The notes under the pieces were generated by a model. It made no database searches and was not told where the DNA came from. It saw only the letters and a program-made list of their open reading frames with translations. DNA of 54,201 nucleotides from an uncultured Staphylococcaceae bacterium (GTDB lineage Bacteria > Bacillota_I > Bacilli_A > RFN20 > CAG-826): NCBI GenBank assembly GCA_964433025.1, contig CAYSPV010000004.1, positions 8,458-62,658 of the forward strand, given 5' to 3'. Positions 1 to 54,201 of this stretch are shown one piece after another. The position numbers and the translations under genes are program-made. How positions within the stretch are numbered: position 1 is the stretch's first letter; each line of letters opens with the position of its first letter.

Positions 1-1940
1 CGTTTTCTTGTATCTATTAGTTCTTTATATGCTTTTTGAGCATCTCCTAATAGTTTAGAAACCATTTTAAGTAGATCTTCTTGAACACTTGTATCAACTT
101 TAGAAATAGCTCTTTTAACTGAATTAATAGAATCCGCTAATAAGGTGGTGTATTTAATAATGGCAGGAATATATCTTTTACCTACCATATGTATCATAGT
201 GCGAGCTTCAATATTTATATTCTTTGAATATAATTCATAAGATATTTCTTCTCTAGATTCTAATTCTGCTTTTGTAAATATATTAAATTTTTCAAATAAT
301 TTAATAGCTTTATCAGTGGTAATACTAGAAGCTGCTTCTACCATAGATTTAATATTTGGAAGGCCTCTTTTTTTACCTTCATTTACCCATTTAGTAGAAT
401 AACCATTGCCATTAAAGATAATTCTTTGATGCGCTTTAATAGTGTCTGCGATATATTTTTTACAAGAAGAATCAAAATCATCAGCTCTTTCTAATATGTC
501 TGCAGCTTCACAAAACGCTTCGGCTACAACTGCATTTAATACAGTATTTGCATCCGCAATTGAATCAGAAGAGCCAACCATTCTAAATTCAAATTTATTA
601 TTTGTAAAAGCAAATGGTGAAGTTCTATTTCTATCAGTAACATCAGCGTCTATTACAGGAACACTAGATACACCTGTATCAATTTTAGTTCCGCTTAAAT
701 GCGCGGACGCTACTCCTTTTTCTATTATTTGATTTACTACATCATTTAGTTGATTACCTAAAAATATTGATACTATTGCAGGTGGAGCTTCACTTGATCC
801 TAAACGATGATCATTTCCTGGATTAGAAGCTGATTGTCTAAGTAAATCAGCATGTGTATCAATAGCTTTAATAATACAGGCTAAGACTAATAAAAATTGT
901 AAATTTTCATTAGGAGAATCACCTGGATCTAATAAATTTTCTCCTGTATCTGTTCCTAATGACCAGTTATTGTGTTTACCAGAACCATTAACCCCAGCGT
1001 ATGGTTTTTCATGTAATAAACAGACTAAATCATGTTTAATAGCCACACGTTTCATTGTTTCCATTGCTAGTTGATTTTGATCTACAGCAATATTTGCTTT
1101 AGTGTATATAGGCGCTAGTTCATATTGAGCAGGTGCTACTTCGTTATGTTGTGTATTAACTGTAATACCCATTTTCCATAATTGGATATTTAAATCAGAC
1201 ATAAAAGAACCAACACGATCTCTAATAGAACCAAAATATTGATCATCTAATTCTTGACCCTTAGGAGCAGGTGCTCCAAATAAGGTTCTACCAGTATAAA
1301 TCATATCGCAACGCTTTAAGTATTTTTTACGATCAATTAAAAAATATTCTTGTTCAGGTCCTACAGATGGATAAACAGCTTTAGCTTTATTATTTCCAAA
1401 AAGTCTTACGATACGAATGCCTTGTTTGCTAATAGCTTCCATCGAACGTAGAAGTGGTGTTTTCTTATCCAATGCTTGACCTGTATATGAAATAAATACA
1501 GTGGGAATACATAAAATATTTCCTGCTTCTGTTTCTTTTATAAAAGCAGGAGATGTAATATCCCAAGCTGTATAACCTCTTGCATAATGAGTGGCTCTTA
1601 GACCCCCTGTTGGAAAAGATGATGCATCTGGTTCACCTTTAATTAATTGTTTTCCTGTTAGTTTTAATATTATTTTTCCACTTCCAGGATGAGCGATAAA
1701 AGCTTCATGTTTTTCAGCAGTAACGCCAGTTAATGGCTGAAACCAGTGGGTGTAGTGGGTAGCACCCTTTTCGACAGCCCAGATTTTCATTTCATTAGCC
1801 ACGATATCAGCATTTTCCATAGAAATTTGTCCACCTTCATCTACTACACGTTTGATTTCTTCAAACACTTTTTTAGGTAGACGTTTTTCCATTACTGGAA
1901 TGCTGAATACATTACTTCCAAAAATTTCTGTAATATTCAT
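1..1940 (-). CDS. glnN: Glutamine synthetase type III (GlnN), N-terminal ~646 codons; the C-terminus runs off the window start
   Basis: Not in the ORF track because it is open at the window edge. I reverse-translated by hand from the ATG at the complement of 1938-1940, with a GGGGGA SD-like element about 10 nt upstream. This gives MNITEIFGSNVFSIPVMEKRLPKKVFEEIKRVVDEGGQISMENADIVANEMKIWAVEKGATHYTHWFQPLTG..., typical of the GS-III N-terminus. Spot checks at 3-59 and 900-960 stay in frame with no stops. Confidence 0.85.
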   Translation of the reverse strand, partial: MNITEIFGSNVFSIPVMEKRLPKKVFEEIKRVVDEGGQISMENADIVANEMKIWAVEKGATHYTHWFQPLTGVTAEKHEAFIAHPGSGKIILKLTGKQLIKGEPDASSFPTGGLRATHYARGYTAWDITSPAFIKETEAGNILCIPTVFISYTGQALDKKTPLLRSMEAISKQGIRIVRLFGNNKAKAVYPSVGPEQEYFLIDRKKYLKRCDMIYTGRTLFGAPAPKGQELDDQYFGSIRDRVGSFMSDLNIQLWKMGITVNTQHNEVAPAQYELAPIYTKANIAVDQNQLAMETMKRVAIKHDLVCLLHEKPYAGVNGSGKHNNWSLGTDTGENLLDPGDSPNENLQFLLVLACIIKAIDTHADLLRQSASNPGNDHRLGSSEAPPAIVSIFLGNQLNDVVNQIIEKGVASAHLSGTKIDTGVSSVPVIDADVTDRNRTSPFAFTNNKFEFRMVGSSDSIADANTVLNAVVAEAFCEAADILERADDFDSSCKKYIADTIKAHQRIIFNGNGYSTKWVNEGKKRGLPNIKSMVEAASSITTDKAIKLFEKFNIFTKAELESREEISYELYSKNINIEARTMIHMVGKRYIPAIIKYTTLLADSINSVKRAISKVDTSVQEDLLKMVSKLLGDAQKAYKELIDTRK

Positions 1941-2019
1941 AGATAAAAATCCCCCTATGTATTACTTTGATGTGTATTTATGTGCATATCATACTATCTA
2001 TGTAACAAATATGCAAATT

Positions 2020-3354
2020 TTAATTATCTAGTTTATCTTTTTGCTTTTTTCTCCAATTTTTAATTTCTTCTAGTCTTGCTTTATATTTAATTTCTAAACC
2101 CTGTTCAGTAGGTTCATAATATATTTTATCTTTTAAAGAATCTGGTAAACATTGCATTAAGGCTATTTTATCTTTTGTATCATGAGCGTATACATACCCT
2201 TTTCCATATCCTAAATCTTTCATTAATTTAGTTTCTGCATTTCTAATAATAAGTGGTACAGGCTCATTTAACATATTAATAGCATCACCTCTAGCTTTTA
2301 AATAAGCTTTTTCCATAGAATTAGATTTAGGAGACATAGCCATATAGATAACTGCATGAGTTAATATAACATTACATTCAGGCATACCAATATAATGACA
2401 TGCTTGATAAGCAGAGACTGCGAGTGTTAGGGCTTTAGAGTCCGCTAGTCCTATATCTTCACTTGCAAATCTAATTATTCTTCTTGCTATATATAAAGGA
2501 TCTTCTCCTGATTCAAGCATTCTTGCTAGCCAATAAATAGCAGCGTCAGGATCAGAATTTCGCATTGATTTATGCAAGGCAGAAATCAAATTATAATGTT
2601 CTTCTCCTTTTTTATCATATAAAAAGGATTTTTTAGATGTTATTTGTTCTATTATTTCTTTATCAATTGTGATGCTTCCATCATCATTAACTTTTCCATT
2701 TAATATTGACATCTCTAATATTGATAATGAATTTCTAGCATCACCATTAGCAAAATTTGCGATTACATATAACAATTCATCATCAATATTTATTTTTTGA
2801 TCTCCAAATCCTTTTTTACTAGTAATCGCAGATTTTAAGATAGTCACTATTTCACCTAAACTTAAAGCATTTAAAACAAATACTTTACATCTAGATAGTA
2901 AAGCTGAATTAACTTCAAAAGATGGGTTTTCAGTAGTAGCGCCTATTAAAATAATACTTCCTTTTTCTACATAAGGTAAAAAGGCGTCTTGTTGGGCTTT
3001 ATTAAAGCGGTGGATTTCATCCACAAACAATATAGTTCTTTCACCAAATTGTCTATTTTTTTCTGCTTGTTCCATGACTTGTTTTATTTCTTTAATTCCT
3101 GAAGTAACAGCAGAAAAATTAATAAAATTAGATTTACTTTTATTAGCGATTATTCTTGCTAAAGTGGTTTTACCCACTCCTGGTGGACCCCAAAATATCA
3201 TTGATGTGATTAAATCTTTTTCAATAATATTTCTTAATATCTTACCTTTACCTAATAGATGAGATTGTCCTATAAACTCATCTAGAGTTTCAGGTCTAAG
3301 TCTAGAAGCTAAAGGTTGAGTTTTATCATCTTCAAATAAATTTATTTGTTCCAT
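2020..3354 (-). CDS. rarA: Replication-associated recombination protein A (RarA/MgsA AAA+ ATPase)
   Basis: 444 aa. Walker A GPPGVGKTTLA, Walker B LFVDEIHRF, and the C-terminal MgsA-type helical region (SALHKSMRNSDPDAAIYWLARML). Confidence 0.92.
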   Translation of the reverse strand: MEQINLFEDDKTQPLASRLRPETLDEFIGQSHLLGKGKILRNIIEKDLITSMIFWGPPGVGKTTLARIIANKSKSNFINFSAVTSGIKEIKQVMEQAEKNRQFGERTILFVDEIHRFNKAQQDAFLPYVEKGSIILIGATTENPSFEVNSALLSRCKVFVLNALSLGEIVTILKSAITSKKGFGDQKINIDDELLYVIANFANGDARNSLSILEMSILNGKVNDDGSITIDKEIIEQITSKKSFLYDKKGEEHYNLISALHKSMRNSDPDAAIYWLARMLESGEDPLYIARRIIRFASEDIGLADSKALTLAVSAYQACHYIGMPECNVILTHAVIYMAMSPKSNSMEKAYLKARGDAINMLNEPVPLIIRNAETKLMKDLGYGKGYVYAHDTKDKIALMQCLPDSLKDKIYYEPTEQGLEIKYKARLEEIKNWRKKQKDKLDN

Positions 3355-3357
3355 ATA

Positions 3358-4071
3358 TTATGCAAATTTTTCCGCAGTTTCTATAGCTACTTCAACCATA
3401 TTAGCTAAACCTAGTTGTCTTTGTTCTGCTGTTAATTTTTCTTTTTTAATAAAATGATCAGTAACAGTTAATAAACATAACGCTCTTTTTTTATAACGCA
3501 TAGCAGTGGTATATAAAGCATAAGATTCCATCTCTACACCCATAATGCCTAATTTCGCCCATTTTTTCCAAGTATCAGGATCTTCATCATAAAAGACATC
3601 TGCACTAAAGATAGGTCCTACTTTTAATGGCATATTTTTTCTTTTTAAAACATTATAAGCTTCTAAAGTTAATTCAAAATCACTAGCAGCGCTTAATTGT
3701 TCTAATCCATATTGTTTATACCAATTACTATCAGTAGAGGCACTAGAGCACACTAAGACATCAAATAAATTAATATCTTCTTGATAAGCTCCACATGTAC
3801 CTACTCTAATAATTGTCTCTACTCCATATGAACAATAAAGTTCATGACAGTAAATTCCGATAGAAGGTATTCCCATACCTGAAGCCATAACAGATATTAA
3901 TTTATTGTTTTTAGTATAACCTGTATAACCAAATATTCCTCTAACTGAGGTAACTAATTTATAGTCGTGCAAATAAGTTTCAGCGATCCATTTAGCTCTT
4001 AAGGGATCTCCTGGCATTAAAACTACTTTTGCAAAATCATTATCATTAGCATTTATATGAGGTGTTGGCAT
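3358..4071 (-). CDS. deoD: Purine nucleoside phosphorylase, DeoD type
   Basis: 237 aa. MPTPHINA... N-terminus, GDPLRAKWIAETYL and GVEMESYALY segments characteristic of hexameric PNP. Confidence 0.9.
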   Translation of the reverse strand: MPTPHINANDNDFAKVVLMPGDPLRAKWIAETYLHDYKLVTSVRGIFGYTGYTKNNKLISVMASGMGIPSIGIYCHELYCSYGVETIIRVGTCGAYQEDINLFDVLVCSSASTDSNWYKQYGLEQLSAASDFELTLEAYNVLKRKNMPLKVGPIFSADVFYDEDPDTWKKWAKLGIMGVEMESYALYTTAMRYKKRALCLLTVTDHFIKKEKLTAEQRQLGLANMVEVAIETAEKFA

Positions 4072-4331
4072 ATTTTATCTCCTTTTTTAACTAAAGTTAT
4101 TATAAATTAATTTCAAATTTATGGCATTAGTTTTTATAAATATAAATGACCTAAATTAATTAAAATGTGTTGCAAAACTTAATTTTAATTATAAGAAATT
4201 GCTATTTTTAAAATTTTTTATTTCAAAAACATTGCAAATCTACACTAATTTTTTAAAAAGAGGAAAACGATATAATTTTTGCTTAAAATTATAGTTAATA
4301 TTTTGTATTATTTATAGGTAGAGGCGACAAA

Positions 4332-5144
4332 ATGAATTTTATTTGGGATTATATCGGGGAAGACGTTGGAATCACACTTACTAACATAATAGTAGATCTA
4401 GTAGTGGTATGTGTCATCTATGCGATATTAGTTTTTGTTTTTGTAAAATGTATTAAAAGAATTGCAGGCTATATTTTATTAGGATCATCATTTGTAAGTT
4501 TAGTCTTATGTTATATTTTAATGTTAGATCTTGCTTTAATATTAGTAGCAATAGTAACAGCCTGTTTTATCACTGGAATGTTATTTGCTAATATGTCTGA
4601 GCTTAGAACATATATGTCTAATTCATTTAAACGCACAGTCAGTAAAACAAATAAAAATCATGTTGAAAAAATATTTGATAGACACGCAACATATCAAGTA
4701 ATCGATAGCACAGTTAAAGCCTTATCAAGAGCAAAAATTGGAGCCTTATTAACTTTTGAAAGAACTGCTTTATTAGATGATTTTTGTCGAAATGGGGTTA
4801 AAGTAGACGCTCCTATTTCTCAAGAATTATTAATGACTATATTTTATCCAGGAACAAGACTACATGACGGTGCAGTTATTATTCATGGTAATACCATAAA
4901 AGCTGCTGCTGTATTTTTTACACCATCTACTAAAGCTTTTACCACTAAATATGGTTCAAGACATAGAGCCGCGATTGGTATAAGTGAAGTATCTGATTCT
5001 GTTACTGTAGTGGTTAGTGAAGAAACTGGCCGTATCTCATTTGCCATTAATGGACAAATTGAAACAGTTAGTCCTGAAAACTTCTTAAGGGTTTTTGAAA
5101 ACTACATGATAGATTATGAAAGTGAAAACGAAAGCTTTGAATAA
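4332..5144 (+). CDS. cdaA: Diadenylate cyclase CdaA (c-di-AMP synthase), membrane anchored
   Basis: Three N-terminal TM helices followed by a DAC domain with LHDGAVII and GSRHRAAIGISE motifs. Followed by glmM, as in the conserved cdaA-(cdaR)-glmM locus. Confidence 0.9.
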   Translation: MNFIWDYIGEDVGITLTNIIVDLVVVCVIYAILVFVFVKCIKRIAGYILLGSSFVSLVLCYILMLDLALILVAIVTACFITGMLFANMSELRTYMSNSFKRTVSKTNKNHVEKIFDRHATYQVIDSTVKALSRAKIGALLTFERTALLDDFCRNGVKVDAPISQELLMTIFYPGTRLHDGAVIIHGNTIKAAAVFFTPSTKAFTTKYGSRHRAAIGISEVSDSVTVVVSEETGRISFAINGQIETVSPENFLRVFENYMIDYESENESFE

Positions 5145-6456
5145 ATATTTTGGAACAGATGGTATCAGGGGAAACGCTGATACGTTATTAGACGACCATT
5201 TATGTTATAAGATAGGTCGTTTTTTAGGTCATTATAATAATAAGCAAAACACAATAATAATTGGAAGAGATACTAGAATATCTGGTAGTCGTATTGTTAA
5301 AGCTTTAGCAAGTGGTTTAACTAGAAGTGGTGCTAATATCAAATATTTAGATATAACCTCTACACCCTCTGTTTGTTATGCTTTAGCAAGTAATTTAGAT
5401 TTTGATTTTGGCATTATGATAAGCGCATCTCATAATCCTTATCAAGATAATGGAATTAAAATATTTAAAAAATCAGGCATTAAAATAGATGAAGAATTAG
5501 AAGCTGAAATAGAAGATTATATTGATAATAATGATATCACTTCCGAAATAGTGGACATCAATTTATCTGTTGATGAAACACTTATTAATGATTATTTAAA
5601 TTATCTAGCTAGTAAATATAAATATGATAGAAAATATAAAATTTTAATAGACTGTGCGAATGGTTCAACATCTTTACTTGCTAAAAGATTATTTAAAGAT
5701 AAATTAAATCAAGAAGTCACTATTATTAATGATAAATTTGATGGTAAAAATATTAATTTTGAATGTGGATCCACTCATATAGAATGCATTCAAAAATATA
5801 TTAAAGAAAATGATTATGATATTGGATTTTCTTTTGATGGTGATGGTGATAGATTGATCGCAATTGATAGATATGGAAATGTTTGTAATGGTGATTATCA
5901 AATATATTTAGGCGCTAAATATTTAAAAGAAATTAAACAATTAAATAATAACAAAGTCGTAGTGACTTCTATGACTAATTTAGGTACCCTAGATGACCTT
6001 AGTAAAATAGATATTGGCTATGAAATCGTAGATGTTGGTGATAAATATGTTTATCAATGTTTAGATAAGTATAATTTATCAGTAGGTGGAGAACAAAGCG
6101 GACATATCATATACCGTAATGATTTAAACACTGGTGATGGTATGTTAAGTGCGATTCAACTATTAAATATTATGTCTTATTTTAACTATGATTTAGCTAA
6201 TTTAATTAAGGATTTGCAAACTTTTCCACAAGTTTTAATTAATTTAGAAGTTAATGATAAAGATAAAATAATGCAAGAAATTGAAAGTAATTTGGATATT
6301 AAAAATTTATATAAATCTTTATCTAAAAAAGAACTATTATCGATAAGAAAAAGTGGTACGGAACCACTTATAAGATTAATGTGTCAAGCTCCTAATATTG
6401 AGCGTTGTAATGAAGTTATAAATAAAGCAGTAAATATTATTAAATCAATTGATTAA
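5116..6456 (+). CDS. glmM: Phosphoglucosamine mutase
   Basis: KYFGTDGIRG N-terminus, active-site SASHNP, and the metal loop FDGDGDR. By homology the true start is probably the in-frame TTG at 5137 (MNKYFGTDG...), which gives an 8-nt overlap with cdaA. Confidence 0.92.
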   Translation: MKVKTKALNKYFGTDGIRGNADTLLDDHLCYKIGRFLGHYNNKQNTIIIGRDTRISGSRIVKALASGLTRSGANIKYLDITSTPSVCYALASNLDFDFGIMISASHNPYQDNGIKIFKKSGIKIDEELEAEIEDYIDNNDITSEIVDINLSVDETLINDYLNYLASKYKYDRKYKILIDCANGSTSLLAKRLFKDKLNQEVTIINDKFDGKNINFECGSTHIECIQKYIKENDYDIGFSFDGDGDRLIAIDRYGNVCNGDYQIYLGAKYLKEIKQLNNNKVVVTSMTNLGTLDDLSKIDIGYEIVDVGDKYVYQCLDKYNLSVGGEQSGHIIYRNDLNTGDGMLSAIQLLNIMSYFNYDLANLIKDLQTFPQVLINLEVNDKDKIMQEIESNLDIKNLYKSLSKKELLSIRKSGTEPLIRLMCQAPNIERCNEVINKAVNIIKSID

Positions 6457-6887
6457 TCATAGTTAGTCATAACTTGTCTAATAGATATTAATTCCACACC
6501 TATTTTAAGTAAGTTATCTTTTAAATAATCAAAGCTAATATCTTCTTTTAATAATGTAATTTCATTAATAAATCTATCGATTGGTTTTTGTGTGTAATGA
6601 TAAGTTTTAACATCAATAATGTTATATTTAATTTCTACTTTTTTACCATTGTTTAAATAAAATGTTTTCTTAGCATTGTTAGTAGTGTAATACCCCACAC
6701 GTCTATAAACAAAAGGCCAAAACCAATACCAACCATGTTCACATGTTTTATAATATTCTTGCATTTTTTCAATAATCATTTTGGTATCTTTTTTAACATA
6801 ATAAATACAAGTTAAAACAAAAAATAATATTCCAATAAATAAGGCTATTGAGATAGCAACAATAACATAAATAGTTTCATCTGACAT
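6453..6887 (-). CDS. Hypothetical single-pass membrane protein (possibly a remote SPFH-like fragment)
   Basis: 144-aa ORF with an N-terminal TM helix (IYVIVAISIALFIGILFFVLTCIYYV). I recognised no confident motif. Confidence 0.55.
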   Translation of the reverse strand: MSDETIYVIVAISIALFIGILFFVLTCIYYVKKDTKMIIEKMQEYYKTCEHGWYWFWPFVYRRVGYYTTNNAKKTFYLNNGKKVEIKYNIIDVKTYHYTQKPIDRFINEITLLKEDISFDYLKDNLLKIGVELISIRQVMTNYD

Positions 6888-6976
6888 AACTTGTATTATA
6901 TATCAAAAATCAATTATTAAAAGTTTTACTTTTAGAGTTTATTTTTATGTAGTCTTTAATATATAATTATTTTTAC

Positions 6977-7585
6977 ATGGATAGTAAACAGATTTATGAC
7001 TTTATTATTAAGGTGCAATCAATTGCCAAAATTGGTTTAGTGCATTCAAAAGATCCTTACGCAATAGCAAATTATAATGAGATCAATGAATTATCTAAAT
7101 CATTTTTAGAAGATTTTCAAAATGTTAAATTTGATAGAAACAATTATTTTGAAAGAAATATCTATCCCACTCCAAATGTATCTGTTAGAACAATTATCTT
7201 AAGTGATGATAAATCTAAAGTATTAATGGTAAGAGAAGCTGATGATCATACCTATTCTTTACCTGGTGGATGGTGTGATTTATATGATGCACCTAGTGAT
7301 GCAGCTTTAAAAGAATGTCAGCAAGAAGCAGGAGCAGAAATTAAACTTATCCGTTTAGTGGGCATCTTAAATAGAACCCCATTTAAAGAAAAAACATCTG
7401 TTCCTGAATATGTAATTATCTTTTTAGCTAAATTAAAAGCTCCTATTCATGAACATGAGTTTGAAACTGATGAAGTGAAATTTTTTGATGTAAATAATCT
7501 TCCTAAAAACTGTGATAAAGTGACTTTAGATGAGATTAAAAAAATGATTGATGCTTGTTTAAATAACAAGACTATATTTGATTAA
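6977..7585 (+). CDS. NUDIX hydrolase with an N-terminal Nudix_N-like extension
   Basis: 202 aa. Nudix-box-like segment LPGGWCDLYDAPSDAALKECQQEAGAE. Confidence 0.85.
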   Translation: MDSKQIYDFIIKVQSIAKIGLVHSKDPYAIANYNEINELSKSFLEDFQNVKFDRNNYFERNIYPTPNVSVRTIILSDDKSKVLMVREADDHTYSLPGGWCDLYDAPSDAALKECQQEAGAEIKLIRLVGILNRTPFKEKTSVPEYVIIFLAKLKAPIHEHEFETDEVKFFDVNNLPKNCDKVTLDEIKKMIDACLNNKTIFD

Positions 7586-7595
7586 AGGAGGTTAT

Positions 7596-8255
7596 ATGAT
7601 TATTTTAGATGATGGCTTACAACCAGTAGCGATTGCAGGATTAATTATTATCGCTGTTATCGTGGTAATTATGGTGTTATTGTTTTTCTTTTATAAACCG
7701 ATTAAAAGATATTTTTATAAACGTAAATATAAAGATTTTTATGGTAAAAAAATCTATAAAATTGCTTTATATGAAGACTTTTATTTAATCAATAATTTTG
7801 TCTTTAAACATGATGATACGAAATATTCACGTATTGATCATATTTTGTTTGGAAATAAATTTATTTATTTAATTAATGATTATTATTTTGATGGTTCTTT
7901 AACAGGAACACCTGATAATCAATCATTAGTTTTGATACAAAATGATAAAAAAGTGTATGTTGACAATCCCATCAATGATAGTAAACTTCTTTTAAAGCGT
8001 TTATCTTCAGTAGTGGATATTGACGCTGAAATGTTAATTGGAATATCTATTGTAAACAATGAATGTGCAATAGATATGGAACAAAAAAATCAACAAATAT
8101 ATCTTATTCAAGAAAATTATTTAGCTAAATTAATTAAAGCTATTGAATCAAGACCAATAGCGGAAATTAACGCTGATCAACTTCAAATTGTCGTACAAGA
8201 ATTAGACAGATTTAATAGAAAGGGAAAAGCCAGACGTGATAAAAGGAATTTTTAA
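7596..8255 (+). CDS. Membrane-anchored NERD-domain-like protein
   Basis: AGGAGG 6 nt upstream of the ATG at 7596. N-terminal TM helix. The segment YLINNFVFKHDDTKYSRIDHILFGNKFIYLIN resembles the NERD nuclease-related core. Confidence 0.5.
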   Translation: MIILDDGLQPVAIAGLIIIAVIVVIMVLLFFFYKPIKRYFYKRKYKDFYGKKIYKIALYEDFYLINNFVFKHDDTKYSRIDHILFGNKFIYLINDYYFDGSLTGTPDNQSLVLIQNDKKVYVDNPINDSKLLLKRLSSVVDIDAEMLIGISIVNNECAIDMEQKNQQIYLIQENYLAKLIKAIESRPIAEINADQLQIVVQELDRFNRKGKARRDKRNF

Positions 8256-9318
8256 AAACGCATTAGATAATTTAAAAAAGAATTGGGCAATTATTGCTTG
8301 CTTATGTTTAATGTTAGCTTTAGTGGGAGCTCTTGTTTTTAGTGTTGATTTACTTTATTTTGGTTTAGGTTTACTTATTTGTTTACCTTTTGTTTTAATG
8401 CCAATGTTTTTTGCTATTCAAGTAGCAATTTATGGTCTTAGAAGAAGTAGTAATCCTTCATGGAGACTATTTTTTAGATTTTTTGCTTCTTATTTTAAAA
8501 AATCCTTTAGAGGATGTTTTAGATATATATTTACATTTTTTTGTACAGCCTTTGTGTTTATATTCTTTTACTACATATTCGTAACTGTATCTGAAAATGT
8601 ATGTATTAACATTTATGGTTATGATCATTTTGTTGAGATTTATAATGAGCTTTATACCGCTTTATATTATGACTTTGATTTAGTGACTATGTATGAATTA
8701 CTCGCTACTAGTGAGATGATGACATTATTTTATGTTGCTATATTACCTGCAGCAGGTATTGCCGCAGTATTTTTCTTTACAATGTTATCTTTAAATTCAT
8801 TTTATGTTTATTTTAAAATTGATCACACTAAATATAATCCCCAGTACGCTAAGATGGTATTTAGAGTAGGAAAAAGAGAATCTAATGGCGGAATTTGGAA
8901 AGCATTTTTTGCCCTAAATTGGCCAATGTATATATTCATTATTGGAGGTTTTTGTGGTGGAGCCTGTTTAGGATATTATTTAGGTTATAATTTCTTAAAT
9001 GGTATATCTTTAGCATTAATAGTTATGATGGGGGCAATGTTTTTATACTTACCATTTTATTTTTCTATAAATGAATCTATTTTTATCGCTAATAAAGATA
9101 GTTTTGCTAAAGCTCCTGATATTACTAAAAAGATGGTTATTAATTCTTTACAAAATCAAATTAATATTATGAACGCTAATATTAATAGCATGCAAAATCA
9201 AGATGATAAACCTACAAGTGAGGATATTATCGATAATGATGAATCAGCGTTCAACACTAACAATACTAATAACAATAATACAGACGATAATAATAACGAC
9301 AATAACACCACAAATTAA
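8236..9318 (+). CDS. Polytopic membrane protein (DUF975-like?) with an N/D/T-rich low-complexity tail
   Basis: 360-aa ORF with multiple hydrophobic helices. N-terminus FKNALDNLKKNWAIIA. C-terminus ...NTNNTNNNNTDDNNNDNNTTN. Confidence 0.6.
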   Translation: MIKGIFKNALDNLKKNWAIIACLCLMLALVGALVFSVDLLYFGLGLLICLPFVLMPMFFAIQVAIYGLRRSSNPSWRLFFRFFASYFKKSFRGCFRYIFTFFCTAFVFIFFYYIFVTVSENVCINIYGYDHFVEIYNELYTALYYDFDLVTMYELLATSEMMTLFYVAILPAAGIAAVFFFTMLSLNSFYVYFKIDHTKYNPQYAKMVFRVGKRESNGGIWKAFFALNWPMYIFIIGGFCGGACLGYYLGYNFLNGISLALIVMMGAMFLYLPFYFSINESIFIANKDSFAKAPDITKKMVINSLQNQINIMNANINSMQNQDDKPTSEDIIDNDESAFNTNNTNNNNTDDNNNDNNTTN

Positions 9319-9384
9319 TAATTTTAAATATAATTTAAATTTTGTTATAATAACTAAGTCTAATTTTTAAATGTCATTAAAAAA

Positions 9385-9400
9385 CTAGCCTATAGGCTAG
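9385..9400. terminator. Perfect 16-bp palindrome (ctagcctataggctag), likely a bidirectional terminator
   Basis: Lies between the end of the + strand CDS (9318) and the 3' end of the minus-strand tRNA-Gly. It is nested inside a longer inverted repeat, gtctaattt / aaattagac. Confidence 0.6.
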
Positions 9401-9413
9401 AAATTAGACAATC

Positions 9414-9487
9414 TGGAGCAGGTGACGAGAATCGAACTCGCATAACTACCTTGGCAAGGTAGTGTTCTACCACTGAACTACACCTGC
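9414..9487 (-). tRNA. tRNA-Gly (anticodon GCC)
   Basis: The reverse complement GCAGGTGTAGTTCAGTGGTAGAACACTACCTTGCCAAGGTAGTTATGCGAGTTCGATTCTCGTCACCTGCTCCA folds as a cloverleaf. The anticodon loop is TTGCCAA and the CCA end is encoded. Confidence 0.93.
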
Positions 9488-9554
9488 ATTTACAGCGAGT
9501 ATTATTATAACAAACAAATGATATCTTGCAACATTTAATTTTTAAAAGAGGTTA

Positions 9555-11219
9555 ATGTATATGGCTACTTTAAAACAACTAGCAGATCTTATCTTTCCAG
9601 ATGTAAAACAAACTATAAATGATTTAGAAAAATTATTTCCTGAAAGGAATTTAGAAGAAGGCGCAGAAGTAACAAGATTTGCCCCATCTCCTACTGGATT
9701 TTTACATACTGGAAGTTTATTTACATCTATGATTTGTCATAAAGTAGCAAGCCAAACTAACGGTATATTTTATATAAGATTAGAAGATACAGACACTAAA
9801 AGAGAAATACAAGGATCAGGAGAAAAATTATTAGAAGAATTAAAACAATTTAATATAGTTCCAAATGAAGGATATTTTGGTAGCTATCAAAGCGGTGATT
9901 ATGGTCCTTATATTCAATCTCAAAGAGCTCATATTTATAAAATATGTATTAAATATTTATTAAGTAAAGGTCTAGCCTATCCTTGTTTTTGCACTAGTGA
10001 AGAAATAGAAGAATTAAGAAAAGTTCAAGAAGCAAATAAAATATTACCTGGCTATTATGGACCATATGCTAAATGTAGAAATATATCTATAGATGATGCT
10101 TATAAATTAATTAAAGAAGGAAAACCATTTGTCATTAGATTTAGATCTAATGGTAATCATAATAATAAAATCAAAGTCTTTGATTTAATACATGGTGCGA
10201 TTAGCATTGCCGAAAATGATCAAGACATAGTTATTTATAAAAGTGATGGTCTTCCAACCTATCATTTTGCTCATATTTGTGATGATCATTTTATGCATAC
10301 CACGACAGTTATTAGAGGTGAGGAGTGGATCTCATCTTTACCTATTCATTTACAATTATTTGAAGCAATGGGATGGAAGGCACCGAAATACGCTCATGTG
10401 CCTGTAATTATGAAATTAGATGAAAATGGTAATAAAAGAAAGCTATCAAAAAGAAAAGATGCAGAAGCTGCAGTGTCATACTTCTTAGATGATGGCTATC
10501 CTTACAGTGCTATTATCATGTATTTAATGACTATTGCTAATTCTAATTTTGAAGAATGGATATTAGAACATGACTTCAAAGATATGGAAGAATTTAGATT
10601 TTCTTTTGATAAGATGTCATTAGATGGGGCTTTATTTGATATTGTTAAATTACAGTTTTTTGCTCGTGAAATATTAGCTAGAAAAACCAAAAAAGAAATG
10701 TTAGATATGGCTATTAGTTATGCATCTAAACACGATAATGAGTTATTACATTATATAAATCTAAACCATCAATATTTTGAAGAAATTATGAATATTGAAA
10801 GAGAAGTAGAAAAACCAAGAAAAGACTATTATAAATTTGGTCAAATCTTAGATTATATAGGTTTTTTCTATCATGATTTATATGATCATAAAATAGATAT
10901 TTCATTATTTAATGAAAATATCGATAAATCATTAATTAAAGAAGTTTTATTAGATTGTAAAAATTTAGATTTTACTAAACTTCAAAATGAATGGTTTGAA
11001 GATATGAAAAATATAGGTGCAAAACATGGATTTGCCTCTAATAATAAAGAATACAAAGCTAATAAAGATCTTTATAAAGGTCAAGTTGGTGATATAGCGG
11101 AAATGCTAAGAATTACTTTATGTAATAGAAAAAACGCTCCTAATTTATATTGTGTAATGCAAGTATTAGGAAGAAATGAAGTAGATAGAAGAATTAATAA
11201 AGTTACTAAACTTTTATAA
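9555..11219 (+). CDS. gltX: Glutamate--tRNA ligase, long (~550 aa) form
   Basis: Class I signatures: PSPTGFLHTGSL (HIGH-type) and KLSKRK (KMSKS-type). The start may be the ATG at 9561 (MATLKQL...). Confidence 0.88.
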   Translation: MYMATLKQLADLIFPDVKQTINDLEKLFPERNLEEGAEVTRFAPSPTGFLHTGSLFTSMICHKVASQTNGIFYIRLEDTDTKREIQGSGEKLLEELKQFNIVPNEGYFGSYQSGDYGPYIQSQRAHIYKICIKYLLSKGLAYPCFCTSEEIEELRKVQEANKILPGYYGPYAKCRNISIDDAYKLIKEGKPFVIRFRSNGNHNNKIKVFDLIHGAISIAENDQDIVIYKSDGLPTYHFAHICDDHFMHTTTVIRGEEWISSLPIHLQLFEAMGWKAPKYAHVPVIMKLDENGNKRKLSKRKDAEAAVSYFLDDGYPYSAIIMYLMTIANSNFEEWILEHDFKDMEEFRFSFDKMSLDGALFDIVKLQFFAREILARKTKKEMLDMAISYASKHDNELLHYINLNHQYFEEIMNIEREVEKPRKDYYKFGQILDYIGFFYHDLYDHKIDISLFNENIDKSLIKEVLLDCKNLDFTKLQNEWFEDMKNIGAKHGFASNNKEYKANKDLYKGQVGDIAEMLRITLCNRKNAPNLYCVMQVLGRNEVDRRINKVTKLL

Positions 11220-11243
11220 TTATGGCTATAAGCCATAATATAT

Positions 11244-11318
11244 GGCCCCATGGTCAAGAGGTTAAGACGAGACCCTCTCAAGGTCTAATCCCGAGTTCGA
11301 TTCTCGGTGGGGTCACCA
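11244..11318 (+). tRNA. tRNA-Glu (anticodon CUC)
   Basis: GGCCCCATGGTCAAGAGGTTAAGACGAGACCCTCTCAAGGTCTAATCCCGAGTTCGATTCTCGGTGGGGTCACCA. Acceptor stem of 7 bp, anticodon stem AGACC/GGTCT, loop CTCTCAA, so positions 34-36 = CTC. CCA is encoded. Confidence 0.9.
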
Positions 11319-11347
11319 AATATTGTAAAAAAGGAGATTAATTTATT

Positions 11348-12055
11348 ATGAAAAACAAAATTATTAAAACAAGTATTTGTCTGTTACTAGGAGCTTCACT
11401 TGTAGCGTGCAACGCTAGTATAAAAGAAGCGGAAGCATTTTTAGAAAACGCTACGCTTGAAAGCGCAACTGAATTTTTAAATAATGTGACCACGATCGAA
11501 ACTAGTGCGGTTATAGAAAGCAGTGTTTATGGTGTTAGTTTTAATATGTCTAGTTTTAGTCAATTAGATTTAACGCCAGGTGATTATTATGCTTATACTG
11601 AGATTGATTATTTTGGTTATACAATGACTGAGGCTATTCTTAATAATAATGATGGAACATATAGTTATTATTACAATGGTTATGTTAATGAAACATTAAC
11701 TGAAGAAGAACTTTTAACAAGTGGCTATTTAGATTTTGATATTAATGATTTTTATTATGGAACTTATTTTACCTCTATTGATGATTTTATAGGTGATGTT
11801 ACTTGTTATATTAGAAACAATAATTTAACTATTAAATCTGAATTTAAAAATTATGAAGCTGAAAGCGGTGTACATTATACAGGTTATGAAAATGTTGTTA
11901 TTAATAATTATGGAGTAATATTGAGTTCAGAATCTGAACAAGAAGGTGATGATCTTACTTATATTTATTCAACTGGAACTTATAGTTTTGATAAAGAACT
12001 TACCAAAATCACTGTAGAAGAATTAACTTCTACTATTGCATACCCCGCAAATTAA
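11348..12055 (+). CDS. Lipoprotein, function unknown
   Basis: Signal peptide with lipobox LVAC (SICLLLGASLVAC|NAS). The mature part is Y/T/N-rich. Confidence 0.75.
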   Translation: MKNKIIKTSICLLLGASLVACNASIKEAEAFLENATLESATEFLNNVTTIETSAVIESSVYGVSFNMSSFSQLDLTPGDYYAYTEIDYFGYTMTEAILNNNDGTYSYYYNGYVNETLTEEELLTSGYLDFDINDFYYGTYFTSIDDFIGDVTCYIRNNNLTIKSEFKNYEAESGVHYTGYENVVINNYGVILSSESEQEGDDLTYIYSTGTYSFDKELTKITVEELTSTIAYPAN

Positions 12056-12068
12056 GGGGTTTTATTTT
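12043..12068 (+). terminator. Weak rho-independent terminator
   Basis: cccc-N9-gggg stem overlapping the stop codon, followed by ttttatttt. Confidence 0.45.
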
Positions 12069-12100
12069 AGATAAAATATGTAAAAATATATCTATCAAAT

Positions 12101-12952
12101 ATGAAAGCTTTATTTATATATAATCCATCTTCTGGACATCAAAAAATTGATAAGAAATTAGATTATATTACTAGTCGACTTAACACTGTTTATAGTGTTG
12201 TAGATGTTTATAAATCAGAATCTAAAGATGATTTTATTAATGCTTGTAAAAAAGCTTGTAATAACTATGATGCTTTAATATTTGCAGGTGGAGATGGTAC
12301 TTTTAATTTAGTGGTTAACGCTTTAGCTAGTGAAGATAATATTCCCATTTTAGGTGTAATACCATCGGGTACAATAAATGATGGGGCTAAAAACTTTGGA
12401 ATAACAAAAGACCTAACCAAAGCAGTGGATATCATCTTAAAACAAAAAGTATCTTATTTTGATGTGGGAAAAATAAATGATCAATATTTTATGTATGTAG
12501 CAGCGATAGGGACTTACGCTGATATTCCTTTTACAACATCCACAGTCTATAAAAAGAAAATAGGTTTTTTAGCTTATTATTTTAAAGCTCTTAAAGAAGT
12601 ATTTAAGTTAAGTAAAATAGAAGGCGATTTAACTATTAATCATAATAAGAAAATCCATTATAAGACCCCATTTATCTTAGTGCTTAACTCTTCTTTTATG
12701 GGAGGATTTAAAATTAATTCTAAAAGTAATATATCAGATGGTAAGTTTGATTTATTTTTAGCTAAACCAGAACCATTTAATGGATTACTTTCATATCTAT
12801 TTTTTAAAAAAAGAGTACAACATTACTATGTTACTAGCATAAATGTTAACACTACAATTGATAATTATTGGGACATAGATGGTGAAAAAGGTCCTAAAGG
12901 TGATGTTAAAATAAGTGTAGTTAGTAATAAATTCCGTATATTTTCAAAATAA
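12101..12952 (+). CDS. Diacylglycerol kinase-family lipid kinase (DagK/YegS-like)
   Basis: 283 aa. DAGK catalytic signature FAGGDGTFNLVVNAL and overall YegS-like length. Confidence 0.85.
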   Translation: MKALFIYNPSSGHQKIDKKLDYITSRLNTVYSVVDVYKSESKDDFINACKKACNNYDALIFAGGDGTFNLVVNALASEDNIPILGVIPSGTINDGAKNFGITKDLTKAVDIILKQKVSYFDVGKINDQYFMYVAAIGTYADIPFTTSTVYKKKIGFLAYYFKALKEVFKLSKIEGDLTINHNKKIHYKTPFILVLNSSFMGGFKINSKSNISDGKFDLFLAKPEPFNGLLSYLFFKKRVQHYYVTSINVNTTIDNYWDIDGEKGPKGDVKISVVSNKFRIFSK

Positions 12953-13086
12953 AATCCTAAAAATGATATAAACTTTGCAAAAATTGTCTAAACCCTGCAA
13001 AAAGGCGTTATTTTTAAATATTTTTTATAGTAATTATATTTTTAATATATTAAAATTATTACTAGATTTAATTAGGAGGAAACATT

Positions 13087-15054
13087 ATGAAAAAAGCTCT
13101 AGGTGTATTTACCGTTTTACACGCTATAGTGCTTGTGGACTGGATTATTGTTATATGTTGTGCTTTTGCCTTTACAGGTACAAGTGGTGATTTTGCTAAT
13201 AATTTAGCCACTAATGCATCTACATTTTTTAATAATCTAGGAAGTGTATTTACCAATTTAAGTGTATATTTTGGATCAGTTAGTGATTATATCTATCCAA
13301 TTATAGCCTTTATCTTAGTTTGTTTAACCGCAGTGTTAACACTTATTTGGATTATTGTATTAGCTGTTAAAAAACGCCCTGTCTATTTAGCGTTTATAAT
13401 TTTAGTTATTTTAGGATTTTTCCCTGCTATTTGTACACTAGCTAATTTTGATCAATATGTTACATCATTATTCCCAGGTGATGAAATAACTGTGGCTTCA
13501 ACAATTCTAGCTTGGTTAATAGTCATCTTAATGGCCTTAGGTTTAATATTCTATGTCGTATTTTATGTTTTAGGTTTAGCCTATATGTCTAAAAGAAAAC
13601 CCGTATCTGAAATTAAAGAAATTCCTGTGGAATCTCTTGCAGACACTATTCCTGAACCTACTATTGAAGAACCAACAGTAGCCTTTGATGAGCCTTTACC
13701 AGAACCTGCACCTACATTTGTAGAAGGTGTAGAACCTGAAGATGAACCTGCTCAAGAACTTCCAACTCCTGAACCAATTCCAGAAGTTAAAGTTGATGAT
13801 AAAGGAAATATTGATGCAGCAAGTTTAGCCCGTGCTATTAGAGAATCTGTACGTGATATCGTAAGAGATGAACTTGCAAGAGCAGAATTAAATAGACCTC
13901 ATGGACCTGTTCCTGGTCCTAATAGTTCTACTATTACTGGTGCAACCTTTGGTGGACCATTAATCGTCCAATATTTTAATGGTACCGCTACTCCTGTTTA
14001 TGGTCCTTGTGAAGAACCGAAACAAGAAGTAAAACAAGAAGTTAAAGAAGAAACCAAAGTAGAAGAAACTCCAGTAGTAAAAGAAGTGGTTAAAGAAATT
14101 ATTACTGAAAGAGTAGTAGAACCCACTCCAGAACCAACTGTAGAAGAAAAAGTCGAAGAAACTGTAGAAGAAACTCCAGTAGTTAAAGAAACAGTTACCG
14201 AAACAGTCACCGAAACTGTTAGTGAACCTACTCCTGTTGTTGAAGAAACTGTTATTGAAGATAAAGTTGAAGAACCAGTAGTAGAAGAACCAGCACCTGC
14301 TGAAACTCATGTAGTTAAAGAAATTATTAAAGAAACTATTACTGAAAGAGTAGTAGAACCTAATACTGTTAAAGAAACAGTTACTGAAACTGTTACAGAA
14401 AAAGTAGTAGAACCCACTACAACAACAGAAGAAACTGTTAAAGAAACAGTCACTGAAACAGTAACTGAAAAAGTTGTTGAACCAACACCTGAACCAGAAC
14501 CTGTAGTAGAACCTACTCCAGAACCTGTTGTTGAACCAACACCTCAACCAGTAGTAGAACCTGCTCCTACTCCAGTCGTAGTAGCCCCTAGCGAACCAAA
14601 AGAACCTAAAGTTTATGAAAGAATTTCCTTTATTGATAGAATGATTGATTCTGATAAAGAAATGCAAGATAACTACAATATCATTAAAAATGAAATTCTC
14701 TCCTATGGTGTTAAATCTAGAGTATCAAATTCTGGTGATACATTCCGTTTACATAAGAAAACATATGTAAAGATTACTATCGCTGGTAAATCATTAAAAC
14801 TATACTTTGCTTTAGATCCTAATGATTATAAAGATTCCACAATGCCAGTACAAGATGCTGGACATAAAGGTATCTATGCTGAAATCCCATTAGTGTTCAA
14901 AGTTAGAAGTGAACTCTCTATGAGAAGATGTAAAGATTTAATTCAAACAGTCATGGAAAAAGATAATCTTGAACAAGGTGAAGTTGGTAATGTTGACTGG
15001 ATTGAAGATTTAAAAGCTATCTCTTTAGAAAAAACTAAAGATGATGAAGAATAA
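13087..15054 (+). CDS. Repeat-rich membrane protein: N-terminal polytopic domain, E/P/T/V-rich repeat linker, conserved C-terminal globular domain
   Basis: 655 aa. Five or so TM helices (13087-13620). Repeats of the type VVEPTPEP, ETVTETVTE and VVKE(I/V)... (about 14020-14600). Non-repetitive C-terminus YERISFIDRMIDSDKEMQDNYNIIKNEILSYGVKSR.... Confidence 0.8.
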   Translation: MKKALGVFTVLHAIVLVDWIIVICCAFAFTGTSGDFANNLATNASTFFNNLGSVFTNLSVYFGSVSDYIYPIIAFILVCLTAVLTLIWIIVLAVKKRPVYLAFIILVILGFFPAICTLANFDQYVTSLFPGDEITVASTILAWLIVILMALGLIFYVVFYVLGLAYMSKRKPVSEIKEIPVESLADTIPEPTIEEPTVAFDEPLPEPAPTFVEGVEPEDEPAQELPTPEPIPEVKVDDKGNIDAASLARAIRESVRDIVRDELARAELNRPHGPVPGPNSSTITGATFGGPLIVQYFNGTATPVYGPCEEPKQEVKQEVKEETKVEETPVVKEVVKEIITERVVEPTPEPTVEEKVEETVEETPVVKETVTETVTETVSEPTPVVEETVIEDKVEEPVVEEPAPAETHVVKEIIKETITERVVEPNTVKETVTETVTEKVVEPTTTTEETVKETVTETVTEKVVEPTPEPEPVVEPTPEPVVEPTPQPVVEPAPTPVVVAPSEPKEPKVYERISFIDRMIDSDKEMQDNYNIIKNEILSYGVKSRVSNSGDTFRLHKKTYVKITIAGKSLKLYFALDPNDYKDSTMPVQDAGHKGIYAEIPLVFKVRSELSMRRCKDLIQTVMEKDNLEQGEVGNVDWIEDLKAISLEKTKDDEE

Positions 15055-15079
15055 TTAATAATTAATTATTAAAAATTAA

Positions 15080-15109
15080 AAGGATGCTTATGTAAGTGTC
15101 CTTTTTTTT
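15080..15109 (+). terminator. Rho-independent terminator
   Basis: aaggatgc / gtgtcctt stem (with G-U pairs) followed by a T8 run just after the stop at 15054. Confidence 0.6.
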
Positions 15110-15146
15110 GGTTGTAAATGATAAATCAATATTTTATATTATTATC

Positions 15147-15317
15147 ATGTTAAATGATAATTTTGAACCTGAACCACGGGGAGAAAATGAACCAAAGTTT
15201 GATCCTCATAATAAAACAGATAGAAGAATTTTAATTATTGTTTTAGTTGTTATAGCTATATTTTTAGCTATCGTTGTGGGTTGTTTTTTAATTTATTATT
15301 TATTGATGAAGTATTAA
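15147..15317 (+). CDS. Small single-pass membrane protein
   Basis: The track ORF begins at 15096, inside the upstream terminator, so the ATG at 15147 (MLNDNFEPEP...) is more plausible. C-terminal TM helix ILIIVLVVIAIFLAIVVGCFLIYYLL. Confidence 0.45.
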   Translation: MLNDNFEPEPRGENEPKFDPHNKTDRRILIIVLVVIAIFLAIVVGCFLIYYLLMKY

Positions 15318-15320
15318 TAG

Positions 15321-16217
15321 ATGAGTGTAGAAAAATATTTAAATAAACGTATTGGAAATATTAATTTAAAAGGTCAAGTTTTTGTAATTACAGGCGCAAA
15401 TTCTGGTATAGGTTTTCAAATATCTAATCTAATAGCTAAATATAATGGAAAAGTTATTTTTGCTTGTAGAAATAAACAAAGAGTGGAATCTGCGATTAAC
15501 GAGATTTTAAAAAAATATCCTAGTTTTGAATATGATTTTATCCATTTTGATCAAAATAATTTAAATTCTATAAAAGATTTTATTGATACTTTATTTAACA
15601 AATATCCTAACTTTAACTCGTTAATATTAAATGCTGGAATATTAAAAGCTAAAAAAGATCAGATAACTGATGATGGGTTTTATGCAGTTAATGGGGTTAA
15701 CTTTTTAGCTTTAGTATATTTAATGGATCAATTATCTAAGAAATTAGCCACTAATAATTTTAAACATAGAATAGTGTTTCAAGGTTCTTGTATGACTATG
15801 TTTGCTAAATATAAAGAAGGTATATTAAAAGAAAATAATTCTAAAGGATTTGCTTCTTATAATATCTCTAAACTAGGAGAAGAATCTTTATTTTATTATT
15901 TATATAAAAATAATAACAATAAAAATATGTCTTATGCATTAGCAGAACCAGGAGCGTGCAAATCAAACATTTATCATGATATGCCTAAGGTTTTAATACC
16001 TGCTGCGGACATCTTCATGTCAATATTTTTCCATTCCACATTAAAAGGATCTTTACCTGCATTTTTACTAGCCATTAATTATAAAAATATTGATATATTA
16101 AGACCTAAAGGTTTTCTATCTTTAAGTGGATATCCTAAAAAAGGAAAGATCAGAAGAAAAGTAAAAAGATATTATTTAGATATACTTGATGAGGCTAAAA
16201 AGATATTAAATATTTGA
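15321..16217 (+). CDS. SDR-family oxidoreductase
   Basis: TGANSGIG cofactor motif and a YNISK (YxxxK) catalytic motif. Confidence 0.85.
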   Translation: MSVEKYLNKRIGNINLKGQVFVITGANSGIGFQISNLIAKYNGKVIFACRNKQRVESAINEILKKYPSFEYDFIHFDQNNLNSIKDFIDTLFNKYPNFNSLILNAGILKAKKDQITDDGFYAVNGVNFLALVYLMDQLSKKLATNNFKHRIVFQGSCMTMFAKYKEGILKENNSKGFASYNISKLGEESLFYYLYKNNNNKNMSYALAEPGACKSNIYHDMPKVLIPAADIFMSIFFHSTLKGSLPAFLLAINYKNIDILRPKGFLSLSGYPKKGKIRRKVKRYYLDILDEAKKILNI

Positions 16218-16766
16218 TTTTTTAAATTCTTGATATAGTTTATAAACAATTTCACTTACTTGCTCAATTGTATATTTTTCCGTATTAATAATATAATCAG
16301 CCTCTTTTAGTTTTTCTAAGGCAAATTCTTCTTTATCTTTATTTATTCTAGATTGAGCATCTTGTTTTGAATCGCCTCTTACTATCATTCTATTAAATCT
16401 AACTTCTTCAGAAGCATTTAGGGCAAATGAACATATATTTTTATTAGCTATTTTTTTATATGATTCTAGACCATTAGGGTCTACCACAACACATCTATTA
16501 ATTTGTATTTGGTCTTTTTTAGAACCATAATAATTGCCATTATAGATGGTATATTCCACGAAGGCATTTTCTTTAATTAATTTTTCAAATTCTTCTTTGC
16601 TGATAAAAAAATAATCTTTACCATCTACTTCATTTATTCTTTTATTTCTTGTAGTAGTGGTAATTATTTTTTTAATATCGTAGTAGCGTTCTAACATTTT
16701 CGCTACTTCGGTTTTGCCTGATGCACTTGCTCCTACTAAGACAATCATGCAGACATTATATATCAA
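16206..16766 (-). CDS. gmk: Guanylate kinase-family protein
   Basis: P-loop GASASGKT and GKDYFFISKEEFEKLIKENAFVEYTIYNGNYYG. The start is probably the internal Met (MIVLVGAS...) at the complement of 16748. The 3' ends overlap convergently with the SDR gene. Confidence 0.78.
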   Translation of the reverse strand: MIYNVCMIVLVGASASGKTEVAKMLERYYDIKKIITTTTRNKRINEVDGKDYFFISKEEFEKLIKENAFVEYTIYNGNYYGSKKDQIQINRCVVVDPNGLESYKKIANKNICSFALNASEEVRFNRMIVRGDSKQDAQSRINKDKEEFALEKLKEADYIINTEKYTIEQVSEIVYKLYQEFKKSNI

Positions 16767-16809
16767 TAAATAAATATTTTTTAATTATTTTTAGAAAATT
16801 TTAAAAAAG

Positions 16810-16832
16810 CCTCCTTTAAGTATGTAAGGAGG
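16810..16832 (+). promoter_or_regulatory. Hairpin that pairs the Shine-Dalgarno (AAGGAGG) of the first operon gene with an upstream CCTCCTT
   Basis: cctcctt (16810-16816), a 9-nt loop, then aaggagg (16826-16832). The ATG is at 16842. No convergent gene needs a terminator here. Confidence 0.5.
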
Positions 16833-16841
16833 TCTTAAAAT

Positions 16842-17159
16842 ATGCACAAAGTTGATTATGCAAAACTAAATGTTGCTCAAAAGATGAATCTATTATGTCA
16901 TCAATTTGGAATCTGTTCTCATAATATAGCTTTAGAAAAAGAAACTTTTAGCGATGTTTATTTTATAAAGGTATTAAATAGAGCCTTTAAAAGATTACCA
17001 GAAGCAGGACAAAGATTTATTAATTGTTTTTATTTATTTGAAAACAAACATGCATCTTGGTTTGATAACATGAGTCAAAAAGAAAAAGACTATTTAGATC
17101 GTAGGTATACTAGATTGTTTGTCAAATACGTGGAGGAAATATATGACACTTATCATTAA
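16842..17159 (+). CDS. Small cytoplasmic protein, possible sigma-70 region-4-like / HTH regulator
   Basis: 105 aa with a strong SD. The segment LNRAFKRLPEAGQRFINCFYLFENK resembles the L..LP...R..f.l.y pattern of sigma region 4. The functional call is weak. Confidence 0.5.
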   Translation: MHKVDYAKLNVAQKMNLLCHQFGICSHNIALEKETFSDVYFIKVLNRAFKRLPEAGQRFINCFYLFENKHASWFDNMSQKEKDYLDRRYTRLFVKYVEEIYDTYH

Positions 17160-18141
17160 AGGTGCCGTATTTGTTTCTATATGTGGAGCTTTATATTCTC
17201 CTATTATTAGATATCCGATGTATATGAGTAGTCTAAATCAAATTGGCCCATATACTGAAAGCAGTGGTAAAGTGGAATTAAACTTTTCAGCTTATTCAAA
17301 AGAATATAAAAATGATATTGTTTTTGATTTTTTTGTCGTTGATGAATATGATCCATCTGAATATCGACCAACTTCGTCCACTGGAGAATATTTTGATATA
17401 AATGTCGGTGATGTAGTTAATTTTTCTCTAACTATGGATACTTCTTATTTTGCAAAATATAATCCTTGTAATTTTGCAATAGCAGCGACTGAATATAATA
17501 CCTGGTATTATAATCCAATTGTTTATTTTAAATTATGGTCATATCAAGATTATACCTTTGATATAGCAGATCTAAGAGAAATAGGAGATTTTGAAGCCCC
17601 TTATTTTTATTTAAATATTAAAGATAATGTAGTTAGTTACACTACAGATACATTAAATTTTGCAGGATTTCCTATTGATTTAGAAATGTCTACTTATGAT
17701 ATTTTAGATTTAAGTCAATTTACCTTTTATTATTCTTCTACAGAACTTATTAATGGTGGTACCTTTTCTTTAGTGTTTTTTGACACTGATAATATATTCC
17801 CATATTTAAATATGGGTGGTTTAGTAAATTTAAGTCTTACTCCTGTATTAGTTAATAAACTCACTAATGAGTATACACTTGAATTTGCTAATACGTTTTA
17901 TGTAGATCCTACCACTAATCAGATGTCTTTTACTAAAAGAACTGGTTTTGAAGTCGCGGATGCTTTTTATTTACCAATACATGGAAAAGATTCTTTTGAA
18001 AGTTATACATTAACCTTAAATATTAAAGATTTAGGGGTTAATGATATTAATTATTATTACAACTTTCAATATGCAGCCTCTAAAAACTTATTTGGTAGTT
18101 GTAATGATTCTCAATATTGTGTAGTAGGAGGTATGAAATGA
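17143..18141 (+). CDS. Unknown 332-aa protein with a pilin-like N-terminus (MTLIIKG + hydrophobic helix); candidate large pilin/adhesin
   Basis: GGAGG 5 nt upstream of the ATG at 17143 (the track start at 17119 lacks an RBS). The body is Y/F/T/N/D-rich and looks beta-rich. Overlaps the upstream stop at 17159. Confidence 0.6.
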   Translation: MTLIIKGAVFVSICGALYSPIIRYPMYMSSLNQIGPYTESSGKVELNFSAYSKEYKNDIVFDFFVVDEYDPSEYRPTSSTGEYFDINVGDVVNFSLTMDTSYFAKYNPCNFAIAATEYNTWYYNPIVYFKLWSYQDYTFDIADLREIGDFEAPYFYLNIKDNVVSYTTDTLNFAGFPIDLEMSTYDILDLSQFTFYYSSTELINGGTFSLVFFDTDNIFPYLNMGGLVNLSLTPVLVNKLTNEYTLEFANTFYVDPTTNQMSFTKRTGFEVADAFYLPIHGKDSFESYTLTLNIKDLGVNDINYYYNFQYAASKNLFGSCNDSQYCVVGGMK

Positions 18142-18557
18142 TATCAGCATTTATTGCATTAGTCGTGGGAGTAATATCTTTTCAAACTTTTACTTTAAAT
18201 TATCAAATAAGCGGTGTTAAACGCACCTTAATTAATATGCCAAAATCTATCGTAGAAGTATCAGTAGAAAAACAAGTTGTTTCAGATGTAGAAAGTTTTT
18301 ATATCAATGATGAAACATTTGAAGAATTAAGCAATTATTATTTTGAAGTTAATTTAAGTAAATATGTTTCATCATATACGGTTAGTTATTCATATTATTA
18401 TGCAGACCTTAATAGGGTATGTATTCCTACTAGTACGAGATTACTAGGATGTGATGGAGTTATATTAACTTTAAATTGTAAAATTATGTCTTTATTTGAT
18501 TATGAAGAATCAATGTATTTTGAAATCGTGGAGTATACAAATTTTATATGGATTTAA
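18138..18557 (+). CDS. Unknown 139-aa protein with an N-terminal hydrophobic helix (MISAFIALVVGVISF)
   Basis: ATGA start/stop overlap with the upstream gene (18138-18141), with AGGAGG upstream. Confidence 0.6.
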   Translation: MISAFIALVVGVISFQTFTLNYQISGVKRTLINMPKSIVEVSVEKQVVSDVESFYINDETFEELSNYYFEVNLSKYVSSYTVSYSYYYADLNRVCIPTSTRLLGCDGVILTLNCKIMSLFDYEESMYFEIVEYTNFIWI

Positions 18558-19543
18558 GCAAAGCTTTAGAATATTTAAAATCATCTTTTTTAAGACCTTT
18601 ATTATTAGATGAAGATATTACAGATATCTCTTATAATGGCAAAGATATATATTATCAAAATAATATATTAGGTCGTCAAAAATATGAAATAGAAGTAAGT
18701 AAAACCACAGTGTTTGACTTTTTAAGACAGATCGCAAATCTATGTCAAGAATCCTTTTCTATTTCTAAACCTATTTTAGATGTATCAATTAAAAATTATC
18801 GGTTAAACGCAACATATCTATCTATAGCTAGAAATGATTATGAAGAATGTGTCACATTCTCATTAAGAATAAGTAGAGACCTTTTATATATTAATGATAA
18901 AAACTTTATGCCAAATGATGTTAAAAACTTTTTAATTAACCTAGTTAAAAATAAACAATCTATTATTATTGGAGGTCAAACCTCTACTGGTAAAACCGAA
19001 TTACAAAAATATTTAATTAGACATTTTAAGGCTAACACTAAGGCTATTATTATTGATAATGTTTTGGAGTTAAACACTCTTACTAATTTAGATAATATTG
19101 ACGTCACATGTTGGCAATTTGATAGTTATAAAGATAATGATTTAACACTTTTAATTAAAAATTCATTAAGAAATAATCCTGATTATTTAATAATCGCTGA
19201 ATCTAGAGGCGAAGAGATGTTTGATATATTAACCGCAGCAATGGGAGGCACTCCTATTATTACCACGATTCATGGTGATAATATTCATAATCTTATTCAT
19301 CGAATTATTTCTTTAACTTTATTAAGTAAGAAAAAGTTAACACCTGAATATGTTAAAAGTGATGTTATAAATACATTACATTATTATGTCTTTTTAAAAA
19401 GTCATACAAATAAAAACAATATAATCACTCGTCATGTTGAACAAATAGGTTATATAGATAGTAGTGAGAAGATGACTATTATTTATGACCGTATTAATAA
19501 AATTAATAATTTAGATAAATACAAAATAATTAGTGAGGTATAA
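18548..19543 (+). CDS. Secretion/type IV filament ATPase, CpaF(TadA)/VirB11 family
   Basis: 331 aa. N-terminal ITDISYNGKDIYYQ, Walker A GGQTSTGKTE, YLIIAESRGEEMFDILTAAMGG and a His-box-like TTIHGDN. Confidence 0.8.
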   Translation: MDLSKALEYLKSSFLRPLLLDEDITDISYNGKDIYYQNNILGRQKYEIEVSKTTVFDFLRQIANLCQESFSISKPILDVSIKNYRLNATYLSIARNDYEECVTFSLRISRDLLYINDKNFMPNDVKNFLINLVKNKQSIIIGGQTSTGKTELQKYLIRHFKANTKAIIIDNVLELNTLTNLDNIDVTCWQFDSYKDNDLTLLIKNSLRNNPDYLIIAESRGEEMFDILTAAMGGTPIITTIHGDNIHNLIHRIISLTLLSKKKLTPEYVKSDVINTLHYYVFLKSHTNKNNIITRHVEQIGYIDSSEKMTIIYDRINKINNLDKYKIISEV

Positions 19544-19545
19544 AT

Positions 19546-20262
19546 ATGAAGAAAAAATTAATTGTCGTGGACCTTATTATCATATTATTAGCTACGTTAT
19601 CTAGCTATATCGCTAGTGATAATATTTTTATTGCGTTAGTTATACTTGCAATATATGGTCTTTATTTCTTTATTTTCTTTAATCGTTTTTATGTTAAATA
19701 TGAAAACAATACAAGTAGGTATCATGAATGTTTTCATTTTATAAATGATTATACGATTGCTTTAAGTAATTATGAGTCATTACTAGGGGCATTTGAAGCG
19801 ATTCAAGATAATTTTTCATTATCTTTAAAAAAAGAAATTGAAGGAGTGGAAAATGTCGATATTTTAGAAAAAATCAAGTATTTGCAGAGTTATTTTCCAT
19901 TTCATATGTATTATTTGTTTACTCAAATAATTGAAATTTATGATCGACAAGGTGGAAATATATTAGATATGACTACCTATTTAACTAAACAATCTAGAAG
20001 TTTAGAAGAGCATATAGACGCGGCTAAAAAATATAGGAACACGAAGATATTAGAACTATCTCTATTATGGGGAGCGTGTATTCTAATTTTAATTTTTATT
20101 AGATTTGGCTTAGCACAGTTTTTTGAAACATTAAAAGGTGAACCTATATTTATTATTTGTATCGTTATCTTTTATTTATTCCTTTTAATGTTTATACATA
20201 TTGCATTAAACATCTTATTTAAGATAGATATCAGGAGATTTGCTAAATATGAAAAGAATTAA
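19546..20262 (+). CDS. TadB-like half-size platform membrane protein (single T2SSF-like domain)
   Basis: 238 aa. Two N-terminal TM helices, a cytoplasmic helical domain and two C-terminal TM helices, directly after the ATPase. Confidence 0.6.
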   Translation: MKKKLIVVDLIIILLATLSSYIASDNIFIALVILAIYGLYFFIFFNRFYVKYENNTSRYHECFHFINDYTIALSNYESLLGAFEAIQDNFSLSLKKEIEGVENVDILEKIKYLQSYFPFHMYYLFTQIIEIYDRQGGNILDMTTYLTKQSRSLEEHIDAAKKYRNTKILELSLLWGACILILIFIRFGLAQFFETLKGEPIFIICIVIFYLFLLMFIHIALNILFKIDIRRFAKYEKN

Positions 20263-20917
20263 GTTATATTTTGAATCTTTAAATCTATCTTATAAAAAAG
20301 AATTATCTTTATTTTTAATCACTAATTTGTGTTTAATTAGTATGGCTATTGTAACGTTTATATTATTATCATCTATCTTATTTTTAGCGGTATTTTTAGT
20401 AGTAGATGTAATCGCAAATATTGTGCTTATGATGCGATATAGTGTTATTAAAGATAAAATCTTAAAATCTCATGAAAATGAATTTATATATTTTATCCAA
20501 TATATTGAAATATTTTTATCTAATAACTATAACGTCTATAGTGCTTTAGAAGCGGTTAAAAGTTTTACATCTAATTGGATGCAAGAAAGAATAGATGAAT
20601 TAATTAATGATATTGATAATGATAAATCTATTACTCCTTTTATTAATTTTGCCAAAAACTTTAAAACTCCGATTGTCACTAATGTGATGATAAATATTTA
20701 TCAAATGGTGGAGCAAGGGGAAGATAAAAGTCGTTTACAACAATTTGATTTATTATTTGTTAGATTTTTTGAAAATCATCAAGAAATAGAAACCCTTACC
20801 TTAAAAAAGAAAATGGATAATTTATCCATGTATCCCTTAATAGGCGCGGGAATTATTACCATTATGCTTATTATAGGTGTGGTTTTAATAATGGAGGAAA
20901 TGATTAATGTCTTATAA
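20249..20917 (+). CDS. TadC-like half-size platform membrane protein
   Basis: Same architecture as the preceding gene. The ATG at 20249 overlaps the upstream stop (20262). Confidence 0.6.
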   Translation: MKRIKLYFESLNLSYKKELSLFLITNLCLISMAIVTFILLSSILFLAVFLVVDVIANIVLMMRYSVIKDKILKSHENEFIYFIQYIEIFLSNNYNVYSALEAVKSFTSNWMQERIDELINDIDNDKSITPFINFAKNFKTPIVTNVMINIYQMVEQGEDKSRLQQFDLLFVRFFENHQEIETLTLKKKMDNLSMYPLIGAGIITIMLIIGVVLIMEEMINVL

Positions 20918-21248
20918 GATTTCAATGATTTTATCAATGATATTTGTAGCTTTATTTTTTGTTTTAGGAATAGATTTAATTAACTTACAAATTGCCTATA
21001 CAGAACTAGACCAAAAAGCAATCGCTATTAGTTATGAAATCGCCAAAACTGGAAATCTAACTAGAACCACGATCTTAAATATACAGTTAGAATATGGCGT
21101 TACTTTTACATGTGATAGCAATTGCTCCCCATCTTTTGGTGACATAGTTTTGTTTACTATAAGCGATGTATATGATCCTATTGTTATTAGTAATCAAACA
21201 ATAACCATCTCCATACAACGCACATCAATTATCGGATATTATTCTTAA
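20907..21248 (+). CDS. TadE-like / pseudopilin-like protein
   Basis: 113 aa. N-terminal hydrophobic helix ISMILSMIFVALFFVLGIDLINLQIAY followed by a small beta-rich domain. Overlaps the upstream stop. Confidence 0.5.
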   Translation: MSYKISMILSMIFVALFFVLGIDLINLQIAYTELDQKAIAISYEIAKTGNLTRTTILNIQLEYGVTFTCDSNCSPSFGDIVLFTISDVYDPIVISNQTITISIQRTSIIGYYS

Positions 21249-21263
21249 GAAAGGAGGATGAAA

Positions 21264-21440
21264 ATGTCTGAAATAAAGGGCCAATTATTAGGTATATTAT
21301 TAGTTATTGCTATATTTGGAGTTGTAAGTGCAGCCTTAATAAGCATCTTTAACAATCTTGTAGACACTGTAGCAAGCGAAGTTGATGAAATACAAACATC
21401 AATTATTGCCATAAAAACTGATTTACTAACTTATTATTAA
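21264..21440 (+). CDS. Flp-type pilin-like small protein (58 aa)
   Basis: AGGAGG 7 nt upstream of the ATG at 21264. MSEIKG|QLLGILLVIAIFGVVSAALISIF: a short charged leader ending in Gly, a 22-residue hydrophobic helix, then a short tail. Confidence 0.55.
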   Translation: MSEIKGQLLGILLVIAIFGVVSAALISIFNNLVDTVASEVDEIQTSIIAIKTDLLTYY

Positions 21441-21465
21441 TAAAAAAAATATTAAATAACTATCT

Positions 21466-21497
21466 AAAGAGGGGTGATGCCCTTCTTTATTTTTTTT
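21466..21497 (+). terminator. Rho-independent terminator of the pilus-like operon
   Basis: aaagaggg / cccttcttt stem (one bulge) followed by attttttttt. Confidence 0.6.
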
Positions 21498-21546
21498 ATA
21501 GAATATTAAATCAATTTTTATATAATTTATAAAAGAGGTAAAAATT

Positions 21547-21774
21547 ATGGAAGATATTCAAGCTAAAATTAGAGAAATAATTTCCAAACACGTTGATATT
21601 ACTTCAACAAAAGAAGACACTCCATTATCTGAATTAGATATTGATTCTTTAGATCTAGTGGAAGCCATGATGGATCTAGAAGAAGAATTTAAAATTGAAT
21701 TTGAAAACGATGAAATTTTAAATTTAAAATGCTTTAATGACATCGTAAATTTAATTAATAAAAAAATTAGCTAA
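21547..21774 (+). CDS. acpP: Acyl carrier protein (orphan)
   Basis: 75 aa, acidic, with the phosphopantetheine attachment motif LDIDSLDLVE. Confidence 0.85.
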   Translation: MEDIQAKIREIISKHVDITSTKEDTPLSELDIDSLDLVEAMMDLEEEFKIEFENDEILNLKCFNDIVNLINKKIS

Positions 21775-21863
21775 CTTTTAATAAAATTTAGACTATTTTA
21801 ATTAAAAAAACTTGCTTTTAACATTATGTATATGTTAATATTCATTTTGCGTTAAAAACGCCC

Positions 21864-21939
21864 GCCTACTTAGCTCAGTCGGTAGAGCAATCGGCTGTTA
21901 ACCGATCGGTCGTGGGTTCGAGTCCCTCAGTAGGCGCCA
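21864..21939 (+). tRNA. tRNA-Asn (anticodon GUU)
   Basis: GCCTACTTAGCTCAGTCGGTAGAGCAATCGGCTGTTAACCGATCGGTCGTGGGTTCGAGTCCCTCAGTAGGCGCCA. Anticodon loop CTGTTAA. There is one T-T mismatch in the T stem. CCA is encoded. Confidence 0.88.
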
Positions 21940-21947
21940 GTAAATAT

Positions 21948-22024
21948 GGCCCGTTGGAGAAGTGGCTTAACTCACATGCCTTTCACGCATGCACTCATGG
22001 GTTCGAATCCCGTACGGGTCACCA
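21948..22024 (+). tRNA. tRNA-Glu (anticodon UUC)
   Basis: GGCCCGTTGGAGAAGTGGCTTAACTCACATGCCTTTCACGCATGCACTCATGGGTTCGAATCCCGTACGGGTCACCA. Anticodon loop CTTTCAC. CCA is encoded. Confidence 0.92.
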
Positions 22025-22102
22025 ACTTAGATAATATGTCTGGACACTATGTGAACAGACTTTTTTTGTCTTTAATGTGTAAATTTAATCCCATGTTTAT
22101 TA

Positions 22103-22144
22103 AATTCGGGGGAATTCGGGGGAATTCGGGGGAATTCGGGGGGG
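22103..22144 (+). repeat. Tandem decamer (AATTCGGGGG)x4 plus GG; four G5-G7 runs separated by 5-nt loops (G-quadruplex consensus)
   Basis: Read directly: aattcggggg aattcggggg aattcggggg aattcggggg gg. It also creates three tandem GAATTC sites. Confidence 0.95.
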
Positions 22145-22257
22145 ATTTATAAAGTGAACAAAAAATTTAAAATGTGTACGCTGGGCGTAGATAATTTTGA
22201 AAATATAACAATGTAAAAAATACGACTCCGCCTAGGATTTACATGCAAATTTCGACC

Positions 22258-22287
22258 TTGACAAAATAAAACGGGGGGGGTTATGAT
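22258..22287 (+). promoter_or_regulatory. Sigma-70-type promoter TTGACA-N18-TATGAT with a G8 homopolymer inside the spacer
   Basis: ttgaca (22258-22263), an 18-nt spacer containing g22273-g22280, then tatgat (22282-22287). AGGAGG at 22294-22299 and ATG at 22307 follow. Confidence 0.55.
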
Positions 22288-22306
22288 TTTCCTAGGAGGA
22301 AAAAAT

Positions 22307-22543
22307 ATGGTAATGAGTGATGAAGAAATTTTAGTCAAATATTTTGGTGGTAGACCACAGTGGAACGGAAATAAATTGTCCAGAATTGGTACTGCAAGTG
22401 TTCAATATTCGGGAAATCGTATTTATAAAGTTGGCAGTGCTAGAATTGAATATTCTGGTAACAAACTTTATAAAGTTGATGGAGAAAGAGTTTTGTGGTC
22501 TGGTAATAAAGTTTCTAAAATTGGTTCAGTAAGAATTTCATAG
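22307..22543 (+). CDS. Small cytoplasmic protein built from 15-residue tandem repeats (x-[WY]-[SN]-G-N-[KR]-[LIV]-x-[KR]-[IV]-[GD])
   Basis: 78 aa from the RBS-supported ATG at 22307. The track start at 22283 lies inside the -10 box. Repeats: RPQWNGNKLSRIGTA / SVQYSGNRIYKVGSA / RIEYSGNKLYKVDGE / RVLWSGNKVSKIGSV. Confidence 0.65.
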   Translation: MVMSDEEILVKYFGGRPQWNGNKLSRIGTASVQYSGNRIYKVGSARIEYSGNKLYKVDGERVLWSGNKVSKIGSVRIS

Positions 22544-22634
22544 TGTAAAAAATATAAAGAAGTGTTTATACATAAATAAAATTATTTTTTGGTGGAAAGA
22601 CAAATAGATTAAAAGATAAGGATAATATATAGCA

Positions 22635-23537
22635 ATGAATAAACTAGAATACGTAGCAAGATCACTAAGTAGAGGAACAAAAAAAGTTTATGAAACTTAT
22701 GTAATTAATGCTATTTATCAAAAGATCAATAATCCTAATTTAGAGATTGAAACTCAAAAAGGAATAAATCTTGAAAATGGTTATTGCCCTTTAATCGATC
22801 TTTATTTACCTCAATTGAAAATCGCAATTGAAGTTGATGAAGGTTATCACGCTAATGAAGGACAATCTGAGCATGATATTTGGCGAGAAAAATCTATAAA
22901 TAATCAGATTCAAAAATCTTGTGTTATTGATAATATTCAATTTGAAAGAATAGCAGCTTATGATGTTTCTTTAGAAGAATTAAATAAGAGAATAGATGAA
23001 GTAGTTTCTCTTATTCAAAAAAAGATAGAAGAAAGAGTCAATCCATTAGAATGGAAAGATCAACAGGAAAAAATTGAAGAAATTAAAACAAGAGGTTATA
23101 TCGAAGCAGATGATTGTTTTGATACAAATGTACAAATAATAAATATTGTATATGGAAGAAATTTAAGAGGATTTCAGAGGGCATCCTATAAATTATTATG
23201 GTTTCCAGTAATATCCTATGAAGATGAAGAAAAGCAATTATCAAGTAGAGCAACATGGCAAAATATCTTTAATGATACACATACTATAATTTATGAACGT
23301 TCAATAGATGAAAGAATAAATTCAAACAAACAAGAAGGATGTCTTAAGAGACAAAAAGAAGGTAATAAGCGCGTCGTATTTGTACGAGATAGGGATACGT
23401 TTGGAAAAACACGAAAAAGATTTGTAGGTGTTTTTGAAGCAGGCGGATGGGACGATAATAAAAAAGCCGAAATCTGGAAGTGTGTACTTACTAAAATTAA
23501 AATTCCTATAGATGAAGACACTATATGGAAATTATAA
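22635..23537 (+). CDS. PvuRts1I/AbaSI-family-like modification-dependent (type IV) restriction endonuclease
   Basis: 300 aa. The N-terminal Vsr-like PD-(D/E)xK core IDLYLPQLKIAIEVDEGYH is preceded by YVARSLSRGTKKVYETYVINAI. The C-terminal RVVFVRDRDTFGKTRKRFVGVFE segment matches my recollection of the PvuRts1I layout (~293 aa). No search was run. Confidence 0.62.
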   Translation: MNKLEYVARSLSRGTKKVYETYVINAIYQKINNPNLEIETQKGINLENGYCPLIDLYLPQLKIAIEVDEGYHANEGQSEHDIWREKSINNQIQKSCVIDNIQFERIAAYDVSLEELNKRIDEVVSLIQKKIEERVNPLEWKDQQEKIEEIKTRGYIEADDCFDTNVQIINIVYGRNLRGFQRASYKLLWFPVISYEDEEKQLSSRATWQNIFNDTHTIIYERSIDERINSNKQEGCLKRQKEGNKRVVFVRDRDTFGKTRKRFVGVFEAGGWDDNKKAEIWKCVLTKIKIPIDEDTIWKL

Positions 23538-23585
23538 GTTAAATAGAAAAATCAGGAATTTAATAGAACAATTTACATATAAAAA

Positions 23586-23690
23586 ATCAAAAAAATATAA
23601 AATGAAATATCAAAAAAAAGTAAAATGATTTATCAAAAAAATATAAAATGAAATATCAAAAAAAAGTAAAATAGATATTGAAATATCACC
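23586..23690 (+). repeat. Iteron-like array: 46-bp unit x2, itself made of ~23-bp sub-repeats ATCAAAAAAA(T/AG)TAAAATGA(A/T)(A/T)T
   Basis: 23586-23626 and 23632-23672 are essentially identical. Four successive ATCAAAAAAA-initiated units fall at a spacing of about 23 bp, upstream of the ATPase gene. Confidence 0.85.
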
Positions 23691-23721
23691 AGCATCGTAT
23701 ATAATTTTATTAGGAAAAAAT

Positions 23722-25011
23722 ATGATGAAAAAAGGTTATTTTAATAGAATTGCAGATAAGATTTTAGAATCAAAACTTAAAACTTTTGGCGCTGCAAACA
23801 TTGTTGGACCTAAGTGGTGTGGTAAATCTACAACTGCTTTACAACAAGCAAAAAGTTCTATATTGTTACAAAAATCTATAGAAATAGAAAATTTATTATA
23901 TTCAGGTAGAATTGAACCTTATCTTTTATTAGAGGGTGAAAAACCTAGACTAATAGATGAATGGCAAGACGCTCCTTTTATATGGGACGCTGTTAGATCT
24001 TATTGTGATGAAAATAGTGGTCGAGGTCATTTTATATTAACTGGATCTTCTTCTAAATTTGTAACTACTAAACATACTGGTACAGGTCGTATATCTACTA
24101 TGAAGATGTATCCGATGAGTTTATATGAATCAAAAGAATCAAATGGCACTGTTTCTTTAATGAAGTTATTTGATAAAAAAGAAGATTTAAAAAATGGATG
24201 TATTTCTAATTTAAAAAGAAAAGACATTATACACGCTGCTTGTCGTGGTGGATGGCCTGCTAGTGTTTTATTAAAAGATAAAAAAGCTCAATTAGCCATT
24301 GCTAAAGATTATTTTAATCAGATTTATGAAAAAGATATGTTTAGTGTTGATGATGTTAAACGTAATCAAGAAACCATGAAAGCAATATTAAGAAGTTATG
24401 CTAGAAATATATCTACATTAGCTAAAAAGAAAACTATTTTAGAAGATGTAAGTGCTACAAATCCTATAACACAAGCTACGCTTGATAATTATATAGAAAT
24501 ATTAGAAAGACTATATATAGTGGAAGATATTCATGGGTGGTCACCACAGATTAGATCAAAAACCGCGATAAGAAATGGAAGAAAAAGAGAATTTGTAGAT
24601 CCTTCAATTGCAGTCGCGGCTTTAGGTGGTTCACCAAAAATCTATTCAAAAGATTTTAAGAGCTTTGGTTTTATATTTGAAACCCTTTGTATTAGAGATT
24701 TAAGAGTGTATTCATCTGCTTTTAATGGTCATATTTCTTATTATCATGATAATTTAGATCTAGAAGCTGATTGTGTTTTAAGTTTGGACGATGGTAGATA
24801 TGCAGTTATTGAATTTAAATTTGGTGATTTTGAAGTTGATAAAGGTGCTGAAAACCTAAATAAATTAGAATCTTTAATAGATAAATTTAATCAAACTCAT
24901 AACGCTAAAATACGTATGCCTGATTTAAAAATTGTAATAACCGCAGGTGAATATGGATATAAGCGTGATGATGGTGTGTTTGTTATACCTATTGGATGTT
25001 TAAAAGATTAA
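23722..25011 (+). CDS. AAA_14-type ATPase with a C-terminal DUF4143 (PD-(D/E)xK-like) domain
   Basis: Walker A GPKWCGKST, Walker B-like LIDEWQDAP...FILTGSS, and C-terminal GFIFETLCIRDL...DLEADCVL...AVIEFKFG. Confidence 0.85.
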   Translation: MMKKGYFNRIADKILESKLKTFGAANIVGPKWCGKSTTALQQAKSSILLQKSIEIENLLYSGRIEPYLLLEGEKPRLIDEWQDAPFIWDAVRSYCDENSGRGHFILTGSSSKFVTTKHTGTGRISTMKMYPMSLYESKESNGTVSLMKLFDKKEDLKNGCISNLKRKDIIHAACRGGWPASVLLKDKKAQLAIAKDYFNQIYEKDMFSVDDVKRNQETMKAILRSYARNISTLAKKKTILEDVSATNPITQATLDNYIEILERLYIVEDIHGWSPQIRSKTAIRNGRKREFVDPSIAVAALGGSPKIYSKDFKSFGFIFETLCIRDLRVYSSAFNGHISYYHDNLDLEADCVLSLDDGRYAVIEFKFGDFEVDKGAENLNKLESLIDKFNQTHNAKIRMPDLKIVITAGEYGYKRDDGVFVIPIGCLKD

Positions 25012-25039
25012 TTAGTAAATATTTTAATTTAAGGTGATT

Positions 25040-25139
25040 CGACCAAAATAATGCATATGCGACCAAAAAAGTATAATAAATGGTCGTAAAGTATAAATAG
25101 CATATTGTTTTTCTACCAAAAATATGTAATAATTGGTCG
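25040..25139 (+). promoter_or_regulatory. Repeated CGACCAAAA / TGGTCG motifs bracketing -10-like boxes upstream of fic (candidate operators)
   Basis: cgaccaaaa at 25040 and 25060. Inverted tggtcg at about 25081 and 25134. ctaccaaaa at 25113. GACCA-N16-TGGTC spans TATAAT (25072-25077). Confidence 0.35.
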
Positions 25140-25153
25140 AAAGAAGTGAAACC

Positions 25154-26200
25154 ATGAAAACATTTGATTATGAAAAATATATGAAAATGAAGTGGGATAC
25201 TGAGATTTTATCCTATGTTTCTAAAATTCGTGAATATAAAGGTAAACACGAATCGTTTTTCAATATAAATTCTATTGTTTTAGATAGGACAATACAGATC
25301 GCTAAAATGCAAAGTGTTGAATCTTCAAATAAAATTGAGGGGATAGTTATAACAGATAAAAGAATTAAAGACTTATGTTTGAAAAATTCTAAACCAATAT
25401 CTATAAATGAAAAAGAAATAAAAGGATATAAAGATGCTTTAGATTTTATAGATGAAAACTATGATTTAATGCCACTTACTCCTAATTATATATTGCAACT
25501 TCACAAGATGATTTTTGAGGATACTGGTTCCACTATAGGTGGTAAATTTAAAAATGTTCAAAACTATATAAATGAAATACATCAAGATGGAACATCAATA
25601 ACTTTATTTGTTCCCTTATCACCATATTTAACACCAGATGCAGTGGATACAATATGTCAACAATACAATCAAGAAATTGATAAAGGTATATTAGACCCTC
25701 TTATTTTAATTGCGGTATTTATTATTGATTTTTTATGTATCCACCCATTTAATGATGGTAATGGAAGAATAAGTCGATTATTAACTACGTTATTACTATA
25801 TAAATCAAGATATTTTGTTGGTCGATACATTAGTATTGAAAAAAGTATAGAAAAATCAAAAGAAGGATATTATGATGCATTATATCAATCATCACAAGGA
25901 TGGCACGAAAATAGTAATGATCCATTACCATTTATTAAATATTTATTAGGTGTAATTATTGGTTGTTATCGTGAGCTAGATGAAAGAATTGAAATATTAA
26001 AGACTAAAGGTAATGCGCTTGATATAGTAAGAAAAGCAATAGAGAATCGTTATGGTAAGTTAACTAGAAAGGACATTTTAGAACTTTGTCCAACACTAGA
26101 ACGGTCATCAGTTGGCGATGCCTTAAAAAAATTAGTGGACGAAGGAACACTCAAACGTGGTGGTTCAGGCAAAAATACCTATTACTATAGGACAAAATAA
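25154..26200 (+). CDS. fic: Fic-family protein (class II: N-terminal inhibitory motif, Fic core, C-terminal wHTH)
   Basis: Fic motif HPFNDGNGRISR. An N-terminal SxxxEG element (SSNKIEGI) matches the [ST]xxxE[GN] autoinhibition motif. The C-terminal LKKLVDEGTLKRGGSGKNTYY is wHTH-like. The ATG at 25154 is preferred over the non-ATG track start at 25133. Confidence 0.9.
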   Translation: MKTFDYEKYMKMKWDTEILSYVSKIREYKGKHESFFNINSIVLDRTIQIAKMQSVESSNKIEGIVITDKRIKDLCLKNSKPISINEKEIKGYKDALDFIDENYDLMPLTPNYILQLHKMIFEDTGSTIGGKFKNVQNYINEIHQDGTSITLFVPLSPYLTPDAVDTICQQYNQEIDKGILDPLILIAVFIIDFLCIHPFNDGNGRISRLLTTLLLYKSRYFVGRYISIEKSIEKSKEGYYDALYQSSQGWHENSNDPLPFIKYLLGVIIGCYRELDERIEILKTKGNALDIVRKAIENRYGKLTRKDILELCPTLERSSVGDALKKLVDEGTLKRGGSGKNTYYYRTK

Positions 26201-26347
26201 CCAATAATATACTTTGGAACTGAATAATTACATATTTTTTGATATTTTTAGATTAGCGGTAATCCTACAATTATCTTTCAAAAACTCAAAAAAATTTTCA
26301 TTTTTTGAAAGAAAATATGTATTATATAAGTGTAAAGAGGTAAAGAT

Positions 26348-27568
26348 ATGTTATTAGAACGTGACCGTTATTTAAATAAAATTCGTCCATTTTATGATTT
26401 AGATATTATTAAAGTACTAATTGGTTCAAGAAGATCAGGAAAATCTAAAATTATTGAATTAATAATAAAAGATTTAAAACAAAGAGGTGTTAAAGATTCT
26501 AATATTATTTATATAAATTTTGAAAATCTTGATTATTCAGAGCTCACTGATTATAAATCCTTAAATAATTTTATTAAAAATAAAGTCGTGGATTCTAAAA
26601 TGTATTTATTTTTTGATGAAATTCAAGAAGTAAAACAATTTGAAAAAGCTATAAACTCTTTTAGAGTTTCTTTTGATTGTTCTATTTTTATAACAGGCTC
26701 AAATTCTAAAATGTTATCAAGTGAAATATCTAGTGTATTAACAGGAAGAATTATTGAATTTGTTATTTATCCTTTTTCTTTTTTAGAAAGTCAAAATTAT
26801 CGAAAAATGGCAAATACAGAAATAGAAGATGCTTTTTATGATTATCTAGAATTAGGGGGCTATCCTTTAAGATTTGATCTAATGGATAAAGAGTCTACAA
26901 AAGCCTATTTAAATGAGTTATATGATAATATCTGTGTTAAAGATATATTTACTAGAGACATAGAAATTGAAAAAGCTAAATTTTTAAATATTGCTAAATA
27001 TATATTAGTGAACGCTGGTAATGATTTTAATCCAGAAGCTATATATAACTATTTAAAAAGCAATAACAATGGTAAAGAATATTGCTCTATAAAAACTATA
27101 TATAATTACCTAGATAAATTAGAAAAAGCTTTTTTAATAAAACCTATATATAGATACAACATAAGTGGTAAAAAAGTCTTAGCCACAAATCCTAAATATT
27201 ATGCAATTGATAATGGATTAAGAATTATAAATGCTGATTCTAATTTATATGATAGAGGTAAATTTTTAGAAAATGTTATTTGTATAGAGTTACTATCTAG
27301 AGGATATGAAGTATATGTAGGTAAAACATATAAAGGAGAAGTAGACTTCGTGGCATCTAAAAACAATAAAAAATGTTTTATTCAAGTAGCGTATATTATG
27401 GAAAGTCAAGCTACGATAGATAGAGAATTTGGAGCCTTTTCTTGTATAAAAGATCCTTCACCTAAATATGTCTTTAGTCTAGATAAAATAGATATGTCTA
27501 GAAATGGCTATACACATATAAATATCATCGATTTCTTATTAGAAAAGGTTGATATATATTTAACATAA
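26348..27568 (+). CDS. AAA_14-type ATPase with a C-terminal DUF4143 domain (second, divergent copy)
   Basis: Walker A GSRRSGKSK, LFFDEIQEV...FITGSNS, and C-terminal GKFLENVICIELL...GEVDFVA...FIQVAY. Confidence 0.85.
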   Translation: MLLERDRYLNKIRPFYDLDIIKVLIGSRRSGKSKIIELIIKDLKQRGVKDSNIIYINFENLDYSELTDYKSLNNFIKNKVVDSKMYLFFDEIQEVKQFEKAINSFRVSFDCSIFITGSNSKMLSSEISSVLTGRIIEFVIYPFSFLESQNYRKMANTEIEDAFYDYLELGGYPLRFDLMDKESTKAYLNELYDNICVKDIFTRDIEIEKAKFLNIAKYILVNAGNDFNPEAIYNYLKSNNNGKEYCSIKTIYNYLDKLEKAFLIKPIYRYNISGKKVLATNPKYYAIDNGLRIINADSNLYDRGKFLENVICIELLSRGYEVYVGKTYKGEVDFVASKNNKKCFIQVAYIMESQATIDREFGAFSCIKDPSPKYVFSLDKIDMSRNGYTHINIIDFLLEKVDIYLT

Positions 27569-27640
27569 TCAGTAATAATTGGACTTAAATCGTTAGTAAA
27601 AACACTTTTTAATCCTTAAACTATATAAAAAGTTTGTTAC

Positions 27641-27670
27641 AGACTAAAAAATTTTTTAGTCTTTTATTTT
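27641..27670 (+). terminator. Rho-independent terminator (22-bp perfect palindrome + T run)
   Basis: agactaaaaaa|ttttttagtct followed by tttatttt. Confidence 0.65.
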
Positions 27671-27727
27671 CTTTCTTTGAAATGTATAATCTAAACTTAT
27701 TCAATAAACTAACAAAGGAGGAAAAAG

Positions 27728-30700
27728 ATGAAAAAACTTCTCTACTTGCTCCCTATTGTATTTCTATTTACATTAGGAGCGTGTGACATTACTGATATAA
27801 CATCAGAAGTCACATCTACATCTGATGTTGATTCCACATCAACAACAATAATAACTACAACAACATCTGAAGAAGATCCTACCACTACGACGTCTACAAC
27901 AACTACGACGACAACGACTAGTGAACCTGATCCTGATCCAGATCCTGACCCAGACCCAGATCCCGATCCAGATCCCGATCCTGATCCAGACCCAGATCCA
28001 GAACCAGATCCCGATCCAGATCCCGATCCTGAACCAGATCCTGAACCAGATCCCGATCCAGATCCAACTCCTGAACCAGTAGTAAGTCATACTCACGGGG
28101 ATGATTCAATAGAATGGACTGTTGTTTCAGATGACAGTGCTACTTTAAGTGATGGATATTATTTCTTAGATGAAGATGTTAATTCAGAATCTAATATTTC
28201 TATTTCAGGTACTGTTACTTTATGTTTAAACGGTAATGTATTAACTGGTAATGGACAAGGCTCCGTTATTACAGTTGCAGCAGGTAATTCATTAACTATT
28301 TGTGACTGTCAAGAAGGTGCTGAAAACATTGCTAATGAAGTAAATGGTACAACCTATAACAGTGGTGTAATTACTGGTGGATACACTACTAGAGGTGGCG
28401 GTCTTTATGTAAGCGGTACTGTTGTTTTAGAATCTGGTACCATCGCTGGTAATGAAGCTTATGAAAACAGCAGTTCTGATGGTAACGGCGGTGCTGTTTA
28501 TATTTATGGTACCTCTGCATCATTTACTATGAACGGCGGTGCTATTAGTGATAATACAACTCCTGATTATGGCGGTGGTATATATGTTGAACGGGGAACA
28601 TTCACCATAAATGATGGAGAAATATCTTATAATAGTTCTGATTATCAAGGTGGTGGAATATACAATTTCTATGCTACAGTTAATGTCAATGGTGGAGCTA
28701 TTTATAACAACACCGCAACTTATTACGGCGGCGGTATTTATGCTTCAAGTGCCACAATTAATATGACTGGTGGTGAAATTACAGAAAATAGCGTCCTCAT
28801 TAGTGGTGGTGGTATTGAACTTGATATGTATGCTTATTTATACATGAGTGGCGGTACTATTGCTTATAACACTGGTGAAGCTATTGATGCATATGATAGC
28901 AACTATTTCTCCATGACAGGTGGATATATTGAAGGTACTTTTTACAATACAAATTCTTGGAGTACATTCTCAATTGCTGGTGGATATTTTGCAAATAATG
29001 CTTATAATTCACTTAGCCTCAGTTATATAAGAAGCGGTTATATTGCTGTAGACCTCACTGATGGTGAAGGATATGGCGATACTGACTATGATAGTAATTT
29101 CCCAATTGCGGTATATAGTCAAGTAGTCACTACTATTGATAGTAATGTTACTGTTTCATGTGGTGACGCTGATGATTACACTATTGTGGATTCTAATGAT
29201 GTTACTTATCAATATGCTACAGTTGGTTCTGATATTTATACAGATGGCTTACCATCTGAAGCAGGTACATATACTGTTATAGCTACATTTACTACCACAA
29301 TTGATGGTGCTAATAAAACCGTCTATGGTGGTCCAGTTACATTTACATTAACAATTAATGATCATACATTTGATGAAGGAACATGCACTGTATGTGGTGA
29401 AGCTGATCCTTCTTATGTAGCAGAAGATGTAGTAACAGACACTATAACCGCTGAAGGTTTAGGTTTATCTGATACTTCAAATTATACCGATGTTACATAC
29501 ACTGGTGATGAAAGTGGTATTTCATATGTTGGTAATGCAAGATACGACGATGATCCAGTAGGATTTAGAATTCATGCTACTCGTACAAATTCTGGTATTG
29601 CTACACAAAATACTAGTACTTCAACAGTTAATAGTATTACTTTAAATTTCAATTCAAATAATACAAGTAGTAGCTACTATGTTGTTATTTATGCTAGTAA
29701 CAGCACTTATACGAATGCTGGAACCGCGAATGATGATGAAGTTGCTTCTGATAATATTTATATTCCAGTAAGAAATACTGATTCTACATATACCTATACA
29801 TTTACAGATAGCTATACTAATTTCCGTATTGTAAGTGGTAATGGTCAAATTGAATTTTCTTCTATAGTGGTTTCTTGGACCTTAGGAGATGATACATCTT
29901 CTAGTGACCCAGAGCCAGCAACACAAGAAATCAGTGATACATTTAGTGTTTATGATATTTATGGTGATTTCTCAGATTTAACAGGCACAAGTGGTGCAGT
30001 TTATGCTGGTTCTGTTATTGAAGACTTCACTTATGAATGTATTAGACTAGAAGAAGGTTCCAGTTATATCATTTCTACTAGTTCTCCAGGTACTATTAAG
30101 AGTGTTACAATAGATGCCTATGATTTTGATTATGGTGATTATGGTTGGTGCGATATTTATATTTATGCATCAAACGATCCATTCACAAGCTCTAGTGATT
30201 TAACTAGAAGTGCTTATATAACCTCTATAGATCTAACCGAAGGTGGTACTTTAACATATACATTTACTAGTGAATATTCATATGTAGGTATTGCCTGTGA
30301 AGATACCATTGATGGTGTTGGATACATTAATAGTGTTACTTTCACTTGGAACGTTGGTTCTTCTAGTGACTCAGAACCAGAACCAGAACCTGTAATACAA
30401 GATGTCAGTGATACATTTAGTGTTTATGATATTTATGGTGATTTCTCAGATTTAACAGGCACAAGTGGTGCAGTTTATGCTGGTTCTGTTATTGAAGACT
30501 TCACTTATGAATGTATTAGACTAGAAGAAGGTTCCAGTTATATCATTTCTACTAGTTCTCCAGGTACTATTAAGAGTGTTACAATAGATGCCTATGATTT
30601 TGATTATGGTGATTATGGTTGGTGCGATATTTATATTTATGCATCAAACGATCCATTCACAAGCTCTAGTGATTTAACTAGAAGTGCTTATATAACCTCT

Positions 30701-30838
30701 ATAGATCTAACCGAAGGTGGTACTTTAACATATACATTTACTAGTGAATATTCATATGTAGGTATTGCCTGTGAAGATACCATTGATGGTGTTGGATACA
30801 TTAATAGTGTTACGTTCACTTGGGCAGTTGTAGCATAA
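27728..30838 (+). CDS. Large surface lipoprotein: S/T-rich and (Pro-Asp/Glu)n linkers, Pmp-like parallel beta-helix repeats, three C-terminal ~150-aa repeat domains
   Basis: Lipobox FTLGAC. T-run and EPDPDPDP... linker. Repeated GGG(I/L)Y / GGAVY / NGGAI motifs of the polymorphic-membrane-protein type. C-terminal domains end in (V/T)(S/F)W. Confidence 0.85.
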   Translation: MKKLLYLLPIVFLFTLGACDITDITSEVTSTSDVDSTSTTIITTTTSEEDPTTTTSTTTTTTTTSEPDPDPDPDPDPDPDPDPDPDPDPDPEPDPDPDPDPEPDPEPDPDPDPTPEPVVSHTHGDDSIEWTVVSDDSATLSDGYYFLDEDVNSESNISISGTVTLCLNGNVLTGNGQGSVITVAAGNSLTICDCQEGAENIANEVNGTTYNSGVITGGYTTRGGGLYVSGTVVLESGTIAGNEAYENSSSDGNGGAVYIYGTSASFTMNGGAISDNTTPDYGGGIYVERGTFTINDGEISYNSSDYQGGGIYNFYATVNVNGGAIYNNTATYYGGGIYASSATINMTGGEITENSVLISGGGIELDMYAYLYMSGGTIAYNTGEAIDAYDSNYFSMTGGYIEGTFYNTNSWSTFSIAGGYFANNAYNSLSLSYIRSGYIAVDLTDGEGYGDTDYDSNFPIAVYSQVVTTIDSNVTVSCGDADDYTIVDSNDVTYQYATVGSDIYTDGLPSEAGTYTVIATFTTTIDGANKTVYGGPVTFTLTINDHTFDEGTCTVCGEADPSYVAEDVVTDTITAEGLGLSDTSNYTDVTYTGDESGISYVGNARYDDDPVGFRIHATRTNSGIATQNTSTSTVNSITLNFNSNNTSSSYYVVIYASNSTYTNAGTANDDEVASDNIYIPVRNTDSTYTYTFTDSYTNFRIVSGNGQIEFSSIVVSWTLGDDTSSSDPEPATQEISDTFSVYDIYGDFSDLTGTSGAVYAGSVIEDFTYECIRLEEGSSYIISTSSPGTIKSVTIDAYDFDYGDYGWCDIYIYASNDPFTSSSDLTRSAYITSIDLTEGGTLTYTFTSEYSYVGIACEDTIDGVGYINSVTFTWNVGSSSDSEPEPEPVIQDVSDTFSVYDIYGDFSDLTGTSGAVYAGSVIEDFTYECIRLEEGSSYIISTSSPGTIKSVTIDAYDFDYGDYGWCDIYIYASNDPFTSSSDLTRSAYITSIDLTEGGTLTYTFTSEYSYVGIACEDTIDGVGYINSVTFTWAVVA
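27923..28078 (+). repeat. 156-bp hexanucleotide coding microsatellite (CCN-GAY/GAA)n encoding a (Pro-Asp/Glu)26 linker
   Basis: Read directly: gaacctgatcctgatccagatcctgaccca...gatccaactcctgaacca. Confidence 0.95.
29931..30823 (+). repeat. Near-perfect tandem duplication: 2 x 419 bp at a 474-bp (158-codon) period inside the lipoprotein gene
   Basis: 29931-30349 versus 30405-30823 differ at a single position that I could find (30340 t vs 30814 g). The linkers between them differ. Confidence 0.95.
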
Positions 30839-30868
30839 AATAATAATCACTAATTAATTTATTTATTA

Positions 30869-30895
30869 ACTCTCAACGCAAAGTTGGGAGTTTTT
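30869..30895 (+). terminator. Rho-independent terminator
   Basis: ctctcaac-gcaaa-gttgggag stem followed by ttttt. Confidence 0.7.
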
Positions 30896-31087
30896 AAATT
30901 GGAGTAAAAAACTTATAATAGTCAAATTTTGTACATGTTTGACTTTGACTCACTAACATTTATATTAAATCTACAAAAAATAGTGTAGATATGCTAAAAT
31001 TATGACGATTTTAAATAAATATCAACGAAAATAGAGATATGTAGATTTTTAACAAAAATAGGATAAAAAGCAAAAGAGGATTCTAAG

Positions 31088-33172
31088 ATGAAAAAAGACA
31101 TAAATGTACTTTGGGATGATAATCCAATTGATATAACTAGTGAAGCTAATTTTATATGGTCTATCGCAAATAAATTGCGTGGATCATATATGCCAGATAA
31201 ATATGGCGATGTTATTATTCCCATGACTATTTTAAGAAGATTTGAATGTGTTTTAGCAAAAACAAAAAAAGAAGTAGTGGAAAAATTTAAAGAAGATCCT
31301 AATGTTGCCCCTCGGATTTTGGAAAGATTAAGTGGTTATCAATTTTACAACGTTAGTAAGTTTGATTTAGCAGAACTTTGTAATGATGAAGAAGCTAATT
31401 TAGCGGATGACTTTAAAGTATATAAAAATTGTTTTTCTTCTAATATTCAAGAAATTTTAAATGAGTTAGAGCTTGATAAACATATAGAAAAAATGGATAA
31501 AGACAATTGTTTATTATCTATAATCAAAGCCTTTTCTGAATTAGATTTAAGTGTAGAGAAATTTGATAGTATTAAGATGGGCTATATTTTTGAAAATCTA
31601 GTTGGTAGATTTTATCAAAATGTTGAAGCTGGACAATATTATACTGGTAGAGACATTATCAAATTGATGGTATCTATTCTTATTTCTGAAGGTTGTGATG
31701 ATATTTTTGATGAAAATAAAGTAATTACTGTTTGTGACCAAGCCTGTGGTACTGGTGGTATGCTTACAACTGCCTATAATTATCTTAAGTACTACAACCC
31801 AACCTGCGATGTTAGATTATTTGGTCAAGAATTTATGGGTCAAACTTACGCTATTGGATTAGCTGAAATGTTAATTAAAGGACAAGATGCTAGAAACTTT
31901 AAACACGCTGATACATTTAAGGAAGATTGTTTTAAAAATCAAAAAATGCGTTTTGTTATAGAAAATCCTCCATTTGGTACACCTTGGAGTGGAAGTGATG
32001 CGAAAGCTGGACAAGAGCAAGCTGTAAGAGAAGAACATGCTAAAGGACTTTCTGGACGTTGGGGTGCAGGTCTTCCAGGTGGTGGAGATTCACAGATGAT
32101 TTTCTTACAATCTGCTATTGATAAGATGGATGAAGAATATGGTAGAGCTGCTATTATTGAAAATGGATCACCTCTTTTTAAAGGTGATACCGGTTCAGGC
32201 GAATCTCAAATTAGAAGATGGATACTAGAAAATGATTTATTAGAAGCAATCATTGCTCTTCCAACTGAACTTTTTTATAACACTGGAATAGCGACTTATA
32301 TTTGGATCCTTTCAAAAAATAAGCGCAAGGAAAGAAGAGGTAAAGTTCAATTAATTGATGCTTCAAATATTTATCATAAATTAAGAAAAGCAGTTGGTGA
32401 GAAAAAGAATGAATTTACGCCTGAAGATAGAGAAAAAATAACAAAGATATATAGTAATTTTGTAGAAACTGAAGAGTGTAAGATTTTTGATAATGAAGAT
32501 TTTCTTTATAAAGAATATTCTATATATCAACCTTTACAAAAATCATATGAAATAACATATGAAAGAATTGAAGAAATGATACAAAAAGGTTCATTATCTA
32601 GTTTTTATGATGAAAACAAAGTTTTTGAATTAGAAAATAGTGATTCTCAACTCGATGATAAAAAACAAAAACAACTTCAAAAATACAAAGATAATGAAGA
32701 TTCATATAATCAAATCATTAACATATTAAAAGAAAATGTTAGTGATAAAAAATACATGGATTCTAAAGAATTTACAAATATAATTCATGATTATCTAAAA
32801 GATTTTGAAAATAAAATTGTAGACAAAGTAGTGGATGGACTAGGTAAGATGGATAAAGAAGCACCCATCAGTAGAGATAAACATGGCAATATCATTTATG
32901 ATAAAGACACTAAAGATATCGAAATAGTGCCTTATAAACAAACAATAGAAGAATATATGAATAAAGAAGTTTTACCCTATATTCCTGATGCAGAAGCTTT
33001 TTTCGAAGAAAAGATTGACACTAAAAAACCTATAATAAAAACAGGTGCAGAAATACCTTTTACTAGAATATTCTATAAATATAAAAAACAAGAGAGTTCA
33101 GATAAATTATTAGAAGACTTTATTGAAATCGATAAGAAGGTAAATGAAAAAATTAAAAAGCTGGTTAAATAA
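31088..33172 (+). CDS. hsdM: Type I restriction-modification system, DNA methyltransferase subunit (long form, 694 aa)
   Basis: AdoMet motif DQACGTGGML, catalytic NPPFG, and the N-terminal HsdM_N-like region (IWSIANKLRGSY). Confidence 0.92.
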   Translation: MKKDINVLWDDNPIDITSEANFIWSIANKLRGSYMPDKYGDVIIPMTILRRFECVLAKTKKEVVEKFKEDPNVAPRILERLSGYQFYNVSKFDLAELCNDEEANLADDFKVYKNCFSSNIQEILNELELDKHIEKMDKDNCLLSIIKAFSELDLSVEKFDSIKMGYIFENLVGRFYQNVEAGQYYTGRDIIKLMVSILISEGCDDIFDENKVITVCDQACGTGGMLTTAYNYLKYYNPTCDVRLFGQEFMGQTYAIGLAEMLIKGQDARNFKHADTFKEDCFKNQKMRFVIENPPFGTPWSGSDAKAGQEQAVREEHAKGLSGRWGAGLPGGGDSQMIFLQSAIDKMDEEYGRAAIIENGSPLFKGDTGSGESQIRRWILENDLLEAIIALPTELFYNTGIATYIWILSKNKRKERRGKVQLIDASNIYHKLRKAVGEKKNEFTPEDREKITKIYSNFVETEECKIFDNEDFLYKEYSIYQPLQKSYEITYERIEEMIQKGSLSSFYDENKVFELENSDSQLDDKKQKQLQKYKDNEDSYNQIINILKENVSDKKYMDSKEFTNIIHDYLKDFENKIVDKVVDGLGKMDKEAPISRDKHGNIIYDKDTKDIEIVPYKQTIEEYMNKEVLPYIPDAEAFFEEKIDTKKPIIKTGAEIPFTRIFYKYKKQESSDKLLEDFIEIDKKVNEKIKKLVK

Positions 33173-33174
33173 TT

Positions 33175-34335
33175 ATGTCAAAGTCTAAAATTAAAAAATA
33201 TACTGGTATTATGCCAGAACATTGGGACGAAAAAAAAGTTGGAGCTGTTTATAAAGAAAGAAATACCAAGGTCAGCGACAAATATTTTCAACCTCTTTCA
33301 GTAACAAAAAATGGCATTGTACCTCAATTAGAAAGTGCCGCAAAGACAAATGATGGGGATAATAGAAAACTTGTCAGAAAAGATGATTTTGTTATTAATA
33401 GTAGGTCAGATCGCCGTGGTTCATGCGGTATTTCAAACTATGATGGATCTGTTTCACTTATTAATATTGTGCTTGAACCACTACAAAGTGAAGCATTTTG
33501 TAACGATTATTATGATTGGTTCTTTCATACAGAAAATTTTGCTGATGAATTTTATAGATATGGATATGGAATAGTTAATGATTTGTGGACAACTAGATGG
33601 ATGGATTTTAAAAACATTATAATCCCTTATCCCCCTCTCGCCGAACAGAAAAAAATCGCCGACTTTTTGGACGACAAGTGCGCACAAATCGATGAAATTG
33701 TGAGTGATTTAGAAGAAAAAGTTAACAAATTAGATGAGTATAAGAAAAAATTGATAGAAGAAGTAGCTATTTATGGCACTATGTGTGATTCGAAGGAATA
33801 TACGAAATTAAAATATATTGCTTCTTCATTCTCTAAAACCTTATCCCTTACTTTTTTAAATGAAGATTATGAATATTTGGTGTATGGTGCAGGTGGTTTA
33901 TTAAACATGAAATCCCGTTTTTACGAATGCTCTGTACCATATATTGGGATTGTTAAAGATGGTGCAGGCATAGGGAATTGCTATGTATGTGAGAAACAAA
34001 CATCCCTTTTAGGAACAATGGCATATATTGTTCCAAATAAAGATACAGATCTAAAATTTTTATTTTATACATTAATTGGTTTAAATCTTTCTCAACAGAC
34101 TGGTGATAATACAACTATTCCACACATTTATTTTTCAGACTATGGTAATAGTAGTGTTTTAAATTTGCCTCTCGTCGAACAGAAAAAAATCGCCGACTTT
34201 TTGGACGACAAGTGCGCACAAATCGATGAAATTGTGAGTGATACTAAAAAACAAATCGAAGTTTTAAAAGAATATAAGCAATCCTTAATTTATGAATATG
34301 TAACAGGTAAAAAGGAGGTTTTAATTAATGAATAG
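33175..34335 (+). CDS. hsdS: Type I R-M specificity subunit with two target-recognition domains
   Basis: 386 aa between hsdM and hsdR. It has a duplicated conserved coiled-coil segment PL(A/V)EQKKIADFLDDKCAQIDEIVSD after each variable domain. Confidence 0.88.
   Translation: MSKSKIKKYTGIMPEHWDEKKVGAVYKERNTKVSDKYFQPLSVTKNGIVPQLESAAKTNDGDNRKLVRKDDFVINSRSDRRGSCGISNYDGSVSLINIVLEPLQSEAFCNDYYDWFFHTENFADEFYRYGYGIVNDLWTTRWMDFKNIIIPYPPLAEQKKIADFLDDKCAQIDEIVSDLEEKVNKLDEYKKKLIEEVAIYGTMCDSKEYTKLKYIASSFSKTLSLTFLNEDYEYLVYGAGGLLNMKSRFYECSVPYIGIVKDGAGIGNCYVCEKQTSLLGTMAYIVPNKDTDLKFLFYTLIGLNLSQQTGDNTTIPHIYFSDYGNSSVLNLPLVEQKKIADFLDDKCAQIDEIVSDTKKQIEVLKEYKQSLIYEYVTGKKEVLINE
33634..33708 (+). repeat. 75-bp direct repeat, copy 1 (hsdS central conserved region)
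   Basis: Identical to 34168-34242 except for one base (gcc vs gtc). About 45% G+C by my count, against a much more AT-rich context. Confidence 0.95.
34168..34242 (+). repeat. 75-bp direct repeat, copy 2 (hsdS distal conserved region)
   Basis: In frame, exactly 534 bp (178 codons) downstream of copy 1. Confidence 0.95.
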
Positions 34336-37300
34336 AATTCAAACAGAAACTGAATATGAGACATTTATTGTTAAATATTTAAAAGAAAATAATGGTTATA
34401 TAGAAAGAACTAATGCTAATTACGATAGAAATTATGCAATGGATAAAGAACTTTTAATCAAGTTTTTAAATGATACTCAACCTGATACAGTTGCTAAGTT
34501 AAAAAGACTATATGGAAATCAATATGAAGAAACAATTGTTAATTACATAAATAATCGTATAACGGATAAAAATAATAGTTTAATAAATGTTTTAAAAAAT
34601 GGTGTTGAATTAAACGGTCAGAAAATCAAATTAATGTATAATCAAGTCGCCACTGATTATAATCCTGAACTTACAAGAAAATATCAACAAAATATTTTTT
34701 CAGTGGCTAGACAAGTTTGGATAAACGATACTCAAAGAATTGATTTAGTCATATTCTTAAATGGCATAGCAATTATCGCAATAGAACTTAAATGCAATTT
34801 TAGTGGTCAAAGTTATGAAGACGCTATTTATCAATTTAGAAATGAAAGAGATTATAAAAATAGAATTTTTAAATTTAAACAAGGTGTTTTAGTAAATTTT
34901 GCTATGGATTTAAACGAAGTTTATATGTGTACTAAATTAAATGGTGCTTCTAGTTATTTCTTACCATTTAATATGGGAAACGGAAAAGGAATTGATACAG
35001 GAAAAGGAAACCCTAATTATAAAGATAAATATGGTGTTTATTATATGTGGGCCGATATATTAAAAAAAGATACCTTAATTGAATTAATATCTAAATATAT
35101 TTTTATCGAAAAAAGAGAAAATAAAGATATAGAAACTGGAAGAAGTAAAATTAAAGAGACATTAATTTTCCCTAGATATCACCAGTTAGATTGTTTAAGA
35201 AAAATAATAGAAGATGTAAAAATAAATAAAACATCACAAAACTATTTAATTCAACATAGTGCAGGTTCTGGTAAGACTAATACAATATCGTGGTTATCGC
35301 ATAGACTTGCTTCTCTTCATGATGATGACAACAATCAAATATTTAATAACATAGTGGTGGTTACCGACAGAAAAGTAGTAGATAGACAACTTCAAAAGGC
35401 TATAACTGATATTGACCATATGGCAGGAAAAGTTGCTGTTATAGGCGATAATAAAACATCAGAAGATCTAAAAAGAGCACTTGAAGGTAATACTAAAATC
35501 GTAGTCACTACAATCCAAAAGTTTCCTTATATACTTAAGACAGTAGAAGGACTAAATAATAAAAATTTTGCAGTAATAATTGATGAAGCTCACTCTTCAA
35601 CATCTGGAAAGGATATGGCTGCGGTTAACAAAGCATTAGGATCGGATGTTGATTATGAAGACGATGCATTTAATATGGATTATGAAGATGTGATTGTAGA
35701 TGAAATATCTAAATCTGGTAAACGACCAAATGTATCTGTTTTTGCTTTTACCGCTACACCAAAGCCAACTACATTGCAATTATTTGGAAGGGTAAACACT
35801 AGAGGTCAACGCGAAGCCTTCCATTTATATTCTATGAAACAAGCAATAGAAGAAGGCTTTATTTTAGATGTGCTTCAAAATTACACTACATACGAAACTT
35901 TTTATAAAATAAATAAAGAAATTGAAGCTGATCCAAAATTTAAAAGCAATGCTGCTAAAAGAAAAATTGCTCGTTTTGTAGCCCTACATGAAACTAATAT
36001 TTTCCAAAGAGTAGAAATTATAATTGAACATTTTAGGGCTAATATTATGCAAGAGCTTGGAGGACAAGCTAAAGCTATGGTTATTACCTCTTCTAGAGCA
36101 GAAGCTGTCAAATACTCAAAAGCATTTAATAAGTATGTTGAGGAGAAAGGATATAATGATATCCATTCACTTGTAGCCTTCTCTGGCAAAGTAAGTAGCA
36201 GTAGTGTTGGCGAGGGCGAAGATGGACATGAATATAGCGAAACCTCGATGAATGGATTTAATGAAGTAAATACGGCTAGAAAATTTGATGAAGGCGATTA
36301 CCAAGTTTTAATTGTTGCTAACAAATATCAAACTGGTTTTGATCAACCCAAACTCTGTGCAATGTATGTATTAAAAAGACTTAATGGAGTTAATGCGGTT
36401 CAAACTCTTTCTAGACTTAATAGAACCTATCCTCCTTATGATAAAAAAGTTTTTATTTTAGATTTTGCTAATTCTTATGAAGAAATTGAAAGGTCTTTTA
36501 AACCTTATTACACTGCAACAATATTAACTAATTCTGTAAATCCTCAACTCATTTATGAATTAGACGCTAAAGTTAATGAATATTATTTGATTGATTTTGA
36601 TGATATTGATAGTTTTAATAATCATCTATATAACAAACCAATCACTGATGAGGATACAAAAAGACTTAATTATTATCTAAATAAAGCTAAAAAAACATTT
36701 GATTCTATTAGTGATACAAAAACACAAAAAGAGATTTATTTACTTCTTAGAAGATTTATAAGATTTTATGAATTTTTAATTCAAGTATCTTCTTTTGAAG
36801 ATATTGAGATTCATAAAAAATATAATTTCTATTCTTATCTTGTTTCATTTTTACAAGTGAATCAAAGTGGTGGAGGATTTAGTTTAAAAGACAAAATCAA
36901 TGCTTCAAACTTTGTTCAAAAAAAGAAAGAGACAGTTATTAATCCCACGATTCACGCTAATCCAGCTGTTAAACTTCCTACTGCGGAAACATTCCTTTTA
37001 ACCGAAGATAAAGAAAAAAGACTTTCTGAAATTATTGCTGAAATTAATGCTAGAACTGGATACAGTTTTAATAATGATGATGCTGTAAGAGCTATGCTTG
37101 ACATTACAGACGAAATGAAAAAAGATGATGAATTAAGAACCAGTGCTAAAAATAATTCCATTAAAGATTTTGAATTTCCATTCTATGACAAAGCAGAAAG
37201 CGCACTTATTGATGGTTATAATCAAAGGAAAGAATTTGTTAAGAAACTCTTAGAAAATAAAGAAACATTACATGAATTATTAGGTATTTTCCTTCCTGAG

Positions 37301-37345
37301 ATTTATAAGAGTTTAAGAGAAGACGACAAAGAGGACAAGAAATAA
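34328..37345 (+). CDS. hsdR: Type I R-M restriction (helicase-nuclease) subunit
   Basis: 1005 aa. N-terminal PD-(D/E)xK region (DLVIFLNGIAIIAIELK), helicase motif I QHSAGSGKT, motif II IIDEAHSS. The start overlaps the hsdS stop. Confidence 0.92.
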   Translation: MNRIQTETEYETFIVKYLKENNGYIERTNANYDRNYAMDKELLIKFLNDTQPDTVAKLKRLYGNQYEETIVNYINNRITDKNNSLINVLKNGVELNGQKIKLMYNQVATDYNPELTRKYQQNIFSVARQVWINDTQRIDLVIFLNGIAIIAIELKCNFSGQSYEDAIYQFRNERDYKNRIFKFKQGVLVNFAMDLNEVYMCTKLNGASSYFLPFNMGNGKGIDTGKGNPNYKDKYGVYYMWADILKKDTLIELISKYIFIEKRENKDIETGRSKIKETLIFPRYHQLDCLRKIIEDVKINKTSQNYLIQHSAGSGKTNTISWLSHRLASLHDDDNNQIFNNIVVVTDRKVVDRQLQKAITDIDHMAGKVAVIGDNKTSEDLKRALEGNTKIVVTTIQKFPYILKTVEGLNNKNFAVIIDEAHSSTSGKDMAAVNKALGSDVDYEDDAFNMDYEDVIVDEISKSGKRPNVSVFAFTATPKPTTLQLFGRVNTRGQREAFHLYSMKQAIEEGFILDVLQNYTTYETFYKINKEIEADPKFKSNAAKRKIARFVALHETNIFQRVEIIIEHFRANIMQELGGQAKAMVITSSRAEAVKYSKAFNKYVEEKGYNDIHSLVAFSGKVSSSSVGEGEDGHEYSETSMNGFNEVNTARKFDEGDYQVLIVANKYQTGFDQPKLCAMYVLKRLNGVNAVQTLSRLNRTYPPYDKKVFILDFANSYEEIERSFKPYYTATILTNSVNPQLIYELDAKVNEYYLIDFDDIDSFNNHLYNKPITDEDTKRLNYYLNKAKKTFDSISDTKTQKEIYLLLRRFIRFYEFLIQVSSFEDIEIHKKYNFYSYLVSFLQVNQSGGGFSLKDKINASNFVQKKKETVINPTIHANPAVKLPTAETFLLTEDKEKRLSEIIAEINARTGYSFNNDDAVRAMLDITDEMKKDDELRTSAKNNSIKDFEFPFYDKAESALIDGYNQRKEFVKKLLENKETLHELLGIFLPEIYKSLREDDKEDKK

Positions 37346-37360
37346 TTAGGAGGCAAAACT

Positions 37361-37543
37361 ATGAAATGGGAATATAAAACTGTTAATATTAACGTTCATT
37401 TTAAAACGGGTAGTGGAGCTGAAAAAGCTATTCAAGACCAATGTTCAATTTTAGGTGAATTAGGTTGGGAACTTGTTAATTTCCAATGTTATGATATGTC
37501 AACAAAATTCATCTTAGTTTTTAAAAGACCAATGAAAGAATAA
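37361..37543 (+). CDS. DUF4177-like small protein
   Basis: 60 aa. MKWEYKTV... and ...LGELGWELVNF... match the DUF4177 pattern as I remember it. AGGAGG RBS, 15 nt after hsdR. Confidence 0.6.
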   Translation: MKWEYKTVNINVHFKTGSGAEKAIQDQCSILGELGWELVNFQCYDMSTKFILVFKRPMKE

Positions 37544-37747
37544 TTCCTTATTATTTTAGTAATAAATGTAAATAGCATATAAAAAATACAAAATTGATTT
37601 CTTTTTAAATCTAAAATTATTCAGTTCTGTTCTATTAATCGTTATAACAGCGTAAATTAATTAATATATAAAAATATTTTTTATGCATTTTTATTGCATG
37701 AAAAATTAATTTATGTAATACTAATATCAGAAGTGGAGGATTATGAA

Positions 37748-39016
37748 ATGATACTAGCTATACGCGCAAACAACTATTTGGTTTATTCTGATCAAGTTGA
37801 ATTATCTTTAAAAGCTAATTTAAAGATTAAACGTTTACAATCAAATACTATTCCAGTTGGAAATATTAGTGTTTTAAAATCTGGTGCGATTTATGGTCCA
37901 AATAATGTTGGAAAGACATGTTTAGTACGCGCAATTAGATCTATTAAAAATGTTTTATTGAGTAGAGATGCTGAGGTACCTGTTAATTGGTATATCAATA
38001 ATCCAACATGTTATTTAGGAATAACATTTACAGATAAAAATAAGATTTATAGTTATGATGTTGGTTTTACAACAAGAAATAATAAAAATAATATAGTTGG
38101 TTTTACTTATGAGAGATTTGCTGAGATTTTAATTGATTCTTATGGAAATAAAACTGAAAAAATACTATTTTTAAAAGATATTTTTAAAAAGAAGTTTAGA
38201 TGTCCTGGGTATGAAGAAATTGAAGAATTAATGCGTTCCATAGCCATAAATAATATTTTAATTTATACGATTAATACTGAGAAATTTGAAATATTAGGGG
38301 CATACAAAGACATATTTTTAAAATGCGCTAATAGCATTGAAATTGTCGAGCTTTATAACATTCCAATCGATAAAACTATCCAATTACTCAAGGATAAAAA
38401 GGCTGATAAAGAAAAAATTGTCGAATTAATAAAAAAGGCTGATATAGACATAGATGACTTTGAATATGTCAAACCAAATATAAGAAATTTTCCTATTCTA
38501 CAGCCGAATATGAATGTACCTAACGAAAACACTTTTTATAATCAAATTTCACAACTTGATATTTACTATTTAATGTCTACTCATCGTGGTATAAAAGTTC
38601 CCAGTTTATTATTTGATTCTACAGGTACTAAAAAAGTTGTTGCCCTAGCAAGTTATATTATAGAAGCTCTAGAAGAAGGAAAAACCTTAGTAGTGGATGA
38701 GCTTGATAGCAGTCTACATTTTAAACTTACCCGTGCAATAGTATCATTATTTAACAATATAAAAAATACAAAAGGTCAACTAATATTCACTGTTCAAGAT
38801 ATTACTTTACTAGATTGCAAAACACTCTTTAGAAAAGATCAAATTTGGTTTGCTTCAAAAGAAGATGATAAAGTTCGTCTATATTCTCTTGATGATTACA
38901 CAGCCGAAGAAGGCGTAAGAGCAGAGAGCGATCTTACGGAACAATATAAAAAGGGAATGTTTGGAGCTATACCCGAACCTGATTTAATAAGTGTTTTAAT
39001 TGGAGGAGAAGGCTAG
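37748..39016 (+). CDS. AAA_21/ABC-type ATPase (AbiLi / RloA-like)
   Basis: GGAGG 8 nt upstream of the ATG at 37748. Walker A GPNNVGKT, Walker B LVVDELDSSLH, and a Q-loop/signature-poor SMC-like layout. Confidence 0.8.
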   Translation: MILAIRANNYLVYSDQVELSLKANLKIKRLQSNTIPVGNISVLKSGAIYGPNNVGKTCLVRAIRSIKNVLLSRDAEVPVNWYINNPTCYLGITFTDKNKIYSYDVGFTTRNNKNNIVGFTYERFAEILIDSYGNKTEKILFLKDIFKKKFRCPGYEEIEELMRSIAINNILIYTINTEKFEILGAYKDIFLKCANSIEIVELYNIPIDKTIQLLKDKKADKEKIVELIKKADIDIDDFEYVKPNIRNFPILQPNMNVPNENTFYNQISQLDIYYLMSTHRGIKVPSLLFDSTGTKKVVALASYIIEALEEGKTLVVDELDSSLHFKLTRAIVSLFNNIKNTKGQLIFTVQDITLLDCKTLFRKDQIWFASKEDDKVRLYSLDDYTAEEGVRAESDLTEQYKKGMFGAIPEPDLISVLIGGEG

Positions 39017-39633
39017 TGATTAAAACAAAATACAATATTTGTATTATATGTGAAGGTGAAGAGGAATTTGATTATCTTAACCAATTAAAATCGTTCAATG
39101 TCTGGTCTAATATATATTCCATTAAATTTAGGAAAGCATTGTCTATTGATAATATTGCCATTATCTATCAATATGTATACTCAAACTATAATTATGATTT
39201 GGTATTAGTTTTTTGTGATACGGAAGTAGAACCATATGGCCAATATAAGAAAATGAAGGAAAACATTTCAAGTATATATGGAAATAAAAACGCTGTAGAT
39301 CATGTTGTTTTCTTTGCAAATCCTAACTCAATGCAAATAATTTTATCTCATTTTGATTCTATAAAATTACAAAGTAATGATAAAAGCAAAAACAGTTTTA
39401 TAATAGAAAAACTAACTGGCGTAGAAGATTATAGAGCTACTGAAAAACAACGCACTTCTATTATGAGAAAAATTAATGCCGATAATTATGAAATTCTTAA
39501 GACCAATTTAGCTAAATTAGGAACTAATGACACTACTACTGGAAGTACAAATTTTTTAACATTGTTACAATATTTAGAATCTGATGATCCAACATGGATA
39601 GAAGATATTATTCATATACTAGAAGAAGATTAA
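39016..39633 (+). CDS. RloB-like (TOPRIM-like) protein, partner of the upstream ATPase
   Basis: The GTG start overlaps the upstream TAG by 1 nt, with GGAGGAGAAGG upstream. N-terminal ICIICEGEEEFDYL resembles the RloB CEGxxTExxYF motif. There is a later acidic VFCDTE. Confidence 0.65.
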   Translation: MIKTKYNICIICEGEEEFDYLNQLKSFNVWSNIYSIKFRKALSIDNIAIIYQYVYSNYNYDLVLVFCDTEVEPYGQYKKMKENISSIYGNKNAVDHVVFFANPNSMQIILSHFDSIKLQSNDKSKNSFIIEKLTGVEDYRATEKQRTSIMRKINADNYEILKTNLAKLGTNDTTTGSTNFLTLLQYLESDDPTWIEDIIHILEED

Positions 39634-39668
39634 TTGAATTAAAAAATACATTATAGTAAACTAACCCC

Positions 39669-41570
39669 ATGAAAAAATCATTCTTATTATCTTTTATATT
39701 AATTGCTAGTTGTTCTCTTATTTTTACATCTTGTAATAATGAAGATTCTTCTATTAAAGAAGTCGTGGTCATACACACTAATGACACTCATGGATATTTA
39801 GAAGGTGATAATGAATCAATTATAGGTATAGATAAGTTAGCCACTCTTCATAAGTCTATAGATAATAGCATCTTAGTAGATGCTGGAGATGCTACTCAAG
39901 GTCTACCATTAGCGTCTCTAAGTCAAGGACAAGACATAATAGAATTAATGAATTCTGCTCATTATGATGTTATGGGAGTGGGCAATCATGAATTTGATTG
40001 GGGATATCAAAATCTATTAGATAATGTTGAATTAGCTAACTTTAACGTCTTAGCGGCTAATGTCTATCAAAACGATACTCCTTTATTAAGTAATATAGGT
40101 GTAAATGGTAATGGACAAAATACCATAATAGAAGTTGATGGTGTTAAAGTAGGTTTTTTTGCAATTGTTACAAAAGACACTCAATCATCTGTTAATCCAG
40201 AACTATTAGGAGACACTATATTCTTAGATGAAATAGAAATAGCAAAACAACAAATTGACTATTTTAATAGTCAAGATGTTGATATTATAATCGCTATTAC
40301 ACATTTAGGAGACGAAACAGGTGGAGCATCTTTAACATCATCTGAATTAGCGAGTTCTCTAACTGATGAATATTATGGTGCTATTGATGTTATTATTGAC
40401 GCTCATTCTCATACAGTCATTAATGAAACAATTAATGATATATTAATCGTACAAACAGGTTCCTATATGGAAGGTGTAGGAATGTTAACATTTACAATAG
40501 AAAATGATGGATTAAATATTGATTATTCATTAAAAGATATTGAATATTTTTTAGATATTGAAAGTGATAATGACACTAAATCTACATTAGAAGAAATTAC
40601 TACATCACAAGATGAAATATTAGATGAAGTAATAGGAGAGATAAATACCACCCTATGGGGTGGAAATATAGGATCTATTGCTATAGCGAGATTATATGAA
40701 ACTAATCTAGGTGATTTTGTAAGTGATGCATTTGTTTATAGTGCTTCCTCATATATGCAATCTAATAATATTGATATACCCATAATAGGAGTGGAAAATG
40801 CAGGCGGTATAAGAGGAGCGTTTTCCTATGGAGATATCACAATGCGAGATTTAGTTACTGCATTTCCTTATTCAAATACTTTGTATTTGAAAAAGATAAC
40901 ACCAAAGATCTTATATGAAATGATGGAAATATCAGGCTCTTATATTGATGGTCAAGATTCTGATACTGGTATGTTATTACAAACTAATAACTTTGGTGGA
41001 TTTTTACAAATAAGTGGTTTTAGTGTTATCTATGATGCCTCTAAATCATCAAGTGAAGAACATGTTATATCTATAACATTAGATGGTGAAGATGAAATAT
41101 TAGATAAAGAAGATGATACAACTGAAATTATGCTTGTTTCTAATAACTATATTATGTCAGGGGGAAATAATTACACCACGATAGGTGATTTAGAAAAAGT
41201 CGCTGAATTAGGTGGTGAATTAGAAACTGTATTAGAATATTTAGAACTATGTTTAGAAAATAATACCATATCTAATTATTATACAAATCAAGATAGAATA
41301 ATTATGCAAGGTGAATATGAACCAAATAATTATATAGCTAAAATAAAAATAGATAATGCCTATGAAGGATTATCTTTATCTTTTGTTATTGATGGAAGTG
41401 ATATAATCACTTCAGAAGTGGACTCTTCAGGATATGTTAATTTAGAAGTTAGTGATGGTCCTCACTCTGTTCGTTTATCTTCAGGAACAGAAGAAGTATA
41501 TATTAATAACTATATTGGTATAGGAATTATTGAAGATACTTATCGTAGTTATCCTAGTTTAAGTTATTAG
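39669..41570 (+). CDS. Bifunctional metallophosphatase / 5'-nucleotidase lipoprotein
   Basis: Signal peptide with LIFTSC lipobox. HTNDTHG and GNHEFD calcineurin-like motifs. C-terminal 5'-nucleotidase substrate domain. Confidence 0.88.
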   Translation: MKKSFLLSFILIASCSLIFTSCNNEDSSIKEVVVIHTNDTHGYLEGDNESIIGIDKLATLHKSIDNSILVDAGDATQGLPLASLSQGQDIIELMNSAHYDVMGVGNHEFDWGYQNLLDNVELANFNVLAANVYQNDTPLLSNIGVNGNGQNTIIEVDGVKVGFFAIVTKDTQSSVNPELLGDTIFLDEIEIAKQQIDYFNSQDVDIIIAITHLGDETGGASLTSSELASSLTDEYYGAIDVIIDAHSHTVINETINDILIVQTGSYMEGVGMLTFTIENDGLNIDYSLKDIEYFLDIESDNDTKSTLEEITTSQDEILDEVIGEINTTLWGGNIGSIAIARLYETNLGDFVSDAFVYSASSYMQSNNIDIPIIGVENAGGIRGAFSYGDITMRDLVTAFPYSNTLYLKKITPKILYEMMEISGSYIDGQDSDTGMLLQTNNFGGFLQISGFSVIYDASKSSSEEHVISITLDGEDEILDKEDDTTEIMLVSNNYIMSGGNNYTTIGDLEKVAELGGELETVLEYLELCLENNTISNYYTNQDRIIMQGEYEPNNYIAKIKIDNAYEGLSLSFVIDGSDIITSEVDSSGYVNLEVSDGPHSVRLSSGTEEVYINNYIGIGIIEDTYRSYPSLSY

Positions 41571-42283
41571 TTATAAATATCCATTACTCCTAACTCATTA
41601 CATCTATCTAATAGTTTTTTAATTATTTCATCTTTGTCCTCATATTTTTTAATTAATTGAGAATATTTAATAGGTTTATCAAAGATATATTTTCTTTCTT
41701 TGTGGCGAAGATAGGCTACAAAGATATCAATATCTATGCCTTTTTTAAAGGCATAATCACATATAAGTAAAAAACCTGAATAAAAATGAGTTAGTTTTTC
41801 ATAATAGCCTTTGCTGCTATCTTCAGGAAAAAATACTAGATTTTCTTTAAAATCAGTTAAGACTTTATAAGCATCTTTAACACTGTTTAAGAAGCGATAG
41901 TCTTCATAAACAGATATAAGTTTTAATCCATGATAAAAACCATATACCAGTGGTGCGGCAATTAAACACCATAACTTAGCTAAAACAATGTTTATTTTTT
42001 TCTTTTGATGATAATATATTTCACTTAAATATTTATAGGTTTGTTTTAAATTACCATTCATTAAATATATGCCTAATAATCTAGTCTTAAATGGTGCGTA
42101 TAACTCTAATGTAAGAGGGGCTCTTGAGCCTACGTGGTTAGTTAAAATTAAAGAAGGATCTTTTATATGATCTCCTAAATATATAAACTCAGGTCTTCTT
42201 ATCGCTACTTTGGCCATTAATTTTAATATTTTAAAGCCAAATGAATCTTTTCCTTTTGCTTGTAAGGTTGCTTCCTTTTTCAT
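41567..42283 (-). CDS. Possible lysophospholipid acyltransferase (PlsC/LPLAT)-like protein
   Basis: 238 aa. TNHVGSRAP (degenerate NHxxxxD block) and FFPEDS (FPEG-like block). The assignment is weak. Confidence 0.4.
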   Translation of the reverse strand: MKKEATLQAKGKDSFGFKILKLMAKVAIRRPEFIYLGDHIKDPSLILTNHVGSRAPLTLELYAPFKTRLLGIYLMNGNLKQTYKYLSEIYYHQKKKINIVLAKLWCLIAAPLVYGFYHGLKLISVYEDYRFLNSVKDAYKVLTDFKENLVFFPEDSSKGYYEKLTHFYSGFLLICDYAFKKGIDIDIFVAYLRHKERKYIFDKPIKYSQLIKKYEDKDEIIKKLLDRCNELGVMDIYN

Positions 42284-42453
42284 TCTTTTAAATTATAGTT
42301 AATTTAATAAATATAAAACAAGGTTTTTTTATTATTTTTATTAATTTAAAGTAGTCAAATATTAACATATGTGTAGCAATTAGATTTTACTATATAGAAA
42401 ACAATATATAATTTGTTTATAATATTTGTTTGTCAAATAAGGAGAAATAATAT

Positions 42454-43764
42454 ATGTGGCATGAGATATTATATCGAATACTAAGCTCTATTAATTATGT
42501 AATCTTAATTTTAATTGCCATACCTTTACTTATTCAAATCCTATATGTCTTATTTAGTTGGGTTAAAAAGAAAACATATCCTAAAAGTGATAAAAAAGCA
42601 AAAATAGCGTTTATTATACCCGCTCATAATGAAGATGATGTTATAGAAGGTACAGTATCAAGTATTATTAATAATCAACAATATCCTAAAGAATTATTTG
42701 ATGTTTTTGTCGTAGCGAATAACTGTACAGATAAGACAGCGGAGAAAGCTAAAAAAGCAGGGGCAAAAGTCTTAATATTAGATGATCCAGATCCTGCTCA
42801 TCATATACCCTTATATCCTATTAGATATGGTATTGATCATATCTTAAGTTTAGATAGTTATGATATGGTTATACATGTTGATGCAGACAATCATTTAAGT
42901 GATGATTTTTCATCACTTATGAATGATGCTTATCAAACAGGTGTAGAATTTGCTAGACCCTATGAAGGAGCATTAAATCCTACTCAAAATTTCTACACTA
43001 AAGCGTGTACATTATTTTATACATATGATTCTAGATATGGCTCTAGAATAAGAGAAAGATTAGGTTTTGCGGCATTAGTTAATGGAAGTGGGGCAATGAT
43101 GGCTACATCAATGCTTAAAAAATGTGGTGGATATGATGCTAAGACTATATCTGATGATGCGGAATTTAACTTTAATCGTATGTTAGAAGGCTATCAAGGT
43201 CATTATGTAGAAGATGCAGTGGTATATGAAGATATGCCATCATCATTTAAAGATACTTTAAATCGTAATAAACGTATCTTTAATGGAGGTATGAAATTAT
43301 TAAAAACAAAATTATTAAAAATATTAGGTAAGTTTTTTAAAACAGGTAAATTAACTTATTTAGAAATATTTTGTAATTATATATTCTTATTTATCTCCTT
43401 AGTCGTGGCGACTTGGATTCCTATATATTACATATATCATTTCACCTATTTAGGTTTATGTGGTTATGAAATTATAGAAACTACATTACACACGAGTGCA
43501 TATTATTATAATGTAATGTGGACCACGATTTGGTGTGCGATTGGAATATTAGGTTCTTTATTCTTATTTTTTGGAATTATTCAAGGTTTAGTGCTTGTTA
43601 TTATTAATTATAAAAAGATGGGTGCATCTAGTAGAAAAGAATTATTAAGCGCGACATTTTTATTTCCCGCGTTTCTATTTATATATGTAATAACTTTATG
43701 TATGGGAGCGTTTAGCAAAACCAAATACACGAAAGTAAAAAGAAATACAGGAACAACATCATAA
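42454..43764 (+). CDS. Membrane-embedded family-2 glycosyltransferase (processive synthase-like)
   Basis: N-terminal TM helix, IIPAHNEDDVI, DADN, a degenerate QxxRW-position segment (NRNKRIFNGG), and 4-5 C-terminal TM helices. Confidence 0.8.
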   Translation: MWHEILYRILSSINYVILILIAIPLLIQILYVLFSWVKKKTYPKSDKKAKIAFIIPAHNEDDVIEGTVSSIINNQQYPKELFDVFVVANNCTDKTAEKAKKAGAKVLILDDPDPAHHIPLYPIRYGIDHILSLDSYDMVIHVDADNHLSDDFSSLMNDAYQTGVEFARPYEGALNPTQNFYTKACTLFYTYDSRYGSRIRERLGFAALVNGSGAMMATSMLKKCGGYDAKTISDDAEFNFNRMLEGYQGHYVEDAVVYEDMPSSFKDTLNRNKRIFNGGMKLLKTKLLKILGKFFKTGKLTYLEIFCNYIFLFISLVVATWIPIYYIYHFTYLGLCGYEIIETTLHTSAYYYNVMWTTIWCAIGILGSLFLFFGIIQGLVLVIINYKKMGASSRKELLSATFLFPAFLFIYVITLCMGAFSKTKYTKVKRNTGTTS

Positions 43765-44720
43765 TGGAAACTAAAAATCAAGAATATGCTTTAGTAGTCG
43801 AACATCTAAAAAAATCCTATGGTCAAGTAAAGGCTGTAGATGATATTTCCTTTAAAGTAGAAAAAGGATCTTTATTTGCCTTTTTAGGCATCAATGGAGC
43901 GGGTAAATCCACGACAATTAACATCATCTGTTCTATCTTAAGAAAAGATCAAGGAAAGATATATGTAGATGGTAAAGATTTAGATAAACAAGGCTTTGAA
44001 ATTAAAAATGAAATAGGTATTGTTTTTCAAACTTCTGTTTTAGATCAAGAATTAACCGTAAAAGAAAATTTAGATATTCGAACTTCTTTTTATCGTTTAT
44101 CGAAAAAACAAAGAAAAGAAAACATTGATACGATTATTAAATTATTAAATTTAGAACCTATATTAAATCAATCTGTTAAAAGTTTATCAGGTGGACAAAA
44201 AAGAAGAGTAGACATCGCTAGAGCGATGGTGCATAACCCTAAACTATTAATCTTAGATGAACCTACAACAGGTTTAGATCCTAAAACAAGATTAACAGTT
44301 TGGGCTTTAATAGATCATATTCAAAAAGAAACAGGTATGACGGTATTTTTAACCACTCATTATTTAGAAGAAGCTGATAAAGCTAGTAATGTAATTATTA
44401 TGGATAAAGGTCATATAATAGCACAGGGCGCACCTCATGAATTAAAAAATAAATATTCTAATGATTATATATATTCATATATGCAAGAAGATAAAGTATT
44501 TGAAGATTTATTAACAAAAGATAATATTACTTATTCATATGAAAAAGAAAAACAAGCTTATAAAATAAGCTTTAATAGTACTCCTGAAATGCATACATTA
44601 ATTAAAAAATATCAAAAATATATGAACGATATTGAAATATTAAAAGGTAGTATGGATGATGTATTTTTAAATGTAACAGGTAAAAATATTACTTTAGAGG
44701 TAGAAAATGAAAGCAAGTAG
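43764..44720 (+). CDS. ABC transporter ATP-binding protein (ABC-2/DrrA-like)
   Basis: GINGAGKST, LSGGQKRR, LILDEPT. Confidence 0.9.
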   Translation: METKNQEYALVVEHLKKSYGQVKAVDDISFKVEKGSLFAFLGINGAGKSTTINIICSILRKDQGKIYVDGKDLDKQGFEIKNEIGIVFQTSVLDQELTVKENLDIRTSFYRLSKKQRKENIDTIIKLLNLEPILNQSVKSLSGGQKRRVDIARAMVHNPKLLILDEPTTGLDPKTRLTVWALIDHIQKETGMTVFLTTHYLEEADKASNVIIMDKGHIIAQGAPHELKNKYSNDYIYSYMQEDKVFEDLLTKDNITYSYEKEKQAYKISFNSTPEMHTLIKKYQKYMNDIEILKGSMDDVFLNVTGKNITLEVENESK

Positions 44721-45696
44721 ATTATATAGACGTAACTTTTTTGAAGGTATGGATTTATTTTTTAAATTAACTAAAAGACATTTTCTTGTCTTTTTTAAAA
44801 ATAAGATTCGTGTTTTTTATACGATGATTGTTCCGTGTGTTTTACTCGCAGTTTATATCGTATTTTTAAGATCGCTTGAAATCACTACAGTTAAAAATAT
44901 CTTATTAGAAAATGGTGTATCACTAGCAGAAGATGATCCCATCTATAAGATGATAGAAGCAGTAGTAGACTCATGGATGTTATCTGGTATTTTAATTTTA
45001 TCTACAATTACTGTTTCTATACAAACTAACAATATAATTGTTAATGATAAAGAAAATGGGGTTAATAGAGACTTTATGTCATCTCCTATATCTAATAAAT
45101 TTTTAATTGGTAGTTATTTTGTATTTAACTTTATCGTTACTTTAATGATCTGCTTAGTAGTGTTAATTATCTGTTTAATATATCTAGGAGTGATGGGAGA
45201 GTTTTATTTAGATTTTACAGATATTATATCTATATTAGGTGTATTAATATTGTCCACAGTAACTTCTACATTACTCACTATATTTGTTTGCTCATTTATT
45301 AAAAGAGAAGCTACATTAAGTTCACTTATTGCTATATCAAGTGCAGTAGCAGGCTTTTTAATTGGTGCTTATATGCCTCTATCTATGTTTCCTACTTGGT
45401 TAGGTAATGTATGTTGTTTTATTCCTGGAACTTATTCAGTAGGATTAATGAGATTTGCTTTTATGGATACAGGTATACAACAATTAACAGAGATGATGGA
45501 AAACTCTGCTTTAATTAGTAATGGTAGCGCTCTTATAGAAGAATTAACTCAAAACTTTGGCTATGGATTAGTCTGTTTTGATGTTAATATAGAGATACAA
45601 TATCAAGGACTTATTAATATCGTAGCAGTGCTTGTCTTATTAGTGTTAAACATTATTACCGCTAGATATTTAACAAAAGTTATTTCTAGTTCTTAA
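44707..45696 (+). CDS. ABC-2 type transporter permease
   Basis: 329 aa, six predicted TM helices, overlaps the ATPase stop. Confidence 0.75.
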   Translation: MKASRLYRRNFFEGMDLFFKLTKRHFLVFFKNKIRVFYTMIVPCVLLAVYIVFLRSLEITTVKNILLENGVSLAEDDPIYKMIEAVVDSWMLSGILILSTITVSIQTNNIIVNDKENGVNRDFMSSPISNKFLIGSYFVFNFIVTLMICLVVLIICLIYLGVMGEFYLDFTDIISILGVLILSTVTSTLLTIFVCSFIKREATLSSLIAISSAVAGFLIGAYMPLSMFPTWLGNVCCFIPGTYSVGLMRFAFMDTGIQQLTEMMENSALISNGSALIEELTQNFGYGLVCFDVNIEIQYQGLINIVAVLVLLVLNIITARYLTKVISSS

Positions 45697-45722
45697 TATA
45701 TTGTATAGATGGAGAAAATTAT

Positions 45723-46613
45723 ATGATTGAAATTAAAAATTTAACAAAAAGATTTGGCACAACCGTGGCCACGAACGATGTAACCTTAACATTTGATAAA
45801 GGTATTATCGGACTCGTGGGTCAAAATGGTGCAGGTAAATCAACCTTATTAAGATTAATCGCAGGTGTCTTATATCCTGATGAAGGTGAAATATTAATAG
45901 ATGGTAAACCTAATGATTTAAAACAATCAAAAGCCTCTGTTTTATTTTTAAATGATGATCCTTACGTACCATCTCCAAGAATTAATGATTTAATTAATCT
46001 TTATGATGCTTTATATGATTTTAATAAAGATATTTTTTATGAAATAATTAAAAAATTTAATCTTCCCATAAATAAAAAAATTACTAGTTTTTCAAAAGGA
46101 ATGACTAGACAATTATTTATTGCGATTACGCTAGCGATTGACGCAAAATATTATTTACTTGATGAAGCTTTTGATGGTTTAGATCCTTTATCATTACAAT
46201 TAATTAAACAAGAAATACTTAATTTATATAATAAAGACAAAACGATCATTATTTCATCTCATAATATAAGTGCTTTAGAAAGACTCGTAGATCGTTTTGT
46301 CATTATTTATAATGGTAAAATTAGCAATGATGATATTAATAAAAAATCTAATGAACAATTAATTAAATATCAAATCATGATAGATAATGAAAACTTTAAT
46401 GAAGAATATTTAAATAGTAATGGTTTTAATGTTGTTAGCTTTACTAAAGTTGGCTCTATTTATCATGTCGTGTTTTTAAGTGAGAATTCTAAAAATACTA
46501 TGAAAGCTTTAAAAAATAAATTTAAAGATATATCTCTTATAGAGCCAATCGCTATGAGTAGTGATGAAATAGTGTCCCTAGACATGGTACTTGCTAGAAA
46601 GGAAGGTAATTAA
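45723..46613 (+). CDS. ABC transporter ATP-binding protein (second system)
   Basis: GQNGAGKST, FSKGMTRQL, YLLDEAFDGLD. Confidence 0.88.
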   Translation: MIEIKNLTKRFGTTVATNDVTLTFDKGIIGLVGQNGAGKSTLLRLIAGVLYPDEGEILIDGKPNDLKQSKASVLFLNDDPYVPSPRINDLINLYDALYDFNKDIFYEIIKKFNLPINKKITSFSKGMTRQLFIAITLAIDAKYYLLDEAFDGLDPLSLQLIKQEILNLYNKDKTIIISSHNISALERLVDRFVIIYNGKISNDDINKKSNEQLIKYQIMIDNENFNEEYLNSNGFNVVSFTKVGSIYHVVFLSENSKNTMKALKNKFKDISLIEPIAMSSDEIVSLDMVLARKEGN

Positions 46614-46614
46614 T

Positions 46615-47790
46615 ATGCGTTTTAATAAATATATTAAATGGCAAATAAAACAATGGCTTCCTTTATTTATTATTACTTTTGTTATTTTAGCCACTGATTA
46701 TTTATTGTTTGCTTTAACTAGCAGCGGTTATAACTACTATGCAGTAATAAACGGATATACTCAAAGTTATTGGAATAATGAGGGTACAGGTTTATTAACT
46801 CTTTTAATACTTACTTTAATATGTGCGATTATATTTGCTATTTTTGCTTATGATTATCGTTTAAAGAAAAAAGAAGTTGATACTTTTATGCAAGCTCCTT
46901 TTTTTAAAAATAATTTAAGAATTACAAGGATTTTGATTGGACTTGCAATGATTTTAATAGCGTTTACATTAGTCTATTTTATAGGAATTATCATATTTTA
47001 TATTAAACAATATAATTTAGAAGAAGTATTAACAACAGGAAGTGGTGCAACCTATTATCTAACTAGATTTAATGGTTGGTATGTTATTTTATCTTATTTC
47101 TATTTAATTATTGTTATTACCATATTCTATCTATTTAATTGTTTAGTTGTCTCTTTTGCGGATACCATAAATGACACGGCTTTATTACTTACATGTTCTT
47201 ATTTAGTTATATTCTTTTTTGAGGCTTTAATATTTTACTCTTTATATGGTTTTACTAATTATAATAACGATACATTAAGAGAGTTAGCTCTATATTCATT
47301 AGCCTCATCACCTTTATGTTTCCCTGTAATGATCTTTTATATAGTGTTTAATAATTTGATAATGGGTATTGATATATCTATTGATAAATCATTAATAGGT
47401 GATCCAAGTACAGCGATTGTTTATATTAATATTATTTTGTTAGTCGCTATTATTGCCTTTGCAATTTATGTTTTATTTTTTAAAAAAGATCCTTCTGGTG
47501 AACATGCAGGAGTGGGTGGTCCTAGAAACTTTAAAATAAGTCTAATCGTTCATGTATTTATCTTTATGTTTGGACTTTTATATAATTTCTCTACCTTATT
47601 TTATTCTACCCATATTAAGGTAATATTCTTTTTTGGATTTTTAATCTTTTTTGCAGTTTTAGGCTATTGTTTACTTGCCCTTTATAATAGGTCATTTAAG
47701 ATAGGAAAATATAATTTATATGCTTATCTAACTAATATAGGAATTATATTTATCTTAGGATTAACATTTTCTCTTATAAGTGAATTTTAA
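46615..47790 (+). CDS. Polytopic membrane protein, probable permease partner of the preceding ATPase
   Basis: The ATG at 46615 follows GGAAGG and the upstream stop at 46613. At least 8 hydrophobic helices. Confidence 0.65.
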   Translation: MRFNKYIKWQIKQWLPLFIITFVILATDYLLFALTSSGYNYYAVINGYTQSYWNNEGTGLLTLLILTLICAIIFAIFAYDYRLKKKEVDTFMQAPFFKNNLRITRILIGLAMILIAFTLVYFIGIIIFYIKQYNLEEVLTTGSGATYYLTRFNGWYVILSYFYLIIVITIFYLFNCLVVSFADTINDTALLLTCSYLVIFFFEALIFYSLYGFTNYNNDTLRELALYSLASSPLCFPVMIFYIVFNNLIMGIDISIDKSLIGDPSTAIVYINIILLVAIIAFAIYVLFFKKDPSGEHAGVGGPRNFKISLIVHVFIFMFGLLYNFSTLFYSTHIKVIFFFGFLIFFAVLGYCLLALYNRSFKIGKYNLYAYLTNIGIIFILGLTFSLISEF

Positions 47791-47870
47791 ATTATATATA
47801 AAAAATATTTTTATTATTTATTAATAAATAATGTTAATATTTAATTAAGTGTTTTAGAAAGGATTTTAAT

Positions 47871-49100
47871 ATGAAAAAATCTATTATTAAAAATTATGCT
47901 CGTCTAATTGTAGAAGTAGGCGCGAATGTTCAAAAAGGACAAGATGTCATAATTAATAGTGACATCTCCAACTCCACATTTATCTCCTATCTAGTAGAAT
48001 ATGCTTATAAAAGAAAAGCTAGAACTGTTAAAGTTAATTGGACAGATCAAAATATTGATAAAATCAATTTTAAATATGGTCAAGTTAAAAATTTAGCACA
48101 AGTAGAAGATTGGGAAAAAGAAAAAATGGCCCATCAAGTAAGGACGTTGCCTGCGTTAATATATATTGAAAGTAATGATCCTGATGGATTAAAAGGAGTA
48201 AATCAAGATAAAGTAACTCAAATTCAAACCTTAAGAAGAAAAGTATTTAAACCATATAGAGATGAAATGGATTGTAAATATCAATGGACAATCGCAGGCT
48301 ATCCTAGTTATGCTTGGGCTAAAAAAGTATTTCCAAATGATACAAAAAAGATAGCCTATGAAAAACTATTTAAAGCCATACTAGAAACTTCAAGAGCGTA
48401 CATAGGTGATCCAATTGAAAACTGGAAAGAACACAATGAAAATTTAAATAAAAAGACTTCATATTTAAATTCTTTAAATTTAGATTATTTACATTATTAC
48501 GCATCTAATGGCACAGATTTTAAAGTTTGGTTAATGGATGATGGTCTTTGGCTAGCGGGTTCAGAAAAAACATTAAACACCAATATTGTCTATAATCCTA
48601 ACATTCCTAGTGAAGAATGTTTTACCACTCCTAGAAAGGGTAAAGCAGAAGGAATAGTGTACTCTTCAAAACCCTTATCCTTCCAAGGTCAATTAATAGA
48701 AGATTTTTATATTAGATTTAAAGATGGTAAAGCCATAGAAGCTAAAGCAAGAGTAAATGAAGAATTATTAAATAAGATGATTAATATGGATGAAGGTGCA
48801 TCTTATCTAGGTGAATGCGCTTTAGTGCCCTTTGACTCACCAATTAATAACACTAATATTTTATTTTATTCCACCTTATATGATGAAAATGCTTCATGTC
48901 ATTTAGCTTTAGGAGCAGGTTTTAATAACTGCGTTAAAGATTATGAAAAATATTCATTAGATGAATTAAAGCAAAAAGGTGTAAATGATTCTATTAGTCA
49001 TGTTGATTTTATGATCGGCACTGATGATTTAAATATTGATGGATATAGCAAAGATGGTAAAAAGATCGCTATTTTTAGAAAGGGTAATTGGGCATTTTAA
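47871..49100 (+). CDS. Aminopeptidase, M29 (AmpS/PepS) family
   Basis: 409 aa. [20 protein letters not shown] and [12 protein letters not shown] segments typical of M29 thermophilic metalloprotease-like enzymes. Confidence 0.8.
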
Positions 49101-49102
49101 TT

Positions 49103-50332
49103 ATGAGTTTATTTAGAAATGATAGAGAATTTTATGAAATTCTTATAAAAGAAAAAAGAAGACAAAAATATAATATCGAACTAATTGCATCTGAAAACTT
49201 TGTATCAAGAGACGTATTACAAGCAACAGGATCTATATTAACTAATAAATATGCAGAAGGATATCCAAGTAAACGTTATTATGGTGGTTGTGAATATGTT
49301 GATCAAATAGAAGAATTAGCTAAAGAAAGATTAAAGAAGTTATATGACGCTAAATATGTAAATGTTCAACCTCATTCAGGTTCTCAAGCTAATATGGCAG
49401 TATATAAAGCTTTATTAAACAATGGTGATGTTATATTAGGTATGGACCTTAACAGTGGAGGTCATTTAACTCATGGTTATAAACTATCATTTTCAGGACA
49501 AGATTATGTTTCTTATAGTTATGGTTTAGATCCCATAACTGAAACAATTGATTATGATAAAGTTAGAGAAATTGCTCTAGAAGTTAAACCTAAGATGATA
49601 GTAGCAGGCGCAAGTGCATATCCTAGAGATATTAACTTTAAAAAATTTAAAGAAATAGCAGATGAAATAGGAGCATATCTATTTGTAGATATGGCCCATA
49701 TTGCAGGACTTGTCGCAGCTAAAGTATTAGATAATCCATTAAAATATGCTGATGTTGTGTCTTCTACAACTCATAAGACCTTAAGAGGTCCTAGAGGAGG
49801 AATTATATTAACTAATAATGAAGAAATTTATAAAAAAATAAATAAAGCCGTATTCCCTGGATGTCAAGGTGGTCCTCTTATGCATATTATTGGTGCAAAA
49901 GCAATATGTTTTAAAGAAGCTTTATCAGATGAATTTGTTAAATATCAAAAACAAGTTGTTAGGAACGCTAAAGCGTTAGCGAATCAACTAATTAAACTAG
50001 GATATCATGTCATATCTAATGGTACGGATAATCATATAGTACTTGTGGATATTTATAAAACCTCATCTATAAGTGGTAAAGAAGCAGAAAAACTATTAGA
50101 AAAAGTAAATATTACCTGTAATAAAAACAGTGTTATTAACGATGTCTTACCTCCAATGACAGCCTCAGGCATTAGACTTGGAACACCTGCGATGACCACG
50201 AGAGGATTTAAAGAAGAAGATTTTATTAAGGTCGCTAATTTAATTGATGAAACATTACTAAATAAAAGACCTTTAAATGAAATAAAAAAAGATGTCATTA
50301 ATATGGTAAAAGATTTACCTCTAATTCGCTAA
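49103..50332 (+). CDS. glyA: Serine hydroxymethyltransferase
   Basis: IELIASENF, and [14 protein letters not shown] (PLP lysine). The ATG at 49103 is preferred over the track start at 49088. Confidence 0.93.
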
Positions 50333-50352
50333 ATTTTAGACTTTAAATATAA

Positions 50353-51702
<1,350 letters not shown>

Positions 51703-51727
51703 TATTTGATAATTAATTTAAATACAA

Positions 51728-51755
51728 AAGATGATCGTTGATCATCTTTTTTTAT
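51728..51755 (+). terminator. Rho-independent terminator after eno
   Basis: aagatgatc-gtt-gatcatctt stem followed by a T run. Confidence 0.75.
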
Positions 51756-51918
51756 AATCTAAACAAATATTTGTTGAAATAGAATCAAAAAAAGAGAAAA
51801 ATTAAGCATATTATTTTTTAAATTGACTCGTTAGTAGCAATTAAAACTTAATATAATCTTCAAATATTGTTTATATATAAAAACAATTTTATTAAATAAC
51901 TACAAAGGGGGTACTTTT

Positions 51919-53931
51919 ATGAAAAAAAGTAGGAAATTTTTATTATTATCTACAAGTATATTATTAGCAGGTGGTCTACTTGGGATAAGTTTAGCCAGTT
52001 CTTCACCCACTTCTTTAACTGGCGTAAGCGCTGAAGAAGTAAGTGACACTATTGATGAAAGTACAATAGATTATGGTGGCTCTACAACATTTACCTATAC
52101 TGGTGCTAGTGGTGCTGTTTATTATGGTGTTACTAATTATCTTGGTATGGATGGTGCTGTTGAACTACCATTTGATAGTAATTATGGTATTGTAACTACC
52201 ACTTCTGGAGGCACAATTAAAAGAATTGAAATTTATTGGGATCTTGATAATGGTTCTTGGCAATCTCTTGGTATTTATGCTAGAAATACAGCTTACACTA
52301 GTCCTAGTGATTTAGCTTCCTGGAATAGTGGAGGTGGTATCACTTATATTGACATTGAATCAGGTGTAAGTTCTGCTACTTATACTTTTACAGATTCTTA
52401 TGCATATGTTGGTATAGCAAGCTACTGGGGTAATGTAGCTTTTTATAGAGTAATATTTGTTTGGGATGATGGTAGTGTTACCACGATTTCTGATTTTAGC
52501 GCTACAGCAAGTACAACTGAATTTACTACTACTGAAGCATTAAATGAAGAAGTTTTCACTGTTAGTGGTACAAAAAGTGATAGTAGTGCTTTTACTTCAG
52601 ATGATTATACAGTTCAAATTGGTACATTAGTGGAAAATGAATTAACTAACGCTAGAGATGTAGTGTGGGGAAGTACTTATCCTTACGCTAGTGATAACAC
52701 GATTAGATTTACATCATTAGTGCCTAATACAAATGATGAATATCCTTATGTTGATATAACTATTAATGTAACTGAAACCGCTATTACATCAATTGTAATA
52801 AGTGGTGATATGTCTACTAAATCATATCGTGTTGATGATAGTTTTGATCCTAGTGGTCTAGTTGTTACTGGTTTACCTGCTGATGTAGATGTTACTAATT
52901 TAGTAACATGGTCATTTTCTCCTGAAGTGGCCACTGTTGGTGTAAGTGAAGTTACAGTAACTGCTAGTTATGGTGATATAACTACAAGTGTAGTAATCAG
53001 CGGTATTGAAGTTTCAAATACTGTTTTAGATACTTTAACTCCTGAAAGTTTAGGTATAACTTCTACAAGTGGTTTTGTAGATGTAACATATACAGGTAAT
53101 TCTGGTATCACATATCTAGGATATGTAATGTATCGTACATCAGATCCTGGTATTGTAATAAACGCTAATTATGAAAATTCTGGTATTTCTACTGTAAATA
53201 CAGGTACATATACTGTTAAAAGTATTACTCTAACCTTTACAACAAACAATGTTGTTAATAGTGGAAGTAATCCTGGTTCAACAAGTTCAAGTAATACAAG
53301 ACGTTATCTTGCAATATTTGCTAGTAATACAGCATATGAATATGCTGGTGTAGCTAATGTTGATGAAACACAAGTGGATACTGTTGAATATCCAGAAGAA
53401 AATGTTGTATATACATATACATACACATTTACTCGTAATTTTACTAACTTTAGATTAGCTAGTAATAGAAGTTATATTGACTTACTTTCTATTGAAGTAG
53501 AATGGAGTAAAGAAGCTATTATATCCGCAAGTGATGATGCTATATCATTTGCACAATCATTTTTAGCTGATTTAGTGTGTGATGAAACAGGTAATAGTGC
53601 TCCATCAGTAGATGAGTGGAACACTCTAGCAGCCTCTTATGCAACATTAAGTGATGAGGCTAAAGCATATATTAATGATGAAAGTAGTAATTCTGATATT
53701 ATTGCTTGTTTAGAAAGATATGATTATATCTTAGGAAAATATGGTGCAGATACGTACACTAATTTCTTAAATAGAGACATTATAAGTAGTGAATCTAACA
53801 CTATTGATAATCCAATTGTTAGTTCAGGTGATTATGTATTAATTCTTATCATTGCTGTTTCTTTATTAATAGTGACTACTGCAGGTGTATTCATTGTTAT
53901 GAATATTAAGAAAAAAGAATCTTCTAAATAA
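51919..53931 (+). CDS. Surface protein with signal peptide, two copies of the domain family shared with the 27728-30838 lipoprotein, Ig-like middle region and a C-terminal TM anchor
   Basis: N-terminal signal peptide (KFLLLSTSILLAGGLLGISLASS). C-terminal YVLILIIAVSLLIVTTAGVFIVMNIKKK. Domain similarity is described in the findings. Confidence 0.8.
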   Translation: MKKSRKFLLLSTSILLAGGLLGISLASSSPTSLTGVSAEEVSDTIDESTIDYGGSTTFTYTGASGAVYYGVTNYLGMDGAVELPFDSNYGIVTTTSGGTIKRIEIYWDLDNGSWQSLGIYARNTAYTSPSDLASWNSGGGITYIDIESGVSSATYTFTDSYAYVGIASYWGNVAFYRVIFVWDDGSVTTISDFSATASTTEFTTTEALNEEVFTVSGTKSDSSAFTSDDYTVQIGTLVENELTNARDVVWGSTYPYASDNTIRFTSLVPNTNDEYPYVDITINVTETAITSIVISGDMSTKSYRVDDSFDPSGLVVTGLPADVDVTNLVTWSFSPEVATVGVSEVTVTASYGDITTSVVISGIEVSNTVLDTLTPESLGITSTSGFVDVTYTGNSGITYLGYVMYRTSDPGIVINANYENSGISTVNTGTYTVKSITLTFTTNNVVNSGSNPGSTSSSNTRRYLAIFASNTAYEYAGVANVDETQVDTVEYPEENVVYTYTYTFTRNFTNFRLASNRSYIDLLSIEVEWSKEAIISASDDAISFAQSFLADLVCDETGNSAPSVDEWNTLAASYATLSDEAKAYINDESSNSDIIACLERYDYILGKYGADTYTNFLNRDIISSESNTIDNPIVSSGDYVLILIIAVSLLIVTTAGVFIVMNIKKKESSK

Positions 53932-53961
53932 TAAATAAAGATTTTATTAAATTAATCAATC

Positions 53962-53987
53962 AGGTGGTGGTCAAACACCACCTTTTA
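53962..53987 (+). terminator. Rho-independent terminator
   Basis: aggtggtg-gtcaaa-caccacct followed by tttt. Confidence 0.7.
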
Positions 53988-54135
53988 TATTGGTTTAATC
54001 TGTGTAGTACTTTTTTAATAAAACCAATCAATAAATACTTAAATTAATTAGTGATTACTAATGTTTTTGATAATTGATTCTAAAACAAACAAGTATTTTT
54101 CCTACACCCAATCTAATTAATTTAATTATTTATTG

Positions 54136-54157
54136 AAAAAAAAAAAAAAAAAAAAAA
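54136..54157. repeat. Homopolymeric poly(A)22 tract
   Basis: Counted directly: 5 + 10 + 7 A residues, preceded by ttg (giving TTGAAA). Confidence 0.95.
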
Positions 54158-54201
54158 CTTTTATCCTATTAATTTTTTTATTTAACTGTATTGTGGTATT
54201 T

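Follow-up and report, generated by a model that had tools for sequence, protein, structure and literature searches.

Organization and conservation of the operon

The 54,201-nt stretch of DNA analyzed here (the window) carries eight neighboring genes (g1 to g8), all on the + strand and together spanning positions 16842 to 21440, with a hairpin ahead of the first gene and a terminator behind the last:

16809..16834, + strand: leader hairpin, CCTCCTT (anti-Shine-Dalgarno) paired with AAGGAGG (Shine-Dalgarno sequence of g1); fold, -13.3 kcal/mol
16842..17159, + strand: g1, 105 aa, putative transcription regulator of the MG284/MPN403 family, ArpU-like (sigma-region-4-like)
17143..18141, + strand: g2, 332 aa, N-terminally anchored or secreted, all-β, with several β-sandwich-like domains
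18138..18557, + strand: g3, 139 aa, bitopic with an N-terminal transmembrane (TM) segment; homologous to pLS20 gene 36 by position and, weakly, by sequence
18548..19543, + strand: g4, 331 aa, T2SSE-family, hexameric-type secretion ATPase, VirB11-sized and without an N-terminal extension
19546..20262, + strand: g5, 238 aa, TadB-like half-size platform protein with one T2SSF-like domain
20249..20917, + strand: g6, 222 aa, TadC-like half-size platform protein
20907..21248, + strand: g7, 113 aa, pseudopilin-like (TadE/TadF-like), leader M-S-Y-K-x-G/S/A followed by a hydrophobic helix
21264..21440, + strand: g8, 58 aa, candidate major pilin, leader MSEIKG followed by QLLGILLV...
21465..21497, + strand: intrinsic terminator at the operon end, 11-bp stem with 4 GC pairs and then a T-run (stem-loop, 21465-21489)

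These genes run in one direction and overlap or abut: g2 starts at 17143, ahead of the g1 stop at 17159, an ATGA at 18138-18141 joins g2 to g3, and further junctions lie at 18548/18557 (g3/g4), 19543/19546 (g4/g5), 20249/20262 (g5/g6) and 20907/20917 (g6/g7). The initial annotation of this DNA, made from the sequence alone, had described such an eight-gene co-directional operon ending in a terminator near 21466, and both were borne out, the terminator being a strong one (a scan of the region returned three terminator-like sites against 1.1 expected). The synteny that it proposed to check proved extensive. In 82 related loci, drawn from species-representative genomes of uncultured gut and rumen Bacilli (ATPase identity, 39 to 66%), the order gmk (opposite strand), g1 to g8, acpP was kept in 55, with gmk constantly upstream and acpP downstream; most of the other loci were interrupted by contig ends. 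Because both order and flanks recur in 55 of 82 loci, the operon is far beyond chance. It is chromosomal, flanked by housekeeping genes and without type IV secretion system (T4SS) genes, and a related lineage with 46% GC carries a variant without the ATPase.

The hairpin that the initial annotation had noted at 16810 as a boundary is real, but the role of boundary terminator was rejected: it sits in the g1 leader, where it buries the g1 Shine-Dalgarno sequence, and gmk is divergent, its 5' end facing the hairpin. Across 53 loci, 72% of folds had the Shine-Dalgarno sequence paired with bases upstream of it, compared to 48±6% after shuffling of the upstream bases, and the same comparison gave no excess of pairing for the leaders of acpP, g8, g4 and g2. 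The hairpin therefore likely gates translation of g1.

Regulator and N-terminally anchored proteins

The reading of g1 as a sigma-region-4-like protein was roughly right. Twenty-eight of 35 family members matched the NCBIfam MG284/MPN403 model NF045770 (C-terminal domain; best E, 3.8e-20) and 10 of 35 matched ArpU (TIGR01637), while the window copy itself matched NF045770 weakly (0.011, below cutoff). The family is large, with 523 representatives in a 50%-clustered library.

By hydropathy, g2, g3, g7 and g8 have one N-terminal hydrophobic segment each. g2, a candidate adhesin or tip/stalk protein, had no Pfam match; its C-terminal motif G-x-C-x2-S-x-Y-C-x-G-G is kept among homologues, with C320 and C326 nearly invariant. 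Structure prediction and search had been proposed for this product in the initial annotation: an AF2 model built from 15 sequences (pLDDT 74, pTM 0.68) retrieved from the PDB (Foldseek) no proteins other than multi-domain ones, most of them rich in β-sandwiches (streptococcal C5a peptidases ScpA/ScpB, transglutaminases and complement C5; best E, 5e-6; TM score of ∼0.3). g3 was found in 82 of 82 loci and matched no Pfam or NCBIfam family; its family HMM recruited plasmid proteins of 129 to 133 aa from Bacillus thuringiensis and B. subtilis (E, 0.0025 to 0.011).

The secretion ATPase and its split platform

g4 is a T2SSE-family ATPase (PF00437; E, 4.6e-16; 58.9 bits against a cutoff of 24.9). 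The ATPase motifs given in the initial annotation are real, and their residues in Walker A, the Asp/Glu box and the His box are invariant in 26 homologues (G143, T145, G148-K149-T150, A217-E218, R220, E223, T239-T240 and H242). NCBIfam models for VirB11, TadA-type and FlaI proteins all scored under their cutoffs, the best being VirB11 (94.9 bits, far under 250); TIGR03819 (CpaF/TadA) reached 85.5 bits against 373 and NF041000 (ComGA) 52 bits against 300. Among solved structures, archaeal GspE2 of Archaeoglobus fulgidus was the best match (6e-26), with FlaI at 8.5e-22, HP0525 at 5e-22 and CpaF at 6e-19. The g4 family profile scored 193 to 212 bits on “VirB11-like” ATPases of Bacillus conjugative plasmids and 90 to 110 bits on CpaF. 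By this measure the closest annotated relatives of g4 are the plasmid proteins, much nearer than CpaF, and 544 of its 794 plasmid matches were from Bacillus. A CpaF-clade ATPase was rejected on the same scores, so that of the proposed CpaF(TadA)/VirB11 assignment the T2SSE membership stands and the CpaF part does not.

The split TadB plus TadC pair held up. g5 aligned to TadB (hhalign, 87%; E, 4e-6; 193 columns) and hardly to TadC (0.9%), and g6 aligned to TadC (70%; E, 4e-5; 188 columns) and hardly to TadB (1.5%). These profile alignments establish TadB- and TadC-specific homology, and the two proteins are paralogues of each other (87.8%). T2SSF was matched by one of 21 members of the g5 family and was the most recurrent Pfam match in the g6 family (7 of 21 members; best E, 2.3e-4); since the window copies of g5 and g6 had no Pfam match, support for a T2SSF platform is at profile level. 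A homologous Bacillus plasmid protein of g6 is annotated FlaJ (3.7e-23). The two proteins had been described as having the same TM layout, and the layouts are similar, not identical, by hydropathy: g5 has two N-terminal and two C-terminal TM segments, whereas g6 has an N-terminal hydrophobic block (residues 20 to 60), called as one segment although its length fits two, and a single C-terminal TM segment.

Small proteins with conserved leaders

The most likely start of g8 is 21264 rather than 21258, because GGAGG lies 8 nt upstream and 71 distinct homologues share an MSE[IL]KG leader; this start gives the 58 aa of the initial annotation. Within the invariant leader M-S-E-x-K-G/A, K at −2 was invariant in these homologues and −1 was G (66) or A (5); beyond it, +1 was Q (63), T or S, +5 was I, M or V and not Glu, +6 was I, V or L, and F at +12 was invariant. 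The leader is followed by 39 to 67 residues, with a hydrophobic helix and a variable C-terminal tail of Flp-like length. A K-G leader followed by Q, with no Glu at +5, is presumably like the signal peptides that EppA, an archaeal peptidase, removes from pilins. The leader motif is common to g7, g8 and 118-aa plasmid proteins starting “MGELKG...”.

For g7, AF2 predicted a pilin-like “lollipop” (pLDDT 88) with an N-terminal helix of ∼47 residues (2 to 48), a second helix (53 to 63) and a small sheet of three strands. TadF (PF16964) was the top recurrent Pfam family, weakly (4 of 35 members; best E, 2.4e-4). The model had no significant Foldseek match in the PDB, pilins included, and g7 did not align to six TadE/G sequences (hhalign). 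Neither small protein gave a Flp, TadE, N_methyl or Class_III profile match above noise, an hhalign match to TadE or Flp, or the G|FTLxE motif; with Class_III signal and archaeal Pilin_N profiles, the matches of 2 among 150 members (E, 0.12) did not rise above noise. Flp_Fap (PF04964) matched neither g8 nor 50 members of its family, and the G|xxxxEY motif is absent. Of the profile searches proposed in the initial annotation, T2SSE was thus found in g4 and T2SSF in g5 and g6 family members, and TadE and Flp_Fap were not found. Its 113-aa TadE-like protein keeps a pilin-like predicted shape and a weak TadF affinity without a TadE match; its 58-aa Flp-like protein keeps the size of a pilin and a conserved K-G/A leader without the Flp signatures.

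Missing partners and the host

Every open reading frame of ≥100 aa in the window outside the operon was searched against Pfam, except one antisense frame inside the repeat gene at 13087-15054. In agreement with the absences listed in the initial annotation, these frames included no Peptidase_A24, secretin, CpaE/ParA-type ATPase or sortase, nor VirB4 or VirD4. An A24 prepilin peptidase was likewise absent from the 54-kb window and the flanks of the 82 loci (≤7 kb on each side), as were secretin and sortase, and TadZ/CpaE and TadV were absent from the window and related loci. Plasmid VirD4, p028, Tie, toprim and DUF5592 sequences found no real match in the window or the 82 loci (phmmer); nor did these contain VirB4, VirB6, VirB8 or relaxase-region homologues. 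ComEA and ComEC were absent among scanned frames of window and flanks. Type IV filament systems frequently rely on a prepilin peptidase whose gene lies apart from the locus or serves more than one such system (PMC6668835).

At least one of the related loci is from GTDB RFN20/CAG-826, and this family is predicted to be without peptidoglycan; TGA is a stop codon in the window. The suggestion of a probably wall-less, Acholeplasma-type host was roughly right, Acholeplasma as such excepted. The order RFN20 comprises uncultured Mycoplasma-related gut bacteria, many of them predicted to have no cell wall, and in RFN20 and RF39 the genomes are small, with several amino acid biosynthesis pathways missing (PMC7301438).

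A possible minimal filament machine and its alternatives

We consider it somewhat probable that the eight genes specify a minimal type IV filament machine of the monoderm kind, Tad-like in its architecture. The ATPase g4 would dock under a platform of TadB-like g5 and TadC-like g6 and drive membrane extraction and polymerization of the major subunit, the 52-aa mature g8, with pilin-like g7, and perhaps g3, priming or capping assembly. A peptidase whose gene lies elsewhere would cleave g8 and g7 behind their K-G/A and G motifs. The β-sandwich protein g2 may be presented at the filament, or work with it, as an adhesin or stalk, and ArpU/MG284-like g1 could switch the operon on, its own translation gated by the leader hairpin that sequesters its Shine-Dalgarno sequence. 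In the gut or rumen, such a machine would most likely serve adhesion or contact between cells. The operon's hosts are small-genome RFN20-type Bacilli, many predicted to be without peptidoglycan. Several observations argue against this reading: no linked peptidase in the window or 82 loci, no TadZ, no pilin profile match, no Glu at +5, no Foldseek pilin for g7, an ATPase nearer to conjugation VirB11-like proteins and the existence of an ATPase-less variant.

Some of these observations would also fit an operon that makes no filament, with g4 to g6 forming a membrane ATPase complex for another job (g2 secretion or membrane remodeling) and g7 and g8 being small membrane proteins with pilin-like N termini by convergence. 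The missing pilin profile match, linked peptidase and Foldseek pilin, and the ATPase-less variant of the 46% GC lineage, are in line with this, but we regard it as improbable: conservation of the g7 and g8 leader motifs, which have a small residue at −1, is extreme, the predicted shape of g7 is a pilin-like long helix plus sheet, the gene order is that of Tad loci, and no T2SSE plus T2SSF pair is known to us outside the type IV filament superfamily. The kinship of the ATPase opens another route, namely, that the operon derives from a Gram-positive conjugation system of the pLS20/pXO2 type, as a sub-module that was domesticated. The ATPase, platform pair and small anchored proteins would then form a short envelope-spanning pseudopilus/piston or assembly factor. 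Rather than a long pilus for adhesion, it would be a device that transfers DNA or protein upon contact, working by itself or together with transfer genes elsewhere in the genome. In its favor are the nearest annotated relatives of g4 (193 to 212 bits, against 90 to 110 on CpaF), the collinearity of g3 to g7 with pLS20 genes 36 to 40, located within a conjugation operon, and homologues in other Bacillus plasmids interleaved with VirD4 and the p028 protein. Against it, VirB4, VirD4, p028, Tie, toprim and relaxase-region homologues are absent from the window and 82 loci, and the fixed gmk-acpP position among species at 39 to 66% ATPase identity argues for long vertical inheritance; we hold this reading to be unlikely. 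The initial annotation had named an ATPase clustering with conjugative VirB11, with VirB4/VirD4 genes nearby, as grounds against its reading; the first was found and the second was not, in the window or any of the 82 loci. This explanation differs from the filament machine mainly in the cargo delivered.

A DNA uptake (competence) pseudopilus, analogous to ComG and serving small-genome gut Bacilli with reduced biosynthesis, would also give a monoderm a type IV filament architecture controlled by a small sigma-like regulator of its own, an arrangement that may recall ComX/SigH-type control of com genes. Such a use would suit the small RFN20 and RF39 genomes lacking several amino acid pathways (PMC7301438). 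However, the ComGA model reached 52 bits where its cutoff is 300, the platform consists of two Tad-style proteins rather than a single ComGB, g7 and g8 are without G|FTLxE and no ComEA or ComEC was among the scanned frames of window and flanks; we regard competence as improbable.

Comparison with known systems

[quoted passage not shown] ComG systems differ in their two-domain ComGB, ComGA-type ATPase and G|FTLxE pilins. With VirB/D4-type conjugative T4SSs the operon has a VirB11-sized ATPase in common, whereas VirB4, VirD4, VirB6 and VirB8 are absent around it; T2SSF-type partners are, to our knowledge, not part of VirB systems. Archaeal Epd-like type IV pili are linked to it by GspE2, the best solved-structure match of g4, but the host here is bacterial and the platform is split Tad-fashion.

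Monoderm Tad/Flp systems (type IVc; Carboxydocella pCCELLA01 and Bifidobacterium breve Tad) share more: a T2SSE ATPase, separate TadB-like and TadC-like proteins with one T2SSF domain each (238 and 222 aa here, in the order TadA-TadB-TadC), small pilin/pseudopilin genes next and no secretin. Carboxydocella pCCELLA01 has the same order of ATPase, TadB-like, TadC-like, pseudopilin-like and small pilin genes. Unlike these systems, the window has no TadZ/CpaE, TadV/CpaA, Flp motif or Flp_Fap match, its leaders have just 6 residues, its ATPase lies outside the CpaF clade, its candidate pilin gene is last and g1 to g3 are extra.

The initial annotation held that the operon matches no described system, a view that overlooks the conjugative plasmid pLS20 of B. 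subtilis. By family HMM, its genes 36 to 40 are homologous to and collinear with g3 to g7 (g3-36, 4e-4; g4-37, 2e-65; g5-38, 1.2e-7; g6-39, 3.9e-8; g7-40, 8.9e-6), supporting five of six positions in a 36-to-41-like set; gene 41 corresponds to g8 by position and size alone, with no detectable similarity and no K-G leader. Genes 36 to 41 encode a 126-aa N-terminal-TM protein, the ATPase (402 aa, against 331 aa for g4), proteins of 267 and 245 aa, a 120-aa N-terminal-TM protein and a 47-aa single-TM protein. Gene 37 is listed as a putative VirB11 and genes 36 and 38 to 41 as “Unknown,” and the pLS20 family is stated to encode no pilus homologues (Val-Calvo et al. 2021, PMC8557374). Other Bacillus conjugative plasmids carry scattered homologues, interleaved with VirD4 and the p028 protein. 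g1 and g2 are without counterpart on pLS20-family plasmids, and the pLS20 module sits inside a T4SS operon that also encodes VirD4, VirB4 and VirB6/8 homologues and the Tie adhesin, whereas the window operon stands alone on the chromosome. Genes 36 to 40 of pLS20 are the nearest relatives of the module.

Organization and genomic context of the operon

The window has a GC content of ~28%, and TGA serves in it as a stop codon, since g2 terminates in an ATGA overlap (18138-18141). The eight operon genes (g1 to g8) are so tightly packed that all junctions either overlap or leave gaps of at most ~15 nt.

Features of the operon
16809-16834, g1 leader hairpin, CCTCCTT paired with the g1 Shine-Dalgarno AAGGAGG and sequestering it
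16842-17159, + strand, g1, 105 aa
17143-18141, + strand, g2, 332 aa
18138-18557, + strand, g3, 139 aa
18548-19543, + strand, g4, 331 aa
19546-20262, + strand, g5, 238 aa
20249-20917, + strand, g6, 222 aa
20907-21248, + strand, g7, 113 aa
21264-21440, + strand, g8, 58 aa
21465, terminator, 11-bp stem and T-run, 3' of g8

The initial annotation had reported a hairpin at 16810 as an operon boundary. The hairpin exists, but it lies in the divergent gmk/g1 intergenic region and pairs with the g1 Shine-Dalgarno rather than delimiting the operon. When g1 leaders from 53 loci were folded sequence by sequence against shuffled controls, the Shine-Dalgarno was base-paired to upstream sequence in 72% of folds (shuffled: 48±6%), with a mean dG of -7.8 kcal/mol (shuffled: -6.0±0.3 kcal/mol). 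No comparable excess of pairing was found in the leaders of acpP, g8, g4 and g2. For the g1 leaders aligned with MAFFT, RNAalifold returned no structure owing to register problems. The hairpin is possibly a translational switch for a regulator gene.

Homologues of the g4 ATPase number more than 1,300 in metagenomic protein collections; the NCBI entries from Bacilli/Firmicutes MAGs, where they give a name, call them “CpaF/VirB11 family protein,” “pilus assembly protein CpaF” or “hypothetical protein.” The other seven operon products are “hypothetical” or nameless in public records. When one genome per species was scanned, 265 relatives of the ATPase emerged; the 80 best of these and two known beforehand made up a set of 82 loci, which lie in MAGs of uncultured Bacilli from gut, rumen or faeces with varying labels (Bacilli, Bacillales, Erysipelotrichaceae, Mollicutes; a few names are plainly mis-binned). 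By iterated HMM searches on ORFs, the order gmk(-) g1 g2 g3 g4 g5 g6 g7 g8 acpP was recovered in 55 of the 82, the remainder being mostly interrupted by contig ends. Judged from this retention of gene order, the operon appears to be a core chromosomal locus that is inherited vertically. A prophage origin was rejected, as matches among phage records amounted to just 11, all distant.

One related locus came from UBA4951, which the PMC7301438 supplement places as a genus in family CAG-826 of the GTDB order RFN20. Peptidoglycan is predicted to be absent in RFN20 families CAG-826 and CAG-288, TGA is read as a stop codon in RFN20, and RFN20-type Bacilli have been reported as a major uncultured gut lineage in humans and domestic animals. 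It is plausible that the host of the window is wall-less. No mur or pbp genes occur in the window, 54 kb being too short to judge the cell wall; cdaA (DAC domain) adjoins a glmM-like gene of the phosphoglucosamine mutase family at 4332-6456.

Elsewhere in the window, a defence-type island (22635-41570) lies just downstream of tRNA-Asn and tRNA-Glu and comprises a PvuRts1I-like/SRA endonuclease, two AAA_14/DUF4143 ATPases, a Fic protein, a type I R-M system (HsdM, HsdS, HsdR) and an AbiEii-like AAA_21 ATPase. Two comparison loci carry other genes at the equivalent position (L002 and L089; in L089 a resolvase, methylases and a ResIII helicase). The gene at 13087-15054 encodes a membrane protein of 655 aa in which long repeats rich in Pro/Glu/Thr/Val are combined with a conserved C-terminal domain; it had no Pfam match, is found in the same neighbourhood in L002, and its repeats produce a spurious 235-aa antisense ORF (13960-14667). 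Two large ORFs lacking a real family assignment, at 27728-30838 (1036 aa, acidic repetitive N-terminus) and 51919-53931 (670 aa), may encode surface proteins.

Assignment of the operon products

Scanned singly against Pfam and NCBIfam, the seven non-ATPase proteins yielded nothing usable, and assignments required member-by-member scans of whole families. g4 is a T2SSE ATPase whose Walker A, acidic-box and His-box residues are invariant; it matches no curated equivalog. Among solved structures its best match was archaeal GspE2 of A. fulgidus, followed by HP0525 VirB11, FlaI and CpaF, and the g4-family HMM scored 193 to 212 bits on “VirB11-like” ATPases of Bacillus conjugative plasmids, compared with 90 to 110 on canonical CpaF.

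g5 and g6 are paralogues (hhalign 87.8%). Neither matched T2SSF as a single sequence, and a homologue search with g5 alone found four proteins. Across homologues, T2SSF was the commonest recurrent Pfam family for g6 (7/21) and was seen once for g5. Compared by hhalign with TadB and TadC from three annotated Tad loci on plasmids, the g5 family matched TadB (87%, E 4e-6, 193 columns; TadC 0.9%) and the g6 family matched TadC (70%, E 4e-5, 188 columns; TadB 1.5%). This reciprocal pattern acts as its own control and supports a split TadB plus TadC platform in canonical order, as far as profile comparison can indicate. Searches of PDB sequences with g5, g6, g7 and g1 profiles gave nothing significant.

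The AF2 model of g7 is confident (pLDDT 88); it has an N-terminal helix of ~47 residues, a short helix and a three-stranded sheet, and gave no significant Foldseek match in the PDB. TadF tops the recurrent Pfam matches of the g7 family, in just 4 of 35 members (best 2.4e-4). Over 71 distinct g8 sequences the N-terminus is fixed as M-S-E-[ILF]-K-[G/A] followed by [Q/T/S]-L-L-G, Phe at +12 is invariant, and a variable tail leaves 39 to 67 residues after the leader; neither a Flp motif nor Glu at +5 is present in g8, and no pilin profile matched it. Comparison by hhalign of g7, g8 and g3 with one another and with a TadE/Flp set gave no match, a weak negative given that the set was tiny and the alignments contained ORF extensions.

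The “sigma-region-4-like” guess of the initial annotation for g1 was roughly borne out: MG284/MPN403 matched 28 of 35 family members (best 3.8e-20), with ArpU-like similarity in 10 of 35. g1 is thus a member of the MG284/MPN403 family of Mycoplasma genitalium and M. pneumoniae. MG284-MG286 presumably sit immediately 5' of MG287, which encodes acyl carrier protein; the g1...acpP order in the window would then be reminiscent of theirs. The g2 model shows an N-terminal anchor followed by several β-sandwich-like domains, with a conserved C-terminal Cys pair, and its Foldseek matches in the PDB were solely multi-domain, mostly β-sandwich-rich proteins (e.g., streptococcal C5a peptidases, transglutaminases and complement C5). 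A lineage of 46% GC has a variant operon (L094:7001-10346; also L093) headed by a g1 homologue (2e-21), with g2-like, g3-like, g5-like (6.8e-5) and g6-like (0.005) genes and a 95-aa protein bearing an N-terminal hydrophobic segment; it lacks the ATPase and g8, and is flanked by mgtE and tyrS, not gmk and acpP.

A related module on Bacillus conjugative plasmids

In a search against plasmids, the best matches to g4 were the “VirB11-like” ATPases of Bacillus conjugative plasmids (pLS20 family, pXO1- and pXO2-sized B. anthracis plasmids and B. cereus-group plasmids), and g4-like ATPases were also found on Listeria, Enterococcus and Lactococcus plasmids. In pNARUSE, of the pLS20 family, the ATPase neighbourhood is collinear with g3-g8 (L085:7383-11441; L083 and L084 are the other plasmid loci of this observation).

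Genes of the pNARUSE module and their operon counterparts
Gene 36, 126 aa, g3, HMM E 4e-4
Gene 37, 402 aa, g4, HMM E 2e-65
Gene 38, 267 aa, g5, HMM E 1.2e-7
Gene 39, 245 aa, g6, HMM E 3.9e-8
Gene 40, 120 aa, g7, HMM E 8.9e-6
Gene 41, 47 aa, two copies, g8, matched by position and size only

The earlier statement that the operon resembles no described system overlooked this collinearity of g3-g7 with homologous pLS20 genes 36-40. Two further Bacillus plasmids have their homologues dispersed among VirD4 and p028 protein genes: one is g6-like (annotated “FlaJ”), one g5-like, one g3-like, and one is a 118-aa “MGELKG...” protein that matches both g7 and g8 profiles. Given the homology of pLS20 genes 36-40 to g3-g7, Bacillus conjugative plasmids carry an unrecognised module of an ATPase, TadB/TadC-like and pilin-like proteins, of which the window operon is thus a free-standing chromosomal version. 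Val-Calvo et al. (PMC8557374) list pLS20 genes 36 and 38-41 as “Unknown” and state that the pLS20 family encodes no pilus homologues. The pLS20 literature holds a pilus-like structure to be absent from Gram-positive conjugation systems, yet pLS20 has this very combination of ATPase, platform and pilin-like genes.

Interpretation and comparison with known systems

The best-supported reading, which we hold with slightly better than even confidence, is that the operon encodes a minimal Tad-like type IV filament machine. g4 would be its ATPase and g5/g6 its platform, with g8 and g7 as filament subunits, g2 and g3 as accessory surface proteins and g1 as regulator. The main rival, which we consider unlikely, is a domesticated conjugation sub-module working as a short pseudopilus or transfer device, separated from the filament reading chiefly by what the machine delivers. 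A Pfam scan of every window ORF outside the operon that reaches 100 aa, except the antisense ORF inside the repeat gene, found no VirB4, VirD4, A24 peptidase, secretin, CpaE/TadZ-type ATPase or sortase, and TadV and plasmid VirD4, p028, Tie, toprim and other query sequences had no match in the window or the 82 loci. A bolder proposal, which we advance tentatively and regard as rather doubtful, is that g3-g8 and pLS20 genes 36-41 form an unrecognised ancient branch of the type IV filament superfamily, one that assembles ~50-aa subunits into a pilus with no dedicated peptidase or TadZ.

Were this ancient-branch proposal true, these would be the first pili of their lineage for the Mollicutes-related, possibly wall-less RFN20 gut bacteria, and in the plasmid copies Gram-positive conjugation would have its long-missing pilus-like mating structure. 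Type IV pilus genes have been considered absent from classical Mollicutes, which even supplied the negative set for training a pilin predictor (Imam et al. 2011). For RFN20, a surface-filament operon that is core and vertically retained would be a main handle on attachment to hosts or partners, and homology to pLS20 genes 36-40 provides a testable hypothesis in a cultivable model. Literature on RFN20 pili, Tad in Mollicutes, pLS20 pilus/Tad and MG284/MPN403 yielded no description of the operon.

The module is otherwise known only within Gram-positive conjugation operons. For membership of the type IV filament superfamily, two of four defining parts, the ATPase and the platform, are supported; pilins and peptidase make up the other two. 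A canonical tad locus of the horizontally acquired kind seen in Bulleidia is a different system (13 genes, including tadV, pilA and tadZ). The operon does not qualify as Tad proper, on account of its ATPase clade and its lack of the Flp motif, TadZ and TadV: it is like Tad in layout, yet is not to be classed as Tad.

Follow-up and report, generated by a model that had tools for sequence, protein, structure and literature searches.

The window, i.e. the entire stretch of 54,201 nucleotides analysed here, from an uncultured Staphylococcaceae bacterium, raises the question of how a run of immunity-type genes came to lie directly behind a pair of tRNA genes without an evident enzyme for its mobilisation. 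An earlier note on this DNA read the block as a decayed island. We instead consider it probable that 22025-39633 (at most 42453) represents the current occupant of a chromosomal, core-flanked defence hot spot, the cassettes of which would be exchanged via the flanks.

A variable slot between conserved flanks in a sister species

The following features lie at the edges of the block.

21864-21939, +: tRNA-Asn(GTT), belonging to the conserved left flank (ARAGORN and Rfam)
21948-22024, +: tRNA-Glu(TTC), i.e. tRNA-Glu(UUC), at whose 3' end the variable segment begins (left junction; ARAGORN and Rfam)
22038-22067, +: hairpin followed by T7, terminator-like, for the tRNA pair (predicted fold)
39669-41570, +: 5'-nucleotidase lipoprotein, non-defence
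41567-42283, -: gene of 238 aa, non-defence
42454-43764, +: GT2 glycosyltransferase, gene at the start of the conserved right flank (collinear tblastx)

The comparison covers 11 loci of one sister species, ~60-76% identical to the window at the amino-acid level, and both flanks, 12092-22024 to the left and 42454-51714 to the right, are conserved and collinear with this species. The left flank, comprising a Tad-like pilus operon, an acyl carrier protein gene and the tRNA-Asn and tRNA-Glu genes, is collinear with L004 and L005 (in both of which the tRNA-Asn gene region is kept) up to the last base of tRNA-Glu, and similarity ends 0-13 nt past the 3' end of this tRNA in 11 of the 11 sister-species loci. 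A junction exactly at a tRNA 3' end is also an outcome of integrase-mediated insertion. The hairpin at 22038-22067 is island-specific, a different hairpin being found at this place in each island class of the sister species. On the right, tblastx aligns 42454-51714 collinearly with 4168-13842 of L006, synteny beginning exactly at 42454, and the GT2 gene is followed by ABC transporter genes, an M29 peptidase, SHMT and enolase. The alignment to relatives suggested in the earlier note hence yields a left junction at the tRNA-Glu 3' end, where the described switch to immunity-type genes is indeed seen (all on the + strand), and a right backbone from 42454. The same note let housekeeping genes resume at 39669, with a distal boundary at 39633; the two genes at 39669-42283 are indeed not defence genes, but their synteny is absent in every relative compared, placing them within the inter-species variable segment. 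As non-syntenic DNA runs on to 42453, the boundary is ambiguous over 2.8 kb, and the right edge of the block is uncertain from the alignment, at 39633 or at most 42453.

Between these flanks the sister species is highly variable. From the end of tRNA-Glu to the right backbone the distance is ~22 kb on a single scaffold (ENA scaffold_0), about 4.5-4.8 kb in L008 and L010, and 0.49 kb in L009. Altogether, the intervening segment ranges from 0.5 to ~22 kb with at least seven contents over the 11 loci, three of which have PADLOC matches.

L004 slot: type II methyltransferases and Hachiman HamB (1e-262)
L005 and L011-L013 slot: PDC-S31, PDC-S57/S14 and AbiJ
L008 and L010 slot: PDC-S01

Surface-protein genes are also held in the slot. 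Among the island genes of the window, only a distant PDC-S01 homologue occurs at this position in the relatives: in L008 and L010, the gene directly following this tRNA-Glu is related to the ATPase at 23722-25011 (~40-60% in tblastx segments). Island class is moreover uncoupled from flank haplotype, with classes B, C and D residing on flanks 0-0.9% apart, the last 1.5 kb of the flank being identical in L008 (class C) and L013 (class B), and class D being found on flanks 3-7% apart. In the sister species the position is a slot with conserved flanks, variable content and an enrichment in defence genes, and accessory status in the window's own species is inferred from this relative, ~60-76% identical in protein. 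The proposal of accessory DNA at a tRNA site is in this manner corroborated via a strain-variable, defence-rich slot; rather than the whole block being syntenic in relatives, slot content differs between the sister-species loci.

Origin and turnover of the block

The foremost alternative is that the block is a decayed classical island, i.e. a prophage, ICE/IME or satellite that a tyrosine integrase inserted into the tRNA-Glu 3' end, the integrase and the distal att repeat being lost later and the defence cargo stranded. The adjoining tRNA, with a junction that falls precisely on its 3' end, speaks for such an origin, and in the part of the E. coli pan-genome study considered here, hot spots of defence genes frequently coincide with tRNA loci that mobile elements exploit (PMC10121019). 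However, across 22025-42453 no ORF has a recombinase or transposase family match (Pfam, PADLOC), in line with the absence of integrase, recombinase and transposase already claimed by eye, and no integrase fragment is left in the intergenic gaps of 35-282 nt, every ORF being intact or assigned to a non-integrase function. Likewise, a 25-mer from the tRNA 3' end, allowed as many as 3 mismatches, matches solely the tRNA itself, and a repeat search detected no flanking direct-repeat pair. An alignment by blastn-short of the tRNA end against 22.1-46 kb, a check for att repeats that the note had called for, gave nothing beyond 9 nt, congruent with its statement that the far boundary lacks a copy of this end. 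The proposed GC and codon-usage profiling also failed to set the island genes apart from those of the backbone, the two sets overlapping in GC, GC3 and codon-usage distance, without compositional anomaly.

Some support for an integrated element comes from the same slot in L014, which holds two serine recombinases and a tyrosine integrase along with Bro/ANT genes, and from the small repeat protein at the junction side of the block, which has a 69% homologue on a viral contig (L018), adjoining terminase and portal genes. The L014 recombinases do not, however, adjoin the tRNA but are at least ~3 kb away, the sole other case is an rve transposase in L015, and most slot variants are without a recombinase. 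With neither integrase remnant nor att scar, pseudogene or compositional shift found, the pattern agrees with a core-flanked hot spot whose cassettes turn over, and we regard the decayed island as unlikely.

Cassettes of such a hot spot would enter, leave and replace one another through homologous recombination within the conserved flanks, following DNA uptake or transduction, with further turnover through illegitimate deletion and, now and then, insertion of recombinase-bearing elements. L009 is a deletion variant in which only a 75-aa ORF remains of a 464-aa gene, showing that illegitimate loss occurs. Given turnover through the flanks, the block would need no integrase of its own.

Less probable still is that the block belongs stably to the chromosome of this species and is inherited vertically, the slot being variable in the sister species only. 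Composition and codon use equal to the backbone would agree with such stability, as would the intact genes, all co-oriented with their neighbours, and no conspecific genomes were found that would show polymorphism: none of the island and flank proteins tested has a counterpart alike at 90% identity among ~15 billion proteins, and a search of sequencing runs for the window's flanks found none containing them. Yet the homologous position is strain-variable in the nearest sampled species, the island genes are missing from the relatives' slot barring the distant PDC-S01 homologue, and the content consists of gene classes known for their quick turnover.

Predicted defence modules and accompanying genes

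The block itself contains the features below.

22103-22144, +: (AATTCGGGGG)x4 ending in G7, canonical G-quadruplex motif G5N5G5N5G5N5G7 (TRF)
22258-22287, +: sigma-70-like promoter match TTGACA-18-TATGAT with G8 in the spacer (11/12 matches)
22307-22543, +: repeat protein of 78 aa (ORF; alternative start 22283)
22635-23537, +: type IV modification-dependent endonuclease (Pfam PvuRts1I-like_N and SRA; PADLOC mREase_II)
23582-23672, +: 23-nt tandem repeat, 4 copies (TRF and repeat search)
23722-25011, +: AAA_14 and DUF4143 ATPase, PDC-S01 subfamily PDLC04790 (Pfam; PADLOC 1e-55)
25133-26200, +: Fic protein, SoFic-like (Pfam Fic; PADLOC SoFic 4e-40, full length)
26348-27568, +: second AAA_14 and DUF4143 ATPase, PDC-S01 subfamily PDLC04787 (Pfam; PADLOC 2e-133)
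27728-30838, +: lipoprotein of 1036 aa, a surface protein (lipobox LGAC, repeat searches)
31088-33172, +: HsdM methyltransferase, type I R-M (Pfam N6_Mtase and HsdM_N; PADLOC MTase_I 1.5e-224)
33175-34335, +: HsdS specificity subunit with two target-recognition halves (Pfam, PADLOC)
34328-37345, +: HsdR restriction subunit, HSDR_N nuclease and SWI2/SNF2 motor (Pfam, PADLOC)
37361-37543, +: DUF4177 protein of 60 aa (Pfam, 27 bits; cut-off 25)
37694-39016, +: AAA_21 ABC-type ATPase, AbiLi-like (Pfam; PADLOC AbiLi 1e-65)
39016-39633, +: ATPase partner of 205 aa, weakly AbiLii/RloB-like (PADLOC AbiLii 2e-6)

Nine of the 12 genes match PADLOC models, of six module types. From sequence, the occupant is predicted to be a stack of independent anti-phage modules, with a type IV enzyme, a type I R-M system, a SoFic-like AMPylase, two PDC-S01 ATPase/PD-(D/E)XK candidates and an AbiL-like ATPase with its partner that may act by abortive infection, interspersed with a surface lipoprotein and two small proteins. 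The PADLOC check proposed earlier accordingly returns a type IV REase, two PDC-S01 genes, a SoFic-like gene and AbiL besides type I R-M, rather than type I R-M only.

The type IV enzyme has the architecture of the PvuRts1I family, an N-terminal PvuRts1I-like nuclease (PF21598, residues 4-127, E 2e-23) and a C-terminal SRA base-flipping domain (PF18491, residues 150-290, E 6e-16), and mREase_II covers the full-length product (1e-46). Members of this family cut DNA with hydroxymethyl- or glucosyl-hydroxymethyl-cytosine, and by analogy such DNA would be the substrate here. Downstream, the 23-nt repeat lies directly upstream of a promoter-like site at 23678-23705 that would serve the gene at 23722. 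The second restriction module is whole, with hsdM, hsdS (containing an internal 129-nt repeat) and hsdR intact and overlapping or abutting over 31088-37345 (Pfam and PADLOC). Type I R-M cuts unmethylated foreign DNA, as this complete system would do.

Both DUF4143 ATPases display the PDC-S01 architecture, AAA_14 fused to DUF4143 (PD-(D/E)XK-like). Put forward earlier as new immunity candidates, they are already catalogued as PDC-S01, an unvalidated candidate among the commonest predicted systems (PMC12988326). The Fic protein between them exhibits the motif HPFNDGNGRISR (HxFx(D/E)GNGRxxR type) and an N-terminal SNKIEG inhibitory-helix motif, and starts perhaps at 25154, the NCBI cluster representative having 348 aa; since its score with the NCBIfam SoFic equivalog is 48 bits (cut-off 550), the protein is classed as SoFic-like rather than as an equivalog. 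A single three-gene system made up of the two ATPases and Fic, in place of three single-gene modules, is highly improbable: although the three are same-strand neighbours with gaps of ~120-150 nt, and a DUF4143 ATPase is found within 5 kb in 5 of 80 loci with a Fic relative roughly 50% identical to the window's (orientation and distance differing), no DUF4143 gene is near Fic in the other 75, PDC-S01 occupies the same slot without a Fic gene in L008 and L010, and the two ATPases fall into separate subfamilies (PDLC04790 and PDLC04787).

The last two genes resemble lactococcal AbiL (AbiLi/AbiLii) and related pairs of an ATPase and a RloB/Toprim protein in being a two-gene operon with frames overlapping by one base (partner start codon and AbiLi stop codon) and in the strong AbiLi match of the first gene, with AAA_21 Walker motifs. 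Unlike in AbiL, the second gene matches just part of the AbiLii model (2e-6) and has no Pfam (RloB included), NCBIfam or PDB match, and the ATPase also matches the AriA model of PARIS (1e-22), which renders the AbiL subtype assignment loose. The 'RloB-like' label goes back to this AbiLii match and to a CEGE motif recognised by eye in the N-terminal part, and the AF2 model of the partner is unusable (pLDDT 51). The ATPase may truly start at the ATG at 37748, and a TTG-start version was not found in the protein collection.

The 1036-aa lipoprotein combines a low-complexity linker of Thr/Asp-Pro type with a C-terminal domain that is duplicated, and matches no defence model; its gene contains 23 copies of a 6-nt Asp-Pro unit and a 474-nt duplication of 98% identity. 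The DUF4177 gene starts 15 nt after hsdR; its product scores 34.5 bits with the NCBIfam Sp36 family, under the cut-off, and gives nothing in PADLOC or PHROG. The 78-aa protein consists of an N-terminal helix and 4 x 15-aa 'RVEYSGxKLYKIG' beta-hairpin repeats (AF2 pLDDT 90 in 1/5 models), belongs to a family that is rare, with 46 representatives in 1.84 billion, and yields nothing with E<0.1 in a fold search. It also lacks a defence-model match, so neither small protein gains support as the immunity candidate it had been suggested to be.

Upstream of it, the G-rich decamer repeat reported at the proximal boundary is real: (AATTCGGGGG)x4 at 22103-22142 has 4.0 copies by TRF, 100% regular, is the one G5..G5 cluster of the window (0.01 expected), and was not found in 17 comparison loci. 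At 22103-22144, a quadruplex of 5 layers is predicted by ViennaRNA (gquad option), the only G4 motif with both strands considered. Every G7+ run of the window falls in 22138-22280, including the G8 tract (22273-22280) in the spacer of the promoter match, the best-scoring of the region, which makes this tract a candidate slipped-strand switch. The perfect quadruplex repeat, the G8 in the promoter and the rare beta-hairpin-repeat protein remain as curiosities.

Relation to known defence hot spots and islands

By analogy, the locus would rather resemble cDHS1 and cDHS2, the core defence hotspots of Pseudomonas aeruginosa, than a decayed integrative island, a reading we hold with reasonable though not high confidence. 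Those are core-gene-bounded slots with diverse defence systems (Johnson et al. 2023, PMC10250203), and here, too, conserved core genes bound a slot with a tRNA or tmRNA gene in one flank, size varies widely among strains, and transfer via conserved flanks has been proposed (PMC10250203). No single mobile-element class accounts for the slot in either case, recombinases or transposases being restricted to L014 and L015 here and absent from the window. The present locus differs in belonging to another phylum, an uncultured low-GC Bacilli lineage, in a much smaller sample (11 sister-species loci and the window, between-strain variability being known from the sister species alone), and in showing no GC deviation and surface-protein genes in the slot.

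In the portion of the E. coli pan-genome work drawn on here (Hochhauser et al. 2023, PMC10121019), defence systems are likewise concentrated at limited positions, 18 of them tRNA loci, with contents differing among strains; the islands are prophages, satellites, ICEs/IMEs and integrase-only elements, whereas the window and most sister-species variants are without any recombinase. Classical tRNA-integrated genomic and pathogenicity islands, as far as the cited account describes them (Williams 2002), share the position immediately 3' of a tRNA gene and the accessory cargo; they differ in that the present block has no integrase, no tRNA-derived direct repeat and no atypical composition. As a kind, the locus is well known; in this instance it carries six defence modules that can be recognised and lacks a recombinase.

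Defence genes 3' of the tRNA-Glu gene

The block begins directly 3' of a tRNA-Asn/tRNA-Glu pair, in a window of approximately 28% G+C, and its 12 co-oriented ORFs span 22283-39633. Profile searches bore out nearly all the gene labels that the earlier note had given, while Rfam recovered four tRNAs and no other match over the window.

Features of the tRNA pair and the block, with supporting matches
21864-21939: tRNA-Asn(GTT), ARAGORN and Rfam
21948-22024: tRNA-Glu(TTC), ARAGORN and Rfam
Block: type IV enzyme, PvuRts1I-like_N + SRA, PADLOC 'mREase_II' (1e-46)
Block: two AAA_14 + DUF4143 ATPases, one on each side of the Fic gene, PADLOC PDC-S01 (1e-55 and 2e-133)
Block: lipoprotein, 1036 aa
Block: hsdM, hsdS and hsdR, type I restriction-modification (R-M)
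Block: DUF4177 protein, 60 aa
Block: AAA_21 ATPase, AbiLi (1e-65)

PvuRts1I-like type IV enzymes cleave DNA containing hydroxymethyl- or glucosyl-hydroxymethyl-cytosine and type I R-M cleaves unmethylated DNA, and the two modules would thus be complementary; judged from their families, AbiL, Fic and PDC-S01 would represent further layers of defence. The Fic protein displays a HPFNDGNGRISR motif as well as an SNKIEG motif at its N terminus, and matches the PADLOC SoFic model (4e-40), with 48 bits against the NCBIfam SoFic equivalog (cut-off 550). The stop codon of the AbiLi-like ATPase shares one base with the start codon of a 205-aa partner, which matches AbiLii weakly (2e-6) and nothing in Pfam, NCBIfam or PDB. 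An AbiLii fold assignment was abandoned, as the single-sequence AF2 model was unusable (pLDDT 51) and the PDB sequence search returned no match. Several repeats were also observed in the block. The lipoprotein gene harbors a 474-nt tandem duplication (29909-30823, 98% identity) and 23 copies of a 6-nt Asp-Pro repeat (27929-28066), the copy numbers of which likely change between strains. A 23-nt A-rich tandem repeat (23582-23672; four copies, 83% matches) follows the type IV enzyme gene and precedes a promoter-like site of the first DUF4143 ATPase gene.

The proposal that the poorly characterized genes encode new immunity functions is weak. The individual modules are mostly catalogued already. 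The DUF4143 ATPases belong to PDC-S01, a candidate system consisting of an ATPase fused to a PD-(D/E)XK domain and reported to rank fourth in frequency among the predicted defences of prokaryotes (PMC12988326; PMC13356809). We also rejected a three-gene DUF4143-Fic-DUF4143 system: among 80 sampled metagenomic loci encoding a Fic approximately 50% identical to that of the window, just five have a DUF4143 ATPase gene no more than 5 kb away, and its orientation varies among them; the trio is thus not a conserved unit. PADLOC models match neither the lipoprotein, DUF4177, the small first ORF, the 5'-nucleotidase nor the 238-aa gene. For DUF4177, which has no defence-model match, the sole argument for a role in immunity is its position 15 nt 3' of hsdR. 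The small first ORF, also without a PADLOC match to support it as an immunity candidate, is a real gene. Its family is rare, with 46 representatives among 1.84 billion (E<1e-3), which have in common a conserved 'MSDEEILIKYYGG' helix at the N terminus and four repeats of 15 aa ('RVEYSGxKLYKIG'). Of five AF2 models of the 78-aa protein, one is confident (pLDDT 90), displaying a helix and eight strands. Pfam, NCBIfam and PHROG returned no match, and Foldseek nothing significant, YD/RHS-type sheets being weakly resembled (E>1). A 69% identical homologue in IMG/VR has a host-like acyltransferase gene on one side and terminase and portal genes on the other, and is hence at a prophage edge.

Flanks and boundaries of the slot

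Searching a species-representative collection with the pilus-operon ATPase (18548-19543) recovered two uncultured Bacilli genomes, and window 12092-22024 is gene-for-gene collinear with both in tblastx, through the acyl carrier protein (ACP) gene and the two tRNAs; beyond 22024 there is no tblastx similarity to either. A homologue of the ACP with 76% identity, P0242, is present on at least 24 contigs, which together with left-flank locus L004 represent one species, with 93-98% nucleotide identity in the left flank (blastn). Similarity to the reference locus of this sister species, L009, ceases 0-2 nt past the tRNA-Glu 3' end, and after 13 nt in one case.

The conserved left flank includes a Tad/Com-like pilus operon (16842-21440) with a T2SSE-family ATPase (18548-19543), membrane proteins and small pilin-like proteins (20907-21248 and 21258-21440). 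As pure speculation, the operon, if used for DNA uptake, might feed recombination at the adjoining slot. Further upstream, 13087-15054 encodes a 655-aa protein with Glu/Pro/Thr-rich tandem repeats of 12-54 nt and no Pfam match; the sister-species gene at this position varies by strain from 397 to 605 aa and is sometimes split. The pattern resembles that of an additional, smaller locus for a variable surface protein.

On the right, window 42454-51714 (GT2 glycosyltransferase, ABC transporter genes, a 399-aa protein, M29 peptidase, SHMT and enolase) is collinear with 4168-13842 of the right-flank locus L006, from the GT2 start codon exactly. The M29 peptidase homologue P0128 and locus L011 reside on one 722-kb ENA scaffold, where the tRNA-Glu ends at approximately 216,900 and all strains are alike again at approximately 194,900, leaving around 22 kb between. 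The corresponding distance to the shared right backbone is 0.49 kb in L009 and approximately 4.5-4.8 kb in two further sister-species loci, L008 and L010. A further sister-species Fic + HTH gene was observed approximately 7 kb past the enolase (L006 20939-21230), near several unannotated ORFs, and its surroundings may be a second variable region.

How far the block itself extends on the distal side is uncertain. Its last defence gene stops at 39633; the 5'-nucleotidase gene follows after only 35 nt, and no terminator was found in the gap. In the sister species, GT4, a 174-aa gene and a Big_2 gene occupy the position of the nucleotidase and the 238-aa gene, neither of which is present there. 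The closest homologues of the nucleotidase (63-72% identity) occur in three other MAGs in three unrelated contexts. It was therefore discarded as right anchor, and the M29 peptidase and the ACP were used in its place. One of the homologues, a lipoprotein with 63% identity (locus L001, 3524-5691), immediately follows a tRNA-Asp/tRNA-Phe pair on the 3' side, the neighborhood being otherwise unrelated, and the nucleotidase gene thus also moves between tRNA-adjacent positions.

A core-flanked slot with probable rapid turnover

The block had been suggested to be a decayed or non-canonically mobilized island lacking an integrase. Indeed, the absence of an integrase, recombinase or transposase was upheld, as no ORF in 22025-42453 matches such families in profile searches; nor can an integrase remnant hide in the intergenic gaps, which are too short (35-282 nt). 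Similarly, 25-mer and blastn searches agree that the far boundary carries no copy of the tRNA 3' end: allowing up to three mismatches, the last 25 nt of tRNA-Glu match the window at a single place, the tRNA itself, and the longest word-7 blastn match of both tRNAs to 22.1-46 kb is 9 nt. A repeat search of the window detected no direct-repeat pair flanking the island. None of these three approaches to att sites gave anything above chance. In GC, GC3 and codon-usage distance the island genes overlap those of the backbone. An origin from a plasmid or phage is unsupported, as megablast of the 20-kb segment 22025-42453 against plasmid and phage collections returned no match. The notion of decay is weak. 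In the sister species, the contents of the same slot differ widely.

Contents of the tRNA-Glu slot at sister-species loci
L004: HTH gene, two type II methyltransferases, Hachiman HamB helicase (1e-262)
L005, L011-L013: PDC-S31 (DUF2971), PDC-S57/S14, AbiJ (Abi_C), 1509-aa AAA_11/AAA_12 helicase
L008, L010: PDC-S01 ATPase, then GGACT protein
L009: almost empty
L014: Big_2 surface protein, two serine recombinases, tyrosine integrase, Bro/ANT protein
L015: 190-aa protein, rve transposase, TrkA genes
L016: polysaccharide-synthesis cluster

The PDC-S01 of L008 and L010 is homologous to the first PDC-S01 of the window (approximately 40-60% over tblastx segments). The other strains have an intact 464-aa gene, of which L009 retains just a 75-aa ORF remnant; L009 is hence a deletion variant rather than a virgin site. 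The hairpin and T-run following the tRNA have five different sequences among the sister-species classes, and the window presents a sixth kind. The last 3.5 kb of the left flank fall into two haplogroups, 3-7% apart, with content class D on both; classes B, C and D also occur on flanks 0-0.9% apart, and no difference separates L008 (class C) from L013 (class B) in the last 1.5 kb. The flank grouping shifts again further left. Thus, island class does not track flank haplotype, a signature of cassettes turning over quickly, with mosaic recombination, around a slot that stays in place.

A block of approximately 85 nt was moreover observed to be invariant in four otherwise divergent sister-species junctions (L008 10580-10655, L010 10500-10575, L014 ~7630-7705 and L017 10580-10655), with the sequences diverging immediately after it. 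It reads AAAATAGT..AAAAGTTCGAACCACCGCAATACGCACACCGCAATAGCAC..CGGGTTCGAACATT, including a CACCGCAATA direct repeat enclosed by two GTTCGAAC palindromes, and could represent a site of recombination or a small RNA; the window does not contain this block of the class-C junctions.

Aggregated, these data are best explained if the window block is the present content of a conserved defence hot spot flanked by core genes, and not an integrative island minus its integrase. The cross-species evidence supports an accessory defence island; for the species of the window, accessory status is extrapolated from a relative that shares approximately 60-76% protein identity. No sequencing run holding either flank was recovered, and among approximately 15 billion sequences the flank proteins and eight of ten island proteins have no relative of at least 90% identity outside their own organism, the other two having no record with the start codon used. 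We propose that cassettes would be replaced through the flanks, that illegitimate deletion would remove cassette content, and that recombinase-bearing elements would occasionally insert at the slot.

The locus is of a known kind, the closest literature description being the core defence hotspots of P. aeruginosa, where the flanking core genes include a tRNA-Pro or tmRNA gene and the authors suggest that transduction and homologous recombination transfer the contents laterally via these flanks, which are conserved (PMC10250203). In E. coli, too, tRNA loci often serve as defence hot spots, but the islands described for them are mobile elements (PMC10121019).

G-rich elements and implications

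Four perfect copies of AATTCGGGGG at the tRNA-proximal edge (22103-22142), continuing into G7 (22144), form a textbook G-quadruplex motif, the only canonical one on either strand of the 54-kb window (28% GC). With G-quadruplexes allowed, the structure that ViennaRNA predicts for the repeat is a quadruplex of five layers. The repeat does not occur in the 17 related loci compared. All runs of at least seven G in the window lie within 22138-22280. Among them, a G8 tract (22273-22280) is located inside the 18-nt spacer of TTGACA-18-TATGAT (22258-22287), which surpasses all other sigma-70-like promoter matches of 21.4-41.4 kb and is located just upstream of an AGGAGG ribosome-binding site and the ATG (22307) of the small repeat-protein gene.

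We consider it rather improbable that these elements, which the related loci compared lack, are functional, as a recombination-prone structure or a slipped-strand switch. The pilE-linked G4 of Neisseria is a recombination-initiating structure, and the AATTCGGGGG motif could by analogy play such a role, promoting integrase-independent cassette exchange at the slot. A G8-containing promoter spacer is a classic phase-variation layout, and slipped-strand mispairing in it could render the small beta-hairpin-repeat protein phase-variable. As no terminator was detected between this gene and the type IV restriction gene, the latter might also be switched.

The two G-rich elements, with regard to phase variation or G4 formation, the rare 78-aa repeat protein and the DUF4177 gene tight behind hsdR are modest practical leads. 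For annotation, the locus warns that a missing integrase alone does not justify the term 'decayed island'. More broadly, the core defence hot spot pattern, so far described mainly in Proteobacteria, is extended to one uncultured, small-genome, low-GC lineage of Bacilli, and the use of one tRNA-Glu slot by species sharing only approximately 60-76% protein identity marks it as a site where new defence genes of this clade can be sought.
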